Shown here: positions 1 through 64,000 of the stretch, in pieces
How positions within the stretch are numbered: the stretch's first letter is position 1
How the letters are laid out: each line of letters opens with the position of its first letter
Origin: Thermoplasmata archaeon
GTDB taxonomy: Archaea; Thermoplasmatota; DTKX01; DATEUP01
NCBI GenBank assembly: GCA_041499475.1
Contig: JBGQKI010000010.1
Coordinates: 1,049 to 65,048 of the forward strand
DNA: 64,000 bases
Reading direction: 5' to 3'
Position numbers and translations under genes: made by a program
The notes under the pieces: generated by a model
What the model saw: the letters and a program-made list of their open reading frames with translations, nothing else
Told to the model about the DNA's origin: nothing
The model's database searches: none

Positions 1-25
1 CCGCTAATCTGGCTCCCGTAAACCC

Positions 26-32
26 TTAAATA
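26..32 (+). promoter_or_regulatory. TATA-box-like element of the nuo operon (probably leaderless mRNA)
   Basis: TTAAATA at 26-32 in a GC-rich background, about 30 nt upstream of the nuoA ATG at 61. Confidence 0.6.
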
Positions 33-60
33 ACGACGCCCCCATCCCGCGAGCCTGGTT

Positions 61-429
61 ATGGCAGACGTTACCGCCGAGTCGTACATCCCCCTGGCTA
101 TGTTCGCCACCCTCGGGATTCTCTTCGCGATGATCTCGCTCTATATGCCCCGTTTCTTCGCCCCCCGCAACCCCCACCCCCGCAAGACCCTGCCCTTCGA
201 GTGCGGCGAGGAGCCCCTCGGCTCGCCCCCCCTCCAGTTCCACTTCCAGTTCTACCGGTTCGCGATCCCCTTTGTCGTCTCCGATGTCATGGCGCTCTTC
301 ATCCTGCTCTACGTGTCCGTCTGGCGCTCGGTCACCCTCGACTCGCGGCTCGTGTTCGGCGCGTTTGTCGCCGTCTGGCTCGTCTCGATCGCCTACGCGC
401 TGCGGATGGAGGAGCGAATATGGATCTGA
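61..429 (+). CDS. nuoA: Complex I-like oxidoreductase subunit A
   Basis: About 120 aa, 3 hydrophobic helices, PFECGEEP loop, [13 protein letters not shown] motif; first gene of the nuo cluster. Confidence 0.92.
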
Positions 430-1052
430 ACGACCCCGCCGCCCCAGGCCTTGGCGAGGGCGCGCTCTTCGCCCGCTCGCGCGACTTGCTCATGCGCACG
501 CAGAACGCCATCGAGCGCTCGCTGGTCGATGCCCCCTTCGTGGGCAACTATGTAAAGCGGCTCGTCGACAAGTCGATGGGCGAAATCCTCAAGGTCGGCC
601 AGGCCGCCTCGCTCTGGCCGCTCCACCTCGGCATCGCCTGCTGCGCGATCGAGATGGCCGCCATGGGCGCCTCGCGCTTCGACGCCGAACGGCTCGGCAT
701 CCTCTTCTGGTCGTCCCCGCGCCAGTGCGACGTGCTCTTCATCAACGGCACGATCTCGCGCAAGTTCGCGCCGCGCCTGCGCATGCTCTACGACCAGATG
801 CCCGAACCCAAGTGGGCGATGGCCGTGGGCAACTGCGCGATCTCTGGCGGGCCGTTTTTCGAGGGGTACAACACCGTCCTTGGAGCCGACCAGATCATCC
901 CGGTCGACATCTACGTGCCCGGCTGCCCGCCCCGCCCCGAGGCGATGCTCTTCGGGCTCATCAAGCTCCAGGAAAAGATTCTGATGCAGCGCCCCGACTT
1001 CCTGGGGACTGGCATCAGGCAGGAGCTCGCGCGCGAGGCCGGCGCGCAGTAG
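420..1052 (+). CDS. nuoB: Complex I-like subunit B (N2 Fe-S cluster)
   Basis: [37 protein letters not shown] motifs; ATG at 420 overlaps the nuoA end. Confidence 0.95.
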
Positions 1053-1099
1053 CCCTTCTGTCGCAAAAGGCCGGACGGGAAGCAAAGGACGGGAAGCCG

Positions 1100-1651
1100 A
1101 TGGCAGCCCCCATGTTGCCGCCCGGCGCACCCCCCATCCCCGTCTCCACGCTGCCGCCCGACCCCGCCTGCATCGAACTTGCCAAGCGCATCGAGGCGGA
1201 GTGGAAAGGGAAGGTCAAGTCGGTCAAGGCGATGAACCCCCTCAACCCGGGGATCCAGCTCGAGAAGAACGTGTATGTCGCCTTCGACACCGACCACGCC
1301 GCGATCCAACCGTTCTGGTCGTGGGCGCGCGACAAGGAAGGGTTCGACCACTGCTCGCTCGTGGTGGCCATCGACCACATGGACCGCATCGAAGTCAAGC
1401 ACCTCCTCTTCGGCTACGGCCACCACATCACGATCGAGACCTCCGCCAACTGCAGCCGGCTCGACCCCGAAATGCCCTCGGCCGCCCTTCTCTGGCGCGG
1501 AGCCAACTGGCTCGAGCGCGAGCAGTTCGACCTCATGGGCGTGAAATTTGCGGGCCACCCCGACCTTCGCCGCGTCCTCTTGCCCGACGACTGGATCGGC
1601 CACCCGCTTCGCAAGGACTACGAATTCCGCCAAGCCGGGGAGTGGTGGTGA
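1100..1651 (+). CDS. nuoC: Complex I-like subunit C
   Basis: [38 protein letters not shown] signature; start placed at ATG 1100 (short Pro-rich N-terminus). Confidence 0.93.
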
Positions 1652-1655
1652 CACC

Positions 1656-2738
1656 ATGGCCGAGATGTGGATCAACATCGGGCCGCAGCACCCGTCCACG
1701 CACGGGCTGTGGGACCTGCGGATCAAGGTCAACGGCGAGGTCATCATCGACGCCGACCCGCAGGTCGGCTACCTCCACCGCTCCGTCGAGAAGATCTGCG
1801 AACGCAAGGAGTTCATCATGGCCATGCCCATGACCGAGCGCCTCTGCTACGTCGCCAACATGAACTGGACGCACCTCTACGTCCACGCCGTCGAGAAGCT
1901 CATGAACTGCGAGATCCCCGAGCGGGCCAAGTGGATCCGCGTCATGGTCTGCGAGATGAACCGCATCGCCTCGCACCTCTTCTGGCTGGGCGCCTACGCC
2001 GCCGACATCGGCCAGCTCACCATGTTCCTCTACCCCATCCGTGAGCGCGAGTACGTGCTCGACTTGCTCGAGTACATCACCGGCGCGCGGATGATGTACA
2101 ACTACCCGCGGATCGGGGGACAGGTCAAGGACGTCGACGACAAGTTCCTGCGCCGCTCGAAGGTCGTGGCCGACATGATCCTCGGCCAGATCCCGAAGTA
2201 CGAGAAGATGCTCGACGACTCCGAGATCTGGCGCATGCGCACGGAAGGCGTGGGGGTCATCGACAAGGCGATGGCCAAGAACGCCGGCGTCACCGGGCCC
2301 TCGCTGCGCGCCTGCGGCGTCAACTACGACACGCGCAAGGCGCTCCCCTACTGGGCTTACGACCAGGTCGACTTCGAAGTCCCCGTCTACGACGCAGGCG
2401 ACTCGTTCGCGCGCTACCGCGTCCGGGTCGAGGAGATCGCCGAGTCCTGCCGGATCGTCAAGCAGTGCGCCGACCGCATGCCCGAAGGCGAGTTCATCGG
2501 CAAGGCGCCGCGCGTGGCCCCCAAGACCTACGCTTGGGTGCGCCACGAAGACCCCCGCGGCGAGTCCATGTGCCTCATCATGGGCACCGGCGGCAAGAAC
2601 CCCTACCGCGTGAAGTTCCGCTCGCCCGCTTTCGTCAACATCTCGGCGCTGCCCCTCATGCTCCTCGGCTACAAGATCCCGGATGTCCCGGGCATCATGG
2701 GCTCCATCGACGTCTGCATCGGGGAGGTGGACCGCTAA
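1656..2738 (+). CDS. nuoD: Complex I-like subunit D (quinone-binding, Fpo-like)
   Basis: NIGPQHPSTHG, QVGYLHRSVEK, ERLCY, EDPRGE, C-terminal GSIDVCIGEVDR; GGTGGTGA SD before ATG 1656. Confidence 0.95.
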   Translation: MAEMWINIGPQHPSTHGLWDLRIKVNGEVIIDADPQVGYLHRSVEKICERKEFIMAMPMTERLCYVANMNWTHLYVHAVEKLMNCEIPERAKWIRVMVCEMNRIASHLFWLGAYAADIGQLTMFLYPIREREYVLDLLEYITGARMMYNYPRIGGQVKDVDDKFLRRSKVVADMILGQIPKYEKMLDDSEIWRMRTEGVGVIDKAMAKNAGVTGPSLRACGVNYDTRKALPYWAYDQVDFEVPVYDAGDSFARYRVRVEEIAESCRIVKQCADRMPEGEFIGKAPRVAPKTYAWVRHEDPRGESMCLIMGTGGKNPYRVKFRSPAFVNISALPLMLLGYKIPDVPGIMGSIDVCIGEVDR

Positions 2739-4856
2739 GTGGCCCCCGCGAACCCCTTCGACTGGTCATTCCTCGACCTCTGCGGGGCGTTGAACGACAT
2801 CTCGTACCACGTGCTCTACGGGCTCGGCGACCTGCCGCACAACCTCTGGAACATCCTCGTCACATCCCTTGGCATGTCAAGCCTGCAGCTTGCCCCCGGC
2901 CAGTGGACTTTCCACCTCGGCATCGCCGACTGGCTTTTCGTACAGAACCGCGCGATCATGGTCCCGCTCATCGCCGCGTCCCTGCTCCTCATGTTCACGC
3001 TCACCAACGTCTTGATGTTCATTTGGGCCGAGCGCAAGCTGCTCGCCCGCTTCATGGACCGGCGCGGCCCCATGGTCGCCGGGCCCTTCGGGCTCCTCCA
3101 GAACGTTTGGGACGGCATGAAACTCCTCACCAAAGAAAACGCGCGGCCCGCGCGGGCCGACATGTTCGCGTTCTTCCTGTGCCCCATCATCCTCGTGGCC
3201 TCCGCGTTTGCCGCCGCCGGCGCGCTGCCGATGTCCCCCAAGGTGCAGGTCGCCACCATCGACCTCGACGTGCTGTGGGTGCTCATGCTCTTCGCCTTCT
3301 CGCCCTACGCCGTGTTCCTGGGCGGCTGGGCCTCCTACAACAAGTTCTCGCTCCTTGGCGGCATGCGCTCGGCCGCCCAGATGCTCGCCGGAGAGGTGCC
3401 CTTTTTCCTCTCGGTGGCCGGCGTGGTCCTCATCGTCGGCTCGTTCCGATTCGCCGACATCGTCGCGTGGCAGGACGCGCACGGCTGGATGATCTTCACC
3501 CAGCCGCTCGGCGCCGTCCTCTTCACTGTCGCCGTGCTGGTCGAGCTCGAGCGGATCCCCTTCGACCTGCCCGAAGCCGAATCCGAGCTCGTCGAGGGCT
3601 GGACCACCGAGTACTCGGGCCTGCGCTGGGGCATGCTCTGGCTCGGCGGCTACATCCGCGGCTTCGTTGGCTGCGCAATGATCACGCTCCTCTTCCTCGG
3701 CGGCTGGTCGATGCCCTCGTACACCGTGAACGGCGTGCAGGTGTTCACGCCCCACCTCATCCCGCCCTTCTTCATTTTCCTCCTCAAGTCGTACCTCGTG
3801 TTCGCCGTATTCGTGTGGCTGCGCGCGTCGTACCCGCGCGTCCGCACCGACCAGCTGCTGAACGCCGGCTGGAAGCGGCTGCTCCCCCTCACGCTCGTCA
3901 ACATCGCCATCGCGGGCTTCCTCATCGTCGACCAGGTGCACCCCGGCGAGGTCGTGCAGACGCCGTTCGGCGCGGTGTCGCAAGAGACCGTCGTGGCCTG
4001 GAGCGTGGGCACCCTCACCTTCCTCGTCATGGTCGGCGCCTACTCCATGCGGCTCCTCCCCCGCGTCCTGCAGCCGCTCACCGTCACCGGCCGGATGTTC
4101 ATCGACACCATCGGCTGGTTCGGCGGGCGGCCGTTCACCGTCCTCTACCCTTACGAGCGCCTCGAGGTGCCGCTTGCCGAGCGGTGGCTCCACGGCCTCT
4201 CCGATGAGAAGTGCATCTCGTGTGCCCGCTGCTGCCGCATCTGCCCCGACAATTGCCTCAACATGGTCGACACGCAGATGGGCCAGCACCCCGACCCGCG
4301 CTTCACCACGCGCCCCGCCCTCGACGCCTCGCACTGCATGTTCTGCGGCCTCTGCGTCGAGGTGTGCCCCACCGGCGCGCTGACGATGGGGCCGAACTAC
4401 GAGCTCTCCGGTTTCTCGCGCGACGAGCTCTACTGGTCACAAGACCAGCTCATGGGCTACGACAAGAAGGAAATGCAGGAGAACCCGCACAAGGGCGAGA
4501 TGGAGGTCGAAGGCCCCATCGACAAGCTCCTCTACCCCCTCATCACGCCCCTCCTCCAATTCATCACGCCCCACAACTACGAGCGCGCCAAGGGCACCCA
4601 CTCCGACGCCAACGTGAGCGCCCAGGCGGTCCGCGAACTCACCGGCGGGATGGAGGACGAAAAAGAGCTCGGCCTCATCATGGACAACATGTCGCCGCGC
4701 TCCAAGAAGGCCGTCGAGATGCTGCTTGCAGACATGCGCAAGCGCAAGGCCGGGCCCGCCGACCTCTCCGCCTGGGACCTGCGCCACGCGCGCAAGCACG
4801 AGCCCAAGGGCTCGGGCTTTGGCGAGACGGCCCCCGAGGAGGATGAGGGGTCGTGA
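2739..4856 (+). CDS. nuoH: Fused NuoH-NuoI subunit with an extra TM linker and a C-terminal extension
   Basis: NuoH motifs (WAERKLLARFMDRRGP, GLLQNVWDGMKLLTKE, ELERIPFDLPEAESELVEGWTTEYSG, RASYPRVRTDQL) continue in frame into NuoI (PFTVLYPYER, CISCARCCRICP, CMFCGLCVEVCPTGAL); GTG start directly after the nuoD stop. Confidence 0.93.
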   Translation: MAPANPFDWSFLDLCGALNDISYHVLYGLGDLPHNLWNILVTSLGMSSLQLAPGQWTFHLGIADWLFVQNRAIMVPLIAASLLLMFTLTNVLMFIWAERKLLARFMDRRGPMVAGPFGLLQNVWDGMKLLTKENARPARADMFAFFLCPIILVASAFAAAGALPMSPKVQVATIDLDVLWVLMLFAFSPYAVFLGGWASYNKFSLLGGMRSAAQMLAGEVPFFLSVAGVVLIVGSFRFADIVAWQDAHGWMIFTQPLGAVLFTVAVLVELERIPFDLPEAESELVEGWTTEYSGLRWGMLWLGGYIRGFVGCAMITLLFLGGWSMPSYTVNGVQVFTPHLIPPFFIFLLKSYLVFAVFVWLRASYPRVRTDQLLNAGWKRLLPLTLVNIAIAGFLIVDQVHPGEVVQTPFGAVSQETVVAWSVGTLTFLVMVGAYSMRLLPRVLQPLTVTGRMFIDTIGWFGGRPFTVLYPYERLEVPLAERWLHGLSDEKCISCARCCRICPDNCLNMVDTQMGQHPDPRFTTRPALDASHCMFCGLCVEVCPTGALTMGPNYELSGFSRDELYWSQDQLMGYDKKEMQENPHKGEMEVEGPIDKLLYPLITPLLQFITPHNYERAKGTHSDANVSAQAVRELTGGMEDEKELGLIMDNMSPRSKKAVEMLLADMRKRKAGPADLSAWDLRHARKHEPKGSGFGETAPEEDEGS

Positions 4857-5116
4857 CGCTCCGCGAGGACGCCACCTTCTGGCTCTTCATCGGCACCACC
4901 ATCCTGCCCGCCCTCTTCGCCGTGCGGTCGCGCGACGCGATGAAGGGCGTCATCTGGCTGTCCATCTCGCTCATCGGCGTGGCCGCCCTCTTCCTCCTCC
5001 TTGGCTCCACCATCCTCCTCCTCTTCCAGCTCATCATCTACGTCGGCGCCGTGACCGTCCTCTACGTCTGGGGCGTGATGCTCATGCGCACCGAGATCCA
5101 GGAACGCGTCGAGTGA
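4853..5116 (+). CDS. nuoJ: Complex I-like subunit J, N-terminal half (J1)
   Basis: 3 TM helices, FQLIIYVGAVTVL motif; GTGA overlap with the previous gene. Confidence 0.85.
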   Translation: MTLREDATFWLFIGTTILPALFAVRSRDAMKGVIWLSISLIGVAALFLLLGSTILLLFQLIIYVGAVTVLYVWGVMLMRTEIQERVE

Positions 5117-5141
5117 TCGTCACCGGCAGGAGGGACCCCGC

Positions 5142-5402
5142 ATGAAACTTGGCGAAGCCGAATCGGCCTCGAAACTGGCGCTGGTCGCCCTCGTGGTGGT
5201 GGCCCTCTTCCTCGTCATCGCCTCGGGCGACTGGGGCGCCGGCAACGGGTTTGCCGTCACCGAGCGCTCCACCGCCACGTACGGCGACTTCGCCCGCGAC
5301 CTCTTCGACCACCACGGGTTCGAACTGGTCGTTGCCGCCCTCATCATCGCCGCCGCAGCGCTTGGCGGGCTCCAGATCGCGCGCGAGGAGGAGTACGATT
5401 GA
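5142..5402 (+). CDS. nuoJ: Complex I-like subunit J, C-terminal half (J2)
   Basis: LFDHHGFELVVAALIIAAAALGGLQIAR resembles the NuoJ C-terminus; GGAGG SD; lies between J1 and K. Confidence 0.8.
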   Translation: MKLGEAESASKLALVALVVVALFLVIASGDWGAGNGFAVTERSTATYGDFARDLFDHHGFELVVAALIIAAAALGGLQIAREEEYD

Positions 5403-5701
5403 TCCCGCTCTCCTGGTACCTCTACGCCGCAGCCCTCCTCTTCTGCATCGGGCTGTGGGCCGTCACGCGCCGCCAAAACGCCATCATGATGCTCATCGGC
5501 ATCGAACTCATGCTGAACGCCGCTAACCTCAACCTCGTCGCCTTCTCGTACTTCCGCGGAGACCTCGGCGGCCTAACCCTTGCCGTCATCTCCATCGCGG
5601 TGGCCGCCGCCGAACTCGCCGTAGGCCTTGCCATCGCCATCATCGTGTTCAAGAATTTCCGCACGATCAACACCGGGCAGCTGACCAACCTCAAAGGCTA
5701 G
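5399..5701 (+). CDS. nuoK: Complex I-like subunit K
   Basis: GIELMLNAANLNL and AVAAAELAVGLAI (both conserved Glu); TTGA overlap. Confidence 0.93.
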   Translation: MIPLSWYLYAAALLFCIGLWAVTRRQNAIMMLIGIELMLNAANLNLVAFSYFRGDLGGLTLAVISIAVAAAELAVGLAIAIIVFKNFRTINTGQLTNLKG

Positions 5702-5726
5702 CCGGTTCGAAGGGGGGGTGAAACGC

Positions 5727-7820
5727 ATGGCCGGGCCGTTCGAGTGGCTGCTCCCGTACGCCTGGGTCACCGTTTTCCTGCCCGCGCTTGGCTTCGTCCT
5801 CGTCGCCGCGCTCGGGCGCGACAAGAAGCGCGGCAACTGGTGGCTCGACGGCGGCGCCCTGCTCGGCATCGTGACCGTGGCGTCGGCCGCAGTCCTCTCG
5901 TTCCTCATCTTCATCGAAGTGTGGGCATTCAACGACCCGTACTTTTCGCCCCACCCTTGGGTGTGGATGCGCTTCGGCACGCTCTACCTCGGCACCGGCC
6001 TGCACATCGACGGCCTCTCCGCGCTGCTGATGTTCGTCGTCTCGTTCCTCTCGACCTGCATCGCCGTCTACTCCACCGCCTACATGCACGAGGAGAGCGC
6101 CCTCAAGCGGTACTACTTCGAAATCCTCCTCTTCATCACCGGCATGATGGGGATGGTCGTCGTTGACAACTACCTCTTCGCGTTCATCTTCTGGGAGATG
6201 ATGGGGCTCTGCTCCTACCTGCTCATCGGCTACTGGTACACCAAGCCCTCCGCGGCCTCCGCCGCGAAGAAGGCGTTCCTCGTCACGCGCGCCGGCGACA
6301 TCCTCTTCCTCTTCGGCATCCTGCTGCTCTTCAACAACTTCGGGACCCTCAATTACAACGAGCTTTTCGAGACGATCCGCCGCGGATTTGCCGGCCACAC
6401 CCTCACGCCCGACCAGTTCAACGCCGTCGGCTGGGCGGGGCTGCTCATCTTTGGCGGGGCCGTCGGCAAGTCCGCCCAGTTCCCGCTCCATGTGTGGCTG
6501 CCCGACGCCATGGAAGGGCCCACCACCGTGTCCGCGCTCATCCATGCCGCGACGATGGTCAAGGCCGGCGTCTACATCACGGCGCGGAGCCTGCCTATCC
6601 TCGCGCTTTTCCCCGGCTCCCTTGCCCTCATCGCCATCATCGGCGCCTTCACCGCGTTTCTCGCCGCGACGATTGCGCTCGTTGTCTACGACATCAAGCG
6701 CGTCCTTGCCTACTCGACGATCTCCCAGCTCGCGTACATGTTCATGGGCCTCGGCACGCTCGGCGTCGGTCCCGCCCTCTTCCACCTCATGAACCACGCG
6801 TTCTTCAAGGCCCTGCTTTTCCTCGGCTCCGGCTCCGTCATCCACGGCGCCCACACGCAGGACATGCGCAAGATGGGCGGCCTCAAAGACAAGATGCCGT
6901 GGACCTTCCGCACGATGCTCGTGGGCTCGCTCTCCCTTGCCGGCTTCCCGCTCGTGTCCGGGTGGTGGTCGAAGGACGAAATCCTTTCGAGCGCCGCTCA
7001 GCACGCGTCGGCCGGCGGCTACGTGTGGGGCCCCTTTGGGCTCACCGACTACGCGCCCATCGGCTGGACCATCTTCGCCCTCGGGCTTGCCACGGCCGGC
7101 CTCACCGGCTTCTACACGTTCCGCATGGTCTACATGACCTTCTACGGAAAGCCGCGCTACGACGAGGAGCATGTCCACGTCCACGAATCGCCGGGGCCGA
7201 TGGTGAACGTCCTCAAGGTGCTCATGGTGTTTGCCGCCGCCTCCGGCGCGGTCACCGTCGCCGTCTCGACCATCTACCCCAACTTCTTCGAGGACCACGT
7301 CGTCGTCGAAGCGCTCCACGGCCAAGTCACCCAAGTGCCAAGCCTCGTGAACCCCGTCGCCTACCTCTCCAACCCCGTCCTCTACGCCTCGACGCTCGTC
7401 GCGCTTGGCGGCATTTGGCTCGCGTGGATGACCTACCGTAGAGGCACCGTTTCGCCCAAGTCGATCGTCGGCCTTGCCGCCGACCCCGACCACCCCGAGC
7501 GGCGCGTCGGGGGCACCGCGGCCGGGCGCGCGCTCTTTTCGTTCTTCACCCTCAAGTGGGGGATGGACCACCTGTACCTCAAGATCGCCGCGCTTGGCGA
7601 CGGCGGAATCGCGCGCGGCGCCGATTGGCTCGACCGCCGCGTCATCGACGGCACAACCTACATGCTCCAGCGCGGCTCGTTTGGCGCCTCCGAAGCCCTG
7701 AAGCGCGCCGCCGACGGCGTCGTGCGCAACTACACCGCGTGGATCATCGCGGGCCTCGCGCTTTGCCTCATCCTCCTCAAGTACATCGTCCCCGCGGTCG
7801 CAGGAGGCGGTTCCCCGTGA
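5727..7820 (+). CDS. nuoL: Complex I-like antiporter subunit L
   Basis: IDGLS, FWEMMGLCSYLLIGYW, GKSAQFPLHVWLPDAMEGPTTVSALIHAATMVKAG, AYSTISQL, NHAFFKALLFL; ATG 5727 after GGGGTGA (alternative GTG 5718). Confidence 0.95.
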   Translation: MAGPFEWLLPYAWVTVFLPALGFVLVAALGRDKKRGNWWLDGGALLGIVTVASAAVLSFLIFIEVWAFNDPYFSPHPWVWMRFGTLYLGTGLHIDGLSALLMFVVSFLSTCIAVYSTAYMHEESALKRYYFEILLFITGMMGMVVVDNYLFAFIFWEMMGLCSYLLIGYWYTKPSAASAAKKAFLVTRAGDILFLFGILLLFNNFGTLNYNELFETIRRGFAGHTLTPDQFNAVGWAGLLIFGGAVGKSAQFPLHVWLPDAMEGPTTVSALIHAATMVKAGVYITARSLPILALFPGSLALIAIIGAFTAFLAATIALVVYDIKRVLAYSTISQLAYMFMGLGTLGVGPALFHLMNHAFFKALLFLGSGSVIHGAHTQDMRKMGGLKDKMPWTFRTMLVGSLSLAGFPLVSGWWSKDEILSSAAQHASAGGYVWGPFGLTDYAPIGWTIFALGLATAGLTGFYTFRMVYMTFYGKPRYDEEHVHVHESPGPMVNVLKVLMVFAAASGAVTVAVSTIYPNFFEDHVVVEALHGQVTQVPSLVNPVAYLSNPVLYASTLVALGGIWLAWMTYRRGTVSPKSIVGLAADPDHPERRVGGTAAGRALFSFFTLKWGMDHLYLKIAALGDGGIARGADWLDRRVIDGTTYMLQRGSFGASEALKRAADGVVRNYTAWIIAGLALCLILLKYIVPAVAGGGSP

Positions 7821-9340
7821 TCCCCTATGCGCTCTCGCTCCTCATCGCCGTCCCCCTCATCGGCGCCTTCACCACGCTCCTTTGGCCGGGGTCCGGGAGG
7901 CAGGCCAAGTGGATCGCGCTCGGCTTCTCCCTTGCCGAACTTGCCTACGGCCTCTTTGTCCTCCTCGACTTCGTGTCCATCGGCGGCTTCAACCTCCAGC
8001 TCTTCCACTTCGCCTACACCGAATCGGCCCCGTGGGTGCCCTCGCTTGGCATCTCGTACACGCTCGGCATCGACGGCCTGTCGTTTGCCATGATCCTGCT
8101 CACCCTCATCATCTTCCCGCCCGCCATCCTGTTCGCTTTCTCCGAGCACGAGGAACTCCACAAATTCTTCGCCATGCTCCTTGCCATGGAGGCCGCCATC
8201 CTCGGCGTGTTCATGGCGGAGGACTTCTTCCTGTTCTACATTTTCTGGGAAGCCGTCCTCATCCCGATGTTCTTCCTCATCCACGGGTGGGGAGGCGAGA
8301 ACCGCCGCTACGCCGCGATGAAGTTCTTCATTTACACTCACGTGGCGTCCGTCGTGATGCTCGTCGGGTTCCTTGCCATGTATTTCCAGTACGGCTCGGC
8401 AACCGGCGCCTCTGCGTACACCTTCGACATGGCCACCGTCGGCAACTACCTCTCCCACCACGCCGAAATGAAAGCGTTCCAGTCGCTCGCGTTCATCCTC
8501 GTGTTCTTCGGGTTCGCCGTGAAGATGCCCTCCTTCCCCTTCCACACATGGCTTCCCGACGCCCACGTCCAGGCGCCCACCGCGGGGTCGGTCATCCTCG
8601 CCGCGCTCCTGCTGAAAATGGGCGGCTACGGGCTCATCCGCATCGCGGTGGTCATGCTGCCCGAGGGCGCCCACGCTTTCGTCCCCCTCATGATTTTCCT
8701 CGGCGTGGCCTCCATGGTCTACGGCGCTTTCGTGTGCCTGCGCGCCGACGACCTCAAACGCCTCATCGCGGTGTCGTCGGTCTCCCACATGGGCTTCGTC
8801 ATGATTGCCGTGGCAAGCCTCAACAACATCGGCATCGCCGCCGCAATTTTCCAGATGTTCGCCCACGGCCTCATCTCCGCCATGCTCTTCATGATGGCGG
8901 GCGCGATCGGCCATAATGTCGGCACCCGCAGGGTCAGCGAGCTCGGCGGCATCAACGCCAAAGTCCCGCGCATAGGCATGTTCACCATGTTCGCGTTCCT
9001 CGCCTCGCTCGGCTTGCCTGCCCTCGTCGGGTTCGCCGCCGAATTCACCGTCTTCCTGTCGTTCAACGCGGCCTTCGGGTACCTCGTCGCCATCCCCCTC
9101 GTCACGGTCCTCGTCACCGCCGCGTATTACCTCTGGGCGAGCCAGCGCGCGCTGTTTGGCCCCCTCAACCCCAAGTTCGAAAAGGCCGACATCCCCGACC
9201 TCAAGCCGTTCGAGACGGTGTCGCTGACCGCGCTTGCCGCCCTCATCGTCCTCTTCGGCATCCTGCCATTCCTGCTCATGGACTACGTGATCCCCTTCGC
9301 GACCCAGGTGGCCTCCGCCCTTGGAGGAGGGATGCTGTGA
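7817..9340 (+). CDS. nuoM: Complex I-like antiporter subunit M
   Basis: LGIDGLS, FYIFWEAVLIPMFFLI, VKMPSFPFHTWLPDAHVQAPTAGS, LLKMGGYG, SSVSHMG; GTG 7817 with GGAGG SD. Confidence 0.95.
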   Translation: MIPYALSLLIAVPLIGAFTTLLWPGSGRQAKWIALGFSLAELAYGLFVLLDFVSIGGFNLQLFHFAYTESAPWVPSLGISYTLGIDGLSFAMILLTLIIFPPAILFAFSEHEELHKFFAMLLAMEAAILGVFMAEDFFLFYIFWEAVLIPMFFLIHGWGGENRRYAAMKFFIYTHVASVVMLVGFLAMYFQYGSATGASAYTFDMATVGNYLSHHAEMKAFQSLAFILVFFGFAVKMPSFPFHTWLPDAHVQAPTAGSVILAALLLKMGGYGLIRIAVVMLPEGAHAFVPLMIFLGVASMVYGAFVCLRADDLKRLIAVSSVSHMGFVMIAVASLNNIGIAAAIFQMFAHGLISAMLFMMAGAIGHNVGTRRVSELGGINAKVPRIGMFTMFAFLASLGLPALVGFAAEFTVFLSFNAAFGYLVAIPLVTVLVTAAYYLWASQRALFGPLNPKFEKADIPDLKPFETVSLTALAALIVLFGILPFLLMDYVIPFATQVASALGGGML

Positions 9341-10986
9341 ACGAAGTGACCGCCGCCCTCAAGGCCGACGGGCGGCTTGCCCACAACGAGGCCCCGGCGC
9401 TCCCGGCAAGGGGCTTCTTCCACTACCTTGCGCCTTTCTTGCCCGCAGCAGTCCTCCTTGCCGTCCTCTACACGGTGCGCAGCGCCGAACTCATTGCCTT
9501 CTCCCCCGAAATGGTCCTCATCGCCTGCGCGCTCGTCTTTCCCCTTGCGCCGCGCCGAATCACCACCAACCGCTTCCTCGCGCTCTCGGCAGCCGCGGCA
9601 ATCCTGAGCGCCGCCGCCCTCGTTGTCATCATGCTTGCCTCCGACGTCTTTGGCCTCTCGAACGTCCCCATGCTCGGCGCAAGCTCGCTCACCATCGCCT
9701 CCGGTACCCTCAAAGTCGACGCCTTCTCGCTCGTCTTCGACCTCATCTTCCTCGGCGCCGGCCTCTTCGTCGCCATCGCCTCGTGGTCACCCGAACTGGA
9801 GCGCCAGACCTACCCGGGCGTCTACTTCATGCTCCTCTTGCTAACGCTCGTCGGCACGATGATTGTCGCCTCGGCCGCATCCCTCATCACCGTGTTCCTC
9901 GGCCTCGAGCTTGCAGGCATCTCCACCTACGCGATGGTCGCCTACCCCAAGACGAACAAGCTCTCGTCGGAGGCCGCGATCAAGTACTACATCATCGGGT
10001 CGACCTCCACCGCGCTCATCCTCTTCGGCCTCTCGTACCTCTACGGCATCACCGGCAGCCTCGACATCGCCACGATCTCGCAACGGCTCAACGGGGTCGC
10101 GGCCGGCGACGCCGGCGTCGTGCTTGCCCTCACCTTCCTTACCGCCGGCTTCGGCTTCAAGATGGCCGCCGTGCCCTTCCACCTCTGGGCCCCCGACACT
10201 TACACGGGCGCTGCGTCGCCCGTCTCCGCGTTGCTCGCCGCCGGCACGAAGAAGATGGGCTTTGCCGCCGCGTTCAAGGTCATCATCGTCGGGATGGTTG
10301 CCGTCCGCGTCGAATGGAGCCTGCTCTTTGCCGTCCTTGCCGTCATGACCATGACCGTCGGCAATGCCGCCGCCACGCGTCAGCAGAACTTCAAGCGGTT
10401 GCTCGCCTACTCATCGATCGCCCAGGCCGGATACATCCTCGCCGCGCTTTCGATCGCGGGTGCCGGCGGCCACGCGTCGCAGACCGCCGTCGCGGCCGGG
10501 GTCTTCCACTCGCTCACCCACATGGTGATGAAAGCGGGGGCGTTCATCCTCGTGGGCACCCTCATCGCGGTCCAGGTCGGCGACAACATCGACGACCTGC
10601 GTGGGCTGCGCTACCGCTCCCCCTTCCTCACCCTCGTCCTCATCCTCCTCATGCTCTCCCTCGTGGGGTTCCCACTGCTCGCCGGCTTCTGGTCCAAGTA
10701 CTACATCGCGCTCGCGGGCGTGCAGGCGGGCGGCTACTACCTCTGGCTCGTCATCATCCTGCTCCTCAACTCCGCATTCTCGCTCTACTACTACGCGCGC
10801 GTCATCCGCGCCGTCTGGTTCCAGGAGCCCGCCGAGGGGGCACCCAAACTCCATGTGCCATTCCACTTTACGTTGGTGCTCTCGCTCATCCTGGTATTCG
10901 TCGTCTTCGTCGGCCTTTACCCCGAGCCCTTCTTCCTGCTCTCTCAGCAAGCCGCCCAGGCGCTGCTCGCCGGCCTCCCCCTCTAA
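9337..10986 (+). CDS. nuoN: Complex I-like antiporter subunit N
   Basis: SSEAAIKYY, GFKMAAVPFHLWAPDTYTGA, KRLLAYSSIAQAGY, GFPLLAGFWSK; GTGA overlap. Confidence 0.95.
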   Translation: MNEVTAALKADGRLAHNEAPALPARGFFHYLAPFLPAAVLLAVLYTVRSAELIAFSPEMVLIACALVFPLAPRRITTNRFLALSAAAAILSAAALVVIMLASDVFGLSNVPMLGASSLTIASGTLKVDAFSLVFDLIFLGAGLFVAIASWSPELERQTYPGVYFMLLLLTLVGTMIVASAASLITVFLGLELAGISTYAMVAYPKTNKLSSEAAIKYYIIGSTSTALILFGLSYLYGITGSLDIATISQRLNGVAAGDAGVVLALTFLTAGFGFKMAAVPFHLWAPDTYTGAASPVSALLAAGTKKMGFAAAFKVIIVGMVAVRVEWSLLFAVLAVMTMTVGNAAATRQQNFKRLLAYSSIAQAGYILAALSIAGAGGHASQTAVAAGVFHSLTHMVMKAGAFILVGTLIAVQVGDNIDDLRGLRYRSPFLTLVLILLMLSLVGFPLLAGFWSKYYIALAGVQAGGYYLWLVIILLLNSAFSLYYYARVIRAVWFQEPAEGAPKLHVPFHFTLVLSLILVFVVFVGLYPEPFFLLSQQAAQALLAGLPL

Positions 10987-11123
10987 AGCGCCGCGGCCCC
11001 CTTGCAAAAAAGCGGCCCTTCGATTGTAGAAACGGCGCCGCTCGCGCGGATCCCTTGACCTTCCACGCGCGAAGTTCATTATCTTCTGCCACGGTGTAAG
11101 TCCTCCCCCGGAGCGCGCCCCCC

Positions 11124-12290
11124 TTGGCCGAAGACTTCAGCGGCATCGAATTCAGCGACGAGGAGAACATGCTGCGCCAGATGGTGCGCGAGTTTGCCGT
11201 CAAGGAAGTTGCCCCGCGCGCCGAGCACACCGACAAGACCGGCGAGTTCCCGTGGGACAATGTCAACCGCATGAAGGAGCTCGGACTGCTCGGCGTGCCC
11301 GTGCCCACGGAGTACGGGGGCGCCGGCCTCGGGCGCGTGGGGTACTGCATCGTCGTCGAGGAGCTCGGGCGCGCCTGCAATTCCACGGCCAACGCCTTTG
11401 GCGCCCACGCCTCGCTTTGCGAGTCGCCGCTCACCTACTTCGGCTCGAGCGAACTCAAGCAGCGCTACCTGCCGCGCCTTGCCAAAGGCGAGATCCTCGG
11501 CGCGTTTGCCTTGACCGAGCCGAACGCCGGTTCAGACGCGGCCGCCCTCCAGACCACGGCCGTCAAGGAAGGCAAGCACTGGGTCCTGAACGGCTCCAAG
11601 GTGTTCATCACGAACGGGTCGGTCGCCGATGTCTGCGTGGTGTTTGCGGCAAACGACAAGAAGCTCGCCGCCCACGGCGGCATCACCGCGTTCCTCGTCG
11701 AGACGAAGTCCGACGGGTTCAAGGTCGGCAAAAAGGACGACAAGATGGGCATCCGCGGCTCCGACACGGTCCCGCTCTTCTTCGAGAACCTGCGCGTCCC
11801 GGAGGAGAATGTCATCGGCAAAGTCGGCGAAGGGTTCAAGGTCGCGATGGCGACCCTGGACTCCGGCCGCTGCGGGCTCGGCGCCGGCTGCATGGGCGCG
11901 GCCTCGCGCTGCCTCGAGCTTGGCCTCGACTACGCCAAGAGCCGCCAGCAGTTCGGCCAGCCGATCGTCGCCTTCGAGGCGGTGCAGTTCATGCTCGCCG
12001 AGATGGCGGAGATGATCTACACCGGGCGTCTCTTGGCGTACCACGTCGCACGGCAGATGGACGCGGGCAAGCGCGTCACGATGGAGAGCGCGATCGTCAA
12101 GACCTATTGCTCCGAGGCCGGCATGCGCTGCGCAGACCTCGCCGTGCAGATCCACGGCGGCACCGGTTTCATGGCCGAGTACCCCGTCCAACGGTACTTC
12201 CGCGACGCGCGCGTGACCAAGATCTACGAGGGGACGAACGAGATCCAGCGGCTGATTATCGCACGCGAGCTGCTCAAGCGGTTCCCCTGA
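11124..12290 (+). CDS. Acyl-CoA dehydrogenase (short-chain/butyryl-CoA type)
   Basis: GAFALTEPNAGSDA, LNGSKVFITNG, KMGIRGSDT, AVQIHGGTGF, RDARVTKIYEGTNEIQR (catalytic Glu); TTG start. Confidence 0.95.
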   Translation: MAEDFSGIEFSDEENMLRQMVREFAVKEVAPRAEHTDKTGEFPWDNVNRMKELGLLGVPVPTEYGGAGLGRVGYCIVVEELGRACNSTANAFGAHASLCESPLTYFGSSELKQRYLPRLAKGEILGAFALTEPNAGSDAAALQTTAVKEGKHWVLNGSKVFITNGSVADVCVVFAANDKKLAAHGGITAFLVETKSDGFKVGKKDDKMGIRGSDTVPLFFENLRVPEENVIGKVGEGFKVAMATLDSGRCGLGAGCMGAASRCLELGLDYAKSRQQFGQPIVAFEAVQFMLAEMAEMIYTGRLLAYHVARQMDAGKRVTMESAIVKTYCSEAGMRCADLAVQIHGGTGFMAEYPVQRYFRDARVTKIYEGTNEIQRLIIARELLKRFP

Positions 12291-12341
12291 ACTCGCCTTT
12301 GGGTCGCTAGGCTTTTCAGGTCTGAGCGTGTTCGCTCCCGC

Positions 12342-12632
12342 GTGAAGGTCGCATTCGACGGCGTCGTCCTCAAACTCGACGTCGACTACGAGACCGTCCA
12401 GTACTGGTCGGTCGCGATCCCTGCGGCCGCCGAGCGGGACCTCGTCCTCAAGCCGCGCGACCGCTTCATCGTCCGCGTCCCGGGCGCCGTCTTCTGGAGC
12501 GAGTGCTTTGGCACGCCCGGCGACCTCGTGTTCCAATTCCCCGCCGAGATGGCACGCACCTTCAACCTCCGCGGCGGCGCCAAGGTCAAGGTCGAGCTCG
12601 AAAAGCCCGAGGCGACGGCGAAGACGCCGTAA
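12342..12632 (+). CDS. Small DUF1905/AbrB-like swapped-hairpin protein (hypothetical)
   Basis: 96 aa; WSVAIP and FPAEMARTFNLRGGAKVKVELE resemble the DUF1905 pattern. Confidence 0.55.
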   Translation: MKVAFDGVVLKLDVDYETVQYWSVAIPAAAERDLVLKPRDRFIVRVPGAVFWSECFGTPGDLVFQFPAEMARTFNLRGGAKVKVELEKPEATAKTP

Positions 12633-12638
12633 GCGGCT

Positions 12639-13967
12639 CTACTCCGCCCTAAGCCGCGTCCGGCGGAACACCAGCACCGCGACTACGAACAGCACCGCGG
12701 TCTGCAGCGCCATCCACCCCACATCGCTCGCGATGTCCGCGGCAGGCAGCCCGAAGGTCAGCATCCCGCGCATCGCCCGCACCGCCTGCCCCCACGGCGA
12801 GCCCGCCACGAGCACCGTGAACGAAATGGGGAAAAACGCCTCAGTCAGGAACGCGATCGGGATGATGATGAGCGGCCCCAGGCTCGTCGCCTGCCGCTCG
12901 CTCTTCACGAACGAGACGAGCAGCAGCCCAAGGGCCACCGAAGCCGTCGCCGAGAGCGTGCCGATGCCGACGGCCAGTACGAGCGCCATCGCGCCGCCCT
13001 GCCAGTGGAAGCCCATCAGCAGGGCGGTGCCGAAGAGGAGCACGACTTGGAGCGCGCCAAGCGAGGCCCACGGGATCAGCAGCCCCACGAGGAAGTCGCC
13101 GGTCGTCATCCGCGAGAGCTGCAAGCGCTCGAGGTTCCCGCCCTCCACCTCGCGCGCGACCCAGGTGGTGACGGCAAGGGCCACAAGGATCGTCGCGAAC
13201 ACGAAGAGCCCGGGCGCCATCCAGTCGAAGACGTGGAACTCTTCGGTGCCCGCCACCGGGTAGGTGCGCGCGTCGAGGTGGCCCGTGGCGTCCGCTTCCT
13301 GCTGGAGCTCGGGCGGGAGGCGCTTGACGACCTCGTCGGCGGCCAAGCGCGTGACCCCCTGCACAAAGCCCTCGACGAAGCCCTGGACCGTGGCTTGGGT
13401 CGCGGCAAATTCGCTGAAGCTGAAGTCGCCCTCGATGGTCACCGTCGCGGTGACATTGGGCTCTTCCATCGGGAGCGTGTAATTGCCAAACGCCGCCGAA
13501 CCGTTCCCGGTGTAGTTCCCTGACGTGATGGCCCGCACGACCGCTGTCGACACCGTCGTGTAGACGGTCTGGTTGATCTGCGCCCGTACGGCCGCCGAGA
13601 AGTTCGCCGGAATCGTCACGATCGCCGCGAAGTCACGGCTGGCAAGCCGCCGGTCGGCCTCCTGCCGGCTGACCTGTTCGATGTAGAAAACGTGGGTCGT
13701 CGAATTCTGCCAGGTGGCATTGGCCATCAGCCCGATGAATTCCTCCCCGAAGTAGTGGAACTCCGCCGTCGTGTTGTTGAGGATCCACGCCCCGTCGTCC
13801 TCGTTCAACACCGCGACCTTGTGCGGCGAGGTGAGCTGGCCCGTGCCGAAGGTCGCGCTGCCGAACACGACGACGAAAATCACGGGAAAGAGGAGCAGGA
13901 ACGCGAGCGCCCGGCGGTCGCGCGGGAACTCCTTGTACGCCTTCACCGCGACCGAGACCGCTTTCAG
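12639..13967 (-). CDS. ABC-2 type exporter permease
   Basis: N-terminal TM, large sequon-rich extracellular loop (KVAVLNED), then about 5 TMs with AREVEGGNLERLQLS; start probably CTG 13967 (ORF track GTG 13946). Confidence 0.88.
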   Translation of the reverse strand: MKAVSVAVKAYKEFPRDRRALAFLLLFPVIFVVVFGSATFGTGQLTSPHKVAVLNEDDGAWILNNTTAEFHYFGEEFIGLMANATWQNSTTHVFYIEQVSRQEADRRLASRDFAAIVTIPANFSAAVRAQINQTVYTTVSTAVVRAITSGNYTGNGSAAFGNYTLPMEEPNVTATVTIEGDFSFSEFAATQATVQGFVEGFVQGVTRLAADEVVKRLPPELQQEADATGHLDARTYPVAGTEEFHVFDWMAPGLFVFATILVALAVTTWVAREVEGGNLERLQLSRMTTGDFLVGLLIPWASLGALQVVLLFGTALLMGFHWQGGAMALVLAVGIGTLSATASVALGLLLVSFVKSERQATSLGPLIIIPIAFLTEAFFPISFTVLVAGSPWGQAVRAMRGMLTFGLPAADIASDVGWMALQTAVLFVVAVLVFRRTRLRAE

Positions 13968-14944
13968 GCCGACACCTCCTCGCGCAGCGCGCGCCCGGTG
14001 AGCTGGATGAACACGTCCTCGAGCGTGTTCTTGCGCATCGACGCGTCTTCCACCTCGATCCCCAGCCTCTCGAGCGCCGCGTAGACCTCGCGGAGCCGTG
14101 CGACGGCATTCAGGGCCTGGAAACGGACCTCGCGCGAGACCGCGACCGCGCCCCGCACGCCCTCCACCGAAGCCGCCGCGGCCGCCGCCTCCTGCGCCCG
14201 CGCCGCGTCCTTGAGGCGCAGCACGACCGTGTCGCCCTCGCCCACGGTATTCTTGAGCCGCTCGGGGGTGTCGACGACCTTCAGCTTCCCCCGGTCCATG
14301 ATCGCCACGCGCCTGGAGAGCCGGTCGGCGACGTCCATCTCGTGCGTCGTGAGGATGACCGTCTTGCCTTCTTTGGCTCCGAGGTCCTGGATGAAGTCGT
14401 GCACCACGATCCGCGACTGCGGGTCAAGCCCCGCCGACGGCTCGTCAAGCACGATCACCGGCGGACTGTGAACAAGCGCAAGCGCAAGGTTCAGCCGCCG
14501 CTTCATCCCGCCCGACAGCCTCACGGCAAGCTCGTCGGACTTTTCGTCCAGGCGCAGCGTCTCCAGGAGCTCTCTTGCCCGCCGTTGGCTCTCCGCGCGC
14601 GGCACCGCATACATGTCCGCGACAAAGAGCAGGTTCTCCTTGCAAGTCAGGTGCTCCCAGACCACAATGTTTTGCGGGCAAAGTCCGACGAGCCCCCGTT
14701 CCGCCCTGCCGCCCTGCCCCACGCGCTTCCCTTGGATCCACACCTCGCCGGAGGTCGGCCGCGTGAGGCCGGTCATCATCCGGATGGACGTCGTTTTGCC
14801 CGCTCCGTTCGGCCCCAGGAAGCCGAACACTTCGCCTTCGTCGACCGATACGGTGAGCCCGTCGACTGCGGTGAAGTCGCCGTACCGCTTCACGAGGCCC
14901 TTGGCCTCGATTGCCACCGCCACGCGAAGCTCCCGCGCCCCCAA
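13964..14944 (-). CDS. ABC transporter ATP-binding protein (multidrug/DrrA type)
   Basis: Walker A GPNGAGKTT, LSGGMKRRL, Walker B VIVLDEPSAGLDP, TTH; start uncertain (TTG 14944 or GTG 14923). Confidence 0.95.
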   Translation of the reverse strand: MGARELRVAVAIEAKGLVKRYGDFTAVDGLTVSVDEGEVFGFLGPNGAGKTTSIRMMTGLTRPTSGEVWIQGKRVGQGGRAERGLVGLCPQNIVVWEHLTCKENLLFVADMYAVPRAESQRRARELLETLRLDEKSDELAVRLSGGMKRRLNLALALVHSPPVIVLDEPSAGLDPQSRIVVHDFIQDLGAKEGKTVILTTHEMDVADRLSRRVAIMDRGKLKVVDTPERLKNTVGEGDTVVLRLKDAARAQEAAAAAASVEGVRGAVAVSREVRFQALNAVARLREVYAALERLGIEVEDASMRKNTLEDVFIQLTGRALREEVSA

Positions 14945-15013
14945 CGGGGCCGCACTAATCGAACTTTTCAGGAGGGTGCGAACCGCGGAGCCCGGCTGTC
15001 GGCAAACGCCGCG

Positions 15014-16126
15014 CTACCCCTTCGCGGCCGCCGCAACCTTGGTGCCCGCGACCCCCGCGGCCGAAGCCTTCGGGTGCTTCGCCTTCCACGCGCGAACCTC
15101 CGCAAGCACCCGCGGCAGCAGCTCGTGCAGGTCGCCCACCAGCACGTCGTCCGCGTAGTTCACGATCGGCGCCGCCTTGTCGATGTTGCAGGCGAAGACG
15201 TACTTTGCCCCCATCATCCCGACGATGTGCTGCACCGCGCCCTTTATCCCGAAAGTGATGTAGGCGTCCGGGCGCACCACCGTCCCCGTGAGGCCCACCT
15301 GGTGGTCGTGCGTGATGAAGCCGTGCTCCACCGCCATCCGCGTTGCGCCCACCATCCCGCCGTCAAATTCTGCGGCGAGCTCCTCGACGGCCTTGAGCGC
15401 CGGCCTCGGGTTGTTCTTGATCCCCATCCCGAACGATACGATCGTTTTGGCGAGCTTGAGGTCGATGTGCTTCTCCACGAGCTCGATGTGCACGACCTCC
15501 ACCGCGAAGTCCGACTCGAGGATGTGCGCCTTGAATTCGATGACCTCTCCCTTCCGCTTCGGGTCACGAGGCTTCGCCAGGAACGCGCCCGGCCGCGCGG
15601 TGGCCATCTGCGGATAGAATTCCGGCGTGATGATCGTCGAGAAGTAAATCGCGTTGAAGTCCGGCCGCTTCTGCAGGAGCTGCTTCTTCAGGATGATGCG
15701 CCGGTACTCCACATCCGAGATGCGCAGGTCCGTGCACACCGAGGCCAGCCCCGTCACGAGGTCTGCCGCAACCCACGAAGCCAGCGGGTTCGACGCGGTG
15801 GTTGCGCCCATCAGGATCGAGCGCGGCGGCTCCTTCCTGCAGAACGCCCCGATCGTCCGCCCGTGCGGCTCCACCACCCACTCCTTCAGCCTCGGGTCGT
15901 CGCAGACCACCACGCGGTCGGCCCCGTATTCGATGAGCGCCTGCGCGTGGCGCCTGATGTTGTGGCCGAGGATCAGCACCGTGAGCTTCTCCTTCTGCTC
16001 GTCGGCAAGGTCGCGCCCGATCCCCACGAGCTCCGGCGTCACATCGGCAAGCTCGCCGAAGGTGTGCTCGGCCACGACATAGACGCCCTTCACGTCGTCG
16101 ATGCCCCAGCCGTTCAGCTCGACCAT
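15014..16126 (-). CDS. etfA: Electron transfer flavoprotein alpha subunit (FixB/EtfA)
   Basis: VYVVAEH, PQMATARPG, VGATR, QVGLTG, GIKGAVQHIVGM, NIDKAAPI. Confidence 0.92.
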   Translation of the reverse strand: MVELNGWGIDDVKGVYVVAEHTFGELADVTPELVGIGRDLADEQKEKLTVLILGHNIRRHAQALIEYGADRVVVCDDPRLKEWVVEPHGRTIGAFCRKEPPRSILMGATTASNPLASWVAADLVTGLASVCTDLRISDVEYRRIILKKQLLQKRPDFNAIYFSTIITPEFYPQMATARPGAFLAKPRDPKRKGEVIEFKAHILESDFAVEVVHIELVEKHIDLKLAKTIVSFGMGIKNNPRPALKAVEELAAEFDGGMVGATRMAVEHGFITHDHQVGLTGTVVRPDAYITFGIKGAVQHIVGMMGAKYVFACNIDKAAPIVNYADDVLVGDLHELLPRVLAEVRAWKAKHPKASAAGVAGTKVAAAAKG

Positions 16127-16127
16127 C

Positions 16128-16967
16128 CTACCCCTCCGCCTTGAATAGGCCCAGCTTCCCCCACTTGTCCACGACCTGAGGGATCTGGTCCGGGGTCACA
16201 AAACGCGTTTGTCTAAAGCCCTCGGCCGAAGTTTGAGGCTCGCTCTTCCACACCTTCGTGGGCGACCCGTCGACGCCGATGAACGGGACGACGCAGTCGA
16301 TCATGTCGATGTTGAGCATTTCCATCTTGAAGCCGCCCATGTTGAGCAGGCGCGACGCGTAGGGGGTGCGCACCGAGTACTTCGTCGGCGCGTCGATCGC
16401 CACGCAAGGCAGGGGCGAGCGCACTTCCGCCGCCCCCCCCGTGATGATCAGGCTTGCGTGGTAGGGCTTTGCCTCGTTGAGGTCAAGGTCGACGACTTCC
16501 TCGACGTACGGGATGCAGGGCCGGTCGAGCCAGCGCGCTACTTGGGGGCCTACCTGCCCTGTCTCCCCGTCGAGCGCCTTGATCCCCGCGTGGACCACGT
16601 CCACCGGGCCCCACTGCGCCTCGATGTAGCGCACGCCCTGCGCAAGCGCGTAGGAAGTGCCCAGCGTGTCCGACCCGCCGAGCCTGCGGTCGGTCAGCAG
16701 GTAGTGGTAGTCCGTCCCGCACTTGTAGCAGTCCTTCAGCACTTGCTCGGCATCCGGCGGGCCCATCGAGAGCGGGAAGACCATGCCGCCCATCCGGTCC
16801 TTGAGGTCGAGGGCGGCTTCCAGCGCCGCCAAGTCCGACGGGTTGAACATTGGGCGGACCTTCGAACGGTCGATCGTCCCGTCCGGCTTGATCGGCACGT
16901 GGCCCGCCGTCAGGTCGGGCACCTGCTTGACCAAAACAACCTGTTTGAAACCCCGGAAGTAGGGCAT
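16128..16967 (-). CDS. etfB: Electron transfer flavoprotein beta subunit (FixA/EtfB)
   Basis: KQVPD, NPSDLAALEAAL, SMGPP, LTDRRLGGSDTLGTSYAL, DGETGQVGPQVA; TTTTAT TATA about 25 nt upstream. Confidence 0.93.
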   Translation of the reverse strand: MPYFRGFKQVVLVKQVPDLTAGHVPIKPDGTIDRSKVRPMFNPSDLAALEAALDLKDRMGGMVFPLSMGPPDAEQVLKDCYKCGTDYHYLLTDRRLGGSDTLGTSYALAQGVRYIEAQWGPVDVVHAGIKALDGETGQVGPQVARWLDRPCIPYVEEVVDLDLNEAKPYHASLIITGGAAEVRSPLPCVAIDAPTKYSVRTPYASRLLNMGGFKMEMLNIDMIDCVVPFIGVDGSPTKVWKSEPQTSAEGFRQTRFVTPDQIPQVVDKWGKLGLFKAEG

Positions 16968-17056
16968 CGGGCGTCACTTGAGCGAGGAGATAAAAGCCTT
17001 GGGGGGCGGCCTGGCCAGCGCCTTCCTGCAACCCGTTCTTGCCGCCTGCCCGCGCC

Positions 17057-17551
17057 TCAGAGGGCTCGGCGAACCGCCGCGGCTTCGACTCGCTCGCCCT
17101 GCCACGCCGTGACCGCCACCGCCGTGACCGCCGCTGCAAAGAGCCAGTGCACCGCCGAAGTGCCAGCCATCACCTGCTGGGGAATCGACCCGCCGCCGAG
17201 CGAGGCGAAGTCCGCCACGATATCGAGCAGCGCGATCCCGAGCGGCACGAACAGCCATACCGCACGCGCGCCGCTGTCGGAAAAAATCGCCCACACAAAG
17301 CCGAGGTTCACGGCCCCTGCAAACACCGCGCGCACGCCGTAGGCGCGCATCGCGGCCGGGCCCTGCGAGGCCGGGTCCATCGCCGACGCGCCGGCGATCA
17401 TCGCAATCCCGATGAGCAGGTCCACCGCGCCCAGCGCGCCCACCGTTGCGCCGGCAACCGCTGGGAGCGCCGCGCCCTCTTGCCCCTGCACGCGCGCGGG
17501 TGTCCCTGCCGTTGCCGCCGTGTGCATCCTGCCCCGCGTCTTCCCCCGCAC
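17057..17551 (-). CDS. Hypothetical membrane protein (4 TM)
   Basis: Four hydrophobic Ala/Val/Gly-rich segments; fills the gap between etfB and purM; start uncertain. Confidence 0.6.
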   Translation of the reverse strand: MRGKTRGRMHTAATAGTPARVQGQEGAALPAVAGATVGALGAVDLLIGIAMIAGASAMDPASQGPAAMRAYGVRAVFAGAVNLGFVWAIFSDSGARAVWLFVPLGIALLDIVADFASLGGGSIPQQVMAGTSAVHWLFAAAVTAVAVTAWQGERVEAAAVRRAL

Positions 17552-17657
17552 AAATGAACTCGCCGCCGGCGGTGCCTCAAACGAGAACGTTCTTGCCGCC
17601 CGAGGGAGCCCTTAAGTCAACTTTGCGCGATCCCTTGCCTGCGGAGCGCGCACCCCC

Positions 17658-18686
17658 TTGGGCCTCACCTACAAGCAGGCCGGCGTCGACCACGACGCCA
17701 AGATCCGCTCCATCAAGGCGCTCGTTTCGGCCGTCACCTTCGCGCGGCGCGGGGAAGGCGGCCCTGTCGGCCCCACGGGCGGCTTCGCCGGGTTCGTCCG
17801 CTACGGGCGCTTCGCCATCGCCGTTTGCACCGACAGCGTCGGCACCAAGCACCTGGTCGCGCGCGCGCTCAACAAATTCGACACCATCGGCATCGACTGC
17901 GTGGCCATGAACGTGAACGACATGGTCTGCCACGCCGCAGAGCCGCTCGCCTTCGTCGACTACCTCGCCCTGCCGCGTCCCGACGCGGCGCTCACGCGCG
18001 CGATCGGCATCGGCCTCAACCGCGCGGCCCGCGAGTCCAACGTCACGCTGGTTGGGGGCGAGACCGCCATCGTCCCCGACCTGCTCAAGGAGTTCGACCT
18101 CTCCGGCACGGCGGTCGGCGTCGCCCCCGTCTCCAAAATCCTTGACGGCAAGCGCGCAAGGCCGGGCGACGTCCTCATCGGCATCTCCTCCTCCGGCGTG
18201 CACTCCAACGGCTTTACCCTCATCCGCAAGCTCGTCAAGCGCTCCGGCGTGCCCTTGCGCTCGCGCCTGAGGGGCCTGCGCGCCCGGAGCCTCGGCCTCG
18301 AACTGCTCACCCCCACGCGCCTCTACGTCCGCCCGGTGCTCGACCTGCTCGGCGCCGCAGAAGTCACCGGGCTTGCCAACATCACCGGCGGCGGCCTGCG
18401 CAACCTCCTGCGCATCAAGCGGGGCCTCGGCTTTGCCATCGACTCGCCCATCCCGCCCCCATCCATCTTCCGCTACCTCCAGGAATGGGGCCGCGTCAGC
18501 GACCGCGAAATGTACCAGACCTTCAACATGGGCACGGGCTTCTGCGCCCTTGTGGCCAAGGGAGACGAGGCCGAGGCGCTGCGCGCGTTGCGCCGGCACT
18601 TCCCCGCCCGCGCCATCGGGCAGGCCACCCGCGGAGGCGGCGTCCGCGTCGAAGGGCTCAAGGGCGTCCGCTACGACGAATATTAG
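17658..18686 (+). CDS. purM: Phosphoribosylformylglycinamidine cyclo-ligase (AIR synthetase)
   Basis: MGLTYKQAGVD, TDSVGTK, GIDCVAMNVND, VGGETA, SSGVHSNG, ANITGGG, TFNMGTG. Confidence 0.95.
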   Translation: MGLTYKQAGVDHDAKIRSIKALVSAVTFARRGEGGPVGPTGGFAGFVRYGRFAIAVCTDSVGTKHLVARALNKFDTIGIDCVAMNVNDMVCHAAEPLAFVDYLALPRPDAALTRAIGIGLNRAARESNVTLVGGETAIVPDLLKEFDLSGTAVGVAPVSKILDGKRARPGDVLIGISSSGVHSNGFTLIRKLVKRSGVPLRSRLRGLRARSLGLELLTPTRLYVRPVLDLLGAAEVTGLANITGGGLRNLLRIKRGLGFAIDSPIPPPSIFRYLQEWGRVSDREMYQTFNMGTGFCALVAKGDEAEALRALRRHFPARAIGQATRGGGVRVEGLKGVRYDEY

Positions 18687-18707
18687 GGCCCCGGGCCCCC
18701 AAGCGGC

Positions 18708-19448
18708 TCACCAGGCCGCGTCGATCTTCAGCGCAAACGCGTTCGAGGTGTCCGCGCTGCACCGCGGGCACGGGCCGCCGCCCGCCGAGCGCACCACATC
18801 GCCCATCACGCCGCCAAGCACCGTGAAGTTCCAGGCGCCCGCGGTGCTGCTCCTGGCACTGTCAGGCAAGGACCACGTCACCGGGCTCGTCGTCGTCGTA
18901 TTGATCGTCCACGACTGGCCGTTTGGCCCCGTTACCTTGAGCCCCAAGGCGTCCGGCTTGTTCGTGAGGAAGATACCCGCGGGCTCGTCCGACCAGCTGA
19001 GCGTCGCCTTCATCGCGCTCAGCGAGCCAGCATCGATCTTCTCCGTCGTGCTGATGTTCGCGTTTTCCAGGACCGTGCCGTTGAACGTGAAGTTGGCGCT
19101 GTGCCCCGTTTCGCCTGGCGGCACGGGCCCCGTACCTGCCGCGTACGACACCGACCCCGCCTGCGCCGCAAACAGCCCCGAGGCCGCTACGATCACCACG
19201 ACCACCACGACGATCCCGATCCTCGCCTTGCGCAGGCCCGACCACCTGCGAAGGCCCACCGTCACCTTCTTCACGATACCCTCTTCGGGCTTCGGGGCCG
19301 TGCGCATCCATTTCGCGCCCCGGCGCACTTCGTCGAAGTACTCGATGAGGAACATCTTCTTCGCCGGCGCCGACGCGGCAACGGGCATCCCGCCCGCCTT
19401 GGACCCCGCGCCTTCGGAGGCGCCTGGCGCGCCCATTCCTTCGCTCAC
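18708..19448 (-). CDS. Single-pass membrane protein with a beta-rich extracellular domain (hypothetical)
   Basis: Charged N-terminus, TM IGIVVVVVVIVAASGLF, sequon-containing domain (NFT, NGT, NIS) with WSDEP...NKPDALGLKVTGPNG. Confidence 0.7.
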   Translation of the reverse strand: MSEGMGAPGASEGAGSKAGGMPVAASAPAKKMFLIEYFDEVRRGAKWMRTAPKPEEGIVKKVTVGLRRWSGLRKARIGIVVVVVVIVAASGLFAAQAGSVSYAAGTGPVPPGETGHSANFTFNGTVLENANISTTEKIDAGSLSAMKATLSWSDEPAGIFLTNKPDALGLKVTGPNGQSWTINTTTTSPVTWSLPDSARSSTAGAWNFTVLGGVMGDVVRSAGGGPCPRCSADTSNAFALKIDAAW

Positions 19449-19520
19449 CGCCGATCCTACCTCGATCTTCGGGGCCGCGTTTGAACCTTTCCCGGAGGGC
19501 CTCCTTCCGGGCCTTCCGCT

Positions 19521-20726
19521 CTACTTGCGCAGCTGCCGCTCGGGCACGCAGGCGTCGTAGATCGATTGGACCACGCCGAGCGACGGGCGGATCCGGCGCT
19601 CCGCGTCCTTCGGCAGCACAATCGGCAGCCGCTTCCCGCACTCCCTGCAGAACGCCCCCTTTTCCCCATCGTCCCCCACGCTCCTCACCTTGAAGAGCGG
19701 CGTCGTGTCGAACCACCGCCGCTTGATGTTCACCGTGCCGCAGTGGTGGCAGTACGTCATCTCCCGCGAGGGGTCCACCACATTCCCGTTGTAGACATAC
19801 TTCAGCCCCTCCTCCTTGGCAATCGCGTACGCCATCTCCAGCGTCTCCTGCGGCGTCTCCACCTTGCCCATCATCTTGTAGTCCGGGTGGAACCTCGAGA
19901 AGTGCGTCGCCGTGAGCTCGCCGGGCACCTCCGCCACCCACCGGCAGAAGTTGCGGATCTCCCGCGGGTCGTCGTTCTCCCCCGGGATGATGAGGTAGGT
20001 TAGCTCCGTGTGGATCCCGAGCTCCAGGCACAGCTCGACGCAGTCGAGCACCGGCTGCAGCCTTGCGTTCGAAACCTTCCGGTAAAACGCGTCCGTGAAC
20101 GCCTTCACATCGATGTTGATTGCGTCCAGGTACGGCGCGATCTCCCGCATCGGCCCTTCGGTCGCAAACCCGTTCGACACCCACACCGAGTAGTAGCCGG
20201 CCTCGTGCGCTCGCCTGCACCCTTCGATGTTCGTCTCGAACCAGATCGTCGGCTCGTTGTACGTCCAAGCGATCCCCTGCGCGCCCGTCCGCTCGATGAG
20301 CGACACCACGTCCTCCGGGGGCACCGACTCGAGGAAGTTCGCGGGCAGCCCCTGGACCTTCGTCACATCGGGCCGCGCCTGCGAAATCTCGAAGTTCTGG
20401 CAGTGACGGCAGCGCATGTTGCACCCGATCGTGCCAAAGGAAAGCACCCGCGTCGTCGGGTGGAAGTGGTATAGCGGCTTCTTCTCAATCGGGTCGACAT
20501 GCCCCGCCGAGGGCAGCGCGTACACCAGCGTGTACAGCTTTTCGTCGATCACCTGACGCACGCCACAGACACCGACGTGGCCCTCGTTGATCTTGCAAAA
20601 CTGCGCGCACAGGTCGCACTGCACCTTCTCGCCCGGCGCCTTGTGCCAGTAGGCGGCCTCCCGCACCCCCGGCGCCCGCGTAAGCTCGCTTCTTGGAAGA
20701 CTCGGGAGGGTCGCGGCCATCACCAA
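19521..20726 (-). CDS. amrS: AmmeMemoRadiSam system radical SAM enzyme
   Basis: N-terminal VQCDLCAQFC...GVCGVR, DPIEKKPLYHFHP, GCNMRCRHCQN, IAWTYNEPTIW, HFSRFHPDY, C-terminal CxxC. Confidence 0.92.
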   Translation of the reverse strand: MVMAATLPSLPRSELTRAPGVREAAYWHKAPGEKVQCDLCAQFCKINEGHVGVCGVRQVIDEKLYTLVYALPSAGHVDPIEKKPLYHFHPTTRVLSFGTIGCNMRCRHCQNFEISQARPDVTKVQGLPANFLESVPPEDVVSLIERTGAQGIAWTYNEPTIWFETNIEGCRRAHEAGYYSVWVSNGFATEGPMREIAPYLDAINIDVKAFTDAFYRKVSNARLQPVLDCVELCLELGIHTELTYLIIPGENDDPREIRNFCRWVAEVPGELTATHFSRFHPDYKMMGKVETPQETLEMAYAIAKEEGLKYVYNGNVVDPSREMTYCHHCGTVNIKRRWFDTTPLFKVRSVGDDGEKGAFCRECGKRLPIVLPKDAERRIRPSLGVVQSIYDACVPERQLRK

Positions 20727-20801
20727 TCACCTGGGAGGCGCCGTATTTGAATGTATGGCGCTGGAGTTTCGCGCGCGCCGCGCGCCGTGCTCAGACGGCC
20801 G

Positions 20802-21896
20802 CTACCTTTGCTCCACAAATCCCGCTTTTGTGCCGCGCGGCCCTGGCGGAGCGCCCGGCAGCCCCGGCCCCGATGGCCCCGCGGGGCCCGACGGAGCGCC
20901 CGGACGGGCTCCCTGTGCAACCATGTCGCGGATCTGCTCGCGCGAATAGGCGACTTGCTGCACTTCCGTCCGGCGGTCCAAGAACAGGAAGAGGAACGAA
21001 AACACGACGGCAACCAAAGTGAAGATCACCGCAATCACCATCGCCTGGCCGAACACCGCCTGCATTTCCACCGACCGGGCCAACTCCTGGCCGAAGGCGC
21101 CCGAAAACGCTTGCGTCACGTAGCTCAAGATCAGGAGCGCCGACACCATGAACACCCCCGCCAGGATCGAACCCCAGGTTAGGAAGTGGTTGATCACCTG
21201 GTTCAGGTTGAACGACTGGAGGTTGCGCTCCACCGCCATCCGGCCCACATCCGTGAAGCGCTGGTAGGCATCGAGGTACTCCATGTAAAGGAAGAACGTG
21301 AACGCGAAGAGCGCCGCTGGGGCGACATAGGCGATGTCGTAGGTAACGAGCGGCGTGAGGATCGGCCGAGCGGCCACCCCGCCGATGATCGCAAACGCCG
21401 AGAAGTAGCTCATCCACTTGCGCCAGTCCTCGTTGAGGAAGGCGAGGAGGCCCATCGCCACCCCGCCGCCCAAAAGCCCGATCCCTAGTCCAAGGTTCAG
21501 CACGTTTTCGTCTTTGACCAGGAGGTGATTGATCGTGAGCGCGAGCCCAAAGGCAGCGAACAGCCACATGATCCCGATGTACTTGATGATCGACACCTTC
21601 GGGAAGGTCGATTCGATGTTGATCCGCGGCGCGGCAACCTCCTCGTCGGGCGGGACGTCTCCGGGCATCCCGGCCACCGGCGGAGCAGGCGGCGGGGCCA
21701 CCACGCCCTGCGGCGGCGGGGGCGGCGCTGCCGAGGGAGGGGCCATTGACCTTGCGGTCGAGGGCGAGGGCGGCGGTCGAGGCGCCTCTTGCGGCGGCGG
21801 AGCCGGCCTCTGCGGCGTCGGAGCTTGCCTCTGGGGCGGCATGGGCGCCTGCCCGACCACCATCACCTTGAGGATCTTGTTCGCCGTGGTTCTCAC
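20802..21896 (-). CDS. Multi-pass membrane protein with Pro-rich termini (last gene of the MoxR operon)
   Basis: About 6-7 hydrophobic segments; Pro-rich N- and C-termini; GTGA overlap with the DUF58 gene. Confidence 0.8.
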   Translation of the reverse strand: MRTTANKILKVMVVGQAPMPPQRQAPTPQRPAPPPQEAPRPPPSPSTARSMAPPSAAPPPPPQGVVAPPPAPPVAGMPGDVPPDEEVAAPRINIESTFPKVSIIKYIGIMWLFAAFGLALTINHLLVKDENVLNLGLGIGLLGGGVAMGLLAFLNEDWRKWMSYFSAFAIIGGVAARPILTPLVTYDIAYVAPAALFAFTFFLYMEYLDAYQRFTDVGRMAVERNLQSFNLNQVINHFLTWGSILAGVFMVSALLILSYVTQAFSGAFGQELARSVEMQAVFGQAMVIAVIFTLVAVVFSFLFLFLDRRTEVQQVAYSREQIRDMVAQGARPGAPSGPAGPSGPGLPGAPPGPRGTKAGFVEQR

Positions 21897-23173
21897 CTCT
21901 TCGCCAACTGCTGCGCCGCCGAGAGCAGCGCCGCCACAAGCGGAATCTTCGGGTCCCAGTCAATCACGCGAGCCCCGTACCCGCGCAGGTCCTGGATCAT
22001 GACGTCGCGCTCCAGGCGCAGCACCTCGTAGGGCATCGTGTGCTCGATGCCCGGCTCCATCCTCGAGCGGGCAAACAACTCGAAGTCAATCGAGTTCGGC
22101 GAGAGCACCGTCACGTCGAACTCCAGCGTCCGCAGTTGGGACACGGCCTTGATCAGCGAAGGGTCGTCGTCGAGGCCCGTCAGCAGGATCACCGGGGAGC
22201 GCTTCGGGAAGTACGGCGCCCCCACATCCACGACGCCCTGCAGCGGCAGCGAACCCTTCGGTTCGGCGTTTGCAAGCGCCGTGAGAATCTCAAAGAGCTG
22301 CTTCTGGCCCTGCCCTTGCTTGATCATCAGGAGCTTCTCGCCGTAGATCACGAGCCCGACGCTGTCGCGCCGCTTCAGGAAATAGTTCGTAAGCGTCGCC
22401 GCCGCCCGCGTCGAGGAGAGCAACGCGTTCCTCCCGTCCGTCCCGGTCGCCGACGCCGCCCGGGCATCCACGATGATCATGATGTCCGAAACCGCTTCGC
22501 GCTCCTTCTCGTTGACGAGCAACTTCCCCGTCTTGGCGTACGCCTTCCAGTTGATCGACTTGAAGGGGTCGCCCGGCGCGTAGTCCCGGATGAGGAAAAA
22601 CTCCGAGCCTGGCCCCGGCTGCTTCACCTTCGACGCGCCCGGGTAAAGCTTCGGCGCCCTCGACTTCAGCGGGACATCCTTGATGTCAAAGACAATCGGG
22701 AACACCGTCAAGTGGTCAATCACGTCCAGCTTCAGTTCCTTGTAGAAAACCGTGAACGGGTCCTGCGCGCGCAACGTCACCGGCCCGACCTCGAAAATCC
22801 CACGGACCGGCGCCTTCACACTGTAGGAAAGTGCGAGCGACTCCTCCGCCTTCAAGTCCACGATGAGGTAGTTCGTCCCCTTCGTGATCTCAAGCTGCCG
22901 AGGCAGCTTGTCGCGCAGCTCCAGGTACCCCGTGCGGCCGCCCTTGTTGATGAGGTTCAGCTTGATCTCCACTTCGCCGTCTTCGAAGATCTTCTCCGAG
23001 GAAATCTCCCGCGACGACACCACCTTGTGCAGGCGCGTGAAGAACACGAGGACGGAAAGGGCGCTGAGCAGGAAAGCGGTGAGGGCAAGCAGGAACACCG
23101 AGCGGGTGGCGAGCCCGAGCAAGCCCGCCACAATAGCCATCGCGAGGTAGAACCAGCCCTTCCGCGTCCACAT
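21893..23173 (-). CDS. DUF58 domain protein (MoxR partner)
   Basis: N-terminal TMs, PVRGIFEVGP, GPGSEFFLIRDYAPGDPFKSINWKAYAKTGKLLVNEKERE, RDSVGL. Confidence 0.92.
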   Translation of the reverse strand: MWTRKGWFYLAMAIVAGLLGLATRSVFLLALTAFLLSALSVLVFFTRLHKVVSSREISSEKIFEDGEVEIKLNLINKGGRTGYLELRDKLPRQLEITKGTNYLIVDLKAEESLALSYSVKAPVRGIFEVGPVTLRAQDPFTVFYKELKLDVIDHLTVFPIVFDIKDVPLKSRAPKLYPGASKVKQPGPGSEFFLIRDYAPGDPFKSINWKAYAKTGKLLVNEKEREAVSDIMIIVDARAASATGTDGRNALLSSTRAAATLTNYFLKRRDSVGLVIYGEKLLMIKQGQGQKQLFEILTALANAEPKGSLPLQGVVDVGAPYFPKRSPVILLTGLDDDPSLIKAVSQLRTLEFDVTVLSPNSIDFELFARSRMEPGIEHTMPYEVLRLERDVMIQDLRGYGARVIDWDPKIPLVAALLSAAQQLAKR

Positions 23174-23222
23174 ACTGCCTTGTCACCCCCCTTTTCCGTC
23201 CTACAATTCAAGGTGCCCCCAA

Positions 23223-23251
23223 GGGGCGCGCGCGGGTCTCGCGCGCGCCCC
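23223..23251. other. Perfect 12-bp GC hairpin between moxR and the DUF58 gene
   Basis: GGGGCGCGCGCG-GGTCT-CGCGCGCGCCCC read directly from the sequence. Confidence 0.8.
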
Positions 23252-23269
23252 CCGAGGTCGAAAACCGGC

Positions 23270-24460
23270 CTACACGGCCGGGACGGGTACCTCCGCCATG
23301 ATCTTGTTCGTGATGTCCTCGGGCAAGACCCCGCGGATGCGCGGTTCCGGCTTGAGGATAATCCGGTGGTTGAGCCCCGAGCCCGCGATCGCCTTGATGT
23401 CATCGGGCGTGATGTAGTCGCGTCCGAAGATCACCGCCCGCGCGCGCGCCAGCTTGAAAAGGGCCAGCGAGCCGCGCGGCGAGGACCCGACAAGCACGCG
23501 CGGGTCTTCGCGCGTGCGCGTCACGATCTCGACCATGTAGGTCATAATTGCAGGGTCGATGTGCACCTTTTCGACGATGTTCTGCATCAGCGTGATCTTC
23601 TCCGGGTTGGTGATCACATTGATGTCGACGTCGTCCTTGCGCCGGATCTCGCGGCGCAGGAGGATCTCCTTCTCGTCTGCCCTCGAGGGGTAGCCGACGC
23701 TCATCTTCATCATGAATCGGTCGACTTGCGCCTCAGGCAGGGGGTAGGTCCCCTCCTGCTCGATCGGGTTCTGCGTCGCCATCACCAGGAAGGGCTTGGG
23801 CAGGATGTGCGTCACGCCTTCGATGGTCACTTGGCGCTCTTGCATGGCCTCGAGCAGCGCGGCCTGTGTCTTGGGGGGCGCGCGGTTGATCTCGTCGGCG
23901 AGCAGGATGTTCGTAAAGATCGGGCCCTGCCGGAACTTGAATTCGTTGTCCTTCTCGTCGTACACGTAGGTGCCGGTGATGTCCGTGGGCAAAAGGTCGG
24001 GCGTGAACTGGATGCGTTTGAAGGTCGCACCGAGCGCGCGCGCGAACGTGTTGGCCATCAGCGTCTTGGCAAGGCCGGGGAAGTCCTCGAAGAGGATGTG
24101 CCCGTTTGCAAGGAGCCCGATGGCGACGTTCGTCAGCACTTCCTGCTTGCCGATGATGGCTTTGCTGACCTCCTGGAGGAGGATCTTCGTGGTCTCCGAG
24201 ACCATCTGGATCTCCTCGGGGGTCGCACCGCCGCCAATGGCCGCGGGTCGCGGGGCGGCAGGGCGTTGTGCCGCCGGCATGGGTGCCGGGGCCGGTCTCG
24301 GCGCTCCAGGCGGCGCGCCCGGCATGGGTGCCGGGGCGGGCCGAGGCGCAGGGGCCGGCTGGGGCCGCGGGGGTTGCCCGCCTTGCCCTGGCTGGGGAGC
24401 CTGCGCGCTGAAGCGCTGCATGTTCTCGTTGTTTCCAATTCCGCTCGGTCGTTCCTCCAT
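23270..24460 (-). CDS. moxR: MoxR family AAA+ ATPase with a Pro-rich N-terminal extension
   Basis: GHILFEDFPGLAKT, RIQFTPDLLPTDITG, LLADEINRAPPKTQAALLEAMQE, ATQNPIEQEGTYPLPEAQVDRF; start ATG 24460 or 24421. Confidence 0.95.
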   Translation of the reverse strand: MEERPSGIGNNENMQRFSAQAPQPGQGGQPPRPQPAPAPRPAPAPMPGAPPGAPRPAPAPMPAAQRPAAPRPAAIGGGATPEEIQMVSETTKILLQEVSKAIIGKQEVLTNVAIGLLANGHILFEDFPGLAKTLMANTFARALGATFKRIQFTPDLLPTDITGTYVYDEKDNEFKFRQGPIFTNILLADEINRAPPKTQAALLEAMQERQVTIEGVTHILPKPFLVMATQNPIEQEGTYPLPEAQVDRFMMKMSVGYPSRADEKEILLRREIRRKDDVDINVITNPEKITLMQNIVEKVHIDPAIMTYMVEIVTRTREDPRVLVGSSPRGSLALFKLARARAVIFGRDYITPDDIKAIAGSGLNHRIILKPEPRIRGVLPEDITNKIMAEVPVPAV

Positions 24461-24504
24461 CGTTCCACTCCCTCGTTGTTGCTCGTACGTACAGGTGATC
24501 GCGA

Positions 24505-25857
24505 CTACTTGCCCCAGGTCCGGATCCGCTCGGCGGCGGGGCGCAGCTCCTCGGGGGCCCACGCGCGCCCCGGGTTCATGATGAGGTCGATGAGCATGGG
24601 GTCCCGGATCATGGTCTTGAGCTGATCGGGCGGGACCGCGTTGAATTCTTCCACGCTCATCGAATGGGTCATCTGGATCTTGAGGCGGGCGACGTTGCGC
24701 AGGCGCTCGAGCTGGACGGCGCCGGTCTCGGGCAACAGTGCGCGAGGGTGAAAGGTCGACAGGTCGAACTTGTGGATCCAATTCTCGCGGTCCTTGGCGC
24801 GAAGCACGACGATGGCGCAGATGAGGGCGGCGCCGCCGATCAGCATGGAGGCGAACTCGGCCCTGGAGGTGGCGACCGCAGTGGCCTCGACGGAGGAGTA
24901 GATCGCCTGGGTTCCCGGGTTGTGGAGGTGGCGGGAGTCGTCGATGACAAGGACGCCGCCGTCGGGGAGCATGGTCTTGATGAGGGCGACGGCGAAGTCG
25001 GCATTCCCGCGGATGGTCGCGTTGTGTTCCTTGGGGGTCCCCATCATCTCGTTGGAGAAGACGGACGCGTCGGAGATGAAGTACGCCTCGCCGAGGGTGG
25101 GAACGTAGACGGAGAGGCCGCCCGAGGTGACGTTGGTCTGGAGGCGGGCCTGGATAATCGTCGTGATGTTGCCCTTCTTGTCGCCGATGTTGACGGTGCC
25201 GGAGCGGTCGATGTCGGCGTAGCACTTCTCGGAGCAGTGGGCGATGACGTTGGTGGCGACTTCGGGGTTTTGGATGAGGGTGATGCCGGTGGGGGCGTTG
25301 AACTCGACGTAGTAGTCCTGCCCGGCGAAGGTGAACTTCACGATCGGCAGCGAGATGTTCTGGGCGTAGTGGGGGACGACATTGTCGGGGGGGAAGTTGG
25401 TGTCGTCAAGGTCCCAGAGGTCTGTGCCGAAGTAGAAGATGCCGAATTTCTGGGCGAGGGTGTTGGCGTAGCCGAAGTCGTCGGCGATGAGGAGGTGGCC
25501 GCCGGCCTTCTCGAGGTCGACGAGCGCGTTGGCCTCTTCGGCGCGGTAGTCGCGCGAGACGCCCGCGGCGAAGTACACGACCTTTTCGGGGTTTTGGAGC
25601 CCGAGCAGGACGGAGGGGGAGCCCACGAGCGTCGACACGGTGTACTTGCCGCCGTTGGCCGGGTCGCCGTCGATGGTGTCGACGGCGTTTGCGAAGATGC
25701 CAAGGTCGCGGTAGCCGTTGTTGTCGGTGGAGGGGTCCATTTGGAAGGGGCGCAGGGTCTCGCCGCCCTGCACGGGCCCCAACAAGGCGGGGACGACGCC
25801 GTAGAGGATGACGCCCGTGACCAGCACGATCACGGCAAGGAGGGGTTTGAGCAGCAT
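24505..25857 (-). CDS. DUF4350-like membrane-anchored protein
   Basis: N-terminal TM, GGHLLIADDFGYANTL, ISDASVFSNEM, LVIDDSRH, second TM near the C-terminus; directly upstream of moxR. Confidence 0.8.
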   Translation of the reverse strand: MLLKPLLAVIVLVTGVILYGVVPALLGPVQGGETLRPFQMDPSTDNNGYRDLGIFANAVDTIDGDPANGGKYTVSTLVGSPSVLLGLQNPEKVVYFAAGVSRDYRAEEANALVDLEKAGGHLLIADDFGYANTLAQKFGIFYFGTDLWDLDDTNFPPDNVVPHYAQNISLPIVKFTFAGQDYYVEFNAPTGITLIQNPEVATNVIAHCSEKCYADIDRSGTVNIGDKKGNITTIIQARLQTNVTSGGLSVYVPTLGEAYFISDASVFSNEMMGTPKEHNATIRGNADFAVALIKTMLPDGGVLVIDDSRHLHNPGTQAIYSSVEATAVATSRAEFASMLIGGAALICAIVVLRAKDRENWIHKFDLSTFHPRALLPETGAVQLERLRNVARLKIQMTHSMSVEEFNAVPPDQLKTMIRDPMLIDLIMNPGRAWAPEELRPAAERIRTWGK

Positions 25858-25940
25858 GGAACCTTTCACCGACCGGTTTCTGGCATCTTAACGGTTCCGA
25901 CCTTTGGCGTTCACTCTGGGTGGGGTTCGGGGCTCGCGGT

Positions 25941-28900
25941 TCACGTGGGGGGCGGGGCGCCGGGCTCGAGGGGAGCGGTGGGGGGAGGCGGCGGGGGCGG
26001 CGGAGCGGCAGGCGGGGGTGATGCGACCGCGCCTTGGCCCGTGAGCAGGACCTGCTCGATGGACGCGCTCACCGCGCGCAGGGTGGCCACGGCGCGGTCC
26101 TTCTGTTCGGCGCCGATCTCGTGGTCGCTGTAGCGCGCCTCTTCGAGGATGGAGAGGAATTCGTCCATGGACTTCGCGTCGATGGGCAGCGCTTGGCGCA
26201 GCGCGATCTCGAATTCGCGGAAGGTCTCGCTGTCTTTGCGCAGGTAGCCGTTCGTCTGGAGGAAGCGCGCGAGCGAGCGGTAGGCCTCGAAGATCGCCTG
26301 CGCGTAGGTGTTGCCGGCCACGAGCCGGTCGGCGGCGCGCCTGATGATGCGCTGCATCTTCTGCAGTTGGCGCTGCTTGGCGGTGTACCAGAGGACGTAG
26401 AAGGCGCCCGCGAAGATCGTGCCCACGGCGGCCACCGCGATGTAGATGAGGGTGTTGTCGACCGGGACGGGGGGCGCCTGCCGGTACTCGTACTTCACGG
26501 TGACGTTGCCTTCGCCGCCGCGCAGGCAGAGGGTGCGCAGGTTGATGAAGGTCGGGCAGAACGAGCCATTGAAGACGCCGACGAGGGAGCGGTTGCCCAC
26601 CACGAAGTCTTCCCATGTGACGTTGAATTCGAATCGGCCGAGGTCGTCGATGGAGCCGGCCTCGACAAAACGGCGCTCTTCGAGGACGCCGGCCCCGGAC
26701 TGGACGGCGTAGAACAGGCGGATGTCGCCGGAGCCGAGGGGCACGCCGAGTTCGTCGGTGACCTGGAGGAACCCGGAGAGTTCCTCCTGCTGGTGGACGA
26801 CGTCGCTCGAAATGTTGAAGGGAGCGCCGTTGAGGGTGAAGGTCTCGGTGAGGAAGGAGACGACGGCCTGGCCCCGGATGACGATGGGGGTCTCGTTCAA
26901 CGCCGAGTCGTAGAACTCCGAGCCGTTGTACTCGAAGGCGAGGATGGTCTGGCCCCAGGGCAGGTCGGCGGGCACCGAGGAGCGGAAGTTGACCTTGCCT
27001 TCGGAATTCGTGCGCTGCTGGGTGAGCTGGCGGTCCTGGATGCGGATGCCCACACCTTCCTGGCCCACGGCGGTACCGGCGATGTTGCCCTCGTAGACCT
27101 CGTAGAGGACGGCCGAGACGTTGAGGTTCTTGCCGCGGTCGAAGAGCTGCGAGTGGTCGGCGCGGTCGATGCGCGTGTGGGCTTTGACGGTGACTTGGGA
27201 GATGGTCTCGTTGGCGCGGTAGATGGGATTGCCGTTGAATCGCAGGAGCACCTGCTTGCTGCCGACGGTCATGTCCGTGGGGATCGCGTGGGCGACCGAG
27301 TAGGTGCCGTCGGGGTTGGTGGAAACGACGGCGACCTGCTCGAAGTCGAGGAAGATTTGGACGGTCTGCTTGTCGATCCCCACGCCGCGGTCGTCGAGCA
27401 TGGTGCCGTTGAGCCAGAGGTACGAGCCCTTGTACACGCTCACGTTGGTGAATTGGATGATGACTTCGGAGACGACGGACCAGTTGATGTTGGAGGAAAG
27501 CGCGGTGAAGGTGTCGGAGCCGGGGTAGGTGAGTTGGACGAGCTTCTTGCCAAGCACCGCGTCGAAGCGGACATCTTTGGTCGCGACGAAGCCGCCGGTG
27601 GAGTTGGTGTTCGTGCCGACCTGGCCGTCGGGGATCTCGGAGTCGTCGTCGCCGCCGACGTCCCAGCGCAGGCGGATGAGTTCGCCGTCGACGGGGTCGC
27701 CGCGCTGGCGGTCGTAGCGCGACTCGGAGGGGATGATGCGGATCTCGCCGGTGACCTTCGCGGTGTGGGCGCGGTAGACCCAGCGGTCGGATTCGGCGGG
27801 CCAGGTGACATAGGTGTGGCCCATCAGGCGGTAGACATCGACGCCGACCGCGTTGGTGTAGAAGCGGGAGCCCGCGAAGGTGAACGTCACGTTGTGGAGG
27901 CCGAGGTTCTGGGGGATCGCGACGACGTAACCGAGGTCGAATTTGCCGTCGCTGTCGACTTCCTTCTTGTCCTGGAGGACCGCGGGGATGTCAAATTGGT
28001 CGTTCCAATCGGGGTCCCACTCGATGTGGACTTGGATCCGGTCGAGGGGGTTAAGGGGGTCGGGAGACAGGGGTTGGCCCGTGTTGTCAAGGAGGCGGCC
28101 GGCGATGGTGAGGGCCTTGCCGCGGAAGCCGATCTTGTCGGCTTCGGCGAGGTCGAACACGAAGTGGGCGCGCCGCTGGACATCGAGGCGGATCTGCTCC
28201 TTGGAGTCGGAGGCTTGGTAGGCGAGGTCCCAGCGGGGGCTGGTGACAGGGGTGACGCCGTCGGCGAGGTCGAACGGGATACCCTCGGAGAACCGGGCGA
28301 CGATGACGTGCGTGGCGGCGGGGGTGTCGCCCGGGACGGTGAAGGAGAAGGTGAAGGCGCCTGCGCCCGTGGTGACCGCGGTGTGGTCGACGGACTTGAG
28401 GTGGAAGCCGATGACGACGGAGGGCGCCCCGATGAAGTAGGTGAGGTTGAGTGAGCCCCCGAGCCACGTGGGTCGGCCAGCCAGGTCGGGCTGGGAAGTG
28501 ACCACGCCCGAGGTGGCGGTGGCGGAGAGGAGCGAGTTGTTGAGCCAGGTCTTGCCGCCGTTGGTTGAAGCGGCGACCTCGAGGTAGTCATCGAAGGCGA
28601 GCTGGTAGGCGAAGAAGAAACTCGCCGTGGGGTAGGGGTCGGAGGTGGCGGTCAGGTCGATCGAGGGGGAGACGAGCCAGGTGTCGAGGCCCTTGCCGTA
28701 GTCGCCTTCGAGGCCAGCGCCGGCGAGGTGGACGGAGCCGGGGATGGTGGGGTTGGCGGGCCCGTTGGGGTTGGTGAGTTCGCCGACCTTCCAGGTGCCG
28801 ATCCCAGCGCCGGTCTGGTTCCAATGGGACTGGTTGAGGTCCTCGAAGTCGTCGGAGAAGGGGGTGCCGGTGACGATGACGTCGTCGACGAAGGCGCCCG

Positions 28901-29879
28901 CACCGGTGAGGCCGAGGAGCTTGCCGTCCATCAAGATCTGGATGTTGCGGCCCGGGACGGACTCGCTCTTCGAGCCGGAGAGGGTGCCGTAGAAGTGGAT
29001 GGTCTGGTTGACGACGGACGGGTTGATGTCGACGGCGATGGAGAGGGTGGTCTCGCAGGTGGTGTAGACGCGGAACTCCTTGGAGGAGGAAGCGTAGTAG
29101 GTGAAGTTGTTGCCGGCCGTCTGGTTGTCGAACACGACGCGCAGGAGGTGGCCGCCGCAGCCGTAGTCGGGCAGGCGGGGGATGAAGAACGAGAAGGTGC
29201 CGTTGGCGAAGCGGAACGGCTGGGGGATCGGAGACGACGAGTTGCCGGTGATGACGGGGGCGCCGACGTCGAGGGGGATGGTGTCGTAGAAAAGTTGGAG
29301 GGTTTGGTTGGCGACGCCGAGGTCGAGGTCGGTCGACGCGTTGATGGACTTGTTACCGACGGTGGTCTCGAAGAGCTTGGCGGAGAAGAAGAACGGGGTG
29401 GAGGTGTTGTTGGCAAGGCCGACGGCGTTGAGGAAGCCGGAGGCAAGGTCGGCGTCGGTGGGGACCTGGACCATGCCGGCCTGGTCCTTGACGAAGAGGA
29501 TGATGGAGGTGTCGGAGCCCACGGTAATGGAGAGCGGGACGGGGGCAAATGCGGCACTGGCATACCACCAATTGGTGGGGGCGGACGGGGCGGCCCCGTT
29601 GAGCGGGGGGACGTCGATGCCGAGGGTGGAGCCGCGCGCGTCGGGGATGCTGGCGGTGGGAGAGTCGGCGGGAGGCAGGAGGGCGGGGAGGGGGTCGGCC
29701 GCGGCGGGCGGAAGGGCAAGGGGGGGCGAGGGGGTGCCGGCGGCGGTGGAGGGCGAGGTGGCGGGGGCGGTGAGGGCGTTCAGGGCCGGGGGCGGCGAAA
29801 TCGTCGACAGAGGCAGCCCGGCCGCGACGAGGGAGAAATTCATGAGGACGCAGAGAACCAGGGCGCCAAACCTTCGCAC
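25941..29879 (-). CDS. Giant (about 1312 aa) surface protein: signal peptide, Pro-rich linker, MAM/adhesin-like domain, multiple Ig-like repeats, TM, DUF4129-like cytoplasmic domain
   Basis: GTG 29879 with GGAGGT SD; FSDDFED...WLVSPSIDL...DYLEVAASTNGGKTW; repeated G.L.D..G.P...V.I Ig-like units; TM LIYIAVAAVGTIFAGAFYVLW; AIFEAY...SETFREF...EEARYS. Confidence 0.85.
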   Translation of the reverse strand: MRRFGALVLCVLMNFSLVAAGLPLSTISPPPALNALTAPATSPSTAAGTPSPPLALPPAAADPLPALLPPADSPTASIPDARGSTLGIDVPPLNGAAPSAPTNWWYASAAFAPVPLSITVGSDTSIILFVKDQAGMVQVPTDADLASGFLNAVGLANNTSTPFFFSAKLFETTVGNKSINASTDLDLGVANQTLQLFYDTIPLDVGAPVITGNSSSPIPQPFRFANGTFSFFIPRLPDYGCGGHLLRVVFDNQTAGNNFTYYASSSKEFRVYTTCETTLSIAVDINPSVVNQTIHFYGTLSGSKSESVPGRNIQILMDGKLLGLTGAGAFVDDVIVTGTPFSDDFEDLNQSHWNQTGAGIGTWKVGELTNPNGPANPTIPGSVHLAGAGLEGDYGKGLDTWLVSPSIDLTATSDPYPTASFFFAYQLAFDDYLEVAASTNGGKTWLNNSLLSATATSGVVTSQPDLAGRPTWLGGSLNLTYFIGAPSVVIGFHLKSVDHTAVTTGAGAFTFSFTVPGDTPAATHVIVARFSEGIPFDLADGVTPVTSPRWDLAYQASDSKEQIRLDVQRRAHFVFDLAEADKIGFRGKALTIAGRLLDNTGQPLSPDPLNPLDRIQVHIEWDPDWNDQFDIPAVLQDKKEVDSDGKFDLGYVVAIPQNLGLHNVTFTFAGSRFYTNAVGVDVYRLMGHTYVTWPAESDRWVYRAHTAKVTGEIRIIPSESRYDRQRGDPVDGELIRLRWDVGGDDDSEIPDGQVGTNTNSTGGFVATKDVRFDAVLGKKLVQLTYPGSDTFTALSSNINWSVVSEVIIQFTNVSVYKGSYLWLNGTMLDDRGVGIDKQTVQIFLDFEQVAVVSTNPDGTYSVAHAIPTDMTVGSKQVLLRFNGNPIYRANETISQVTVKAHTRIDRADHSQLFDRGKNLNVSAVLYEVYEGNIAGTAVGQEGVGIRIQDRQLTQQRTNSEGKVNFRSSVPADLPWGQTILAFEYNGSEFYDSALNETPIVIRGQAVVSFLTETFTLNGAPFNISSDVVHQQEELSGFLQVTDELGVPLGSGDIRLFYAVQSGAGVLEERRFVEAGSIDDLGRFEFNVTWEDFVVGNRSLVGVFNGSFCPTFINLRTLCLRGGEGNVTVKYEYRQAPPVPVDNTLIYIAVAAVGTIFAGAFYVLWYTAKQRQLQKMQRIIRRAADRLVAGNTYAQAIFEAYRSLARFLQTNGYLRKDSETFREFEIALRQALPIDAKSMDEFLSILEEARYSDHEIGAEQKDRAVATLRAVSASIEQVLLTGQGAVASPPPAAPPPPPPPPTAPLEPGAPPPT

Positions 29880-30126
29880 GCGGGGACCTCCGGGGGTGAA
29901 TTTTGGCAGTTGGACAGCGGAGAGCAAACGCTTTTTGATTTCATCACGGCCAGTCAGGATAATCGGCGCGGGAATTGCCGGCTTGGATGGAGGGTACCAT
30001 ATAAAAGCGTTCCTAACGCGTTGACTCAAACTTCCCGCCGGATGCGGATGCTGGCTCGCCCCAACGGAATAGGGAGGGCGAAAACTTGTAAAGCGCGCGT
30101 CTGAAAAAATTTCAAGGGGAGCGTCC

Positions 30127-30981
30127 TTGGGGCGGCGGGGTGGGGGCGTGCGGTCGTTCGTGCGCTCGGTGGCTTTCCAAGTGGAGGAGGGCGAGCCCGA
30201 CAAAGTGTTCGTGTTCAGCGACGACCTTGGGTTCGTGGAGGAGTTGTTGGGGGAAGTCGGGCCGGTGCCGGTGCTCGTGGCGACCTCGAGCGAGCGGGTG
30301 GAGCGGGCGATGGAGCGCCGGGGGGTGCCGACGGAGCGTTCGACAAAGCCGGCGGAGGGGGGCTTCGAGGTGCTCGAGCAGGCGGGGTCGCTCGTTTCGC
30401 GGGCATTGGCCTCCGGGCTGATCGACGGCGGCGAGCGGGTGCTCTGCGCAGTCTACACGGGCCTGCACGCGACATTCCTCTTCAATGTGGACGAGATCGG
30501 GCTTGTGAACCTCCGCAAGGAAGTGGGAGCGGCGGTGCCCCAGGAGCTCTTGGAGGTGGTCATGCAGATGGCCTTCGAGGTGGCAAGGGAAGGGAGGGAA
30601 GGCAGCCACGTGGGGGCGCTTTTCGTGCTGGGGGACAGCGCGGCGGTGATGGCGCACTCGCGCGCGCGGATCATCAACCCGTTCCACGGGCATGGCCGGG
30701 AGAGCCGGCTCGTGTACGGCAAGGAGAACCGGCAGACGATCAAGCAGTATGCGCAGCTCGACGGGGCGACGGTGGTCGACGAGGAGGGGCAGGTGGTGGC
30801 GGCGGGGCGCTACATCCAGATCAATTGGGATGTGTACTTGCAGGGAGGGCTCGGAGGGAGGCACCTGGCGGGCGCCTCGATCTCGAAGGACACGCGGGCG
30901 GTGGCGGTCGTGGTGTCCTCGTCGAACGTGATACGGGTGTTCAAGGCGGGGCGGGAGATCTACCGGGTGAACGCAACATGA
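30127..30981 (+). CDS. dacZ: Diadenylate cyclase (DacZ type; c-di-AMP synthase)
   Basis: AREGREGSHVGALFVLGD, NPFHG, AQLDGATVVD (DGA), GLGGRHLAGASIS, AVVVSSS; N-terminal extra domain; start TTG 30127 uncertain. Confidence 0.88.
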   Translation: MGRRGGGVRSFVRSVAFQVEEGEPDKVFVFSDDLGFVEELLGEVGPVPVLVATSSERVERAMERRGVPTERSTKPAEGGFEVLEQAGSLVSRALASGLIDGGERVLCAVYTGLHATFLFNVDEIGLVNLRKEVGAAVPQELLEVVMQMAFEVAREGREGSHVGALFVLGDSAAVMAHSRARIINPFHGHGRESRLVYGKENRQTIKQYAQLDGATVVDEEGQVVAAGRYIQINWDVYLQGGLGGRHLAGASISKDTRAVAVVVSSSNVIRVFKAGREIYRVNAT

Positions 30982-31301
30982 GGCGCGGCGGCGGGAGGCA
31001 AACGCAGGACGGAGGCGTAACGGTGGAGCGGGTGCACCTCGTGTTTGAGGGGCGGGTGCAGGGCGTTTTTTTCCGCGCGAACACGCGGCGCATCGCGCGG
31101 GAGCTGGGGCTCACAGGCTGGGTGAAGAACCTGCCCGACGGGAGCGTTGAGGCGGTGGTGGAAGGCAGCCGCGCGGCGGTGAAGGAGCTGATTGTCCGGC
31201 TGGGCGCGGAAGTGCAGGCGGCGAAAGTCAAGCGAGTAAAGCAGGAGTGGACGGAAGGCGAGAAGGAGTTCAGCGCTTTCGAAGTGCGGGGCGACTTCTA
31301 G
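30978..31301 (+). CDS. acyP: Acylphosphatase
   Basis: GRVQGVFFR and GWVKNLPDGSVEAVVEG; ATGA overlap with dacZ (alternative GTG 31023). Confidence 0.92.
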   Translation: MRRGGGRQTQDGGVTVERVHLVFEGRVQGVFFRANTRRIARELGLTGWVKNLPDGSVEAVVEGSRAAVKELIVRLGAEVQAAKVKRVKQEWTEGEKEFSAFEVRGDF

Positions 31302-31779
31302 AGGGGACGCTCAAGAGTACGCGGCCGAGGGCCGCGCGGAAGAGGAGCGCGTCGGCGAGCATGCGGTCGTGGTCGAAGGCGAGGCCCTCGGTGCGAGCGC
31401 GTGAAATGGAGAGGAAGCGGGCGGAGGCGGCGTCGTCGCCTGCGCGCAGGCGCCCGCCGGTGCGCTCGATAAGGTACGCGGCCGTGCAGGTCGGGCCGCG
31501 CGGGTCGCGCCCCGGCTCGGAGTAGACGCCGACAAGGCCGGTGATCCGGCCCGTAAGCCCGGTCTCCTCTGCAAGTTCGCGCAGCGCGGCGTCTTCGCAG
31601 GACTCGCGGCCTTCGACAAAGCCGCCGGGCAGCGCGAAGCTCCCTTTGAAGGGGGGGTTGCCGCGCCGGACGAGCAGGACACGGTCGGTCGAAAAGACGA
31701 CGGCGTCGGCGGTGAGCGCGTGGCGCGGCCGGCCGTCGGGCCCGAGCGGAATGCGCGAGGCGGGCGTGCGCGCGGACAT
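31270..31779 (-). CDS. Nudix hydrolase (ADP-ribose pyrophosphatase-like)
   Basis: ALPGGFVEGRESCEDAALRELAEETGL Nudix box, VYSEPGRDPRG, AFDH. Confidence 0.92.
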   Translation of the reverse strand: MSARTPASRIPLGPDGRPRHALTADAVVFSTDRVLLVRRGNPPFKGSFALPGGFVEGRESCEDAALRELAEETGLTGRITGLVGVYSEPGRDPRGPTCTAAYLIERTGGRLRAGDDAASARFLSISRARTEGLAFDHDRMLADALLFRAALGRVLLSVPSRSRPALRKR

Positions 31780-31784
31780 GGGGG

Positions 31785-33041
31785 TCACCGGAGGGGGATG
31801 ACGGGGACGGTGTCGCCGGCCGCGGGGGCGCTCTTGCCCGGCGCGATGGCGATGTAGCCGTCGGCTCCCGAGGCCCCGGTGACGGACATGGAATCTTTGA
31901 CGACCGGTGTGGCGGTGCCCGCGTCGAGCCGGACCAGGATGAGGGTGAGGAAGTCGGGCGGGCTTGCGCGCACATAGTCGGCGACCTCGGCGCTCAGTGT
32001 TGCGCGGGTGGCGGTGAGGGCGGGTGCGTGGGCGCCTTGCAGCGCCCAGAGGATTCGGTCGAGGAAGAGGTGGGCGCCTACCATGCACGAAGTGGGGTTG
32101 CCGGGCAAGCCGAGGACGGGCCTGCCGCTGACGGAGGCAAAGAGGATGGGTTTGCCTGGACGCACCGCGACGCCGTGGAAGATGATGTCGCCGACCTCGA
32201 CGATGGCGGCGGCAAGGAAGTCGTGGCTGCCGGCGCTCGACCCGCCGGTGAAGACGGCGGCGTCGTAGGCGCCGACCTTCGCAAGGGCCGCAGCGACGTC
32301 CTCCTTGATGTCGCGCACGATGGGGTGGCGGTCGGGCAGGCCGCCGCGGGACGCGACAAAGGCGGCGAGCGCGTGCGAATTGGATTCGCGCACGTGGCCG
32401 CCCGTGAGGGGCGTGCCATAGGGCTGGACTTCGTCGCCGGTGGGCACGATGAGGACGCGGGGGCGCGCGCGCACCTCGATTTGGATTAGGTTAGCAGCGG
32501 CGGCGGCGGCGATCTTGGCGGGAGTGAGGATGCTGTTGGCCCCGACGAGGACGTCGCCCGCGCGGTAGTCGCTGCCCTGGCGCGAGACGTGGTCGCCGCG
32601 CGAAGGCGCCCTTGCAAACTCGACGCGGGAACCGTCGGGGTCGACCTTGACCAGCTCGACGGGGACGACCGTGTCGGCGCGCATCGGGAGCTCGGCGCCG
32701 GTGGCGACTTCGACGCAGGCCAAGCTCTCGAGCGTCCGCGCGAACGGCGCGCCGGCAAGTGCCTTGCCAACGACCTTGAAGGTGCGGGTCTGGCCGGGCT
32801 CGAGCCCTTGGAAATCCACGGAGGCGACGGCAAAGCCGTCCATGCGGGAGCGGTCGGAGCCGGGCGCGTCCTCGGGGGCGTGGACCTCGTCGGCCACGAC
32901 GCGGCCGACGACGGCGGCAAGCTCGACGCGCTGGAGGCGGTCGATGGGTTTCACCTCCGATGAGGCAAGGCCGAGCGCCCGCTCGGCGCCCGTCAGATTC
33001 TCGAGGGGGTGCATTCCGCTGGCATCGTCCATCGTCTTCAC
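31785..33041 (-). CDS. moeA: Molybdopterin molybdenumtransferase
   Basis: SRMDGFAV, VATGAELP, PTGDEV, RESNS, TGGSSAG, VAVRPGKP, GLPGNPTS. Confidence 0.92.
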   Translation of the reverse strand: MKTMDDASGMHPLENLTGAERALGLASSEVKPIDRLQRVELAAVVGRVVADEVHAPEDAPGSDRSRMDGFAVASVDFQGLEPGQTRTFKVVGKALAGAPFARTLESLACVEVATGAELPMRADTVVPVELVKVDPDGSRVEFARAPSRGDHVSRQGSDYRAGDVLVGANSILTPAKIAAAAAANLIQIEVRARPRVLIVPTGDEVQPYGTPLTGGHVRESNSHALAAFVASRGGLPDRHPIVRDIKEDVAAALAKVGAYDAAVFTGGSSAGSHDFLAAAIVEVGDIIFHGVAVRPGKPILFASVSGRPVLGLPGNPTSCMVGAHLFLDRILWALQGAHAPALTATRATLSAEVADYVRASPPDFLTLILVRLDAGTATPVVKDSMSVTGASGADGYIAIAPGKSAPAAGDTVPVIPLR

Positions 33042-33625
33042 CGCCGCGCCTCAAACATGAGGTGCTCGAGTTCAGGGAGGATGATCTTGGACATTGCCAT
33101 GCGGGCGGCGCCTTCCGACCCGGGGATGGCGATGACCCACCGGCCCGCGGTGATGCCCGCGACCGAGCGGGTGAGGAGCGCGGCGTTGCCGATCTCCTCG
33201 CGCGACACGGCGCGGAAGACATCGCCCCAGCCATCGGCGCGCTTCTCGATGAGCGGGAGGAGGGCTTCGACGGTCACATCGCTCTGGGTCATCCCCGTGC
33301 CGCCGGTGGTCACCACCACATCGACGCCGGGTGTGAGGAGCGCGTCGCGCACGGCGGCGCGGATCGCGTCGATGTCGTCCTTGACGACCCGGCGGAAGAG
33401 CACGCGGTGCCCGCCTTTCTGAAACGAGGCGGCGATGAGTGCGCCCGAGGTGTCGTTTTCCTCGGTTCGCGTCGAGGAGACGGTGATCACGGCGGCGCCC
33501 GCGGCAAACGCGGCCTTGTGCGCGTCGTGGCGGTGGGCGGCGGGGCCGCTCTGCGCGGGCGGCTCTGCCTGCGCAGGGGCTGCGATTGTGCCCTTGCCCT
33601 TGACCTTTGGTTTCTGCGCAGCCAT
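33038..33625 (-). CDS. moaB: Molybdopterin adenylyltransferase MoaB/MogA family
   Basis: VITVSSTR...DTSG, VVKDD, TTGGTG, DVTVEA, TRSVAG, AIPGS. Confidence 0.92.
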   Translation of the reverse strand: MAAQKPKVKGKGTIAAPAQAEPPAQSGPAAHRHDAHKAAFAAGAAVITVSSTRTEENDTSGALIAASFQKGGHRVLFRRVVKDDIDAIRAAVRDALLTPGVDVVVTTGGTGMTQSDVTVEALLPLIEKRADGWGDVFRAVSREEIGNAALLTRSVAGITAGRWVIAIPGSEGAARMAMSKIILPELEHLMFEARR

Positions 33626-33626
33626 G

Positions 33627-34058
33627 TCAAGCTTCCCCCTTCACCTTGGAGAGCACCTGAATCGACTCGAGGGCGGTCGACGGGTACTGCCCGGCCGGAT
33701 CCTTCTCGAGGTATTTTGTCATGTCCCAAGCGCACAGCAGGGCGGCGGCAACCCCCACGAGCGCCTCCATCTCGACGCCGGTCTTCCAGTGGGCGGCGAC
33801 CTCGACCTCCGCCTCGAGGTGCGTGGCGGTCATGCGGAAGTCGGCGCGGACCGACTCGATGGGGACGGGGTGGCAAAGCGGCAGGAACTCAGGCGTCCGC
33901 TTCACCGCCTGGACGGCAGCGACGCGCGAGACCTCGACAACGTCGCCCTTCTTGATGCGACCGGCGCGGATCGCGGCAAGCGTGGAAGGCTTGAGGCGCA
34001 GGCGGCCGCGCGCGACGGCGCGGCGGGCCACGACTGGCTTGCCGCTCACGTCGATCAT
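33627..34058 (-). CDS. moaC: Cyclic pyranopterin monophosphate synthase
   Basis: MIDVSGK, KKGDV, KRTPEFLPLCHP, KTGVEMEAL, WDMTKYLEKD; ATGA overlap with moaE. Confidence 0.93.
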   Translation of the reverse strand: MIDVSGKPVVARRAVARGRLRLKPSTLAAIRAGRIKKGDVVEVSRVAAVQAVKRTPEFLPLCHPVPIESVRADFRMTATHLEAEVEVAAHWKTGVEMEALVGVAAALLCAWDMTKYLEKDPAGQYPSTALESIQVLSKVKGEA

Positions 34059-34561
34059 GCCTTTGGCCGGGCGCGCTTGCTTGGCGGGCGCGAGACCACC
34101 TCCTTGACGGCCATTTCGCCGACGACCCACCGGGCGCCGCCCCCGACGAAGACTTCCTTCTTCCAGATGGGGACGGTCTGCTTCATCTCGGCGATGGCGA
34201 AGGCGGCCGCCTGCAGGGCGGCGCCGCGGTGCGGCGCGGCAACCACGCACATCACGACGTCTTCCCCGACGGCGAAGTTGCCGACGCGGTGGTGGAGGAG
34301 GAGGTCGGCAATGTCGAAGCGTTGGAGCGCGGCCCTGCGGACCTCGCCGAGCTTGGCAAGCGCCATCTGGGGATAGGCCTCGTACTCCAGGCGCTTGACC
34401 TTCTTGCGCCCGCCGCCGTGGGGGGAGGAGCGCACGGTGCCGAGGTAGACGAGGAGCGCGCCGCAGTCGGCGCGGCGCAGCGCGTCGGTGGCGCGCTGCA
34501 CATCGAAGCGGCCCCGCGTCAGGGTGACGCGGGGAATGCGGGGCGAGGGGCGCGCGGGCAC
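34055..34561 (-). CDS. moaE: Molybdopterin synthase catalytic subunit
   Basis: CGALLVYLGTVR, LEYEAYPQMA, HHRVG, AAPHRGAA, MKQTVPIWKKE; GTG 34561 about 27 nt below a TATA-like element. Confidence 0.92.
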   Translation of the reverse strand: MPARPSPRIPRVTLTRGRFDVQRATDALRRADCGALLVYLGTVRSSPHGGGRKKVKRLEYEAYPQMALAKLGEVRRAALQRFDIADLLLHHRVGNFAVGEDVVMCVVAAPHRGAALQAAAFAIAEMKQTVPIWKKEVFVGGGARWVVGEMAVKEVVSRPPSKRARPKA

Positions 34562-34715
34562 AAGGCGAAAGGAGCCGCAGGGACGGGCAAATACCTTTGC
34601 GCGGCGCACGGCGCCTTTCGAAGCTTGTCCGGCCAAGGGCGCGGCGCGCAAACGATTGAGTGCAAACCTTCTTGCGGGCCGCACGAATGTACGCCCCCCA
34701 CGGGGGATCCACCCT

Positions 34716-35159
34716 ATGCTCGACGACCTCGACCGGCAGATCCTGCGGCTGCTCACGAAGAACGCGCGGCTCTCGTTCCGCGAAATTGCGGTGAAAATCG
34801 GGGTGTCGACCTCGACGGTTTCGGCGCGGGTGAAGCGCCTGGAGGACAGCCACCTGGTGCGCGGCTACATCCCCGACATCGACTCGCGGGCGATGGGGTA
34901 TGAACTCACGGCGATCATCGGCTTGCGCATCGCCCACGGCAAGCTGCTCGATGTGCAGCGGTCGGTGGCCAAGGACGAGCGCGTGTTTGCCGTGTACGAC
35001 ACGACGGGGGAGTGGGACTCGTTCATCCTCGCGCGGTTCAAGGGGACGCGCGACCTTGACAATTTCGTGAAGAAGGTGCTTGCGATCCCCGATGTGGAGC
35101 GGACGAACACGAATGTCGTGTTGAACACCGTGAAGGAAGAGCTGCGCGTTTCGGTGTAG
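34716..35159 (+). CDS. Lrp/AsnC family transcriptional regulator
   Basis: LDDLDRQILRLLTKNARLSFREIAVKIGVSTSTVSARVKRLE HTH; VYDTTGEWD; TNTNVVL RAM domain. Confidence 0.95.
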   Translation: MLDDLDRQILRLLTKNARLSFREIAVKIGVSTSTVSARVKRLEDSHLVRGYIPDIDSRAMGYELTAIIGLRIAHGKLLDVQRSVAKDERVFAVYDTTGEWDSFILARFKGTRDLDNFVKKVLAIPDVERTNTNVVLNTVKEELRVSV

Positions 35160-35170
35160 GGGGCCGCGCC

Positions 35171-35785
35171 GTGGCAGGAGAGGAGGCGCGGGAGCGCGAG
35201 CGCCTGGCGATCGAGCGGATGTACCTGAAGGCGCCGGACGCCTACGGCCAGTCGGGTTTCCACGGGGACGCCGCGCGGTGGGAGGCGCTGCGCCGGCCGG
35301 TGACAAAGGCCGTGGACCGCGACGGCAGTTTCCTCGACATTGGCTGCGCGAACGGGCTGCTCCTCGAGTCGGCGCTGGGGTGGGCCGCAAGCGACGGGCA
35401 CAAGGTCGTGCCCTACGGGCTCGACCACTCGGAGGCGCTCGTGGAACTTGCCCGCGTGCGGTTGGAGGGCAAGGGTGGGGAACTTTTCGTCGGCGACGCG
35501 CAGACGTGGGCGCCGCCCCGCCGCTTCGACTTCGTGCGGACGGAACTCGTGTATGTGTCGGGTGCGGATCGAAGGTCGTACACCGAGCGGCTCGTGTCCG
35601 AGTTCCTCGCACCCCGGGGCCGCCTCATTGTCGCATCGTACGGGACGCGCGGGGGCATTCCAGCGGCTGAGCCCGTGGGCGAACTCCTCCGTTCCTGGGG
35701 ATTCGAAGTCGAAGGCGCGACCGAGGGCACCGACCCTTGGAGCGGCAAGACGCTCACGCGCGTCGCATGGTTCGGACGGCGCTAG
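35171..35785 (+). CDS. Class I SAM-dependent methyltransferase
   Basis: FLDIGCANG motif I, GLDHS, VGDA, FDFV, PRGRLIV. Confidence 0.85.
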   Translation: MAGEEARERERLAIERMYLKAPDAYGQSGFHGDAARWEALRRPVTKAVDRDGSFLDIGCANGLLLESALGWAASDGHKVVPYGLDHSEALVELARVRLEGKGGELFVGDAQTWAPPRRFDFVRTELVYVSGADRRSYTERLVSEFLAPRGRLIVASYGTRGGIPAAEPVGELLRSWGFEVEGATEGTDPWSGKTLTRVAWFGRR

Positions 35786-36471
35786 CGGGAGCCGTAGGGG
35801 CCCGAGGCGGCCGCGCGGATCGCGCGGATGTTGTCGGCGACGGGGCGTTCGTTGTAGACGGCGTTGCCGGCGACAAGGATGTTCGCGCCGGCCATGGCCG
35901 CAAGCGGCGCGGTCTCGACGGTGATGCCGCCGTCGGCCTCGATGTCGAAGGCGAGTCCCCGGCTCTTGCGCATCGCTTCGGCGGCCTCGAACTTGGGGAT
36001 GACCGAGCGGACGAATTTCTGGCCGCCGAAGCCCGGGTTGACGGTCATCAGGAGGAGCATGTCAGCGTCCTGCGCAATGACCTCGGCGTTTCCAAGGGGC
36101 GAATGCGGGTTGAGCGCGACGCCGGCTTTCAGCCCGTTATCATGAATGAGCGCGACGGTGCGGTGCAGGTGCGTGCAGGCCTCCGCGTGGACGGTGATGT
36201 GGTTGGCACCCGCTTTGGCAAAGAGGGGGATGAAGGCGTCGGGGTCCTCTATCATGAGGTGGCAGTCGAACGGGAGCTTGGTGTGGCCGCGCAGCGCCGC
36301 GACCATGGCGGGCCCCATGGTGAGGTTGGGGACGAAGTGGCCGTCCATGATGTCGATGTGGATGAGGTCGGCGCCGCCCTTCTCGGCGGCCTCGACGGCG
36401 GCGCCCATCGCCGCAAAGTCGGCCGAGAGGATCGATGGCGCGATCTTGACGGGGCGCGGCAGCGGAGCCAC
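35782..36471 (-). CDS. rpe: Ribulose-phosphate 3-epimerase
   Basis: IAPSILSADF, HIDIMDGHFVPNLTMG, DCHLMI, GVALNP, MTVNPGFGGQ, EADGGI, VAGNA. Confidence 0.95.
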   Translation of the reverse strand: MAPLPRPVKIAPSILSADFAAMGAAVEAAEKGGADLIHIDIMDGHFVPNLTMGPAMVAALRGHTKLPFDCHLMIEDPDAFIPLFAKAGANHITVHAEACTHLHRTVALIHDNGLKAGVALNPHSPLGNAEVIAQDADMLLLMTVNPGFGGQKFVRSVIPKFEAAEAMRKSRGLAFDIEADGGITVETAPLAAMAGANILVAGNAVYNERPVADNIRAIRAAASGPYGSR

Positions 36472-36606
36472 CTCGCGCGGGGATCGGCGCACGGGAATAT
36501 AGTCAGCGGGGGCGGTCGGGCCAACGTGGCGGGGCGCGTGCGGCACGAATGGCGACTCCCACTTCCTTCGGCGGTCCGCCCGAAACGGTCGGGTGCATGC
36601 GTCGGG

Positions 36607-37044
36607 TTGAAGCTCCGGCGCCCCCTGCCGTTGGAAACCGAAGCGCTAGGAGCGTTGCTCTTCGATGCCTACCGCGGCACCGTCAATGACGAAGGGGAGG
36701 ACTTGCCCGCGGCGGTGGCGGAGGCGGAGGGGTACTTCGCGGGGAAGCACGGCAGGCCGATGCCCGACTCCTCGGTGGTCGCGTGGCGGGGCGACCTGCC
36801 GGTCGGCGGATGTTTTGTCGGGTGGTGGGCGGCGCGCGACTGCCCATTCATCGTGTTCGTGGCCGTGCGCGAGGAATCGAGAGGTGTCGCCGTAGGGCGG
36901 CTCGTGCTTGGCGAATCGGTGCGCCGCCTGGGGCGGGACGGCGAGCGGGAAGTGCGGGCGGTAATCACGAAAGGGAATGGCGCGTCGCGGACGCTTTTCC
37001 ACGCCTGCGGCTTTGAGGACCTCGGCCCCACCGAGCCGCGTTAG
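36607..37044 (+). CDS. GNAT family acetyltransferase
   Basis: FVAVREESRGVAVG (motif A) and VITKGNGASRTLFHACGF (motif B); TTG start inferred. Confidence 0.8.
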   Translation: MKLRRPLPLETEALGALLFDAYRGTVNDEGEDLPAAVAEAEGYFAGKHGRPMPDSSVVAWRGDLPVGGCFVGWWAARDCPFIVFVAVREESRGVAVGRLVLGESVRRLGRDGEREVRAVITKGNGASRTLFHACGFEDLGPTEPR

Positions 37045-37460
37045 AGGGTAACCTCGGTGTTCACAAGGAGCGCGCGCACCGTACCGTCGTCCTTCGTCTC
37101 GCGCACCACGCGAAGGAGCACGGCGCGCGCGTCGTTCTCGGCGATGTACGCCATCCACATGATGACCTCGTTGTCTTCGGCGCCGACGCGCTTCTTGGCG
37201 CCCTGCTTTTCGAGCAGGCGGTTGGCAAGGTCGGCGAGGTCGAAGTTCGAGAGGCGCGCGGTGTGGGACTGGGAGCCCACGGCGTCGTTCCAGCGCTTGG
37301 CGACCTCTGCGGAAAGTGCCGAAAGGAACATGGATTCCTTTACGGGGATGTCGCCCTTCTTGTAGACCTCGACGTCGGTGCCGCGGGGGAACTGGTTGGG
37401 GTTTTCGGAGAATCCGTAATAGGCGCGGGCCGCTTTGCGGGCGACATCGAGGCGCGCCAT
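37041..37460 (-). CDS. Hypothetical protein (139 aa), probably co-transcribed with the NGG-repeat gene
   Basis: Globular-looking ORF with coding-like codon use, starting 26 nt after the upstream stop. Confidence 0.7.
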   Translation of the reverse strand: MARLDVARKAARAYYGFSENPNQFPRGTDVEVYKKGDIPVKESMFLSALSAEVAKRWNDAVGSQSHTARLSNFDLADLANRLLEKQGAKKRVGAEDNEVIMWMAYIAENDARAVLLRVVRETKDDGTVRALLVNTEVTL

Positions 37461-37486
37461 CCGATCCCGGGGCGTTGGAACGGAAT

Positions 37487-40400
37487 TCACGCGATAAACT
37501 TTCGGGCGCGGCGGCGCGAAAGGCCGGCGATGAGAAGGACGCCGACGGCGGGGACTGCGATGTCTTGGAATTCGGGGACATCGAGCGGCTTGATGTTGGG
37601 CTCGCTCGCCGGGTCGGCAACGGGGGGAGGTGGTACCAGCGCCCGCGTCCCCTGGTCGTTGCCGACGACGAGCACCTGGTCGAGGTCGTCGCGCACGCCC
37701 TGCCAATCAGTCGCGTAGGCGGTGACCGTGATGTTGCGGGCGGTGAGGTTCTGCACAGGGATGGGCGCAGAGATCTCGAGGGCGCGCGCGCCGACTCCCA
37801 CGAGGGGCCTCGACTGCGGGACGAGGAGCCACGAGGCCGGCGGGCCTGCCTCCCAACGGTAGAACTTCGCGCCATCCACGGGCAAAACTTGGCCGCCCTT
37901 GCCGTCGATGCGCACGGCGAAGTCGTACCCGTGGCCGCCGCTCGAGAACCCGGTCGCGGTATCGTTGTCGGTGTCGGCCTGGAGCCAGACGAAGTCGGCG
38001 CCCGGGTTCGGTGGCGAAGGAGCCGAGGGGCCCCCGCCGCCACCGCCGCCGCCGCCGGGCACGCTGAGCGTGGAGGAGAGGCGGATGGGCACGACCGCGC
38101 CCTCAAGCGGAGAGGCGCCAAAGGAAATGAGGAACGAGGTCTGGACGCCGCTGACATTGCCAGCCATGGAAAGGATGTCGATGTGGGCGTCGTTCGCGTC
38201 CGTGGGGCGGTCGGAAACCGCCGACCGGTTCGCCCAGTCGAGGGTGTTGCCGTCGATGCGTATGGTGGAGGGGGCGCCGCCGATGTACGAGAGGGGCTGC
38301 GCGTTGGCCGCGACGGCGCCGTGCACGACCGTGACGAAGGTGGTGGAGCCCACTTGGATGTCGCTTGCGCTTTCCAGGTTGATCCGCAGCGATGTGCCCT
38401 GCACGGCGTTGGTGGGGACGTGCTCGACGACGGCAAGCAGGTTGATCGTGCTGCCCGGCGCGACCGAGACGGGCGCCGCGAAGGTGAACATCGCGGGAGA
38501 CTGCTGCTGGAGCGCGGTCGGGGCCGAGGTGAGCCGCTCGGTCTGCTCGGGCAAGCCGTTGCCGTTGGAGTCGTTCCAGACCGAGACGGTGGCGGGGTCG
38601 GCCGGGGCGCTCGGGCTGTAGTCCGCCGAGAGGCGGATCGCGCTGACTTGGGCGGCTGACGCAGATGGGTTGGCAACCACGATGGAGAGCATAGGCAAGG
38701 GTGTGGAGGCGCCCGGCGTAAGCTCGCCGGGGGCCACGGCCGTGACGGTCGCCGACAGGGCATTGCCCGCAAGGGTCGCCGGCGCAAAGTTGGTGTCGGT
38801 GCGCTCGGCGTTGGCGCTGTCGAGGCCGCGCAATTCGAAGATCGCGCGCGCGCTGCCGATGCCGCCGCTCCCGGGGCCGGAGGAAAGGCCCGTCAGCGTG
38901 CCCTCGATGGTGGTCCCGTGGAGGGCGATCTGGAGGCCGCCGGCGGTGTCGAAGCCGGAGAAGTCGTAGGGTTGGACGCCGGGGCGGTTCGCCCATGCGC
39001 GGGTCGAGGAGCTCTTGAGGACGCCGTCCCACCCGTAGACGTCTACGAGGCGGTCGATGCCGAGGTCGTGGTAGGCGTACCCGGTGCCCGCCGACCCGTC
39101 GACGTCCACAAGCAACACGAAGTGGTCGGCCATTTTGGGGAAGGGGCCCGGCCGGGCGAAGAGGTCGCCGGCGGCTTGCGCCTCGAACCAGAGCCGACCG
39201 CTGTCGGCGCGGAGCGCGTACTCGCGCAGGTCGATGTTGGGGGGAAGTCCGGTGCTGGCGTCGGCGGCGTCGGTGTAGTATAGAGCGCCGGTCCCGGCCC
39301 AGTCGGCAAGGTCGCCGTCGACGACGGGGCCGCGCGGCGCGCCGCCGAAGGGGATGACCGTGATGAGCAAGACGACGACGAGGCCCGCGACGAGGCCGGA
39401 GAGGACCGTCTGGCGGCGGTTTTGAGCCTGGACGAGGGGGGCGGATGTGCCATTGACGCGGCCCCCGTTCACGCGGCCGCCATTTACGCGACCCCCGTTG
39501 ACTCGGCCCCCGTTCACGCGACCCCCGTTCACGCGACCCCCGTTCACGCGGCCGCCATTGACTCGGCCTCCATTCGTCTGGCCGCCATTCACGCGGCCGC
39601 CATTGACACGACCTCCATTCACGCGGCCACCGTTCGTCCGACCGCCGTTGACGCGACCCCCATTCACGCGGCCACCGTTGACTCGGCCGCCATTCACGCG
39701 GCCGCCATTGGTCCGGCCGTTGCGCGGCTCCATCGCACCCGTCGGGGGAGCGACGGGCGCGGCGGGCGGGATGATCTCGGCGATCGGCACGCGCGGGGTG
39801 GGCCGGACGGAGCTGACAACGACCTCGACCTCGTCCTCTTCTTCGTGTTCGACGACCGCTGGCGCGGGCGGCGCTTTCGGCGCCCCTGCAGCCGCGGCCA
39901 ATGCGGCGGTGGCCGGCGGGGCCTTGACGGGCGCCGGCGATGGAATGTGGGGCCCTTCATCCTCGCCTTCGCCTTCCAGGAGGCCTTCGAGTTCGGAGAT
40001 GAGGTCCTCCTCCTCGAGCGCGCCAGGTGCCGCCTTGCCGCCCTCGGCGACGGGCTTGGCGGAGGGGCCTTCCTCGGAGAGGAGCGTTTCGAGCTCCAGC
40101 ATGAGCGTGTCTTCCTCTTCGGGCGCTGGCTCCGGCTCAGGCTTTGGCGCCAAGGGAGCGGCAGGCGCCTCCCACCCGGGCTGCACCAGTCCGACCTTCT
40201 TCAGCGTGTCCAGCACGCGCTTCTGTGCTTCATCGCCGGCGGCCTCCGCCTTGGGAAGCTCCGCGGCGGGCGGCGGTGCCGCGGGCGCAGCGGGGGGAGC
40301 GCGGGGCGCCTGCACCTTGGGCTCGGCGGCCCGCCGCTCCGGGGCGGCGTGCTTCTCCGCCTCGAGCCCGAAATCGGCCATCAGGTCGTCAAGCTCGAGT

Positions 40401-40636
40401 TCGTCCTCTTCCTTGGCGGTGGGCTTCTGCTCGCCCTCGTCGCCTTTCTTCGCGATCTCGGCGAGGAACCTGTCGAGGTCCTCCTCGCCGACCCGCGCAG
40501 GGGCCTTGCCCTTGTCGGCCTTCTTGGCCGCTTCCTCTTCCTCGGGGCCCTCGTATTTCGACGCGATCTTCTTCCAGCGGTCGAGGAAGTCCTTCGTCAT
40601 TTTCTTCTCAGAGTCGCCGCCCTCTTTGTCCGACAT
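37487..40636 (-). CDS. 1049-aa protein: acidic disordered N-terminus, (R/Q)(V/T)NGG repeats, TM helix, extracellular domains with two IDG..DW (CBM9/DOMON-like) units, PEF-CTERM-like tail
   Basis: ATG 40636 (MSDKEGG); repeats at 39447-39724; TM VLSGLVAGLVVVLLITVIPF; VDGDLADW and IDGNTLDW; C-terminus VPEFQDIAVPAVGVLLIAGLSRRR. Confidence 0.85.
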   Translation of the reverse strand: MSDKEGGDSEKKMTKDFLDRWKKIASKYEGPEEEEAAKKADKGKAPARVGEEDLDRFLAEIAKKGDEGEQKPTAKEEDELELDDLMADFGLEAEKHAAPERRAAEPKVQAPRAPPAAPAAPPPAAELPKAEAAGDEAQKRVLDTLKKVGLVQPGWEAPAAPLAPKPEPEPAPEEEDTLMLELETLLSEEGPSAKPVAEGGKAAPGALEEEDLISELEGLLEGEGEDEGPHIPSPAPVKAPPATAALAAAAGAPKAPPAPAVVEHEEEDEVEVVVSSVRPTPRVPIAEIIPPAAPVAPPTGAMEPRNGRTNGGRVNGGRVNGGRVNGGRVNGGRTNGGRVNGGRVNGGRVNGGQTNGGRVNGGRVNGGRVNGGRVNGGRVNGGRVNGGRVNGGRVNGTSAPLVQAQNRRQTVLSGLVAGLVVVLLITVIPFGGAPRGPVVDGDLADWAGTGALYYTDAADASTGLPPNIDLREYALRADSGRLWFEAQAAGDLFARPGPFPKMADHFVLLVDVDGSAGTGYAYHDLGIDRLVDVYGWDGVLKSSSTRAWANRPGVQPYDFSGFDTAGGLQIALHGTTIEGTLTGLSSGPGSGGIGSARAIFELRGLDSANAERTDTNFAPATLAGNALSATVTAVAPGELTPGASTPLPMLSIVVANPSASAAQVSAIRLSADYSPSAPADPATVSVWNDSNGNGLPEQTERLTSAPTALQQQSPAMFTFAAPVSVAPGSTINLLAVVEHVPTNAVQGTSLRINLESASDIQVGSTTFVTVVHGAVAANAQPLSYIGGAPSTIRIDGNTLDWANRSAVSDRPTDANDAHIDILSMAGNVSGVQTSFLISFGASPLEGAVVPIRLSSTLSVPGGGGGGGGGPSAPSPPNPGADFVWLQADTDNDTATGFSSGGHGYDFAVRIDGKGGQVLPVDGAKFYRWEAGPPASWLLVPQSRPLVGVGARALEISAPIPVQNLTARNITVTAYATDWQGVRDDLDQVLVVGNDQGTRALVPPPPVADPASEPNIKPLDVPEFQDIAVPAVGVLLIAGLSRRRARKFIA
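39447..39724 (-). repeat. 15-bp tandem coding repeat: 17 full (R/Q)(V/T)NGG units plus flanking partial units
   Basis: Units such as gcccccgttcacgcg / gccgccattcacgcg / acccccgttcacgcg span 39461-39715; synonymous positions vary while the amino acids are conserved. Confidence 0.95.
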
Positions 40637-40691
40637 GTGGCCAACTCCGTGAAGTGCGCTGGTTGCACCAAGCGGGTGTCCAGGGGATGAG

Positions 40692-40759
40692 GTTTTTCTT
40701 CGAAAAACGGAATTGACTATCTGAGAACCGGAATTATCTATCTTATTACCGGAACGATC
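40692..40759. promoter_or_regulatory. AT-rich upstream region with an inverted repeat and 21-bp-period direct repeats
   Basis: GTTTTTC-TTC-GAAAAAC (40692-40708); units aCGGAATTgaCTATCTgAgaA (40707), cCGGAATTatCTATCTtAttA (40728), cCGGAAc (40749). Confidence 0.6.
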
Positions 40760-40779
40760 ATGGCCGGGCCAGGATCCCT

Positions 40780-42591
40780 TCACTCCACGGTGACCGTCTT
40801 GGCCAGGTGCCGGGGCCGGTCGATCGAGCAGCCGCGCAGGTCGGCGATGTGGTACGCGAGCAGCTGGAGGGCGACCGTGACGGCCACGGGCGCAAGCAGG
40901 GGGTCGGTCTCCGGCAGGAGCACGATCTCCTCGGCCACGCCCTTGAGTTCGGTGTCGCCCTCCGTGCCGATCGCAATGATGGGCGAGCCCCGCGCGTTGC
41001 ACTCGCCGATGTTGGAGAGCATCTTCGGGTACATCGCGTCCCGCACGGCGATCGCGACCACCGGGAGCTCGGGCCCGAGGAGCGCGAGCGCGCCGTGCTT
41101 GAGTTCGCCGGCCGCGTAGGACTCGGCGTGGACGTAGGAGATCTCCTTCAGCTTGTGGGCGCCCTCGAGCGCGGCGGCGAAATTAACGTGGCGGCCGATG
41201 AAGTAGACGTCCTCGACCTGCGCGTAGCGCTTGGCGATGTCGAGGATGCGCTCGTTCTGCCACAGGACGCTCTGCACGTCCTGCGGGAGCCGGCGCAAGT
41301 GGCCCTGGTAATAGCGCAGCTTCTCTGGCGAGAGTTCGCCGTTGCGCCGCCCGACGGAGAGGGCAAGAAGCGCGAGGCCCACGATTTGGGTCGTGAAGGT
41401 CTTGGAGGCCGCGACGCCGATCTCGGGGCCCGCGCGCGTGTAGAACGAGCGGTTGACGTCGCGGGTGATGGAGGAGCCCACCACATTGGTGACGGCAAAG
41501 GTCGCGCTGCCGCGCCGCTTGGCTTCGCGCAGCGCGTTGAGAGTGTCGAGGGTCTCGCCCGACTGGGTGATCGCGACGATGAGGGCGTCCTCCGGGAGCG
41601 ACTCGCTGTATCGGTACTCGGAGGCGATCTCGACCGAGGAGGGCACGCGGGCGATCGTCTCGATGAGGTAGCGGCCGACCATCCCGGCGTACGCGGACGA
41701 GCCGCAGGCGAGGAGCTTGACGCGCCGGACGGGCTTGAGGCCCTCGGTGATCGCGTCGATCTCGGCGTCGCCGATGCGCCCGAGCAGGCAATCGGTGATC
41801 GCGCGCGGCTGCTCGAAGATTTCCTTGAGCATGAAGTGCTTGTAGCCGGCCTTCTCGGCGGCCTCGATGTCCCAGTCGATGGTGGACGGCGCGCGGCGGT
41901 GTTCGGAGAGGTCGCCAAGCGCGCGCAGGGCGAACCCCTGGGGCGTGAGCGCCGCGACCTCGCCGTCCTCGAGGTAGACGACGCGGCGCGTGTGGCGCAG
42001 GAGCGCCGGGACATCCGAGGCGATGAACATCTCGCCTTCCCCCACGCCAAGGACGAGGGGGTTGTCGCGGCGCGCGCCGACGAGCACGCCCGGCTCGCCC
42101 CCGTGGGTGGCCACGACGGCGTAGGTGCCCTCCACTTCCTTGAGGGCGGAGGCGACGGCTTCGACGAGCTTCCCTTTGTAGTCGCGTTCGATGAGGTGGA
42201 CGAGGACCTCGGTGTCGGTCTCCGAGCGGAAGACGTGGCCGGCGGCCTTGAGGCCTTCGCGCAGGGCCGCGTGGTTCTCGATGATGCCGTTGTGGACGAT
42301 GGCGATCTGGCCGGTGCAGTCGGTGAACGGGTGGGCGTTGGCATCCGTCGGCTTGCCGTAGGTGGCCCAGCGCGTGTGGCCAAGGCCCCACGAGCCGTGC
42401 AGCGGGCGGGTGGCGAGCAGCGCACGTTCGAGTTCGTCGACGGAGCCCGCGCGCTTGAGTATAGCAACACCCGAGGGGCCGTTGACGGCAAGGCCGGCGC
42501 TGTCGTAGCCGCGGTATTCGAGGCGGTGCAGGCCTTCGATGAGGATGGGCTGGGCTTCGCGGGGGCCTGTGTAGCCGATGATTCCGCACAT
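40780..42591 (-). CDS. glmS: Glutamine--fructose-6-phosphate aminotransferase
   Basis: MCGIIGY (N-terminal Cys), LEYRGYDSAG, GHTRWATYG, HNGIIEN, SETDTEV, SQ-type TQSGETLDT, GVAASKTF, KLKEISY, YAAGELKHG, PRHLAKTVTVE. Confidence 0.96.
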   Translation of the reverse strand: MCGIIGYTGPREAQPILIEGLHRLEYRGYDSAGLAVNGPSGVAILKRAGSVDELERALLATRPLHGSWGLGHTRWATYGKPTDANAHPFTDCTGQIAIVHNGIIENHAALREGLKAAGHVFRSETDTEVLVHLIERDYKGKLVEAVASALKEVEGTYAVVATHGGEPGVLVGARRDNPLVLGVGEGEMFIASDVPALLRHTRRVVYLEDGEVAALTPQGFALRALGDLSEHRRAPSTIDWDIEAAEKAGYKHFMLKEIFEQPRAITDCLLGRIGDAEIDAITEGLKPVRRVKLLACGSSAYAGMVGRYLIETIARVPSSVEIASEYRYSESLPEDALIVAITQSGETLDTLNALREAKRRGSATFAVTNVVGSSITRDVNRSFYTRAGPEIGVAASKTFTTQIVGLALLALSVGRRNGELSPEKLRYYQGHLRRLPQDVQSVLWQNERILDIAKRYAQVEDVYFIGRHVNFAAALEGAHKLKEISYVHAESYAAGELKHGALALLGPELPVVAIAVRDAMYPKMLSNIGECNARGSPIIAIGTEGDTELKGVAEEIVLLPETDPLLAPVAVTVALQLLAYHIADLRGCSIDRPRHLAKTVTVE

Positions 42592-42604
42592 TCCGCCGGC
42601 TCTC

Positions 42605-43807
42605 CTACAGCACGATGGCGTCGTTGGGGACGTCGCGCGTGACGTGGGTGGGGCCCTCGAAGCGGGCGCGCCGTCCGACGACCACGCCGGGGGCCAGCAC
42701 GCACTGGGGGGCAAACACGCAGGAGTCGCCGATGATGGCGCCGAGGTCCGATACGGGGATGACGTCGCCCTCGACCATCATCAGGCGGTCGCCGTGGTGG
42801 GTGACGAAATGCGTGCGGATGACGGTGCCGTCGTCGATGACGGAGTTCGCGACATAGGAGGAGCCGCCGATGGAGACGTTGTTGTGGATGACGCTGTTGC
42901 GCACTTCGGTGAAGGGGGCGATGGTGACGTTGTTGCCGATGGAGGTCGAGGGGAACACGACGACATGGGGCCCGATGTCGCAGCCTTCGCCGATGACGAC
43001 GGGCCCGCGGATGTAGGAGCCGCTGCGGATGACGGTGCCGCGGCCGACGGAGACGGGCCCTTGGATGACCGCCCCGGGTTCCACGGTGCCGGCGGTGCGC
43101 GCGCCGGTCTTCTGGAGCATCTTGGCGTTGACCGAAAGGATGTCCCACGGGTACACGATGTCGAGCCAGTGGCCCTCGATCTCGACTGCCTGGATGGGGT
43201 CGCCGCGCTCGATGATGGCCTCGAGCACGTCGGTGATGTCGAAGCGTGAGGCCTTCACGGCCCACTCGGCGATTTCGAAGACCTTGGGCTCGAAGAGGTA
43301 GATGCCCGTGTTGATGAGGTCCGACATGGAGGCGGCGGGCTTCTCGGTGATGCGCCGGACGAAGCCGCCCTCGATCTGGACGACGCCGTATTTGGAGGGG
43401 TTGGGCGAGAAGGTGACGACCATCGCGTTTGAGTTTTTCTCGCGCTTGTCGAGCAGTTCGCGCAGCGTGTCGGGGTCGACCAGGTTGTCGCCGGGAAGGA
43501 CGAGGATGGGGCCCTCCGTGTGGGGCTGCTTGGCCTGCAGGAGCGCGTGGGCGGTGCCGAGCTGCTTGGCTTGGGTGGCGTAGGTGATGGAGACGCCGAA
43601 GCGGCGGCCGTTTTCGAAGTAGGACTGGATGCGCTCCTTCTGGTAGCCGATGACCATGGTGATCTCGGTGACGCCGTTTTCCTTGAGGGCCTCGACGACG
43701 TATTCGAGGATGGGGCGCCCGGCGACAGGGAGCATGACCTTGGGGCGCGTGAGGGTGAAGGGGCGCAGGCGCAGGCCCTCGCCGGCGGCCAGGATGACTG
43801 CGCGCGT
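42605..43807 (-). CDS. glmU: Bifunctional sugar-1-phosphate nucleotidyltransferase/acetyltransferase (archaeal GlmU)
   Basis: RAVILAAGEGLRLRPFTLTRPKVMLPV, QLGTAHA, ITEKP, INTGIYLF, WLDIVYPWD, hexapeptide left-handed beta-helix; adjacent to glmS; first codon reads ACG. Confidence 0.88.
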   Translation of the reverse strand, partial: TRAVILAAGEGLRLRPFTLTRPKVMLPVAGRPILEYVVEALKENGVTEITMVIGYQKERIQSYFENGRRFGVSITYATQAKQLGTAHALLQAKQPHTEGPILVLPGDNLVDPDTLRELLDKREKNSNAMVVTFSPNPSKYGVVQIEGGFVRRITEKPAASMSDLINTGIYLFEPKVFEIAEWAVKASRFDITDVLEAIIERGDPIQAVEIEGHWLDIVYPWDILSVNAKMLQKTGARTAGTVEPGAVIQGPVSVGRGTVIRSGSYIRGPVVIGEGCDIGPHVVVFPSTSIGNNVTIAPFTEVRNSVIHNNVSIGGSSYVANSVIDDGTVIRTHFVTHHGDRLMMVEGDVIPVSDLGAIIGDSCVFAPQCVLAPGVVVGRRARFEGPTHVTRDVPNDAIVL

Positions 43808-43948
43808 GTCCGTTCCTCCGTAAGTGCCGGTCTAGCGCATGGTTTGCGGTAAAAACATTTGGGGTGCGTGTCCGGAGCGCTTTCGGTGGCGCGCGCCGCG
43901 CGCGAACTATATCACCGGGCGCTCCCCCATCGGTGGTCGGGGTTCGAG

Positions 43949-44872
43949 GTGGGCGCGCCGTCGCGGTGGGAAGCGGGCGACTCCGAGGCGCGGCTGCTCG
44001 TCCCGATGGACGGGTCGCCTGCCTCGGCAAGCGCGCTTGCATCGGCGCTCGGGATCGCGCGGTCGGCGGGTGCGGGGGTCACGGCGCTCTACGTCGCCAA
44101 GCGCGGCCTGCTGACGCGGCGCAGCCGCGTGGCGGCCCGGCCCCTGGAGGAATTTGGGGAGCGCCACCCGGAAGACGAGGACGAGGCGAAGCTGGTCCTG
44201 CTCCCCGCGCGCGTCTGGGGCAAGTCAGCCGGCGTGGCGGTCGAAGTGCTTGCCGCGCGGGGCGAGGCCGCCGAGGCGATCGCGGGAGCCGCCCACTCGC
44301 GGAAGGCCGCGCTCGTGGTGATGGGGTCGCACGGGATATCCGGGCGCTCCCCGGGCAAGCGCCTGGGCAGCGTGGCGCGGGCCGTGTTCATGCAGTCGAC
44401 CGTGCCGGTGGTGGTGATCCCCCCGGGGGCCGTGCGCGATTCGGAAGCGCTTGCGCGCGATGTGGGCCGGCAGGCGGAGTCCTTGCCCATGGGGCCCAAG
44501 GTGATCGCGGCGCTCGACGCGGGCCCCGGCAGCCGCGAGGTCGCGGCAGAAGCCCTCGAACTTGCCAGGCGCACGCGCGGGTCGGTGCGCCTCTTCTCGG
44601 GCGCGCCGCTTTGGCCTTTCGGCGAGCTTGGCCCCGTGCTTGCGGCGGCGCAGAAGGGCGCGGAGGCCGCGGGGGTGCCGTTCAAGGTGGACACGGGCGC
44701 GCCAGACGCGCTCGAGGGGCTCGTGGCCCTTTCACGCGAGCAGCCGGAGCCCCTCGTCGTCGTGGGCATACGCGGGGGGAAGGCTGCGGGCGGGGACCAT
44801 TTGGGGACGTTCACCGACCGGCTGCTTGCGCAGGCTTGCTGCGCGGTCGAAGTGCTGCGGCTTTCAGGTTAG
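43949..44872 (+). CDS. Tandem universal stress protein (two USP domains)
   Basis: RLLVPMDGS, LVVMGSHG...LGSVA, second domain KVIAALDAG...VVVGIRG...LGTFTDRL; start uncertain (GTG 43949 or TTG 43859). Confidence 0.8.
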   Translation: MGAPSRWEAGDSEARLLVPMDGSPASASALASALGIARSAGAGVTALYVAKRGLLTRRSRVAARPLEEFGERHPEDEDEAKLVLLPARVWGKSAGVAVEVLAARGEAAEAIAGAAHSRKAALVVMGSHGISGRSPGKRLGSVARAVFMQSTVPVVVIPPGAVRDSEALARDVGRQAESLPMGPKVIAALDAGPGSREVAAEALELARRTRGSVRLFSGAPLWPFGELGPVLAAAQKGAEAAGVPFKVDTGAPDALEGLVALSREQPEPLVVVGIRGGKAAGGDHLGTFTDRLLAQACCAVEVLRLSG

Positions 44873-44981
44873 TCTCCCTGCTTGCGCGAGGCGCTCGGTC
44901 GAAGCGTGGCCCGCGCGCGAGGTCATCCTTTTAATGCCCCCACGCTGTTCCCTCGTCCCTCTTAACAGGGGAGGAACGCGG

Positions 44982-45947
44982 TTGCAGTCCAGTTCGCTGT
45001 CGGTCAAGCGAATCCGCTCTCCGATCAAGCGCATCCTGATCCCGACTGACGGCTCCGATGCCTCCTACAACTCGATCATGCAAGGCGTGCGCTTCGCGGC
45101 GATGCTGCGCGCGGAGGTCGTCGGGCTGCACGCGGTCGACCCCAAGAAGCACCCGGAAGCGAAGGCGCACACGCACGGTACGCCCTTCGCCCAGATCCGC
45201 GACAGCCACCCGCAGCTTGCCAAGCAGATTGACGAGTACTTCCTGCCGTTCCGGCAACTGCAGCGCACGACAAGCATTGCGATCCAGACGACGGCGACGG
45301 TGGGGGACCCCGTCGATGTGATCCTGCAGGCGGCCGATGTGCTTGCCGTAGACGCGGTCGTGATGGGCACCCACGGCGAGACGGCGAAGTCCGACCTCTT
45401 CGCGGGAAGCGTCGCGCGAGGCGTTTTCTCGCGGTCGAAGGTGCCGGTGCTCGTGCTCCCGGCAGGGACGCAGATCCAGACCGAGGGCGCGGACAAGGAG
45501 GTCGTGGAGATTGCGGGCGAAGTCACCACCCGCCCGCGCATCCTCATCGGCGTGGACGGAGGCCCGGGGTCGCTCGACCTGGCCGCCGAGGCCATGCGCT
45601 TTGCCCGCGCGCTGCAGGCCGAGGTCTACTTCATGCACGCAGGCGCGCAGCAGTCGCCCGAGGCGATGCAGATCCTCGAGTCGATCAAGGGGATGGCGAG
45701 CCAGTACTGGATCAAGGTCAAGGATGTGAGCATCAACAAAGACCCAGTGGATGCGGCCATCGAGATCGCCGACCGCGAGTACATCGACTTTTTCGTTTTC
45801 GGGACAAGGCTGCGCCTGAAGAAGGGCCTCATGGCGAAACTGCAGGAGCGCGCGGTCGAGCGCGGTGCGCTCTTCTTCGGCTCGACGAGCGACCAACTCG
45901 TGCGGCGGGCCGAGCGCCCGGTGCTGATCGTGCACCTCGAAAGCTAA
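44982..45947 (+). CDS. Tandem universal stress protein (two USP domains)
   Basis: IKRILIPTDGS, VMGTHG-9x-GS ATP-binding motif, RILIGVDGG, FGSTSDQLVRRAERPVLIV; TTG 44982 with GGAGG SD. Confidence 0.9.
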   Translation: MQSSSLSVKRIRSPIKRILIPTDGSDASYNSIMQGVRFAAMLRAEVVGLHAVDPKKHPEAKAHTHGTPFAQIRDSHPQLAKQIDEYFLPFRQLQRTTSIAIQTTATVGDPVDVILQAADVLAVDAVVMGTHGETAKSDLFAGSVARGVFSRSKVPVLVLPAGTQIQTEGADKEVVEIAGEVTTRPRILIGVDGGPGSLDLAAEAMRFARALQAEVYFMHAGAQQSPEAMQILESIKGMASQYWIKVKDVSINKDPVDAAIEIADREYIDFFVFGTRLRLKKGLMAKLQERAVERGALFFGSTSDQLVRRAERPVLIVHLES

Positions 45948-46474
45948 AGGCGCACGGAAGGCGCGCGGCCCTTCGCGGGCCGCTTGACCGTCCGCGGCGG
46001 TTCGCCCTCAATCGCGTCCTCGACGATTGCGCGCGGGACGTCGGGGCGGACTTTGTGGATCGCTTTGAGGACGAGTTCGACCTGCGCGGTCCGCGTCATC
46101 GCGTAGGGGTCGTCGAACCCGGGCGTGGCGATCATCTCCTTGAGGATCAGCCGAACCTGGGCGGCCGGGAGTTTCGCGATGGCGTGCGGGGAGCGGCGGT
46201 GCTCGCGCTCGAGCGCGTTGCGGATGCGGATGACGGCCGAGGTCCAAAACCCGATCGGCCGCGCGCGGTCGGAGCCGACATTGCGCACAAGCCCGCAGCG
46301 CAGGCAGAACGACTTGCGCACGAGCGGGCGCTGTTCGACCTCCGCCGACGAGGGAGGCAGCCACACCATCTCTTCGTGGCCGCAGTCGACATGCTCGTGG
46401 TCGACGCCGAGCCGCTTTTTGGGGGCCGCCACGGGCGCGTCTTGCGCCGCGCGGGGACTTAAGGCTTGTTTCAA
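45944..46474 (-). CDS. Hypothetical archaeal protein with a His/Cys cluster (possible Zn site)
   Basis: HEHVDCGHE...FCLRCGLV; QVRLILKEM...FDDPY. Confidence 0.7.
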   Translation of the reverse strand: MKQALSPRAAQDAPVAAPKKRLGVDHEHVDCGHEEMVWLPPSSAEVEQRPLVRKSFCLRCGLVRNVGSDRARPIGFWTSAVIRIRNALEREHRRSPHAIAKLPAAQVRLILKEMIATPGFDDPYAMTRTAQVELVLKAIHKVRPDVPRAIVEDAIEGEPPRTVKRPAKGRAPSVRL

Positions 46475-46695
46475 AGCCTCAGCGAACGGCGCGCGGCCGC
46501 GAAGGTTGATATCCGCGGCCTCGAATGGACGGGCAAGAGGCCGCTTGCGTGCGCCTCCCCGCTTCCTGGCGCTCCCCGTTTTGCTGAGGTGAAACGCCCC
46601 GTATGCTTCGTGCGGACCGAGGCCGCGGGCGCACGACAGAAGCGCCGCGCGCGCCGCGAAAGCGGACGGAGCCGGAGCGCGCCGAAGGGTCGGGG

Positions 46696-47286
46696 ATGCC
46701 CGAGGGCTTCTGGGCGCGCGCGAAGTACTACGACCAGCTGACCGGCGTCGCGTCGATCTCGCGCCGGTATTTCGTCATCGGGGCCTTCGACGGGGCCCTC
46801 ACCGTGTTGGGGCTCATCCTCGGCACGACCGGGTACTCGACGAACCCTTCGCTCATCCTGGCGGCCGGGCTTGCCACGAGCGTCGCGCTCGCGGTGTCCT
46901 CGACCTTCGGCGCGTTCGAAGCGGAGCGCGTGGAGCAGGACATCGAGCACCAGGAAATCCAGCGTGCGATGCTGCGCGATGTCGGCGGGGACAAAGTGGC
47001 CGCGCACCGGTTCGCGATCATCGTTTCGTCCGTGGTCCATGGAGTCGCGCCCTTGGTGGCGGGGCTCCTGCCCCTCATCCCTTTCCTCCTCGTCCCGTGG
47101 GCGGTCCCGTTTTTCGACGCGGTCATCGCGGCCGCGGGCGTGACGCTCGTTTTCCTTTTCGGGCTGGGCGCATTCCTCGGCACGATCACGCGGCGCAACG
47201 CGGTCAAGGGCGGAATCCGCCTCGTGTTGGTCGCGCTGGGGACAGCCGGGATTACCTTGCTCATCGGCGGCCACGGCGTGCTGTAG
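46696..47286 (+). CDS. VIT1/CCC1 family metal transporter
   Basis: RRYFVIGAFDGALTVLG, SSTFGAFEAERVEQ, APLVAGLLPLIPF, 5 TM. Confidence 0.88.
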   Translation: MPEGFWARAKYYDQLTGVASISRRYFVIGAFDGALTVLGLILGTTGYSTNPSLILAAGLATSVALAVSSTFGAFEAERVEQDIEHQEIQRAMLRDVGGDKVAAHRFAIIVSSVVHGVAPLVAGLLPLIPFLLVPWAVPFFDAVIAAAGVTLVFLFGLGAFLGTITRRNAVKGGIRLVLVALGTAGITLLIGGHGVL

Positions 47287-47301
47287 CGGCGCGGCGCGCG
47301 G

Positions 47302-49242
47302 TTGCTTGTGCTTCCAGCAAATCATCAAATGGAGATGACCGCCTCGCGGGGCGCACACGAGGTGCCAGACGCCATGGCCACGCCTGCGACCGCCCGGCCA
47401 GCCGACCCCACGCGCTCGGCGGTTGAGTTCCTTTCGCAGGTCGTTTCGCGCCACTTCAAAGTGCACCACATCGAAGGCGACCGGTTCCGTCTCGCGTTCT
47501 TTACTCGGCAGACCGCAAACGGCGCGAAGGTGCAAGACCACGCGCCCGAGGTCGACAAGGCCTTCGACGCCCTGCGCGACGACCTTAAGGAAAAGTCCTA
47601 CGTCGCGACCCTGCAGCTTGCCGGCGACGACGGCGTCATCACGGTCTCGCGGGTGGTCGACCCGCCGTTCCGCTCGACGCGGGTGAATTGGATCTTCTTC
47701 GTGCTGACGCTCGTCTCCGTGCAAGTCGCTGGCGCGACATGGTGGGCGGGGTACATCTCGCAGGCCGGCCCCACGGGCCAGGAGGTGGGGGTCGACTGGC
47801 TGTCCGGACAGGCGCAAATCGGCGGGGCGCTCTTCTTCGCGGCACCTTTGCTTGCAATCCTCGGGCTCCACGAGATGGGGCACTACTTCACGGCGAGGCA
47901 CTACAACGTGCGCGCGTCGCTGCCGTTCTTCATCCCGTCGCTGCCGCCGCTTGGCACCTTCGGCGCGTTCATCTCGATGCGCGACCCGCTGCCGTCGCGG
48001 CGCGTGATTTTCGACATCGGGCTGTCGGGGCCGCTCATCGGCTTCCTTGCCTCCCTCGCGGTGACGGCGCTCGGCACCGTGTTCATGGCCCAGACCCCCT
48101 CGCCCACGCGCCCGGAGGTCGGCGGCGGGGTGAACTTCGGCTCGCCCCTGATGTTTAACCTGATCCTGAACACGCTCGGCGCACCCGAGAACTCGTACTG
48201 GCACCCGACACTGGTTGCCGGGTGGGCCGGGTTCCTCGTTACGGCGTTCAACCTGATCCCGGCCGCGCAGCTCGACGGGGGCCATGTCTTCTTCTCGCTT
48301 TTGGGCAACGGCGCGAAGCGCGAGTCGAGGGCGGTTGCGATTTCGGTGGCCGCCGTGATGGGGATCGCGGTGCTCGGCAGCCTGCTCGGCTACAACGGTT
48401 GGCTCCTGCTGCTCGTCATCGTGTTCCTCACCATCCGGCACCCCCCGCCGCTGAACCAGATCTCATCCCTGGACGCAAAGCGGCTGGCCGCGGGCGTGGG
48501 GGCGCTCTTGATCTTCGCCGTCTCATTCAGCCCCGCACCGATCCAACTCATCCCCGCCGACTACTCCTTCGAGCTGCAAGCGAGCGACGCCGCGGTCGTG
48601 GTGCCCGCGGGCGGGTATGCGAACTACTCGTTCAACGTCTCGAACGTGGGGAACGCCTACAACCAGCTCGTCGTCGAAGTGCGCGGGGACGCGGGGCCGT
48701 TCACGGCGTACTTCAACGAGTCGAACACTTCGACGCGCGTGTACACGAACAAGCTCGAGTGGGTGAACCGCACCGTGAATGTGACGATCGCCGCGCTGAC
48801 GCTCTTAGACCGCCAGCTTGGCGCTGTGTACATCGTCGTGAGTCCGGTAGGCGACCCGGACCTGCAGAAGGCTCTCGTGGTTTACGCGGTCACGGCGCCC
48901 GCGCACCCGGCGCTCGATATGCCGAGCGTGGCGAATGGGGTGGCCGCACCGAATGCTACCGCGGAGGTGCCGATCTTCCTTGAAAACACAGGAGATGTGC
49001 CGCTCAACCTCACCCTCAGCGGGAGCGCGCTCAGTGGTGCCTGGCCGTGGGGATTTGGGGGGCCCGGCTACCTGACCGCGAACGTGCGCTTGGCGCCCGG
49101 AGCCAACGCGACGGTCAACTTCGAGGTCGCCCTTCTGAACGCAACGACCAACCAGACCTCGATGTACGTCGTGCACGCGCAGGACGCGAATTGGACCGCG
49201 GTGCGGGGCGATGTGCATGTGGAAGTGCGCTGCACGGGTTAG
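47302..49242 (+). CDS. Site-2 protease (M50) with a C-terminal extracellular Ig-like extension
   Basis: LHEMGH, LPFFIP, GTFGAFI, DIGLSGPL, NLIPAAQLDGGH; about 230-aa sequon-rich beta tail; start uncertain. Confidence 0.9.
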   Translation: MLVLPANHQMEMTASRGAHEVPDAMATPATARPADPTRSAVEFLSQVVSRHFKVHHIEGDRFRLAFFTRQTANGAKVQDHAPEVDKAFDALRDDLKEKSYVATLQLAGDDGVITVSRVVDPPFRSTRVNWIFFVLTLVSVQVAGATWWAGYISQAGPTGQEVGVDWLSGQAQIGGALFFAAPLLAILGLHEMGHYFTARHYNVRASLPFFIPSLPPLGTFGAFISMRDPLPSRRVIFDIGLSGPLIGFLASLAVTALGTVFMAQTPSPTRPEVGGGVNFGSPLMFNLILNTLGAPENSYWHPTLVAGWAGFLVTAFNLIPAAQLDGGHVFFSLLGNGAKRESRAVAISVAAVMGIAVLGSLLGYNGWLLLLVIVFLTIRHPPPLNQISSLDAKRLAAGVGALLIFAVSFSPAPIQLIPADYSFELQASDAAVVVPAGGYANYSFNVSNVGNAYNQLVVEVRGDAGPFTAYFNESNTSTRVYTNKLEWVNRTVNVTIAALTLLDRQLGAVYIVVSPVGDPDLQKALVVYAVTAPAHPALDMPSVANGVAAPNATAEVPIFLENTGDVPLNLTLSGSALSGAWPWGFGGPGYLTANVRLAPGANATVNFEVALLNATTNQTSMYVVHAQDANWTAVRGDVHVEVRCTG

Positions 49243-50141
49243 CGGCGGCGAAGGGAGAGAACGAGCGCCGCCACGAGCACTGCGCCGGCGACGGCCGCCC
49301 CTTCGAAGCCGGGGAGTTTCCCGGCCGGTGGGGGCACGAGGACCTGGACCGCAACCGCGCCGGGGTGAGCCGTTTCGAAATCGGCAAGCGACGAGGTGTC
49401 GAGGAGCGCCCCGGCAGCGTCTCGGGTAACGATGCGGTCGTGGTGGAGCGGCGAATCATCAATGACGAGCGTGTAGTTGCGCGACGGGTCGAAAGCGAGC
49501 GGCGCTGTCGCGTGCATGCGCGTCTGGTTTGACGGGGTCTCGACGGCGAAGAGGATCGAGCCGGCGGCGTCCGCTCCCTGATCCGGGAAGCTGATGGGGA
49601 AAACCTGGTCGGCAGCGGGGCTAAGCGGGTAGTCGCCGGCATCCCCCGTGAAGCCGGAGAGCCCGGTGGGGTGGTGGCTGGGGGCAAAGACCGCATCGGG
49701 ATCGAGCTGGAGGTTGCCAAGCGAACCGAGGTAAACCCGCCCGCCGGGCGGGTTCGCGGCCGGGATTGCAAGCACGGCCGCGGCGTCCGACGCGGTGTGC
49801 TCCTTGGCCGTCACGTTGAGCACCACGAGCACGAGCCTGGTTTGGGCGGGCGTGATGCTGAACAGAGACAAGTTGCCGTGCTCGCCGGTGGAAGCGCTCC
49901 ACCCGTACGCGACCGATTCATTCACCGTCCCGCCGGCTTCGGCTTCGAGCGCGTGGCTCGCGCCCCATTCAAAGTGAACCGTGTCGCCGGCTGTGGCAAC
50001 GGTACTCGGGCCCGCGTCGGCAACGACGAAGAATTTCTCCACACGGGGGCGGTCCTGGGCGACGCAGCCGGCAGAGAGTACGGCTGCGGAGATGGAGAAG
50101 GCAAGGAGCGCGCACGCGCGCGGATTGCCCAGGGCGTGCAT
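49239..50141 (-). CDS. Surface protein with a lipobox-like N-terminus and PGF-CTERM
   Basis: AVLSAGCV; PKD-like segment; C-terminus LPGFEGAAVAGAVLVAALVLSLRRR; TATA TTAAATA near 50190; ATG 50141 (ORF track 50177). Confidence 0.8.
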   Translation of the reverse strand: MHALGNPRACALLAFSISAAVLSAGCVAQDRPRVEKFFVVADAGPSTVATAGDTVHFEWGASHALEAEAGGTVNESVAYGWSASTGEHGNLSLFSITPAQTRLVLVVLNVTAKEHTASDAAAVLAIPAANPPGGRVYLGSLGNLQLDPDAVFAPSHHPTGLSGFTGDAGDYPLSPAADQVFPISFPDQGADAAGSILFAVETPSNQTRMHATAPLAFDPSRNYTLVIDDSPLHHDRIVTRDAAGALLDTSSLADFETAHPGAVAVQVLVPPPAGKLPGFEGAAVAGAVLVAALVLSLRRR

Positions 50142-50212
50142 AGGGAGGCACCTCGCAAACGCGAAGCGCCGCGTCAACCTGCTGAGGGTATTTAAGATTC
50201 GCCGGGCGCCGC

Positions 50213-50452
50213 CTATTCCTCTTCGGAGTGGTCGGCGCGGGGGGGCGGGTCAACGCGGATGTCCATGGGTTTCGAGCGGCTCGGCCGCACGCTGATGGGC
50301 CCGTGCCCGAGTTCGCACACATTGCAGAACAGCTGGTAGCCGTGCGAGGTCGAAACGACCGGCACCGGCTGACCCAAAAACACGATGCACACTTGGCAGT
50401 GCGGCGTCCCGAGCGCCGACCTTTGCGAACTGCGAATTACGCTTGCTTCCAA
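50213..50452 (-). CDS. Small Cys-rich zinc-finger-like protein
   Basis: CQVC...CNVC; TATA-like GTATATGT about 40 nt upstream; TTG start. Confidence 0.5.
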   Translation of the reverse strand: MEASVIRSSQRSALGTPHCQVCIVFLGQPVPVVSTSHGYQLFCNVCELGHGPISVRPSRSKPMDIRVDPPPRADHSEEE

Positions 50453-50603
50453 AGAGATCCCCCGCGAGCAACGTCATCCCTTGGCTGGGCGATACATATA
50501 CGTTGTGCCGCGCCTTCCAGCAATCCGCAAACCAGGCACCCTGGAACGGGAGGGGCGTCACCCTTTAATCCGCTCCGGGCGTTGGCGCGCCAGGTGGCCT
50601 AAA

Positions 50604-51677
50604 GTGGCGCTTCGCACCGCGTTGTTTGAGGAGCACGAACGCCTGCACGGGCAGATCGTGGAGTTCGCGGGCTGGAACCTTCCGGTCCAGTACACCTCGA
50701 TTATCGACGAGCACACGGCCGTGCGCACGCGGGTCGGCGTGTTCGATGTTTCGCACATGGGTCAGGTGCGCATCCGCGGGAAGGGCGCGGAGGACCTTGT
50801 GCGGAAGGTGTTCACCAACGACATCAAGCCGGCCGCGCCGGGCAAAGTGCTCTACACGCACATGCTGGACGAGCGCGGGCGCATCATCGACGACATCCTG
50901 TTTGCCCGCGAGTCGGCCGACTCGTTTTTCATTGTGCCAAACGCCGCCACGACGCCGGCGGTCGTGAAGTGGTTTGAGAGCCACAACGAGAAGCGCGCGA
51001 CGATCGACAACCTCTCGGACGGGATGTTCTGCATCGCGGTGCAAGGCCCCAAAGCGCCCGAGACGGTGCAGAAGCTCACGAAGACCGACCTGAAGGCGAT
51101 GAAGAAAATGTGGGCGCTCGACGGCGAAGTTGTGGGCGTCCCTTGCAAGATACAGACAACGGGTTACACCGGGGAGGCCGGGTTCGAGCTGATCGGCCCG
51201 AATGCGCACGCCGTGAAAGTGTACCGCGCAATCCTCGAAGCCGGAAAGGAGTTCGACATCCGCCCGTGCGGGCTCGGAGCGCGCGACACACTGCGCCTCG
51301 AGAAGGCCTACCTGCTGTCGGGGCAGGACTTCCACGGCGACCGCACGACCTTGGAGACGCAGTACGATTGGGTGGTGAAGTGGGACCACGAGTTCATCGG
51401 CAAGGCGGCGCTCGAGGCGCAGAAGAAGGCCGGGACCTACGAACGGTGGGTGGGCCTCAAGGCGACCGGCCGCGGGATCCCGAGGCACGACTACCCGCTC
51501 TATCATGATGGGAAGCAGGTCGCAAAGGTCACGAGCGGGACGATGTCGCCCACGCTCCGCGTCGGGATTGCGATGGCGTACCTGCCGCCCGCGCTCACGA
51601 AGGCGGGCACGAAACTCGCCTTCGAGATGCGCGGCCAGAAAGTGGACTGCGAAGTGGTGAAAACGCCGTTCCTTTGA
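50604..51677 (+). CDS. gcvT: Glycine cleavage system aminomethyltransferase T
   Basis: [57 protein letters not shown]. Confidence 0.96.
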
Positions 51678-51742
51678 TGGGAAGGCGAACGCTTTTACCT
51701 TGGCGGGCGGTTTTGGGAAAGGCGATTGAGGAGTCAACAACG

Positions 51743-52123
51743 ATGTCGTCAAACGTGCCCGCCGACCGCAAGTACACGAAGGACCACGAGTGGGCGAAGG
51801 ACGAGAGCGGCAAGGTCCGCGTGGGGATCACGGACTTTGCGCAGCACTCGCTCACGGACATCGTCTTTGTGGAGCTGCCAAAGGTGGGCGTGAAGCTCGA
51901 GCAAGGGAAGCCGTTCGGCGTGGTCGAGTCGGTCAAGAGCGCGTCGGACCTCTACGCGCCGATTTCCGGCGAGGTCGTCGAGGTGAACAAGGCGGTTATC
52001 GATGCGCCGGAGACCGTGAACAGCGACCCCTACGGCAAGGGCTGGATGATTGTGCTGAAGCCCGTGGGTGCGGCAGGGCAGTTGATGGACCCGGCGGCAT
52101 ACAAAAAGCACATCGGGGAATGA
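51743..52123 (+). CDS. gcvH: Glycine cleavage system H protein
   Basis: [27 protein letters not shown] (lipoyl-Lys), NSDPYGKGW. Confidence 0.96.
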
Positions 52124-52138
52124 TTACGCACAGGAATT

Positions 52139-52393
52139 TCAGGCTGGGCGCTTGAGGTACCTCAAGGACTTGAGCAGGCCCATCGCGAAAACAGGGACGA
52201 AGGCGGCTCCAATTCCGATGAACAGCCACCTCGAGCCTTGGGTCACGGGCACGGCGAACGCGAAGTAGGCGACGAGGATTGTGAACATCAGAACGCCAAA
52301 CGCGCATCCCCAAAGGCTGCCGACCGCGTCCCTCCGATCGCGCGCAGCGAGTTCCGCGTCGGGGATTGCCACCTTGTGACCTTCGTTGTTCAT
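52139..52393 (-). CDS. Small 2-TM membrane protein (hypothetical)
   Basis: 84 aa with two hydrophobic helices; ATG start. Confidence 0.6.
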   Translation of the reverse strand: MNNEGHKVAIPDAELAARDRRDAVGSLWGCAFGVLMFTILVAYFAFAVPVTQGSRWLFIGIGAAFVPVFAMGLLKSLRYLKRPA

Positions 52394-52400
52394 GGATCGT

Positions 52401-52580
52401 TTACCGCCCCTTTGGCGGAATCAGGTTCGGAATCGTGTCCTCAATCGGATAGTCGACCTTGCAGTGTGCGCAGCGCAGCCCGCCCCTCACGATCTCCTCG
52501 CCGCTCTCTTCATCGACCTTGAGCGTGAGGTCGCCCTTGCAAACCGGGCAGCAAAGGATTTCCATGAGGTCTCGGCGCAT
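52401..52580 (-). CDS. trm112: Trm112 methyltransferase activator
   Basis: MRRDLMEILCCPVCKGDL...LRCAHCKVDYPIEDTIPNL. Confidence 0.9.
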   Translation of the reverse strand: MRRDLMEILCCPVCKGDLTLKVDEESGEEIVRGGLRCAHCKVDYPIEDTIPNLIPPKGR

Positions 52581-52606
52581 CGGAGAGCGATTGCCCCGTT
52601 GCGGGA

Positions 52607-54049
52607 TTAAGCCTTTGGAAGCGAGGCCTCGGGCGGGTCCTCGTCCTTGGTCCAGGCCGCGTAGGTTACCCAAACCATGATTCCCGCCAAAATCGCCGTG
52701 AGCATGAGCGGGCGCGGGTCCGGGGGCGGCCGCAGGATGATCTGGATTTGGTAGGTGTAGGTGACGACATGGCCGTGGCCGTCCGAAGCCGTTAGCGTGA
52801 GGTTGTGGACACCGACGGAAAGCTGGACACGCCGGCCGTCGGCGGCGCCCAGCGGGCCGTCGATGTCCGATCGAAACGAGGCCGTGACGCGGTCGGCATC
52901 GGGGTCGGCAAATTCCGCGTACAGGCGCACGGCCGTAAACTGCGTGACCACGGCGCCCTCGGCCGGCTCGAGCGTGACGACGAAGGGCGCGCCGTTCACG
53001 TAAAAGTATTCGACCGGCGACTCGGAAGGGCCGTTGCCGGCGAGGTCCCAAGCGCGCCACCGGATGCCCACCGTGGCGCCCGAGGAAATCGTGAAGATGA
53101 CCGTCGCGCGCACTCCGGGACCGGTGAAGACCGTGCTGGAGTTCGTCCAATTGCCCCAGGTCAGCCCGCCGTCCCTCGAGACCTGCGCCTGCACGCGGCT
53201 GCGGTTTACCCCGACGGCGTCATCGGCGACCGAGGCCGTCACGCTCACGCGCGGGCCGTCAACGCGCGTGAACGAGGTGGGCGTGAAGTCACTGAAGGTC
53301 GGCGGGCCGCCGTCGTAGGTGATGCTCGTGCGCTCGAACCTCGCCGTGTTGCCCGCGCGGTCGGTGACCACGACGGTGAACCGGTTGTCCGACCCGACGC
53401 AGAGCTCCATGCTGGCCTCGCCGACGAGCCTGCCCGGCAGCGCGACGACCTGGAACGCCTTGCTCGACATGGTGTACGAGCACCCGGAGCGGTACGAGAG
53501 CAGCGCGGGCTCGGCCATCCCGCTTTGGCCATCGCGCGCGTCCATGCGGATCGTGAGTTGGCTTTGGTTCGTGAGCTCGGGTGCAGCGACTTCGACCTGC
53601 GGAGGCGTTACGTCCACGGTGAAGGTGGTGCTCGCGTTGAGCGCGTTCCCGAACACGTCCCGCGCACTGAGGTCCAGCCGGTAGTCGCCCTCGGTGAGTT
53701 CTACCGACCCGATGAGGAGGGCGCGCGAAGGGTCGCCGTACTCGCCCGCGGTAAATGTGGGGGAGCCCGCGAAGCGCCCTTCGGAAAACGACCAGGCGGC
53801 TACCGTGATGTTGGCGGCGTCGATGGCCGAGGCCGCGTCCTGGAAGACGGCGGAAAGCAGGACGTCCGCGGTGCCGGGGCCCACGCGCATCGTGCTGTTG
53901 ACGAAGGAGCCGTCCGCGGGCTGGACGCTTTCAAGGAACGGAGGCGTGGTGTCCGCGGCCGCGGCAGGCGTGCAAAGCGCAAGTGCGGCGCCGGCCGCGG
54001 CAAGGGTGACCCACAACAGAGGCGTTAGCCTCGATTCCGCAGAACTCAA
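52607..54049 (-). CDS. Secreted Ig-like repeat protein with a C-terminal membrane anchor
   Basis: Signal peptide, DTTPP/VDVTPP/YDGGPP Ig-like unit boundaries, D.AGN motifs, C-terminal TM LMLTAILAGIMVWVTYAAW. Confidence 0.8.
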   Translation of the reverse strand: MSSAESRLTPLLWVTLAAAGAALALCTPAAAADTTPPFLESVQPADGSFVNSTMRVGPGTADVLLSAVFQDAASAIDAANITVAAWSFSEGRFAGSPTFTAGEYGDPSRALLIGSVELTEGDYRLDLSARDVFGNALNASTTFTVDVTPPQVEVAAPELTNQSQLTIRMDARDGQSGMAEPALLSYRSGCSYTMSSKAFQVVALPGRLVGEASMELCVGSDNRFTVVVTDRAGNTARFERTSITYDGGPPTFSDFTPTSFTRVDGPRVSVTASVADDAVGVNRSRVQAQVSRDGGLTWGNWTNSSTVFTGPGVRATVIFTISSGATVGIRWRAWDLAGNGPSESPVEYFYVNGAPFVVTLEPAEGAVVTQFTAVRLYAEFADPDADRVTASFRSDIDGPLGAADGRRVQLSVGVHNLTLTASDGHGHVVTYTYQIQIILRPPPDPRPLMLTAILAGIMVWVTYAAWTKDEDPPEASLPKA

Positions 54050-54137
54050 TTTAGGCCCCCCGCACGAAGCGGCACCGCCCCTCCGACCTCGCTTTGCGTA
54101 AACCTTTCGGAGCGGTCAGCACGTCGTTCGACAGCCA

Positions 54138-55100
54138 TCAGGAGGGCGAGGGCCCCGCGCCGCGGGAGCAGTACGGGCACGGGGCCATGGCAGCCGCCTG
54201 AGGCACGAACGCGGCGGCGGCGCTCTCGAGGCGCGTGTCCACGTCGAGGAGTTTGGCCTTCACGGCCTGCGCGTCGCGCGCGCCCCTCGAGGAGGCGCCT
54301 CGCGGATGATCCCCCGCCTTCGCCCGCGCCTTGCGCGCCCCGTCCCCCGCCGCGGGCGCGTCGCGGCCCTCCGCGAAGGCGCGCAGCAGGTCGGCCTCCG
54401 AAGGCGTTGCGGTCGCCTCGGCCCCCTCGTTTTGGCGCCACGCGGCAGGCTCCTCCACGGACCGGACCGCCACGGCGGCCGAAACGAAGCATAGGCCGAG
54501 CTCGCGCGCGAGCTTGGCTTCGGTGGCCGCCGAAAATCCGACGCCGGCCACGCCAAGCGCAGATAGGCGGGCCGATTCCGCGGCCGTGGGGTGGTGGGGC
54601 CCGGGCACCGTGGCGATCGTGCCGCCCTGTAGGACGCGCACGCCGAACGAGCGCGCGACCGACGCGAATTCCCTCGACAGGCGGCGGCAGAAGGGCGCCT
54701 CCATCTCGGCGTGGTGGGTGCCCTCGAGGCCGCCGTCGTAGAAGGTGACCGAGCGGCCGGTAAGGTCGAGGAAGTCGTCGGGGACGAAGCAGTCGGCGAG
54801 GCGCAGTTCCGCCGTGAGCGAGGTTGCAACGGACATCGAGAGGACGCGCTGCGCGCCCGCCTTGGAAAGCGCCATCAGCGTGGCGCGGTAGGGCAGCTGG
54901 TGGCCCGGGAACGGTGCCACGCCGGACTTTGAAACTGCGGCAAAGCGGCCGCCGCCGATGGAGCCGGTGACGACATCGACCGAACCGTAAGGCGTGCGCA
55001 CGGCCTCGGTCTTGACCGGCCGCTCGGCTCGGGCCTCAAGGCGCTTGCCGAGCGACGCGGCCCCCAACAGCCCAACGAGGCTTCCCCGTGCTCCGCTCAC
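54138..55100 (-). CDS. MTA/purine nucleoside phosphorylase homolog with a degenerate active site
   Basis: VRTPYG, LPYRATLMAL, VPDDFLDLT, TFYDG, PFC, GPHHPTAAES, EAKLARELGLCF retained, but several canonical catalytic motifs are altered. Confidence 0.75.
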   Translation of the reverse strand: MSGARGSLVGLLGAASLGKRLEARAERPVKTEAVRTPYGSVDVVTGSIGGGRFAAVSKSGVAPFPGHQLPYRATLMALSKAGAQRVLSMSVATSLTAELRLADCFVPDDFLDLTGRSVTFYDGGLEGTHHAEMEAPFCRRLSREFASVARSFGVRVLQGGTIATVPGPHHPTAAESARLSALGVAGVGFSAATEAKLARELGLCFVSAAVAVRSVEEPAAWRQNEGAEATATPSEADLLRAFAEGRDAPAAGDGARKARAKAGDHPRGASSRGARDAQAVKAKLLDVDTRLESAAAAFVPQAAAMAPCPYCSRGAGPSPS

Positions 55101-55223
55101 GCTCCGCCGATCCCATCGCGCGGTTTGAAAACTTGCCGGGGGCCAATTGTTGTAACTTGAATGCACACAGTCCGAAAGGAGTTAAATACGAATTCCGCCG
55201 ATTTTCAGTTGGACGTGCTTGGG

Positions 55224-55352
55224 ATGAGCCAATCCAGCGCCAAAAACCCCACGTACCGGGTCGCCGAGAATGGCGAGTGGATCCGGATTACCGAGACCGG
55301 CGAGCAGCCGACGGGGTTCTACTACGTGCGGGGCGGCCGCGCGGCCCCCTGA
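55224..55352 (+). CDS. Candidate 42-aa small protein
   Basis: MSQSSAKNPTYRVAENGEWIRITETGEQPTGFYYVRGGRAAP; clear TTAAATA TATA at about 55182. Confidence 0.45.
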   Translation: MSQSSAKNPTYRVAENGEWIRITETGEQPTGFYYVRGGRAAP

Positions 55353-55513
55353 GAGCCCTTCCCTTTGCCCTTACCCCTGGCGGCCGCTTCGCGCCGCCGC
55401 TTGGCAGCGACCTTGACGACTTCGGCGACGCGCAGCGCCGCCTCGCGCATCTTGGCCGACTGCTGCCGCATGCCGCCCATGGCCTCCGCGAGCATCTCGA
55501 CTTCGCCTTTCAT
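55322..55513 (-). CDS. Small coiled-coil protein; reading frame stays open upstream to 55651 with no canonical start
   Basis: Heptad-like LSSLEEEARIADERLARLERASRQMKGEVEMLAEAM with coding-like codon use. Confidence 0.5.
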   Translation of the reverse strand: MKGEVEMLAEAMGGMRQQSAKMREAALRVAEVVKVAAKRRREAAARGKGKGKGSQGAARPPRT

Positions 55514-55651
55514 CTGGCGCGAGGCGCGCTCGAGGCGGGCGAGCCTCTCGTCGGCGATGCGCGCCTCCTCCTCGAGGCTCGAAAGTCTTGCGCCGTCGGG
55601 GCGGGCGGGCGTCCGCTTGCCCCCCTCGTCGGGCGTCGCGCGTCTCCCCCC

Positions 55652-56038
55652 TCACGGCAGGACATTGACGATCGCGGCGTCCGCGTCCAGTTCCACGAAC
55701 GCGCCTTGGGGGATCTTGGTGATGTCGATGCGGTCCACCATCGGGATGCCCGACATGATCGCCCCTGTGGCGATGATGGGCTCGGCCTCCGTGTTGATGA
55801 TGCCCGCAGGGGCAAGGCCGTTGCACTTGAGTTCGTAGATCACGTACGACCCGACGGTCGAGCCGCGGCCGCGCGGGAACACGAGGATCCGGTCGGCCAC
55901 GCTCTCGCCGCGCACCGCCTGGTCGGGGTCTTGGACGACCCCCGTGAGGGGGTCGACACCCCCCAGGAACGAGAGCGGCTTGTTGCACACCAGCGCGTTG
56001 CCGCGCGCCCGCCCGCGGTAGACGCGGCGCCCCGTCAA
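55652..56038 (-). CDS. Aconitase X small (swivel) subunit, DUF126; putative phosphomevalonate dehydratase small subunit
   Basis: PLSFLGGVDP.TG, LVFPRGRGSTVGSYV, PAGIIN, IIATGAIMSGIP. Confidence 0.92.
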   Translation of the reverse strand: MTGRRVYRGRARGNALVCNKPLSFLGGVDPLTGVVQDPDQAVRGESVADRILVFPRGRGSTVGSYVIYELKCNGLAPAGIINTEAEPIIATGAIMSGIPMVDRIDITKIPQGAFVELDADAAIVNVLP

Positions 56039-56063
56039 TTTGACGACCGTGGGAGTTCCCCCC

Positions 56064-57272
56064 TCACTCGGCGGCCGGCCGGCTGATCCATGAGAGCAGC
56101 TCTTCGGTCGAGCCGTAGACGATGCGCTGGGAACCGAACCCTTCCTTCGGCATGTAGAAGGCCGCCTTCGCAGAGTTCAGCGCGGTGACCTTGTGCTTGT
56201 TCTCGACGGGCGTGACGACTTGGCAGGTGTCGACGATGACGCGCCCGAAGCGCTCGATGATCTGCACTTCTTTGCGCAGCGACTGCGCGACGACCTTTGA
56301 GGTCGACATCCAGAGTTCGACGTTTGGCCGGATGCGCTCGCGGCTCTCGAGGAACATCGCCATGTCGATGAGCTCCTCGGCCGAGAGGTGCGGGCACCCG
56401 AACGCGATGAGGTCGACCTCCTCGATCTTCGCGCTGCTGAGCTTCGCGCGCCGCTCGGACACCATCGCGTCGGTGACCTCGATGCGCTCGAGCCCCTTGA
56501 GGTCCTGCTCGTCGGCCTCGGGCGTGATCCCTTCGACATGGAAGAGGGAGAGCGAGCCCCAAGATGCCATCGCAGCGCCGAAGTTCTTCAGGTCGTCGTC
56601 GCCCGGGCGCACGCCGCGGATGAAAGGGACCTTCGTGTCGAGGGCCTCGCCGATGATCGTGCCGACCACGGGGTAGTCCGGGTGGGCCTTCTCCTTGGAG
56701 AGGTTCACCTCCACGATGACCTGCGCCCTGCGGTTCTCGTCGAGGTGCAGTCCATAGTTGGCGGTCTTGCCGATGATCGCCGCGGCCAGCGCGGCCGGCG
56801 CGCCTTCGCGGTTGGTGCGTGCGCCAACCCCCGAGTTGAGGAAAATGCAGTTCGCCGACTCGGCGGAGGCAACGTGCTCGCCGAAATTGGGGCTGCGCCC
56901 GATGAGGAACGGCGTGCATGTGCAGACCATTTCGAGGCCCATTTTCGCGTACGCCTTGAGGATCTCGGCCTGCCGCTGGTTGAAGTGCGCGTCCACACCC
57001 ATCTCCTCCCAGTGTTGGGGGTCGCGCCCGCAGGGGTTGAGCGTGGTGGGCACCGAGACGACGACGCCTTGGCGCGCGAGCTCCTTCAGCCAGCTCAGGC
57101 CGCCCTCGCGGATGGTCTTGTAGGAGACGCCGGAGACATGCGCGCGCGTGATGGGGATGAGCTGGTTGGCGCCGAAGAGGTCGCCGAGCGCGACGAGCAG
57201 TTCCATGGCTTTCTGCTGGCCGGGCCCGCGCTCGCCGCCGAGGGTGGATTCCTCTTCGCGCGTGAGGTGCAT
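56064..57272 (-). CDS. Aconitase X large subunit, DUF521; putative phosphomevalonate dehydratase large subunit
   Basis: MHLTREEE, AHVSGVSY, TLNP, CTCTPF, ESAN...NS..GARTNREG, IAFGCPHLS, DTCQVV. Confidence 0.92.
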   Translation of the reverse strand: MHLTREEESTLGGERGPGQQKAMELLVALGDLFGANQLIPITRAHVSGVSYKTIREGGLSWLKELARQGVVVSVPTTLNPCGRDPQHWEEMGVDAHFNQRQAEILKAYAKMGLEMVCTCTPFLIGRSPNFGEHVASAESANCIFLNSGVGARTNREGAPAALAAAIIGKTANYGLHLDENRRAQVIVEVNLSKEKAHPDYPVVGTIIGEALDTKVPFIRGVRPGDDDLKNFGAAMASWGSLSLFHVEGITPEADEQDLKGLERIEVTDAMVSERRAKLSSAKIEEVDLIAFGCPHLSAEELIDMAMFLESRERIRPNVELWMSTSKVVAQSLRKEVQIIERFGRVIVDTCQVVTPVENKHKVTALNSAKAAFYMPKEGFGSQRIVYGSTEELLSWISRPAAE

Positions 57273-57339
57273 CGGTCCCGCTCCAGTCTGCAAGGGAGCC
57301 TGCTCGCCACGCGATAAACGTTCGGGGGGCGCGCCTTGT

Positions 57340-58476
57340 TCAACGGCGGCGCGGCGGTCGAGGCCGGGCCCGCGAAACGCTGATCAAGCTTGCCGCCGCC
57401 GCGATGGCCGCCACGCCGGCAAGCCCCTCAAATCCCGGGAGGAAGCCCGCGGCCGCCTTCTTTGACTTGGGGAAGACTAAGGGAGCCGACGACACGTTCG
57501 TGTAATTGACATCCGACCCTACGTACCGCGCCGCGAGGGTGACAAAGTAGTCCCCGCTCGTGGTGGTGCCCTGCCCGTCGAAGTTCCAGTGCCAGACGAG
57601 CGTCGTGCCGTTGATCGGGTCGACGCGGGTGTCGACCTGCTTGACGAAGGCGTCCTGCGAGTTCGTCGGCCCGTTGAAGGTGACGGTGTAGACCTTGTCT
57701 GCAACATCGACACTGAAGGCGTCCTTGACGATCTCCGTGAGGTTGATCGCACCGCCTTCCATCTTGATGTCGGCAAGGGTGAGGTTGAAGGGGTTGGTCA
57801 CAAAGTCAACGCGGGAACGGTAGAGGTCGCTGTAGTAGTAGAAGGTGGACCCCTTCGAAGGCCCCACGGGGAGGGGCGAAGAGGTCGAGCGGTACTGGAG
57901 GTTGAACGCGACTTGGGAGCCCCTGGGGAACGCGAGTTGGTTCATGCGGCTGTTGCCGGCGTCCATGTGGAGCTCCTCGGGCGAGGCCGACAGCGACTTC
58001 GTCTCGGTGTTGAGCTGGCCGATGTTGTTGCCGTTAAGCTCGACATTGATGGTGAACCGGACGTTCTGGGCCCCCTGGTCGGAAGACGCCCAGACCGAGA
58101 GCCCGTCGAGGGAGTCGAGCGCCATGCCCTCCTCGGAAAGCGTTACGGCCCACGTGCCCACGTTCGTGATGAGCGTGCGCGGGAAGCTCACGCCGGGCGC
58201 GTCGGCGGTCTGGCCGTGGGTTTCGTTGAACGGGGAAATGGGCGTGATCAGCATGCTCTTGCCGAAGAAAAACGAGGTGATTTGTCCGGTGGAGCCGGCG
58301 CGAGGCGCGGAAGGCGCCGGTGCCGAAGGCCCGGGCATTGCGGCCGCCGCGCCGGCGCCAAACATGAAGCTGAACGTGCACAAGAGCGCGAAGGCGACGC
58401 GGGCCCTTGACGTGGGGGTGAATAGGGCCATCCAGAACGCGCTCCTTGGCTCGCCCGATTCGATCGGGAGGAGCAT
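57340..58476 (-). CDS. Secreted surface protein with PGF-CTERM
   Basis: Signal-like VAFALLCTFSFMFGAGAAAA; sequon-rich beta domain; C-terminus FLPGFEGLAGVAAIAAAASLISVSRARPRPPRRR; start uncertain (58476 or 58431). Confidence 0.8.
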   Translation of the reverse strand: MLLPIESGEPRSAFWMALFTPTSRARVAFALLCTFSFMFGAGAAAAMPGPSAPAPSAPRAGSTGQITSFFFGKSMLITPISPFNETHGQTADAPGVSFPRTLITNVGTWAVTLSEEGMALDSLDGLSVWASSDQGAQNVRFTINVELNGNNIGQLNTETKSLSASPEELHMDAGNSRMNQLAFPRGSQVAFNLQYRSTSSPLPVGPSKGSTFYYYSDLYRSRVDFVTNPFNLTLADIKMEGGAINLTEIVKDAFSVDVADKVYTVTFNGPTNSQDAFVKQVDTRVDPINGTTLVWHWNFDGQGTTTSGDYFVTLAARYVGSDVNYTNVSSAPLVFPKSKKAAAGFLPGFEGLAGVAAIAAAASLISVSRARPRPPRRR

Positions 58477-58520
58477 ATTTGAAGGTATTTGGGTCGGCCC
58501 GACCTTGGCGCTGGCGCCGT

Positions 58521-59366
58521 TCAAAACGCGCGCGCAAGAGCAGGTGCGGCCGATACGCGGGCGGTCGCGCTCTCGACGGTGTCGGTGGACACGAGGTCGT
58601 CAAGGACGGCGTGGAGTTTCTTGAGGGCCCCCCCGGCGTAGAGCCCGTGGGTGCAGGCCGCCGAGACGGAGGCCGCGCCCGCTTCCTTCAGCGCCTTTGC
58701 GGCGGCCGCGATCGTGCCGCCCGTGGAGATGATGTCGTCGAGGATGGCGACGCGCTTGCCGCGCGCGTCGAGCTCCTTGGGCGCAATCTCGACGCGCTCC
58801 CCGTCGATCCGTGTCTTGACGAGGTGGTCGAAGGCGACGCCCATGGCCTCGGCGACGGGCCGGACGCGGTCGAGCGAGCCTTCGTCGGGCGACACGACGA
58901 GGTCGACGCGCTTGGAGGCGAGGTACCGGCCGAGTTCCCCCAGCGCGGAGACGTTGCGCGCGCGCGGGGAGATTTGGGCGAGCACGGACTGCTCGTGGAT
59001 GTCGATGGTGAGGAATTCGTCCCACCCTTCAGCGAGCACGCGGCCAAGTGCGGTGGACGAGAGCGCTTCGCCCGACTTGAACCGCTTGTCTTGGCGCGCG
59101 TAAGAGAAATACGGGACGACCATCACGGCGCGGCGCGGCCGCATGGCGAGCACGGCGTCGCGCAAGAGCAGCGCCTCGACGAAGTGCGGGTCGGGCCACG
59201 TCGTCTGGAGGACGACGACCTCGCGCCCTGCGAGGTCCTCCCCGACGCGGACATAGGCCTCGCCGTCGGGGAAGCGCCGGAGCTCGGTGGGGACGACCTT
59301 GGAGTTCAGCTCGACGGCGAGCCGAGCGCCCAAGAGGCCCGAAGCCGACCCCGCGATGACGTCCAC
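58521..59366 (-). CDS. prs: Ribose-phosphate pyrophosphokinase
   Basis: RRFPDGEAYVR, VPYFSYARQDKRFKSGE, TIDIH, SPDEG, ILDDIISTGGTI. Confidence 0.95.
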   Translation of the reverse strand: MDVIAGSASGLLGARLAVELNSKVVPTELRRFPDGEAYVRVGEDLAGREVVVLQTTWPDPHFVEALLLRDAVLAMRPRRAVMVVPYFSYARQDKRFKSGEALSSTALGRVLAEGWDEFLTIDIHEQSVLAQISPRARNVSALGELGRYLASKRVDLVVSPDEGSLDRVRPVAEAMGVAFDHLVKTRIDGERVEIAPKELDARGKRVAILDDIISTGGTIAAAAKALKEAGAASVSAACTHGLYAGGALKKLHAVLDDLVSTDTVESATARVSAAPALARAF

Positions 59367-59433
59367 GGTTTGCCGCCCTTCCCGGGCAAGGCCGGGGTCG
59401 CAAAAGAACGTATGCGGGGCGCGGGGGGCTCCA

Positions 59434-59784
59434 TCACGACTGTTTCGTGTCCAGCGAATCGATCGTCGCCGGGGATTCGTAGGCCGGTTCGGCGCGCTTG
59501 CCCTTGAGCAGGAACGCGAGGAAGGCCACGAACAGCCCCACAAGCGCGCCGAAGGAGATCAGGGCCCCGAGCAGGCCCCAGAGCGCGTAAATGAAATTGA
59601 TGATGGGGCCAAGGTAGCCGAGGATGGTGAGGCCGACCAACGTGGTGAGCGCAAGCCCGACGATTGCAAACACGAGCTTGACGCGCTCGCCCCGCGGACG
59701 CTCGAAGGGCGCGGCGGCGCGGACGCGCGCCGTCAGCGGTCGGCCGCCGGAGGCAGGCGGCGCGGGAGCGCCCTGCACCCTCAT
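59434..59784 (-). CDS. Small 2-TM membrane protein (hypothetical)
   Basis: Two long hydrophobic segments; lies between AIM24 and prs on the same strand. Confidence 0.6.
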   Translation of the reverse strand: MRVQGAPAPPASGGRPLTARVRAAAPFERPRGERVKLVFAIVGLALTTLVGLTILGYLGPIINFIYALWGLLGALISFGALVGLFVAFLAFLLKGKRAEPAYESPATIDSLDTKQS

Positions 59785-59791
59785 CCCCCCA

Positions 59792-60469
59792 TCAGCGCCC
59801 GCTGCCGACCACGAGCGAGCGGCGCAGCTCATCGAGGCTCATCGTCTGCAGGTAGATCTTGCCGGGGCCCGTGAGCGAGGCGAGGAAGATCCCCTCCCCG
59901 CCAAAGGCCATGGTCTTCAGCCCGCCGGCGGCCTGGACGTCGTAGGTGACGGTCTGGTCCCACGCGACGGCCTTTCCCGTGTCGACGAGCATCTTCTGGC
60001 CCGGCGCGAGCGTCATTTCGATGATGTCGCCAAGCGCTTCGAGGAACACCGTGCCCTCCCCCCGGTACCGCTGGATGATGAGGCCCTCCCCGCCGAACAC
60101 GCCGGCCATGATCTTCTTCTGCATCGCGGTTTCGAGCACGACGCCGTCCTCGGCGCAGAGGAATGCGGTCTTCTGCCCCATGAGGACCTTCCCGCCGCGC
60201 AGGTCCGCGGGGATGATCCGGCCGGGCAGGTGGGCGGCGAAGGCCACGACGCCGGGCCCGCCCTGCGAGACGAATTCCGTCAAGAAGAACGACTCCCCGG
60301 TGAGCGCTTTGCGCGCAAGGCCCGACATCAGGCCGCCACGGGCCTTGGCCGACATCTGGACGTTCGCGCTCATGTAGATCATCGAGCCGGCGTCCGCGTA
60401 CACCTTGTCGTTCGGCAGGACCTCGCAAACGAGCGCTGGCATGTTGTTTCCCATGATTTGCCACTTCAT
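59792..60469 (-). CDS. AIM24/TIGR00266 family protein
   Basis: ADAGSMIYMS, LTGESFF, GQKTAFLC, FGGEGL..Q...GEG, VDTG..VAW, FGGEG...ASLTGPGKIYLQT. Confidence 0.92.
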   Translation of the reverse strand: MKWQIMGNNMPALVCEVLPNDKVYADAGSMIYMSANVQMSAKARGGLMSGLARKALTGESFFLTEFVSQGGPGVVAFAAHLPGRIIPADLRGGKVLMGQKTAFLCAEDGVVLETAMQKKIMAGVFGGEGLIIQRYRGEGTVFLEALGDIIEMTLAPGQKMLVDTGKAVAWDQTVTYDVQAAGGLKTMAFGGEGIFLASLTGPGKIYLQTMSLDELRRSLVVGSGR

Positions 60470-60713
60470 TGAAAGCCCCGGAAAAGGTCACTCTGTTATC
60501 CGACTTAAAACGCGCGATCGACGAGAACCCAGCGGTTCACAGGAAATTGGATTCTCAGCCTCCGTGGGACGATAAACAATCATTAAATATTGAGGGACGC
60601 TGGAACAGCGCGCGGCCTGGAACATCTGGAAAGCTCCGCAAATGCGAGAAAGTCATTAAGTATGAACCTCACCCTAAAAATGCCTCCGCGACATGCGCCA
60701 TAAGGGATCGTCC

Positions 60714-62735
60714 ATGAGCCTACCCGGAAACCCCGCACCCGCCTCCCCCCTGGACGGCGATGGGCAGGCGCCGATGCTTGCTCCGGTCGAGGAGTGGATC
60801 AAGAGCCAGCAGTTCGAGACGACGGCCGACCTTGAAATCCCGGACCGGCTCCTCGAACAGGTGATTGGACAAGAGGAAGCCGTCCAGGTCGTGCGCAAGG
60901 CCGCCGAGCAGCACCGGCACGTAATGCTGATTGGCCCGCCGGGGACAGGCAAGTCGATGCTCGCGCGGTCGATGACGGAGCTGATGCCCCGCGAGGAGTT
61001 GCAGGACGTCATCGCCTACCCGAACCCCGAGGACTCGAATGCGCCCAAGGTGCGCGTGGTGCCGGCAAGCAAGGGCAAGGAGATTGTGGCCGAGCAGAAG
61101 GCCGAGGCGATGCAGAAGCGCAAGGACCAGCGCACCTTCTTCGGCCTCATCATCATGATGGTCGTCCTGTTCTCCGTGATCATGGCGATCCGGCCACCGG
61201 GCAGCATCCCGCCCTTTGACGCGGGGACGATCCTCTTTGGGATCATTGCGGCCGCGATCCTGTGGCTGGCCTTCTCGTATCGGGCGGGCCGGCAGGAAAC
61301 GGCGATGATCCCGAAGTTGCTGATCTCGCACGACACCGACGAGATGCCGCCCTTCATCGACGCGACGGGGTCGCACGCCGGCGCGCTGCTTGGCGATGTC
61401 AGGCATGATCCGTTTCAGTCAGGGGGCCTGGAGACCCCCGCGCACGAGCGCGTGGAGCCGGGCGCGATCCACAAGGCGAACAAGGGCGTGCTCTTCATTG
61501 ACGAGATCAACACGCTACGCATCGAGAGCCAGCAGTCGCTGCTCACCGCGATGCAGGAGAAGGAGTTCTCGATCGTCGGCCAGAGCGAGCGCTCGTCGGG
61601 CGCGATGGTCAAGTCGGAGCCGGTGCCGACCGACTTCATCCTGGTCGCGGCGGGCAATGTGGACGCGCTGCAGGGGATGCACCCTGCGCTACGGTCGCGC
61701 ATCCGCGGCTATGGCTACGAGATCTATGTGCGGTCGGTGATGAACGACACGGACGAAAACCGCAAGGCGCTCATCCGGTTCGTGGCGCAGGAAGTGGCCA
61801 AGGACATGAAGATCCCGCCGCTCAACCGCGACGCGGTCGGCCTCGTGATCAAGGAGGCGCAGCGCCGGTCGGGTTCGCGCGGCAAGCTGAGCTTGCGCCT
61901 GCGCGAGCTTGGGGGCCTCATCCGCACGGCGGGCGATGTGGCCAAGGAGCGCGCGGCGCCGGTCGTTACGGCGGAGCACGTGCTCACCGCCAAGAAGATC
62001 GCGCGCCCGCTCGAGCAGCAGATCGCCGACCAGATGATCGAGCGGATCAAGGACTACAGGGGCCTTGTGACGACGGGCGAGATTGTGGGCCGCGTGAACG
62101 GCCTTGCGGTGCTTGGCGCCGACTCGGGTCTCACCGAGCTCTCGGGGCTCGTGCTACCGATCGTGGCGGAGGTCACTCCCGCGCAGTCGGCGACCGAGGG
62201 GCGGATCATCGCGACGGGGTCGCTTGGCGACATCGCGAAGGAAGCCGTGCAAAATGTGAGCGCGCTTGTGAAGAAGTACACGGGCGCGGACATCCGACAG
62301 CACGACGTCCACATCCAATTCATTGAGACCGCAGGCGGCGGAGTCGAAGGCGACTCGGCGTCGATCTCGGTTGCAACGGCGGTGATCAGCGCGATGGAGA
62401 ACATCCCGGTGGACCAGGCGCTTGCGATGACCGGCTCGCTCTCGGTGCGCGGGCAGGTGCTGCCGGTGGGCGGCATCACGGCCAAGATCGAGGCGGCGGC
62501 GGAGGCCGGGATGAAGCGCGTGATTGTGCCGCGGGCGAACCTGCGCGACGTGCTCATCGAGGAGAAGTACGCGAAGATGATCGAGATCGTGCCGGTGGAC
62601 AACCTGCGCGAGGTCTTGAACGCGGCGCTCGTGGGCCCCGAGAAGAAGGGCTTCCTGGACCGCCTGGCCGACATGGTGAAGGACTTGGGCCGGGCCCGTT
62701 CGGGCATCCCGTTTAGCGATGTGACGCCGCATTAG
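60714..62735 (+). CDS. lonB: Archaeal membrane-anchored ATP-dependent protease LonB
   Basis: [16 protein letters not shown], two TM insert, [37 protein letters not shown] (Ser), GGITAKIEA (Lys). Confidence 0.96.
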
Positions 62736-62776
62736 GTCGGCGATGGCCAAGCGGGGCCGGGCACAGGGCGCCCGGA

Positions 62777-63364
62777 TTGCGCGGTGTTTTCAAGGCGGTT
62801 AGCGCTCGCCCGAGCGTGGCAGAAGGCGGGCCGCCGCGCGCCGGGCTCATCATCGGGCGGTTCCAACCTCTGCACTGGGGCCACGTGCGCCTGATGGAGT
62901 GGGTGCGCGGGGACGGGGCGGCCGTGCACCTCGGGATCGGCTCGTCGCAGTTTTCGCACACGCGGGAGAACCCGTTCACGGCGGCGGAGCGGCGCAGGAC
63001 CATCGAGGCGGCGAACAGCGCGCTCGGGCTGCGCTTGGGGCGCGTGGACGATGTGCCCGACATCTTCGACGACGAGAAGTGGGTCGACCATGTGGTTGCA
63101 TGTTGCGGGAAGTTCGACATCGTGTACTCGAACAACGAGTGGACGGCGGGGCTCTTCACGAAGGCCGGGTACGAAGTGCGGGCGACCCCGATGTTCGAGC
63201 GGGAGCGCTACGAAGGCTCGAAGCTGCGCGAGGCGGTCAAGGAGCGGGGGCTCAACAGCGTGGCCGACCTGATCCCCTCGCCGGTGATGGCGGTGCTGAA
63301 GGCGATCGATGCCGAGAAGCGCATCCGCACATCGTGGAATACCTCGACGCCGGCGCGCCGCTAG
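62777..63364 (+). CDS. nadM: Nicotinamide-nucleotide adenylyltransferase
   Basis: IIGRFQPLHWGH, GIGSSQ.SHTRENPFTAAER, WVDHV, YSNN; start uncertain. Confidence 0.9.
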   Translation: MRGVFKAVSARPSVAEGGPPRAGLIIGRFQPLHWGHVRLMEWVRGDGAAVHLGIGSSQFSHTRENPFTAAERRRTIEAANSALGLRLGRVDDVPDIFDDEKWVDHVVACCGKFDIVYSNNEWTAGLFTKAGYEVRATPMFERERYEGSKLREAVKERGLNSVADLIPSPVMAVLKAIDAEKRIRTSWNTSTPARR

Positions 63365-63384
63365 CGGCCGGGCACTGGCGCCGA

Positions 63385-64000
63385 TCAGGTTTGCGGCGGC
63401 TCCGGAGGCACCGCGCCTTTCCGGCGCCGGACCATGAGGGAGCCGGCGAGGGCCGCGGCGGCGAGGACCGCCGCAAGGGCGAGGATCGGGAACTCAGAAC
63501 CGCTCGGAGTCTGTCCGGTCTGGTTCGTTCCGGGTGGCGGCGGGGGCGGCGGAGGCGAGGGAGCGTTGATCGTGAAGTTGACGGTGGAAACGCCGGAGTA
63601 GGGCAGGGAGGCGTTGAAGAGGGCGTCGACCTTGAGGACTGCGGTGTACTCACCGGGCGCAAGGGGGGAAGTCACGACGTGGAAGCCGATCGGCAGGGCG
63701 TTGCCGTTCAACGTCCAGTTGAAGGTGACATTCGTGAGCCGCGGGTCGATGGACGCGGTCAGGTTGACCGAGGCGTTGGCCTCGAAGGTCGCGCCTTGGG
63801 CAGGCGTCGAGATGGAAACGAGGCCGCCCGGCATGGCTTCGACGTTGATGGCCCACAGGTGAGCGGCGTACGAGCCTCCGTCGGTGACATTGACGCGCAC
63901 GCTGAACGTGCCCGGGCTCGGGAACGAGAGGTTTGCGGTCTCGATGCCGCCGCCGTTTGCGAAGACGATGCCATCGCGCTCCCAAGTGAATTCGAGGAAA
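63385..64000 (-). CDS. Partial (5' end outside the window) PKD/Ig-like surface protein with a Pro linker and C-terminal TM-RRRK anchor
   Basis: Frame open to the window edge; FTWERDG, PGTFSVRVNVTDG, FNWTLNG, poly-Pro, ILALAAVLAAAALAGSLMVRRRK. Confidence 0.8.
   Translation of the reverse strand, partial: FLEFTWERDGIVFANGGGIETANLSFPSPGTFSVRVNVTDGGSYAAHLWAINVEAMPGGLVSISTPAQGATFEANASVNLTASIDPRLTNVTFNWTLNGNALPIGFHVVTSPLAPGEYTAVLKVDALFNASLPYSGVSTVNFTINAPSPPPPPPPPGTNQTGQTPSGSEFPILALAAVLAAAALAGSLMVRRRKGAVPPEPPQT

Follow-up and report, generated by a model that had tools for sequence, protein, structure and literature searches.

Gene content of the locus

The window, that is the whole 64,000-nucleotide stretch of DNA analysed, belongs to the MAG of an uncultured soil Thermoplasmata archaeon, which is 85.5% complete. 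Pfam and NCBIfam annotation of positions 61-10986 gave the gene order nuoA-B-C-D-(H-I fused)-J-K-L-M-N, such that the core subunits A, B, C, D, H, I, J, K, L, M and N are all encoded together, and no nuoEFG genes were found within or beside the operon. This order, with a TATA-like box before nuoA, had been described in an earlier note made from the sequence, and the profile matches and the sequence bear it out. The position of the box (TTAAATA) suggests a leaderless or short-leader transcript. The same note had placed an acyl-CoA dehydrogenase (ACAD) gene directly downstream of nuoN and an etfBA pair about 3 kb further on; by the gene calls the pair is convergent to the ACAD and lies 2.7 kb beyond it. 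The coordinates are listed in Table 1.

Table 1. Coordinates of the annotated features in the nuo-ACAD-etf region of the window.
Feature	Position	Strand	Basis or remark
TATA-like box TTAAATA	27..33	+	read from sequence; about 28 nt 5′ of the nuoA ATG
nuoA	61..429	+	PF00507, 62.8 bits
nuoB	420..1052	+	PF01058, 96.5 bits
nuoC, separate gene, unfused to nuoD	1100..1651	+	PF00329, 113 bits; start codon refined
nuoD	1656..2738	+	PF00346, 282 bits
fused nuoH-nuoI, 705 aa	2739..4856	+	NuoH domain residues 81-391; NuoI 2x[4Fe-4S] about 458-575
nuoJ, first ORF	4853..5116	+	matches first half of Oxidored_q3 profile
nuoJ, second small ORF	5142..5402	+	no Pfam match; conserved in genus
nuoK	5399..5701	+	PF00420, 87 bits
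nuoL	5718..7820	+	PF00361 and PF00662
nuoM	7817..9340	+	PF00361, 240 bits; start codon refined
nuoN	9337..10986	+	PF00361, 215 bits
ACAD, short-chain (butyryl-CoA-type)	11124..12290	+	three ACAD Pfam domains
conserved small ORF, 113 codons, 3′ of ACAD	12291..12632	+	49-77% identical within genus
ABC-2 permease and ABC ATPase, between ACAD and etf	12639..14944	-	absent from G004
etfA, group-2 type	15014..16126	-	scores against solved structures
etfB, group-2 type	16128..16967	-	scores and DRxxxGSDT, DGETGQVGP motifs

The ACAD starts 137 nt 3′ of nuoN and is preceded at about 45 nt by the TATA-like TTCATTATC, and a further TATA-like sequence, TTTTATC, stands about 25 nt before etfB. The nuo operon, the ACAD and the etf pair are thus headed by separate TATA-like boxes, with etfBA on the opposite strand. 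The ABC-2 transporter pair is missing in the genus MAG G004 and was therefore not counted as part of the ACAD-etf module; it is an insert. No operator shared by the regions upstream of nuoA, the ACADs, etfB and fixC was seen by eye, the starts at the other loci being imprecise. A small membrane ORF upstream of etfB, on the minus strand at 17057-17551, has a conserved counterpart in the genus MAG G001; it was dropped as a candidate Etf partner when it was not detected in G004.

The complex I operon and the search for its head

The translated NuoB contains the CC...C...C ligands of cluster N2, and the NuoI domain both of its 4Fe-4S motifs. In the alignment NuoD keeps the equivalents of the quinone-site residues His38 and Tyr87 of Thermus Nqo4; it is without the NiFe cysteines and scores 298 bits against Thermus Nqo4 and 291 bits against NdhH. 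The complex is accordingly read, from its predicted proteins, as a putative 11-subunit complex I-type proton pump without the NADH-oxidising module. Such a headless complex I is a known archaeal state and no peculiarity of this locus.

The fused NuoH-NuoI displays eight hydrophobic segments, one extra segment (residues 417-435), the NuoI domain and a charged tail of 130 aa. Its full-length relatives fall in 7 clusters only (73-100% identity), and the two proteins are also fused in the genus MAGs G001 and G004. The fusion, a side finding, is genus-specific.

That no NuoEFG or FpoF head accompanies the complex, as claimed earlier, agrees with the search of the genome (85.5% complete), in which neither NuoE (PF01257) nor FpoF/FrhB (PF04432) gave a match. 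Its single Complex1_51K gene (PF01512) adjoins FdhD and a NuoG-like molybdopterin formate dehydrogenase on contig C12, and this pair, the only NuoF/NuoG-like one of the genome, sits with FdhD, CofE and FTHFS genes. The FdsB-like protein of the pair matches the family model of NuoF at 321 bits, and the FdsA-like protein has NuoG-type N-terminal cluster domains. The F420 ligase gene (CofE) is present although the FpoF/FqoF input subunit was not found. In four further MAGs of the genus no NuoE was detected above the cut-off, FpoF was likewise absent, and a Complex1_51K gene of similar size occurred no more than once per MAG, in G001 and G003 only. By these searches the complex is truly headless in the five genus MAGs, source included, which are 81-89% complete.

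Elsewhere in the genome, three POR_N/OFOR (2-oxoacid:ferredoxin oxidoreductase) loci and one COX1 (haem-copper oxidase) were identified. A search with E. coli Ndh as query gave no NDH-2 match, which is a weak test in a MAG 85.5% complete. A search for fixCX had been proposed in the earlier note; none of fixC or fixX occurs in the window, and the only fixCX of the genome (72.2-74.4 kb of contig C5) lies beside a different Etf pair in a second Etf locus, ACAD-etfBA-fixCX. That C5 pair resembles E. coli FixAB and is without group-2 motifs.

Type of the Etf

The motifs from which the Etf had been proposed to be of the bifurcating two-FAD type, DRRLGGSDTLGTSYAL and DGETGQVGP in EtfB and PQMATARPG in EtfA, are all present, and bit scores, EtfB motifs and tree support that type. 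The typing, which stands in for a formal G1-G5 placement, compares bit scores with Etfs whose structure and function are known and adds a motif alignment and a tree of our own. Against five experimentally bifurcating Etfs the scores were 105-200 bits, compared with 22-84 bits against canonical ones (EtfB, 105-116 versus 22-30 bits; EtfA, 151-200 versus 56-84 bits). At the second FAD/NADH site, EtfB has the two motifs DRxFxGxDT (here DRxxxGSDT) and DG[DE]T[AG]QVGP (here DGETGQVGP) in place of the AMP-site sequence, and both are fully kept in the window protein and across the genus. In the alignment, which included R. etli FixA and bcd-linked EtfB, they were absent from E. coli FixA and the C5 EtfB. 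In the tree, whose only rows beyond the group-2-like ones are E. coli FixAB and the C5 Etf pair as outgroup, a branch with 99% SH-aLRT sets this outgroup apart from all group-2-like rows, those of the window clade among them. By sequence, the Etf is of the group-2 (bifurcating), two-FAD type.

EtfA departs from its relatives at two highly conserved motifs which recur among the group-2-like rows, RPAFGGN in domain I and GISGAxQH in the electron-transfer FAD domain. GISGAxQH is changed to GIKGAVQH (G[IV]KGAVQH in the genus), with Ser in all the other 86 rows in which the motif was found, and RPAFGGN is changed to RPDFNAI in the window genus, with RPA[FWI]GGN in 69 of the 79 scored rows. Given these altered motifs and the long branch on which the window EtfA sits, its flavin chemistry may differ from that of the characterised group-2 Etfs. 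The nearest metagenomic EtfB relatives (P0132-P0141) are 40-52% identical. Outside the genus, the nearest relative in the tree is an etfB-etfA-fixC cluster (G027); this sister grouping joins two long branches and was set aside as unreliable.

The acyl-CoA dehydrogenases

The window ACAD scored 374 bits against C. difficile Bcd (374 and 360 bits against the two Bcd chains) and 355 bits against rat SCAD, and its similarity to Bcd is roughly matched by that to SCAD, the mammalian enzyme that uses canonical ETF. The ACAD nearest to the etf-linked ACADs of relatives is not that of the window but one on contig C1. Six ACAD genes were found in the genome, two of which flank the two complex I-family operons, nuo and an Ehr-type operon on C1. 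This placement beside both operons exceeds what chance would lead one to expect and hints at a link in the genus between acyl-CoA metabolism and the complexes. The Ehr-type complex is the second of the genome, and the ACAD precedes its cluster.

Conservation of the neighbourhood

The adjacency of nuo, ACAD and etf is kept in G001, G002 and G004 (NuoN identity 64-75%) with a remodelled spacer, which gains and loses genes so that the ACAD-etfBA separation in the genus ranges from 1.5 to 8 kb. Unrelated flanking genes (AIR-synthase-like, radical-SAM) are equally collinear within the genus. Of the other genomes in the Thermoplasmatota, 16 yielded NuoN-like as well as EtfB-like matches, and the nuo-etf linkage was found in none of these. 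The 80 nearest Etf loci have an ACAD within about 2.6 kb in 49 cases, fixCX in 10 and nuo genes within 10 kb in a single one, L041 (Spirochaetota), where a convergent nuoB-C-D row lies 4 kb beyond an unrelated ORF of 889 aa. Of 18 Thermoplasmatota loci, 13 have the operon ACAD-etfB-etfA; the sister family is among them, and in it no NuoN-like match was obtained.

The synteny is genus-level only and unspecific. The functional link between nuo, ACAD and etf that the earlier note had put forward does not hold up in this comparison: since the linkage is confined to the genus, where the entire block is collinear down to its unrelated genes, a dedicated circuit is unsupported. The co-occurrence of Nuo and Etf among 40 relatives was rejected as evidence either way, because the NuoN result depends on the threshold (Ehr/Mrp antiporter paralogues also match), Etfs of all types match the Etf query and the genomes, being related, are not independent.

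Possible electron routes at the locus

The arrangement is probably best explained by two separate known modules which are neighbours in this genus and meet only via a shared ferredoxin pool, with no dedicated coupling. The separate TATA-like boxes and the opposite strand of etfBA count in favour of separate modules; the ACAD genes flanking both complex I-family operons, the altered motifs and long branch of EtfA, and the lack of an NDH-2 match through which NADH might enter the chain count against this reading. At NuoI the headless Nuo would be supplied by a soluble carrier of low potential, which is most probably ferredoxin that receives its electrons from the three 2-oxoacid:ferredoxin oxidoreductases; Nuo would reduce membrane quinone and so feed an aerobic chain that ends in the haem-copper oxidase. 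The window ACAD and EtfBA belong to an ACAD-EtfBA family widespread in Thermoplasmata's phylum, the Thermoplasmatota, and in bacteria; with its divergent group-2 EtfBA, the pair would couple acyl-CoA/enoyl-CoA to NAD(H) and ferredoxin in one direction or the other, in a mode that may be likened to Bcd-EtfAB-type bifurcation or confurcation.

An alternative is beta-oxidation without bifurcation, in which the ACAD hands the electrons of acyl-CoA to Etf at its electron-transfer FAD, Etf passes them to the Etf:quinone oxidoreductase of FixCX type encoded on C5, and that enzyme reduces quinone; the second flavin site would then be vestigial or regulatory. An aerobic-type heterotroph with six ACADs, the existence of fixC and fixX in the genome and the change in EtfA at RPAFGGN, which other group-2 EtfA conserve, fit such a route, but it is unlikely given that fixCX adjoins the FixAB-like Etf pair lacking group-2 motifs and that both bifurcating-site motifs of EtfB are intact. 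We consider it unlikely that the ACAD and EtfAB form a dedicated circuit supplying reduced ferredoxin to the headless Nuo (NADH + enoyl-CoA giving acyl-CoA + reduced ferredoxin, which Nuo oxidises while pumping protons), an analogue of the clostridial pairing of Bcd-Etf with Rnf. The adjacency retained in three genus MAGs despite the remodelled spacer, the group-2 type of the Etf, the Bcd-like ACAD and the second ACAD ahead of the Ehr-type complex speak for it. Against it stand the lack of linkage in all 16 other genomes of the phylum with NuoN-like and EtfB-like matches, its presence at 1 of 80 Etf loci, the sister family that has ACAD-etfBA without Nuo, the opposite strands, putative own promoters and inserted ABC transporter, and the OFORs that already supply ferredoxin; enoyl-CoA reduction as an electron sink also fits poorly with a haem-copper oxidase.

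In a further reading, decidedly unlikely in our estimate, the bifurcating Etf would replace the NuoEFG head in trans, taking its electrons from NADH, with enoyl-CoA (through ACAD) or quinone (through FixCX) as the high-potential acceptor and ferredoxin passing to Nuo, low-potential electrons going perhaps also to the ACAD-linked Ehr-type complex. Such a split complex I would, if true, explain how NADH enters the chain when neither NuoEFG nor NDH-2 is present. A split complex I by way of FixCX, an indirect entry of NADH into the pump by which group-2 EtfAB and FixCX oxidise NADH and reduce quinone and ferredoxin and Nuo oxidises the ferredoxin, is very unlikely. For Thermotoga and Pyrobaculum the chemistry of EtfABCX is established (PMC10734219, PMC9127580), neither NuoEFG nor, with the E. 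coli Ndh query, NDH-2 was found, and G027, nearest outside the genus, is an etfB-etfA-fixC cluster; but fixCX lies on another contig beside another Etf, the G027 grouping is unreliable for its two long branches, and the NDH-2 test is weak at 85.5% completeness. Docking of the NuoF/NuoG-like formate dehydrogenase subunits of C12 onto Nuo as a substitute head would draw on their likeness to NuoF and NuoG, and is extremely improbable: the genes are far from nuo and share a formate/C1 cluster with those of FdhD and FTHFS, NuoE was not found in the genome, and of the four other MAGs of the genus no more than two have a Complex1_51K gene. FdsA/FdsB-type enzymes are moreover soluble NAD-dependent formate dehydrogenases.

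Relation to known systems

The 11-subunit enzymes without N-module (cyanobacterial and chloroplast NDH-1; nuoABCDHIJKLMN of Desulfitobacterium hafniense) have the same 11 core subunits and no NuoEFG, as have the archaeal Nuo/Fpo-like complexes that lack FpoF. The window complex differs from the 11-subunit enzymes in having NuoH-NuoI as one polypeptide, with the extra hydrophobic segment and the tail, and nuoJ as two ORFs, and from the F420H2 dehydrogenase (Fpo/Fqo) in being without the FpoF/FqoF (FrhB family) input subunit.

With Bcd-EtfAB (C. difficile 5OL2; Acidaminococcus fermentans 4KPU/4L1F) and CarCDE (6FAH) the locus shares both EtfB flavin/NADH-site motifs and an ACAD neighbouring etfBA (EtfB 105-116 bits, EtfA 151-190 bits). 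The order is not the bcd-etfB-etfA of Bcd-EtfAB, however, the ACAD being convergent, separated and under a putative promoter of its own; EtfA is altered at GISGAxQH and RPAFGGN, and the host is an aerobic-type archaeon. The EtfA of Thermotoga maritima EtfABCX (7KOE) is the best PDB match of the window EtfA (200 bits), and FixA of Rhizobium etli fixABCX is 42% identical to the window EtfB over residues 10-189 and shares its motifs, whereas, unlike FixABCX/EtfABCX (Pyrobaculum aerophilum included), the window locus has no fixC or fixX. Canonical group 1 ETF (human 1EFV, Paracoccus 1EFP) is of the same fold family and its electron-transfer FAD domain is conserved here, but EtfB scores only 22-30 bits and domain I of EtfA is unaligned (only residues about 215-341 match).

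Complexes of 11 subunits are common, and what donates electrons to them is a long-standing question: ferredoxin has been proposed or shown, and PFOR with ferredoxin are the leading candidates (PMC11238625, PMC3144371). Had genes of a bifurcating enzyme that produces ferredoxin been linked to nuo in a conserved manner, this would have helped to point to the donor; the locus yields no such clue, the linkage being specific to the lineage and ferredoxin having ordinary sources. In a survey from 2018, Bcd-type bifurcating complexes were found only in Bacteria (PMC6085437), beside which the ACAD-etfBA operons with group-2 motifs that are common in Thermoplasmatota may be set. Also of use are the NuoH-NuoI fusion of the genus, the second, Ehr-type complex and the ACADs adjoining both complex I-family operons.

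Gene content of the locus

The locus lies in a MAG (G000) of 2.89 Mb in 84 contigs that is 85.5% complete, with a GC content of about 66%; the window corresponds to positions 1049-65048 of its contig C10. Pfam and NCBIfam matches together with a reading of the sequence confirmed the gene row of the earlier note and the TATA-like box before nuoA; one further such box precedes ACAD (acyl-CoA dehydrogenase) and another precedes etfB. The nearest named relatives of NuoH are from Thermoplasmata, Thermoplasmatota and Poseidoniia MAGs. Between ACAD and etfA are a conserved 113-codon ORF, 49-77% identical across the genus, and an ABC-2 transporter pair. The 113-codon ORF keeps its place beside ACAD or etfA despite changes in the spacer. 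The small hydrophobic ORF 5' of etfB is 53% identical in the genus member G001, and no counterpart was detected in G004, another member.

Features of the nuo-ACAD-etf locus and of related clusters elsewhere in the genome
Feature	Position	Strand	Remark
nuoA, B, C, D, NuoH-NuoI ORF, J (two ORFs), K, L, M, N	window 61-10986	+	Pfam, NCBIfam
NuoH-NuoI ORF	window 2739-4856	+	one protein, 705 aa
ACAD	window 11124-12290	+	Pfam, NCBIfam
113-codon ORF	window 12291-12632	+	directly after ACAD; without Pfam match
etfA	window 15014-16126	-	opposite nuo; Pfam, NCBIfam
etfB	window 16128-16967	-	opposite nuo; Pfam, NCBIfam
small hydrophobic ORF	window 17057-17551	-	immediately 5' of etfB, same strand
Ehr-type complex I-family cluster	C1:122120-131430 (locus L115 6121-15431)		ACAD and PCC-domain gene directly 5', same strand
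fixC, fixX, then convergent etfA, etfB, ACAD	locus L007 6240-12501 on C5		
formate/C1 cluster: formate-THF ligase, FdhD, F420 ligase CofE, NuoF-like FdsB (550 aa), NuoG-like molybdopterin formate dehydrogenase (1006 aa)	locus L006 1385-13435 on C12		

A complex I without a head

The complex had been described as lacking the NuoEFG head, and the genome bears this out. Neither NuoE (PF01257) nor FrhB/FpoF had a match in G000, and the sole Complex1_51K gene, the FdsB gene on contig C12, scored 321 bits against the NuoF family model, which is below the model cut-off. Its neighbour, the 1006-aa molybdopterin formate dehydrogenase, bears NuoG-type N-terminal domains, and the pair is an Fds-type NAD-linked formate dehydrogenase rather than the head of a complex I. 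Four further MAGs from the genus (81-89% complete) contain at most one Complex1_51K gene each and no NuoE above the cut-off; because they look alike, MAG incompleteness is an unlikely cause of the missing head. F420 biosynthesis is present in G000, yet its genome yielded no gene of the FrhB/FpoF family.

NuoD is most similar to Thermus Nqo4 and NdhH and retains the residues equivalent to His38 and Tyr87. The N2 cysteines are present in NuoB, and NuoI carries two 4Fe-4S motifs. The Nuo of the window is an ordinary archaeal or 'ancestral' 11-subunit enzyme, a type whose electron donor is generally unresolved and for which PFOR and ferredoxin are the leading candidates (PMC11238625, PMC3144371). 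Three POR_N/OFOR (2-oxoacid:ferredoxin oxidoreductase) loci and a haem-copper oxidase are also encoded in G000. A tblastn search with E. coli Ndh gave no NDH-2 homologue at E <= 1e-5, a weak test in a MAG 85.5% complete.

Type of the Etf

Judged from its sequence, the Etf of the window is of the group-2 (bifurcating) type but divergent, in agreement with the earlier assignment, and all the motifs quoted for it are present in EtfB and EtfA. Against proteins of solved structure, EtfB scored 105-116 bits with CarD, LctB and the EtfB of C. difficile, Thermotoga and A. fermentans, and 22-30 bits with the human, Geobacter and Methylophilus proteins. EtfA aligned over its full length with the bifurcating set (151-200 bits) and reached 56-84 bits with the canonical set, of which the human, Paracoccus and Geobacter chains aligned over the FAD domain only. 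The motifs DRxxxGSDT and DG[DE]T[AG]QVGP are common to the window EtfB, the bcd-linked fusobacterial EtfB and the FixA of R. etli, a nitrogen-fixation Fix protein; neither is found in E. coli FixA or in the second EtfB of the genome.

In a tree of EtfB and EtfA (92 rows) with E. coli FixAB and the pair on contig C5 as outgroup, a branch with 99% SH-aLRT support divides that outgroup from the group-2-like rows, the window clade among them. The genus forms a long branch inside the group-2-like radiation, and its exact sister is unreliable. In the EtfA of the genus GISGAxQH has become G(I/V)KGAVQH, a Lys for Ser change unique among the rows, the Ser being kept in every other row with the motif (86 of 92 rows compared), and RPAFGGN has become RPDFNAI. 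These changes hint at altered flavin environments.

The C5 Etf resembles E. coli FixAB/YdiQR and is without group-2 motifs; it is nevertheless the pair that stands beside FixCX. The C5 locus is likely to provide a route from acyl-CoA to quinone.

Conservation of the neighbourhood

Within the genus, nuoN, ACAD and etfB are on one contig in G001, G002 and G004, and tblastn found the whole block collinear, running from nuoA past ACAD and etfAB into an AIR-synthase-like and a radical-SAM gene and further. The spacer between ACAD and etf has lost the ABC pair in G004 and gained inserts of 1.4 and 3.2 kb in G002. This conservation of the nuo-ACAD-etf order is the general collinearity of close relatives and is not specific. 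Sixteen genomes from outside the genus had a NuoN-like as well as an EtfB-like match. In none of them were the two close together, and on the sole contig holding both they were 306 kb apart.

The sister family, for which four genomes (72-92% complete) were compared, has ACAD-etfB-etfA operons whose Etf carries group-2 motifs, and it gave no NuoN-like match. The same gene order with group-2 motifs makes up 13 of the 18 Thermoplasmatota Etf loci (L096-L113). Among the 80 nearest Etf loci from species genomes (L016-L095; mostly bacteria, at most 47% identity), etfA was adjacent in 76, an ACAD lay within approximately 2.6 kb in 49, fixCX was present in 10, and a single locus had nuo genes within 10 kb. 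These neighbour counts indicate that the natural partner of a group-2-type Etf is ACAD or FixCX and not Nuo.

Forty-four bacterial etfB-etfA-ACAD loci form a well-supported clade (Planctomycetota, Chloroflexota, Ignavibacteriota, Bacteroidota, Spirochaetota and others), in which the ACAD lies 3' of etf and is only distantly related to Bcd (E about 1e-50); some members are annotated as 'acryloyl-CoA reductase' subunits. A survey from 2018 placed Bcd-type bifurcating complexes in Bacteria only (PMC6085437).

Possible electron flow between the modules

Nuo probably acts as an oxidoreductase between ferredoxin, or a similar low-potential carrier, and quinone, with the OFORs as the chief source, and ACAD-EtfBA as a Bcd/Etf-type enzyme that would link acyl-CoA/enoyl-CoA with NAD(H) and ferredoxin. 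The acyl-CoA/enoyl-CoA couple lies near -10 mV. Redox potentials make a direct flow of electrons from acyl-CoA to Nuo implausible (for quinone and ferredoxin see PMC10734219), and only the bifurcating direction, in which NADH and enoyl-CoA are consumed, could feed Nuo. That direction is an odd electron sink for an organism equipped with an oxidase. The modules may therefore draw on one ferredoxin pool, and a dedicated circuit is unsupported. The proposal of the earlier note that ACAD-EtfAB supplies Nuo is attractive, yet it was founded on a proximity that does not extend beyond one genus, and nothing indicates a dedicated circuit. Headless complex I and group-2 Etf are both already known kinds, and the locus adds a member to each.

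The Ehr-type complex and the NuoH-NuoI fusion

The cluster on contig C1 encodes two antiporter-like subunits, a NuoH/HycD-like subunit, a Fer4-NuoB fusion and a NuoCD/HycE-like large subunit in which the NiFe cysteines are absent, and is an Ehr-type complex. The ACAD beside it, and not that of the window, comes closest (54-56%) to the etf-linked ACADs found in relatives. The ACAD-Ehr adjacency is present in G001 and absent in G009 and G027, carriers that are more distant. Of the six ACADs of G000, two adjoin the two complex I-family operons. This is more than expected by chance, though the observation is post hoc and again confined to the genus.

NuoH and NuoI are fused in one protein. A survey of archaeal fusions from 2024 gave Nuo B-C(-D) fusions, with H-I not among them (PMC11237513). 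Full-length relatives formed only 7 clusters (73-100% identity), the remaining matches being NuoH alone. The fusion has an added hydrophobic segment between the domains (residues 417-435) and a charged C-terminal tail of 130 aa.

What the first reader, a model, noticed from the sequence alone, without database searches (positions are those of the whole stretch)
39447..39724. (R/Q)(V/T)NGG pentapeptide array under protein-level selection
There are 17 complete 15-bp units plus partial ends. Third positions vary freely (CGC/CGA/CGT, GTG/GTC/GTA, AAC/AAT, GGC/GGG/GGT/GGA) while the peptide is almost invariant, so this is an old, selected repeat rather than recent slippage. It lies immediately N-terminal of the TM helix, so is probably cytoplasmic and juxtamembrane. 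The +1-per-unit basic array follows a long acidic disordered region. Asn-Gly favours beta-turns and spontaneous deamidation to isoAsp, so a beta-solenoid/amyloid-like strand, an RGG-like nucleic-acid or condensate module, or a deamidation timer are all conceivable (inference). I recall similar NG-rich repeats in other Thermoplasmata membrane proteins but know of no assigned function.
Basis: partly seen in the sequence, partly recalled or inferred. Interest (0 to 1): 0.65.

Follow-up and report, generated by a model that had tools for sequence, protein, structure and literature searches.

The report
Asn-Gly repeat tail of archaeal surface protein
The repeat is real and strongly conserved at the protein level: it is a local, unusually regular form of a short Gly-x-Thr/Val-Asn-Gly motif that sits just inside the membrane in a large, undescribed family of Thermoplasmata surface proteins, and its function is still unknown.

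Summary
Window 39446-39724 (minus strand) encodes RNG + 17 x (R/Q)(V/T)NGG + RVNGT inside a conserved 1049-aa gene (37487-40636, minus).

Unit-to-unit differences fall on third codon positions (397, against 42 and 58 at first and second). Synonymous sites are as scrambled as genome codon usage allows. dN/dS against an 80%-identical ortholog is 0.016 for the array, 0.29 for the neighbouring disordered region and 0.20 for the ectodomain.

The array is cytoplasmic, juxtamembrane and peptide-selected. It is not a fixed old structure: copy number runs from 3 to 22 among close relatives, and several relatives have codon-homogeneous, recently expanded arrays.

The main new result is context. RVNGG is abutting G-R-V-N-G units, a period-5 variant found in one genus. 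The underlying motif G-[L/R]-[T/V/I]-N-G has period 4 or 6 elsewhere. It precedes the membrane helix in nearly all members of a multi-copy Thermoplasmatota family: variable cytoplasmic domain, NG repeats, TM helix, CBM9/DOMON-like ectodomain, PEF-CTERM.

No Pfam, NCBIfam or literature match exists. AlphaFold2 predicts coil (pLDDT about 30). A pentapeptide-repeat beta-solenoid is unlikely. The best guess is a flexible, basic turn-repeat tether or docking tract.

The parts
39446..39724 (-). The repeat array: RNG + 17 x (R/Q)(V/T)NGG + RVNGT (residues 305-397). It is best read as abutting G-R-V-N-G motifs.
39461..39715 (-). The 17 complete consensus units (residues 308-392): 14 RVNGG, 2 RTNGG, 1 QTNGG.
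39347..39430 (-). Basic stretch QAQNRRQ (res 403-409) and TM helix TVLSGLVAGLVVVLLITVIPF (res 410-430). This is the signal-anchor, with the N-terminus inside the cell.
   Evidence: (helix in both AF2 models)
37487..40636 (-). The whole host gene, 1049 aa. Order: conserved N-terminal helix, acidic Pro/Ala-rich disordered region with four more conserved short motifs, NG array, TM helix, ectodomain, IPEF-type C-terminal sorting tail.
39725..40636 (-). Cytoplasmic N-terminal region (res 1-304), net charge -34. Conserved motifs lie at res 1-29, 81-94, 137-151, 175-186 and 207-222.
38750..39322 (-). First ectodomain module, starting VDGDLADW (res 439-446). A beta-sandwich that resembles CBM9/DOMON folds; it is the family hallmark. 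The low coordinate (38750) is approximate.
   Evidence: HMM 188.7 bits on this gene; pLDDT 88.8; 2ivf_C, 7nwn, 1i82; E 1e-4 to 8e-4
37490..37579 (-). PEF-CTERM-like tail VPEFQDIAVPAVGVLLIAGLSRRRARKFIA (res 1020-1049).
   Evidence: one exosortase/archaeosortase-family gene in the genome

Best explanation
The array is the cytoplasmic, membrane-proximal 'NG-repeat' module of a large, undescribed family of Thermoplasmatota surface proteins.

Family architecture: a variable cytoplasmic N-domain, then a run of G-[L/R]-[T/V/I]-N-G motifs, then about 20 residues with Arg/Lys, a TM helix, CBM9/DOMON-like ectodomain modules and a PEF-CTERM tail. In this genus the motifs abut directly (GRVNG-GRVNG), which gives a perfectly regular period-5, +1-per-unit array.

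Shown here:
- Every residue of the unit is under strong purifying selection.
- The number of units is free to drift (3-22) through duplication and loss of 15-bp or 45-bp blocks.
- The monomer is predicted to be unstructured.

Inferred:
- Each unit is a beta-branched residue followed by an Asn-Gly tight turn.
- The tract therefore behaves as a flexible, extensible, positively charged tether, comparable to elastin VPGVG or flagelliform-silk GPGGX turn repeats.
- It probably lies against the anionic inner face of the membrane. It links the acidic, motif-bearing cytoplasmic tail to the membrane anchor of a doubly anchored surface protein.
- It may also present many copies of one short docking motif.
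For: - Real and selected: codon-position differences 42/58/397; synonymous against non-synonymous 362 to 58. Synonymous sites are saturated relative to genome codon usage. dN/dS is 0.016 in the array, 0.29 in the IDR and 0.20 in the ectodomain, against an 80% ortholog. The arrays are collinear, with T-units at the same places.
- Conserved: all seven full-length orthologs and the paralog family P0011-P0017 carry RVNGG arrays directly before the TM helix.
- Family context: 110 of 167 retrieved proteins have a TM helix followed by DGxFxDW. Of these, 107 have at least 3 [TVIL]NG motifs in the 160 aa upstream, and 80 have PEF near the C-terminus.
- Motif logo: G 96% / L42 R30 / T50 V33 I14 / N / G. 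Period 4 (353 cases) or 6 (412), period 5 only 9. The last NG to the TM start is a median of 21.5 aa. Net charge is positive in 97% of arrays.
- Arrays such as GMVNGK x20 and GLTNGN xN occur in other families of the phylum at GC 0.32-0.68.
- In the window's own genome, dense [TVI]NG clusters occur only in the five family members.
- The ecto-module HMM hits 42 of 401 genomes and 29 of 162 genera, multi-copy.
- Unstructured: AF2 gives coil, pLDDT 28-31, over res 307-397.
- Length-tolerant: 6-22 units in orthologs; 3-13 within one 90%-identity cluster; 6 against 16 units between genes with 100% identical flanks.
Against: - No experiment exists, and no partner or lipid binding has been shown.
- The AF2 run used only 7 sequences and cannot see oligomers.
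- A passive linker would not normally keep G, T/V, N and G nearly invariant across families whose ectodomains share only 20-25% identity. This points to a specific recognition or chemical role that the tether model does not explain.
- Many relatives have uncharged GLTNGN units, so electrostatic membrane adhesion cannot be the universal function.
- Some of the copy-number variation may be collapse of short-read assemblies.
Confidence: 0.4

Rival explanations
1. Multivalent docking array. Each G-h-[T/V]-N-G is a short linear motif bound by a conserved cytoplasmic partner, for example an assembly, sorting or signalling factor. Copy number would set avidity, so that the surface protein is clustered or coupled to the cell interior.
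For: The four-residue core is strictly conserved whatever the spacer (period 4, 5 or 6) and across GC 0.32-0.68. dN/dS is 0.016. The motif is exclusive to this family in the genome. The distance to the TM helix is conserved. The N-domains of relatives include KaiC-like ATPases and TPR. A 139-aa gene is conserved immediately downstream in all orthologous loci.
Against: No partner has been identified. None of the genome's 15 KaiC-family matches lies on the window's contig; the closest to any family member are about 12 kb away, on C3 and C18. Copy number varies more than threefold among near-identical proteins.
Confidence: 0.25
2. Ordered repeat fold. The array would form a pentapeptide-repeat-like right-handed beta-helix, or an Asn-ladder / amyloid-like beta structure, possibly only on oligomerisation.
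For: It has period 5 and 17-21 units. A weak phmmer match to designed pentapeptide-repeat solenoids (4yfo E=0.004; 5dn0, 5dqa E about 0.02) gives a sensible register of G(i-2) R(i-1) V(i) N(i+1) G(i+2). The composition is Asn/Gly-rich.
Against: Pfam Pentapeptide families do not match; only Pentapeptide_2 appears, at E about 1. AF2 gives coil at pLDDT about 30. Homologous tracts in relatives have period 4 or 6, which does not fit a 5-residue-per-side helix. Copy number is unconstrained (3-22) and not in multiples of four. The interior would be Val/Gly rather than Leu/Phe/Ala.
Confidence: 0.08
3. Deamidation-based charge switch or timer. The 18 exposed Asn-Gly sites deamidate spontaneously to Asp/isoAsp, so each +1 unit becomes net 0 with protein age. 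This would change membrane adhesion or the interaction with the acidic tail, with PIMT handling the isoAsp.
For: Asn-Gly is invariant in the motif. In model peptides Asn-Gly is by far the fastest dipeptide to deamidate, and disorder accelerates it (PMC4682632). The tract is predicted to be disordered. The genome encodes a PIMT at 208.8 bits. Some relatives alternate LTDG with LTNG (G028).
Against: The case is purely chemical inference. PIMT is near-universal: 14 of 14 control genomes have it. Asn-Gly is equally explained as the classic type I' turn former. There is no evidence on the organism's protein lifetimes or internal pH.
Confidence: 0.07
4. Selectively neutral low-complexity filler. The tract would be kept uniform by slippage and gene conversion, with no sequence-specific function, or would be an RGG-like nucleic-acid binder.
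For: Arrays in relatives are homogeneous and copy number is variable. The composition is Arg/Gly-rich.
Against: In the window array the units have diverged at nearly every synonymous site, yet the peptide is unchanged. Homogenisation therefore cannot explain the uniformity. There is no RGG tripeptide, and Arg is replaced by Leu or Met in most relatives.
Confidence: 0.05

Closest known systems
G-[L/R]-[T/V]-N-G juxtamembrane tract of the Thermoplasmatota TM / CBM9-like / PEF-CTERM surface-protein family
   Same: The motif core is the same. The position is the same: after a variable cytoplasmic domain and about 10-25 aa before the TM helix. The DGxFxDW ecto module and the PEF tail are shared. 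Length is likewise variable.
   Different: Here the units abut, giving period 5; elsewhere the period is 4 or 6. Arg is fixed at the hydrophobic/basic position and Val is preferred over Thr. In this lineage the units are highly diverged at synonymous sites.
Pentapeptide-repeat proteins (Pfam PF00805 clan; A(D/N)LXX; MfpA, Qnr, Rfr32; designed 'beta1' solenoids 4yfo/4yc5)
   Same: Five-residue tandem period. Weak sequence match (E=0.004) in a plausible register.
   Different: Below every Pfam threshold. The centre residue is Val rather than Leu/Phe. AF2 predicts coil. Homologous tracts have period 4 or 6. There are no capping elements, and copy number is free.
Elastomeric beta-turn repeats: elastin VPGVG, flagelliform spider silk GPGGX (own knowledge)
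   Same: Gly-rich pentapeptide with a two-residue turn former plus Val. Predicted to be disordered and extensible. Length-variable arrays.
   Different: The turn is Asn-Gly rather than Pro-Gly. The tract is charged, cytoplasmic and membrane-proximal. The organism is archaeal and there is no homology.
RGG/RG low-complexity motifs of RNA-binding proteins
   Same: Arg- and Gly-rich, and disordered.
   Different: There is no RGG tripeptide. Asn and Val are invariant. Arg is dispensable in relatives. The tract is tethered at a membrane.
PEF-CTERM / archaeosortase substrates (NCBIfam TIGR03024; discussed in PMC5244752)
   Same: The C-terminal (I/V)PEF + TM helix + Arg-rich tail. One exosortase/archaeosortase-family gene is present in the genome.
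   Different: Classical substrates have a cleavable N-terminal signal peptide. This family has a long cytoplasmic N-region and an uncleaved-looking signal anchor preceded by the NG array.

Membership tests
Pentapeptide-repeat proteins (PF00805 and related Pfam models) | Significant match to a Pfam pentapeptide model | tested here: not met
   Whole protein: 0 Pfam families at E<=1. Array alone: only Pentapeptide_2 (PF01469) at E=0.74-1.5, 9-10 bits against a cut-off of 26.4.
Pentapeptide-repeat proteins (PF00805 and related Pfam models) | Consensus A(D/N)LXX with a Leu/Phe centre and a small i-2 residue | tested here: not met
   The register from the phmmer alignment to 4yfo is G-R-V-N-G. The centre is Val and i-1 is Arg, not Asp/Asn.
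Pentapeptide-repeat proteins (PF00805 and related Pfam models) | Folds as a right-handed quadrilateral beta-helix | tested here: inconclusive
   AF2 gives coil, pLDDT 28-31, but the MSA held only 7 sequences and the model is a monomer. Period 4 or 6 in homologous tracts argues against this fold.
Thermoplasmatota NG-repeat / TM / CBM9-like / PEF-CTERM family (undescribed) | Three or more G-h-[T/V/I]-N-G motifs within about 160 aa upstream of the TM helix | tested here: met
   18 motifs, ending 12 aa before the TM helix.
Thermoplasmatota NG-repeat / TM / CBM9-like / PEF-CTERM family (undescribed) | DGxFxDW-type beta-sandwich module directly after the TM helix | tested here: met
   The family HMM (A2) scores 188.7 bits on G000:C10. 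AF2 gives pLDDT 88.8. Foldseek finds DOMON-like 2ivf_C and CBM9 7nwn/1i82 at E 1e-4 to 8e-4, TM about 0.4.
Thermoplasmatota NG-repeat / TM / CBM9-like / PEF-CTERM family (undescribed) | C-terminal PEF + hydrophobic helix + Arg cluster | tested here: met
   VPEFQDIAVPAVGVLLIAGLSRRRARKFIA. This rests on a regex, not an HMM.
PEF-CTERM archaeosortase substrates (TIGR03024) | Match to the TIGR03024 model above its cut-off | tested here: not met
   NCBIfam reports nothing for this protein. A relative, P0021, scores 20.3 against a cut-off of 23. The model is short, so the motif is judged by eye only.
PEF-CTERM archaeosortase substrates (TIGR03024) | A cognate archaeosortase in the genome | tested here: met
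   One PF09721 (Exosortase_EpsH) match at 53.3 bits, G000:C34. Its subtype (ArtC or not) was not determined.
RGG/RG motif proteins | Clustered RGG or RG dipeptides or tripeptides | tested here: not met
   Each Arg is followed by Val or Thr. The array contains no RGG or RG.

The most novel reading that the evidence does not exclude
The G-h-[T/V]-N-G tract is a dedicated, previously unrecognised cytoplasmic module of archaeal envelope biology. It could be a multivalent docking platform that couples the archaeosortase-anchored glycoprotein coat of Thermoplasmatota to a cytoplasmic partner. It could also be an Asn-Gly deamidation-gated electrostatic switch that reports the age of each surface protein. 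The regular, Arg-bearing RVNGG form in this genus would be the cleanest natural substrate on which to test either idea.
Probability: 0.2. Interest if true: 0.75.

Novelty: new variant of a known kind. Interest (0 to 1): 0.5.

Why it matters
Thermoplasmatota are abundant and mostly uncultured, and how they build their envelopes is poorly understood. This repeat marks a multi-copy protein family found in 29 of 162 sampled genera that has no Pfam or NCBIfam model and no literature.

The repeat is one of the two most constrained segments of this protein, alongside the conserved N-terminal motif. Yet it looks like low-complexity filler and would normally be masked and ignored.

It is built entirely around Asn-Gly, the most chemically labile dipeptide in proteins. 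Its strict conservation in a disordered cytoplasmic tract therefore needs an explanation. If the tract is a docking or timing module, it would be a new way of linking a cell-surface coat to the cell interior in archaea.

The regular RVNGG form, with measurable selection and natural length variants, is a convenient model for experiments.

Tried and rejected
- Pfam and NCBIfam on the whole protein and on the isolated array gave nothing usable. Fusolisin at E=0.09 and Pentapeptide_2 at E about 1 were rejected as noise.
- The PDB sequence search gave only weak hits to designed pentapeptide solenoids. I treated this as a lead and rejected membership (see the membership tests).
- Literature string searches for RVNGG, GLTNG, LTNGNG, TNGLTNG, GRVNG and GMVNG returned only chance hits.
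- Many 'hits' to the array region in the 1.84-billion-protein search are unrelated pentapeptide arrays (GRVEA, GRVDE, GRVNN, ARLNS, GRTDS). I rejected them as periodic low-complexity matches.
- The second word-index homology search on residues 398-640 returned only 3 proteins and was uninformative.
- DNA-level or RNA-level explanations were rejected. There is no Rfam match and no promoter or terminator excess. The plus-strand ORF is a shadow frame, because variation is confined to the third positions of the minus frame.
- A link to KaiC in this genome was looked for: none of the 15 KaiC-family matches is on the window's contig.
- Whole-protein AF2 with a 7-sequence alignment gave a poor model (mean pLDDT 42.6). 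I used it only for the disorder call and the helices.
Full report
**1. What is there**

The window has 67% GC. The finding lies in a minus-strand ORF (37487-41002). Its real start is the ATG at 40636, because the N-terminus MSDKEGGDSEKKMTKDFLDRWKKIASKYE is almost invariant in seven full-length orthologs.

Residues 305-397 read RNG, then 17 units of (R/Q)(V/T)NGG, then RVNGT. These are window coordinates 39446-39724, with the 17 complete units at 39461-39715. Tandem Repeats Finder reports period 15 with 17.4 copies, and a slightly better-scoring period of 45.

**2. Is the peptide under selection?**

Yes.
- Among the 17 units the first and second codon positions are fixed, apart from one R>Q and three V>T. 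All five third positions vary.
- Pairwise nucleotide differences by codon position are 42/58/397. Pairwise codon differences are 362 synonymous against 58 non-synonymous. Fourteen of the 17 DNA units are distinct, against three peptide variants.
- I estimated genome codon usage from 800 long high-GC3 ORFs. Two units share a codon about as often as, or less often than, independent draws would give: R 0.53 vs 0.41, V 0.42 vs 0.41, N 0.46 vs 0.745, G 0.33 and 0.47 vs 0.445. Synonymous sites are therefore saturated.
- The rare codon AAT is used 9 times in 17, against 15% genome-wide (p=3e-4).
- I compared the gene with an 80%-identical ortholog from a metagenome (P0002, locus L038). The arrays are collinear: T-containing units sit at the same ordinal places, there are three unit gains and one loss, and aligned-unit identity is 0.835 against 0.86-0.91 in the flanks.
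- Nei-Gojobori dN/dS for the same pair is 0.016 in the array (dN 0.02). It is 0.29 in the acidic disordered region, 0.20 in the ectodomain and 0.10 in the N-terminal motif.
- dS in the array (1.27) is inflated because units cannot be matched one-to-one. The contrast in dN is robust.

**3. The array is selected but not static**

- A DNA pattern for three RVNGG units occurs in 5 of 401 Thermoplasmatota genomes, all in the window's own GTDB genus. The reversed-pattern control gave 0. The pattern codes Arg as CGN only, so AGR-coded arrays in AT-rich genomes would be missed.
- Within that genus, arrays range from heterogeneous to nearly uniform. The window array has mean pairwise unit identity 0.74-0.76. 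The G027 ortholog has 0.906. The own-genome paralog on contig C18 has five identical units.
- Orthologs carry 6-22 units.
- Within clusters of at least 90% identical proteins the counts are 18/18/18 (the window's cluster), 21/22, 8/9, 8/10, 9/10, 6/16 and 3-13.
- For the 6/16 pair I compared the DNA. The flanks (876 and 1968 nt) are 100% identical. The ten extra units are additional copies of a 45-bp three-unit block.
- That pair reflects either very recent unequal recombination or collapse of a short-read assembly.
Across the genus the peptide is fixed while the number of units turns over.

**4. Context: a family-wide motif**

- A search of 1.84 billion cluster representatives returned 1655 hits at E<=1e-3.
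- Of the 167 proteins in hand, 110 have a TM helix followed by a DGxFxDW motif. Of these, 107 have at least three [TVIL]NG motifs in the 160 residues before the helix, and 80 have PEF near the C-terminus.
- Outside the close family the logo is G(96%) - L42/R30 - T50/V33/I14 - N - G.
- The spacing between motifs is 4 (353 cases) or 6 (412 cases). Spacing of 5 is rare (9 cases).
- The last motif lies a median of 21.5 residues before the TM helix. 97% of arrays are net positive.
- Genomes from other families of the phylum show GMVNGK x20 (same order), GLTNGN arrays and RTNG arrays, at GC 0.32-0.68. The conservation is therefore at the peptide level, not the DNA level.
- RVNGG is best read as G-R-V-N-G units that abut directly. 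This is a genus-specific period-5 form of the family motif.
- In the window's own genome there are five (I/V)PEF-tailed proteins. All five, and no other ORF, carry dense [TVI]NG clusters before a TM helix.
- An HMM of the TM helix plus first ecto module hits 42 of 401 genomes and 29 of 162 genera, usually with about seven or more copies per genome.
- Cytoplasmic N-domains of relatives include KaiC-type ATPase, TPR, zinc ribbons and HhH. This fixes the NG tract on the cytoplasmic side, consistent with the positive-inside rule.
- Source names for relatives are only 'hypothetical protein' or 'lamin tail domain-containing protein' from Thermoplasmata.
- Earlier notes of this scan on other genomes describe the same family and a G-[L/R]-T-N-G tract. 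My results were obtained independently and agree with them.

**5. Structure**

- AF2 on the whole protein (7-sequence MSA) is poor overall, with mean pLDDT 42.6. It gives clear helices for res 9-28 and for the TM helix. Residues 307-397 are coil at pLDDT 28-31.
- AF2 on the TM helix plus first ecto module with a 26-sequence family alignment is good (pLDDT 88.8).
- Foldseek places that module next to the DOMON-like gamma subunit of ethylbenzene dehydrogenase (2ivf_C) and CBM9 modules (7nwn, 7nwo, 1i82), at E 1e-4 to 8e-4 and TM about 0.4. This supports a glycan-binding or ligand-binding beta-sandwich outside the cell.

**6. Comparison with known repeats**

- No Pfam or NCBIfam family matches.
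- The only sequence resemblance is a weak phmmer match to designed pentapeptide-repeat solenoids (4yfo, E=0.004), in the register G(i-2) R(i-1) V(i) N(i+1) G(i+2).
- Four results speak against a quadrilateral beta-helix: the Pfam models fail, AF2 predicts coil, the homologous tracts have period 4 or 6, and copy number is free and not in fours.
- An RGG-type function is unlikely. There is no RGG, and Arg is replaced by Leu or Met in most relatives.

**7. Most likely mechanism (inference)**

- A beta-branched residue followed by Asn-Gly is the classic sequence of a tight type I' turn (own knowledge). A chain of such turns separated by Gly resembles elastomeric turn repeats such as elastin VPGVG and flagelliform-silk GPGGX.
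- I therefore read the tract as a flexible, extensible, mostly basic tether next to the inner membrane face. It would join the variable cytoplasmic domain (here an acidic, net -34 tail with five conserved short helical motifs) to the anchor of a doubly anchored surface protein.
- The near-invariance of G, T/V, N and G is stronger than a passive linker needs. A multivalent docking motif for an unknown partner is therefore a serious rival.
- Asn-Gly is the fastest-deamidating dipeptide, and disorder accelerates the reaction (PMC4682632). The genome has a PIMT. A deamidation-driven charge switch cannot be excluded, but it rests on chemistry alone.

**8. Verdict**

The feature is a new, regular variant of an unpublished but widespread juxtamembrane NG-repeat module. 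Its function is unknown. I put the tether reading at about 0.4.

Noticed in passing
window 37041-37460 (-): A 139-aa gene of unknown function (MARLDVARKAARAYYGFSENPNQFPRGTDVEVYKKGD...) starts about 27 nt after the stop of the surface-protein gene. It is conserved in the same position in four orthologous loci (L038, L037, L054, L055) and about 500 nt downstream in L033. It has no Pfam hit on record. It may be a co-transcribed partner.
   Followed up: partly
window 40708-40754 and surroundings (40640-40780): The intergenic region between glmS and the gene start is AT-rich in a 67% GC genome. It holds about 2.2 copies of a 21-bp direct repeat (TTCCGGTnnTnAGATAGTnAA on the coding strand). This is probably a promoter or operator element. 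A GGAG lies 9 nt before the ATG.
   Followed up: no
window 39971-40636 (-), residues 1-29, 81-94, 137-151, 175-186, 207-222: Five short motifs in the otherwise fast-evolving acidic cytoplasmic tail are almost invariant across orthologs of 44-80% identity. They are EKKMTKDFLDRWKKIASKYE, ELDDLxxDFGLE, AQKRVLDTLKKVGLV, EDTLLLELExLL and LEEEDLIAELEGLLE. They look like short linear binding motifs.
   Followed up: partly
window 38033-38056 (-), residues 861-868: A Gly8 run (a GCC/GGC trinucleotide repeat) in the ectodomain is conserved as G5-G8 in all orthologs. It lies between two beta-rich modules.
   Followed up: no
G000 contig C18:35324-39637 (-): An own-genome paralog (P0015, 1289 aa) carries GLTNG-type motifs followed by two RVNGG blocks. 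One block has five DNA-identical units, which indicates a very recent expansion. A near-identical copy elsewhere has one unit fewer.
   Followed up: partly
window array 39461-39715: Rare codons are enriched in this array: AAT 9 of 17 against 15% genome-wide, and GGT and CGA are also raised. They are not enriched in the codon-homogeneous arrays of relatives (G027 has 0 of 16 AAT). This may reflect selection against slippage-prone identical DNA units.
   Followed up: partly
loci L054 and L055 (metagenome orthologs P0007 / P0202): Two assemblies from different samples carry genes with 100% identical flanks but 6 against 16 repeat units. The difference consists of copies of a 45-bp three-unit block. 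This is either real hypervariability or assembly collapse.
   Followed up: partly
G000 contigs C3, C6, C10, C18, C35 and C34: The genome has exactly five (I/V)PEF-tailed proteins, all from this one family. It has a single exosortase/archaeosortase-family gene, on C34 (24198-24860).
   Followed up: partly
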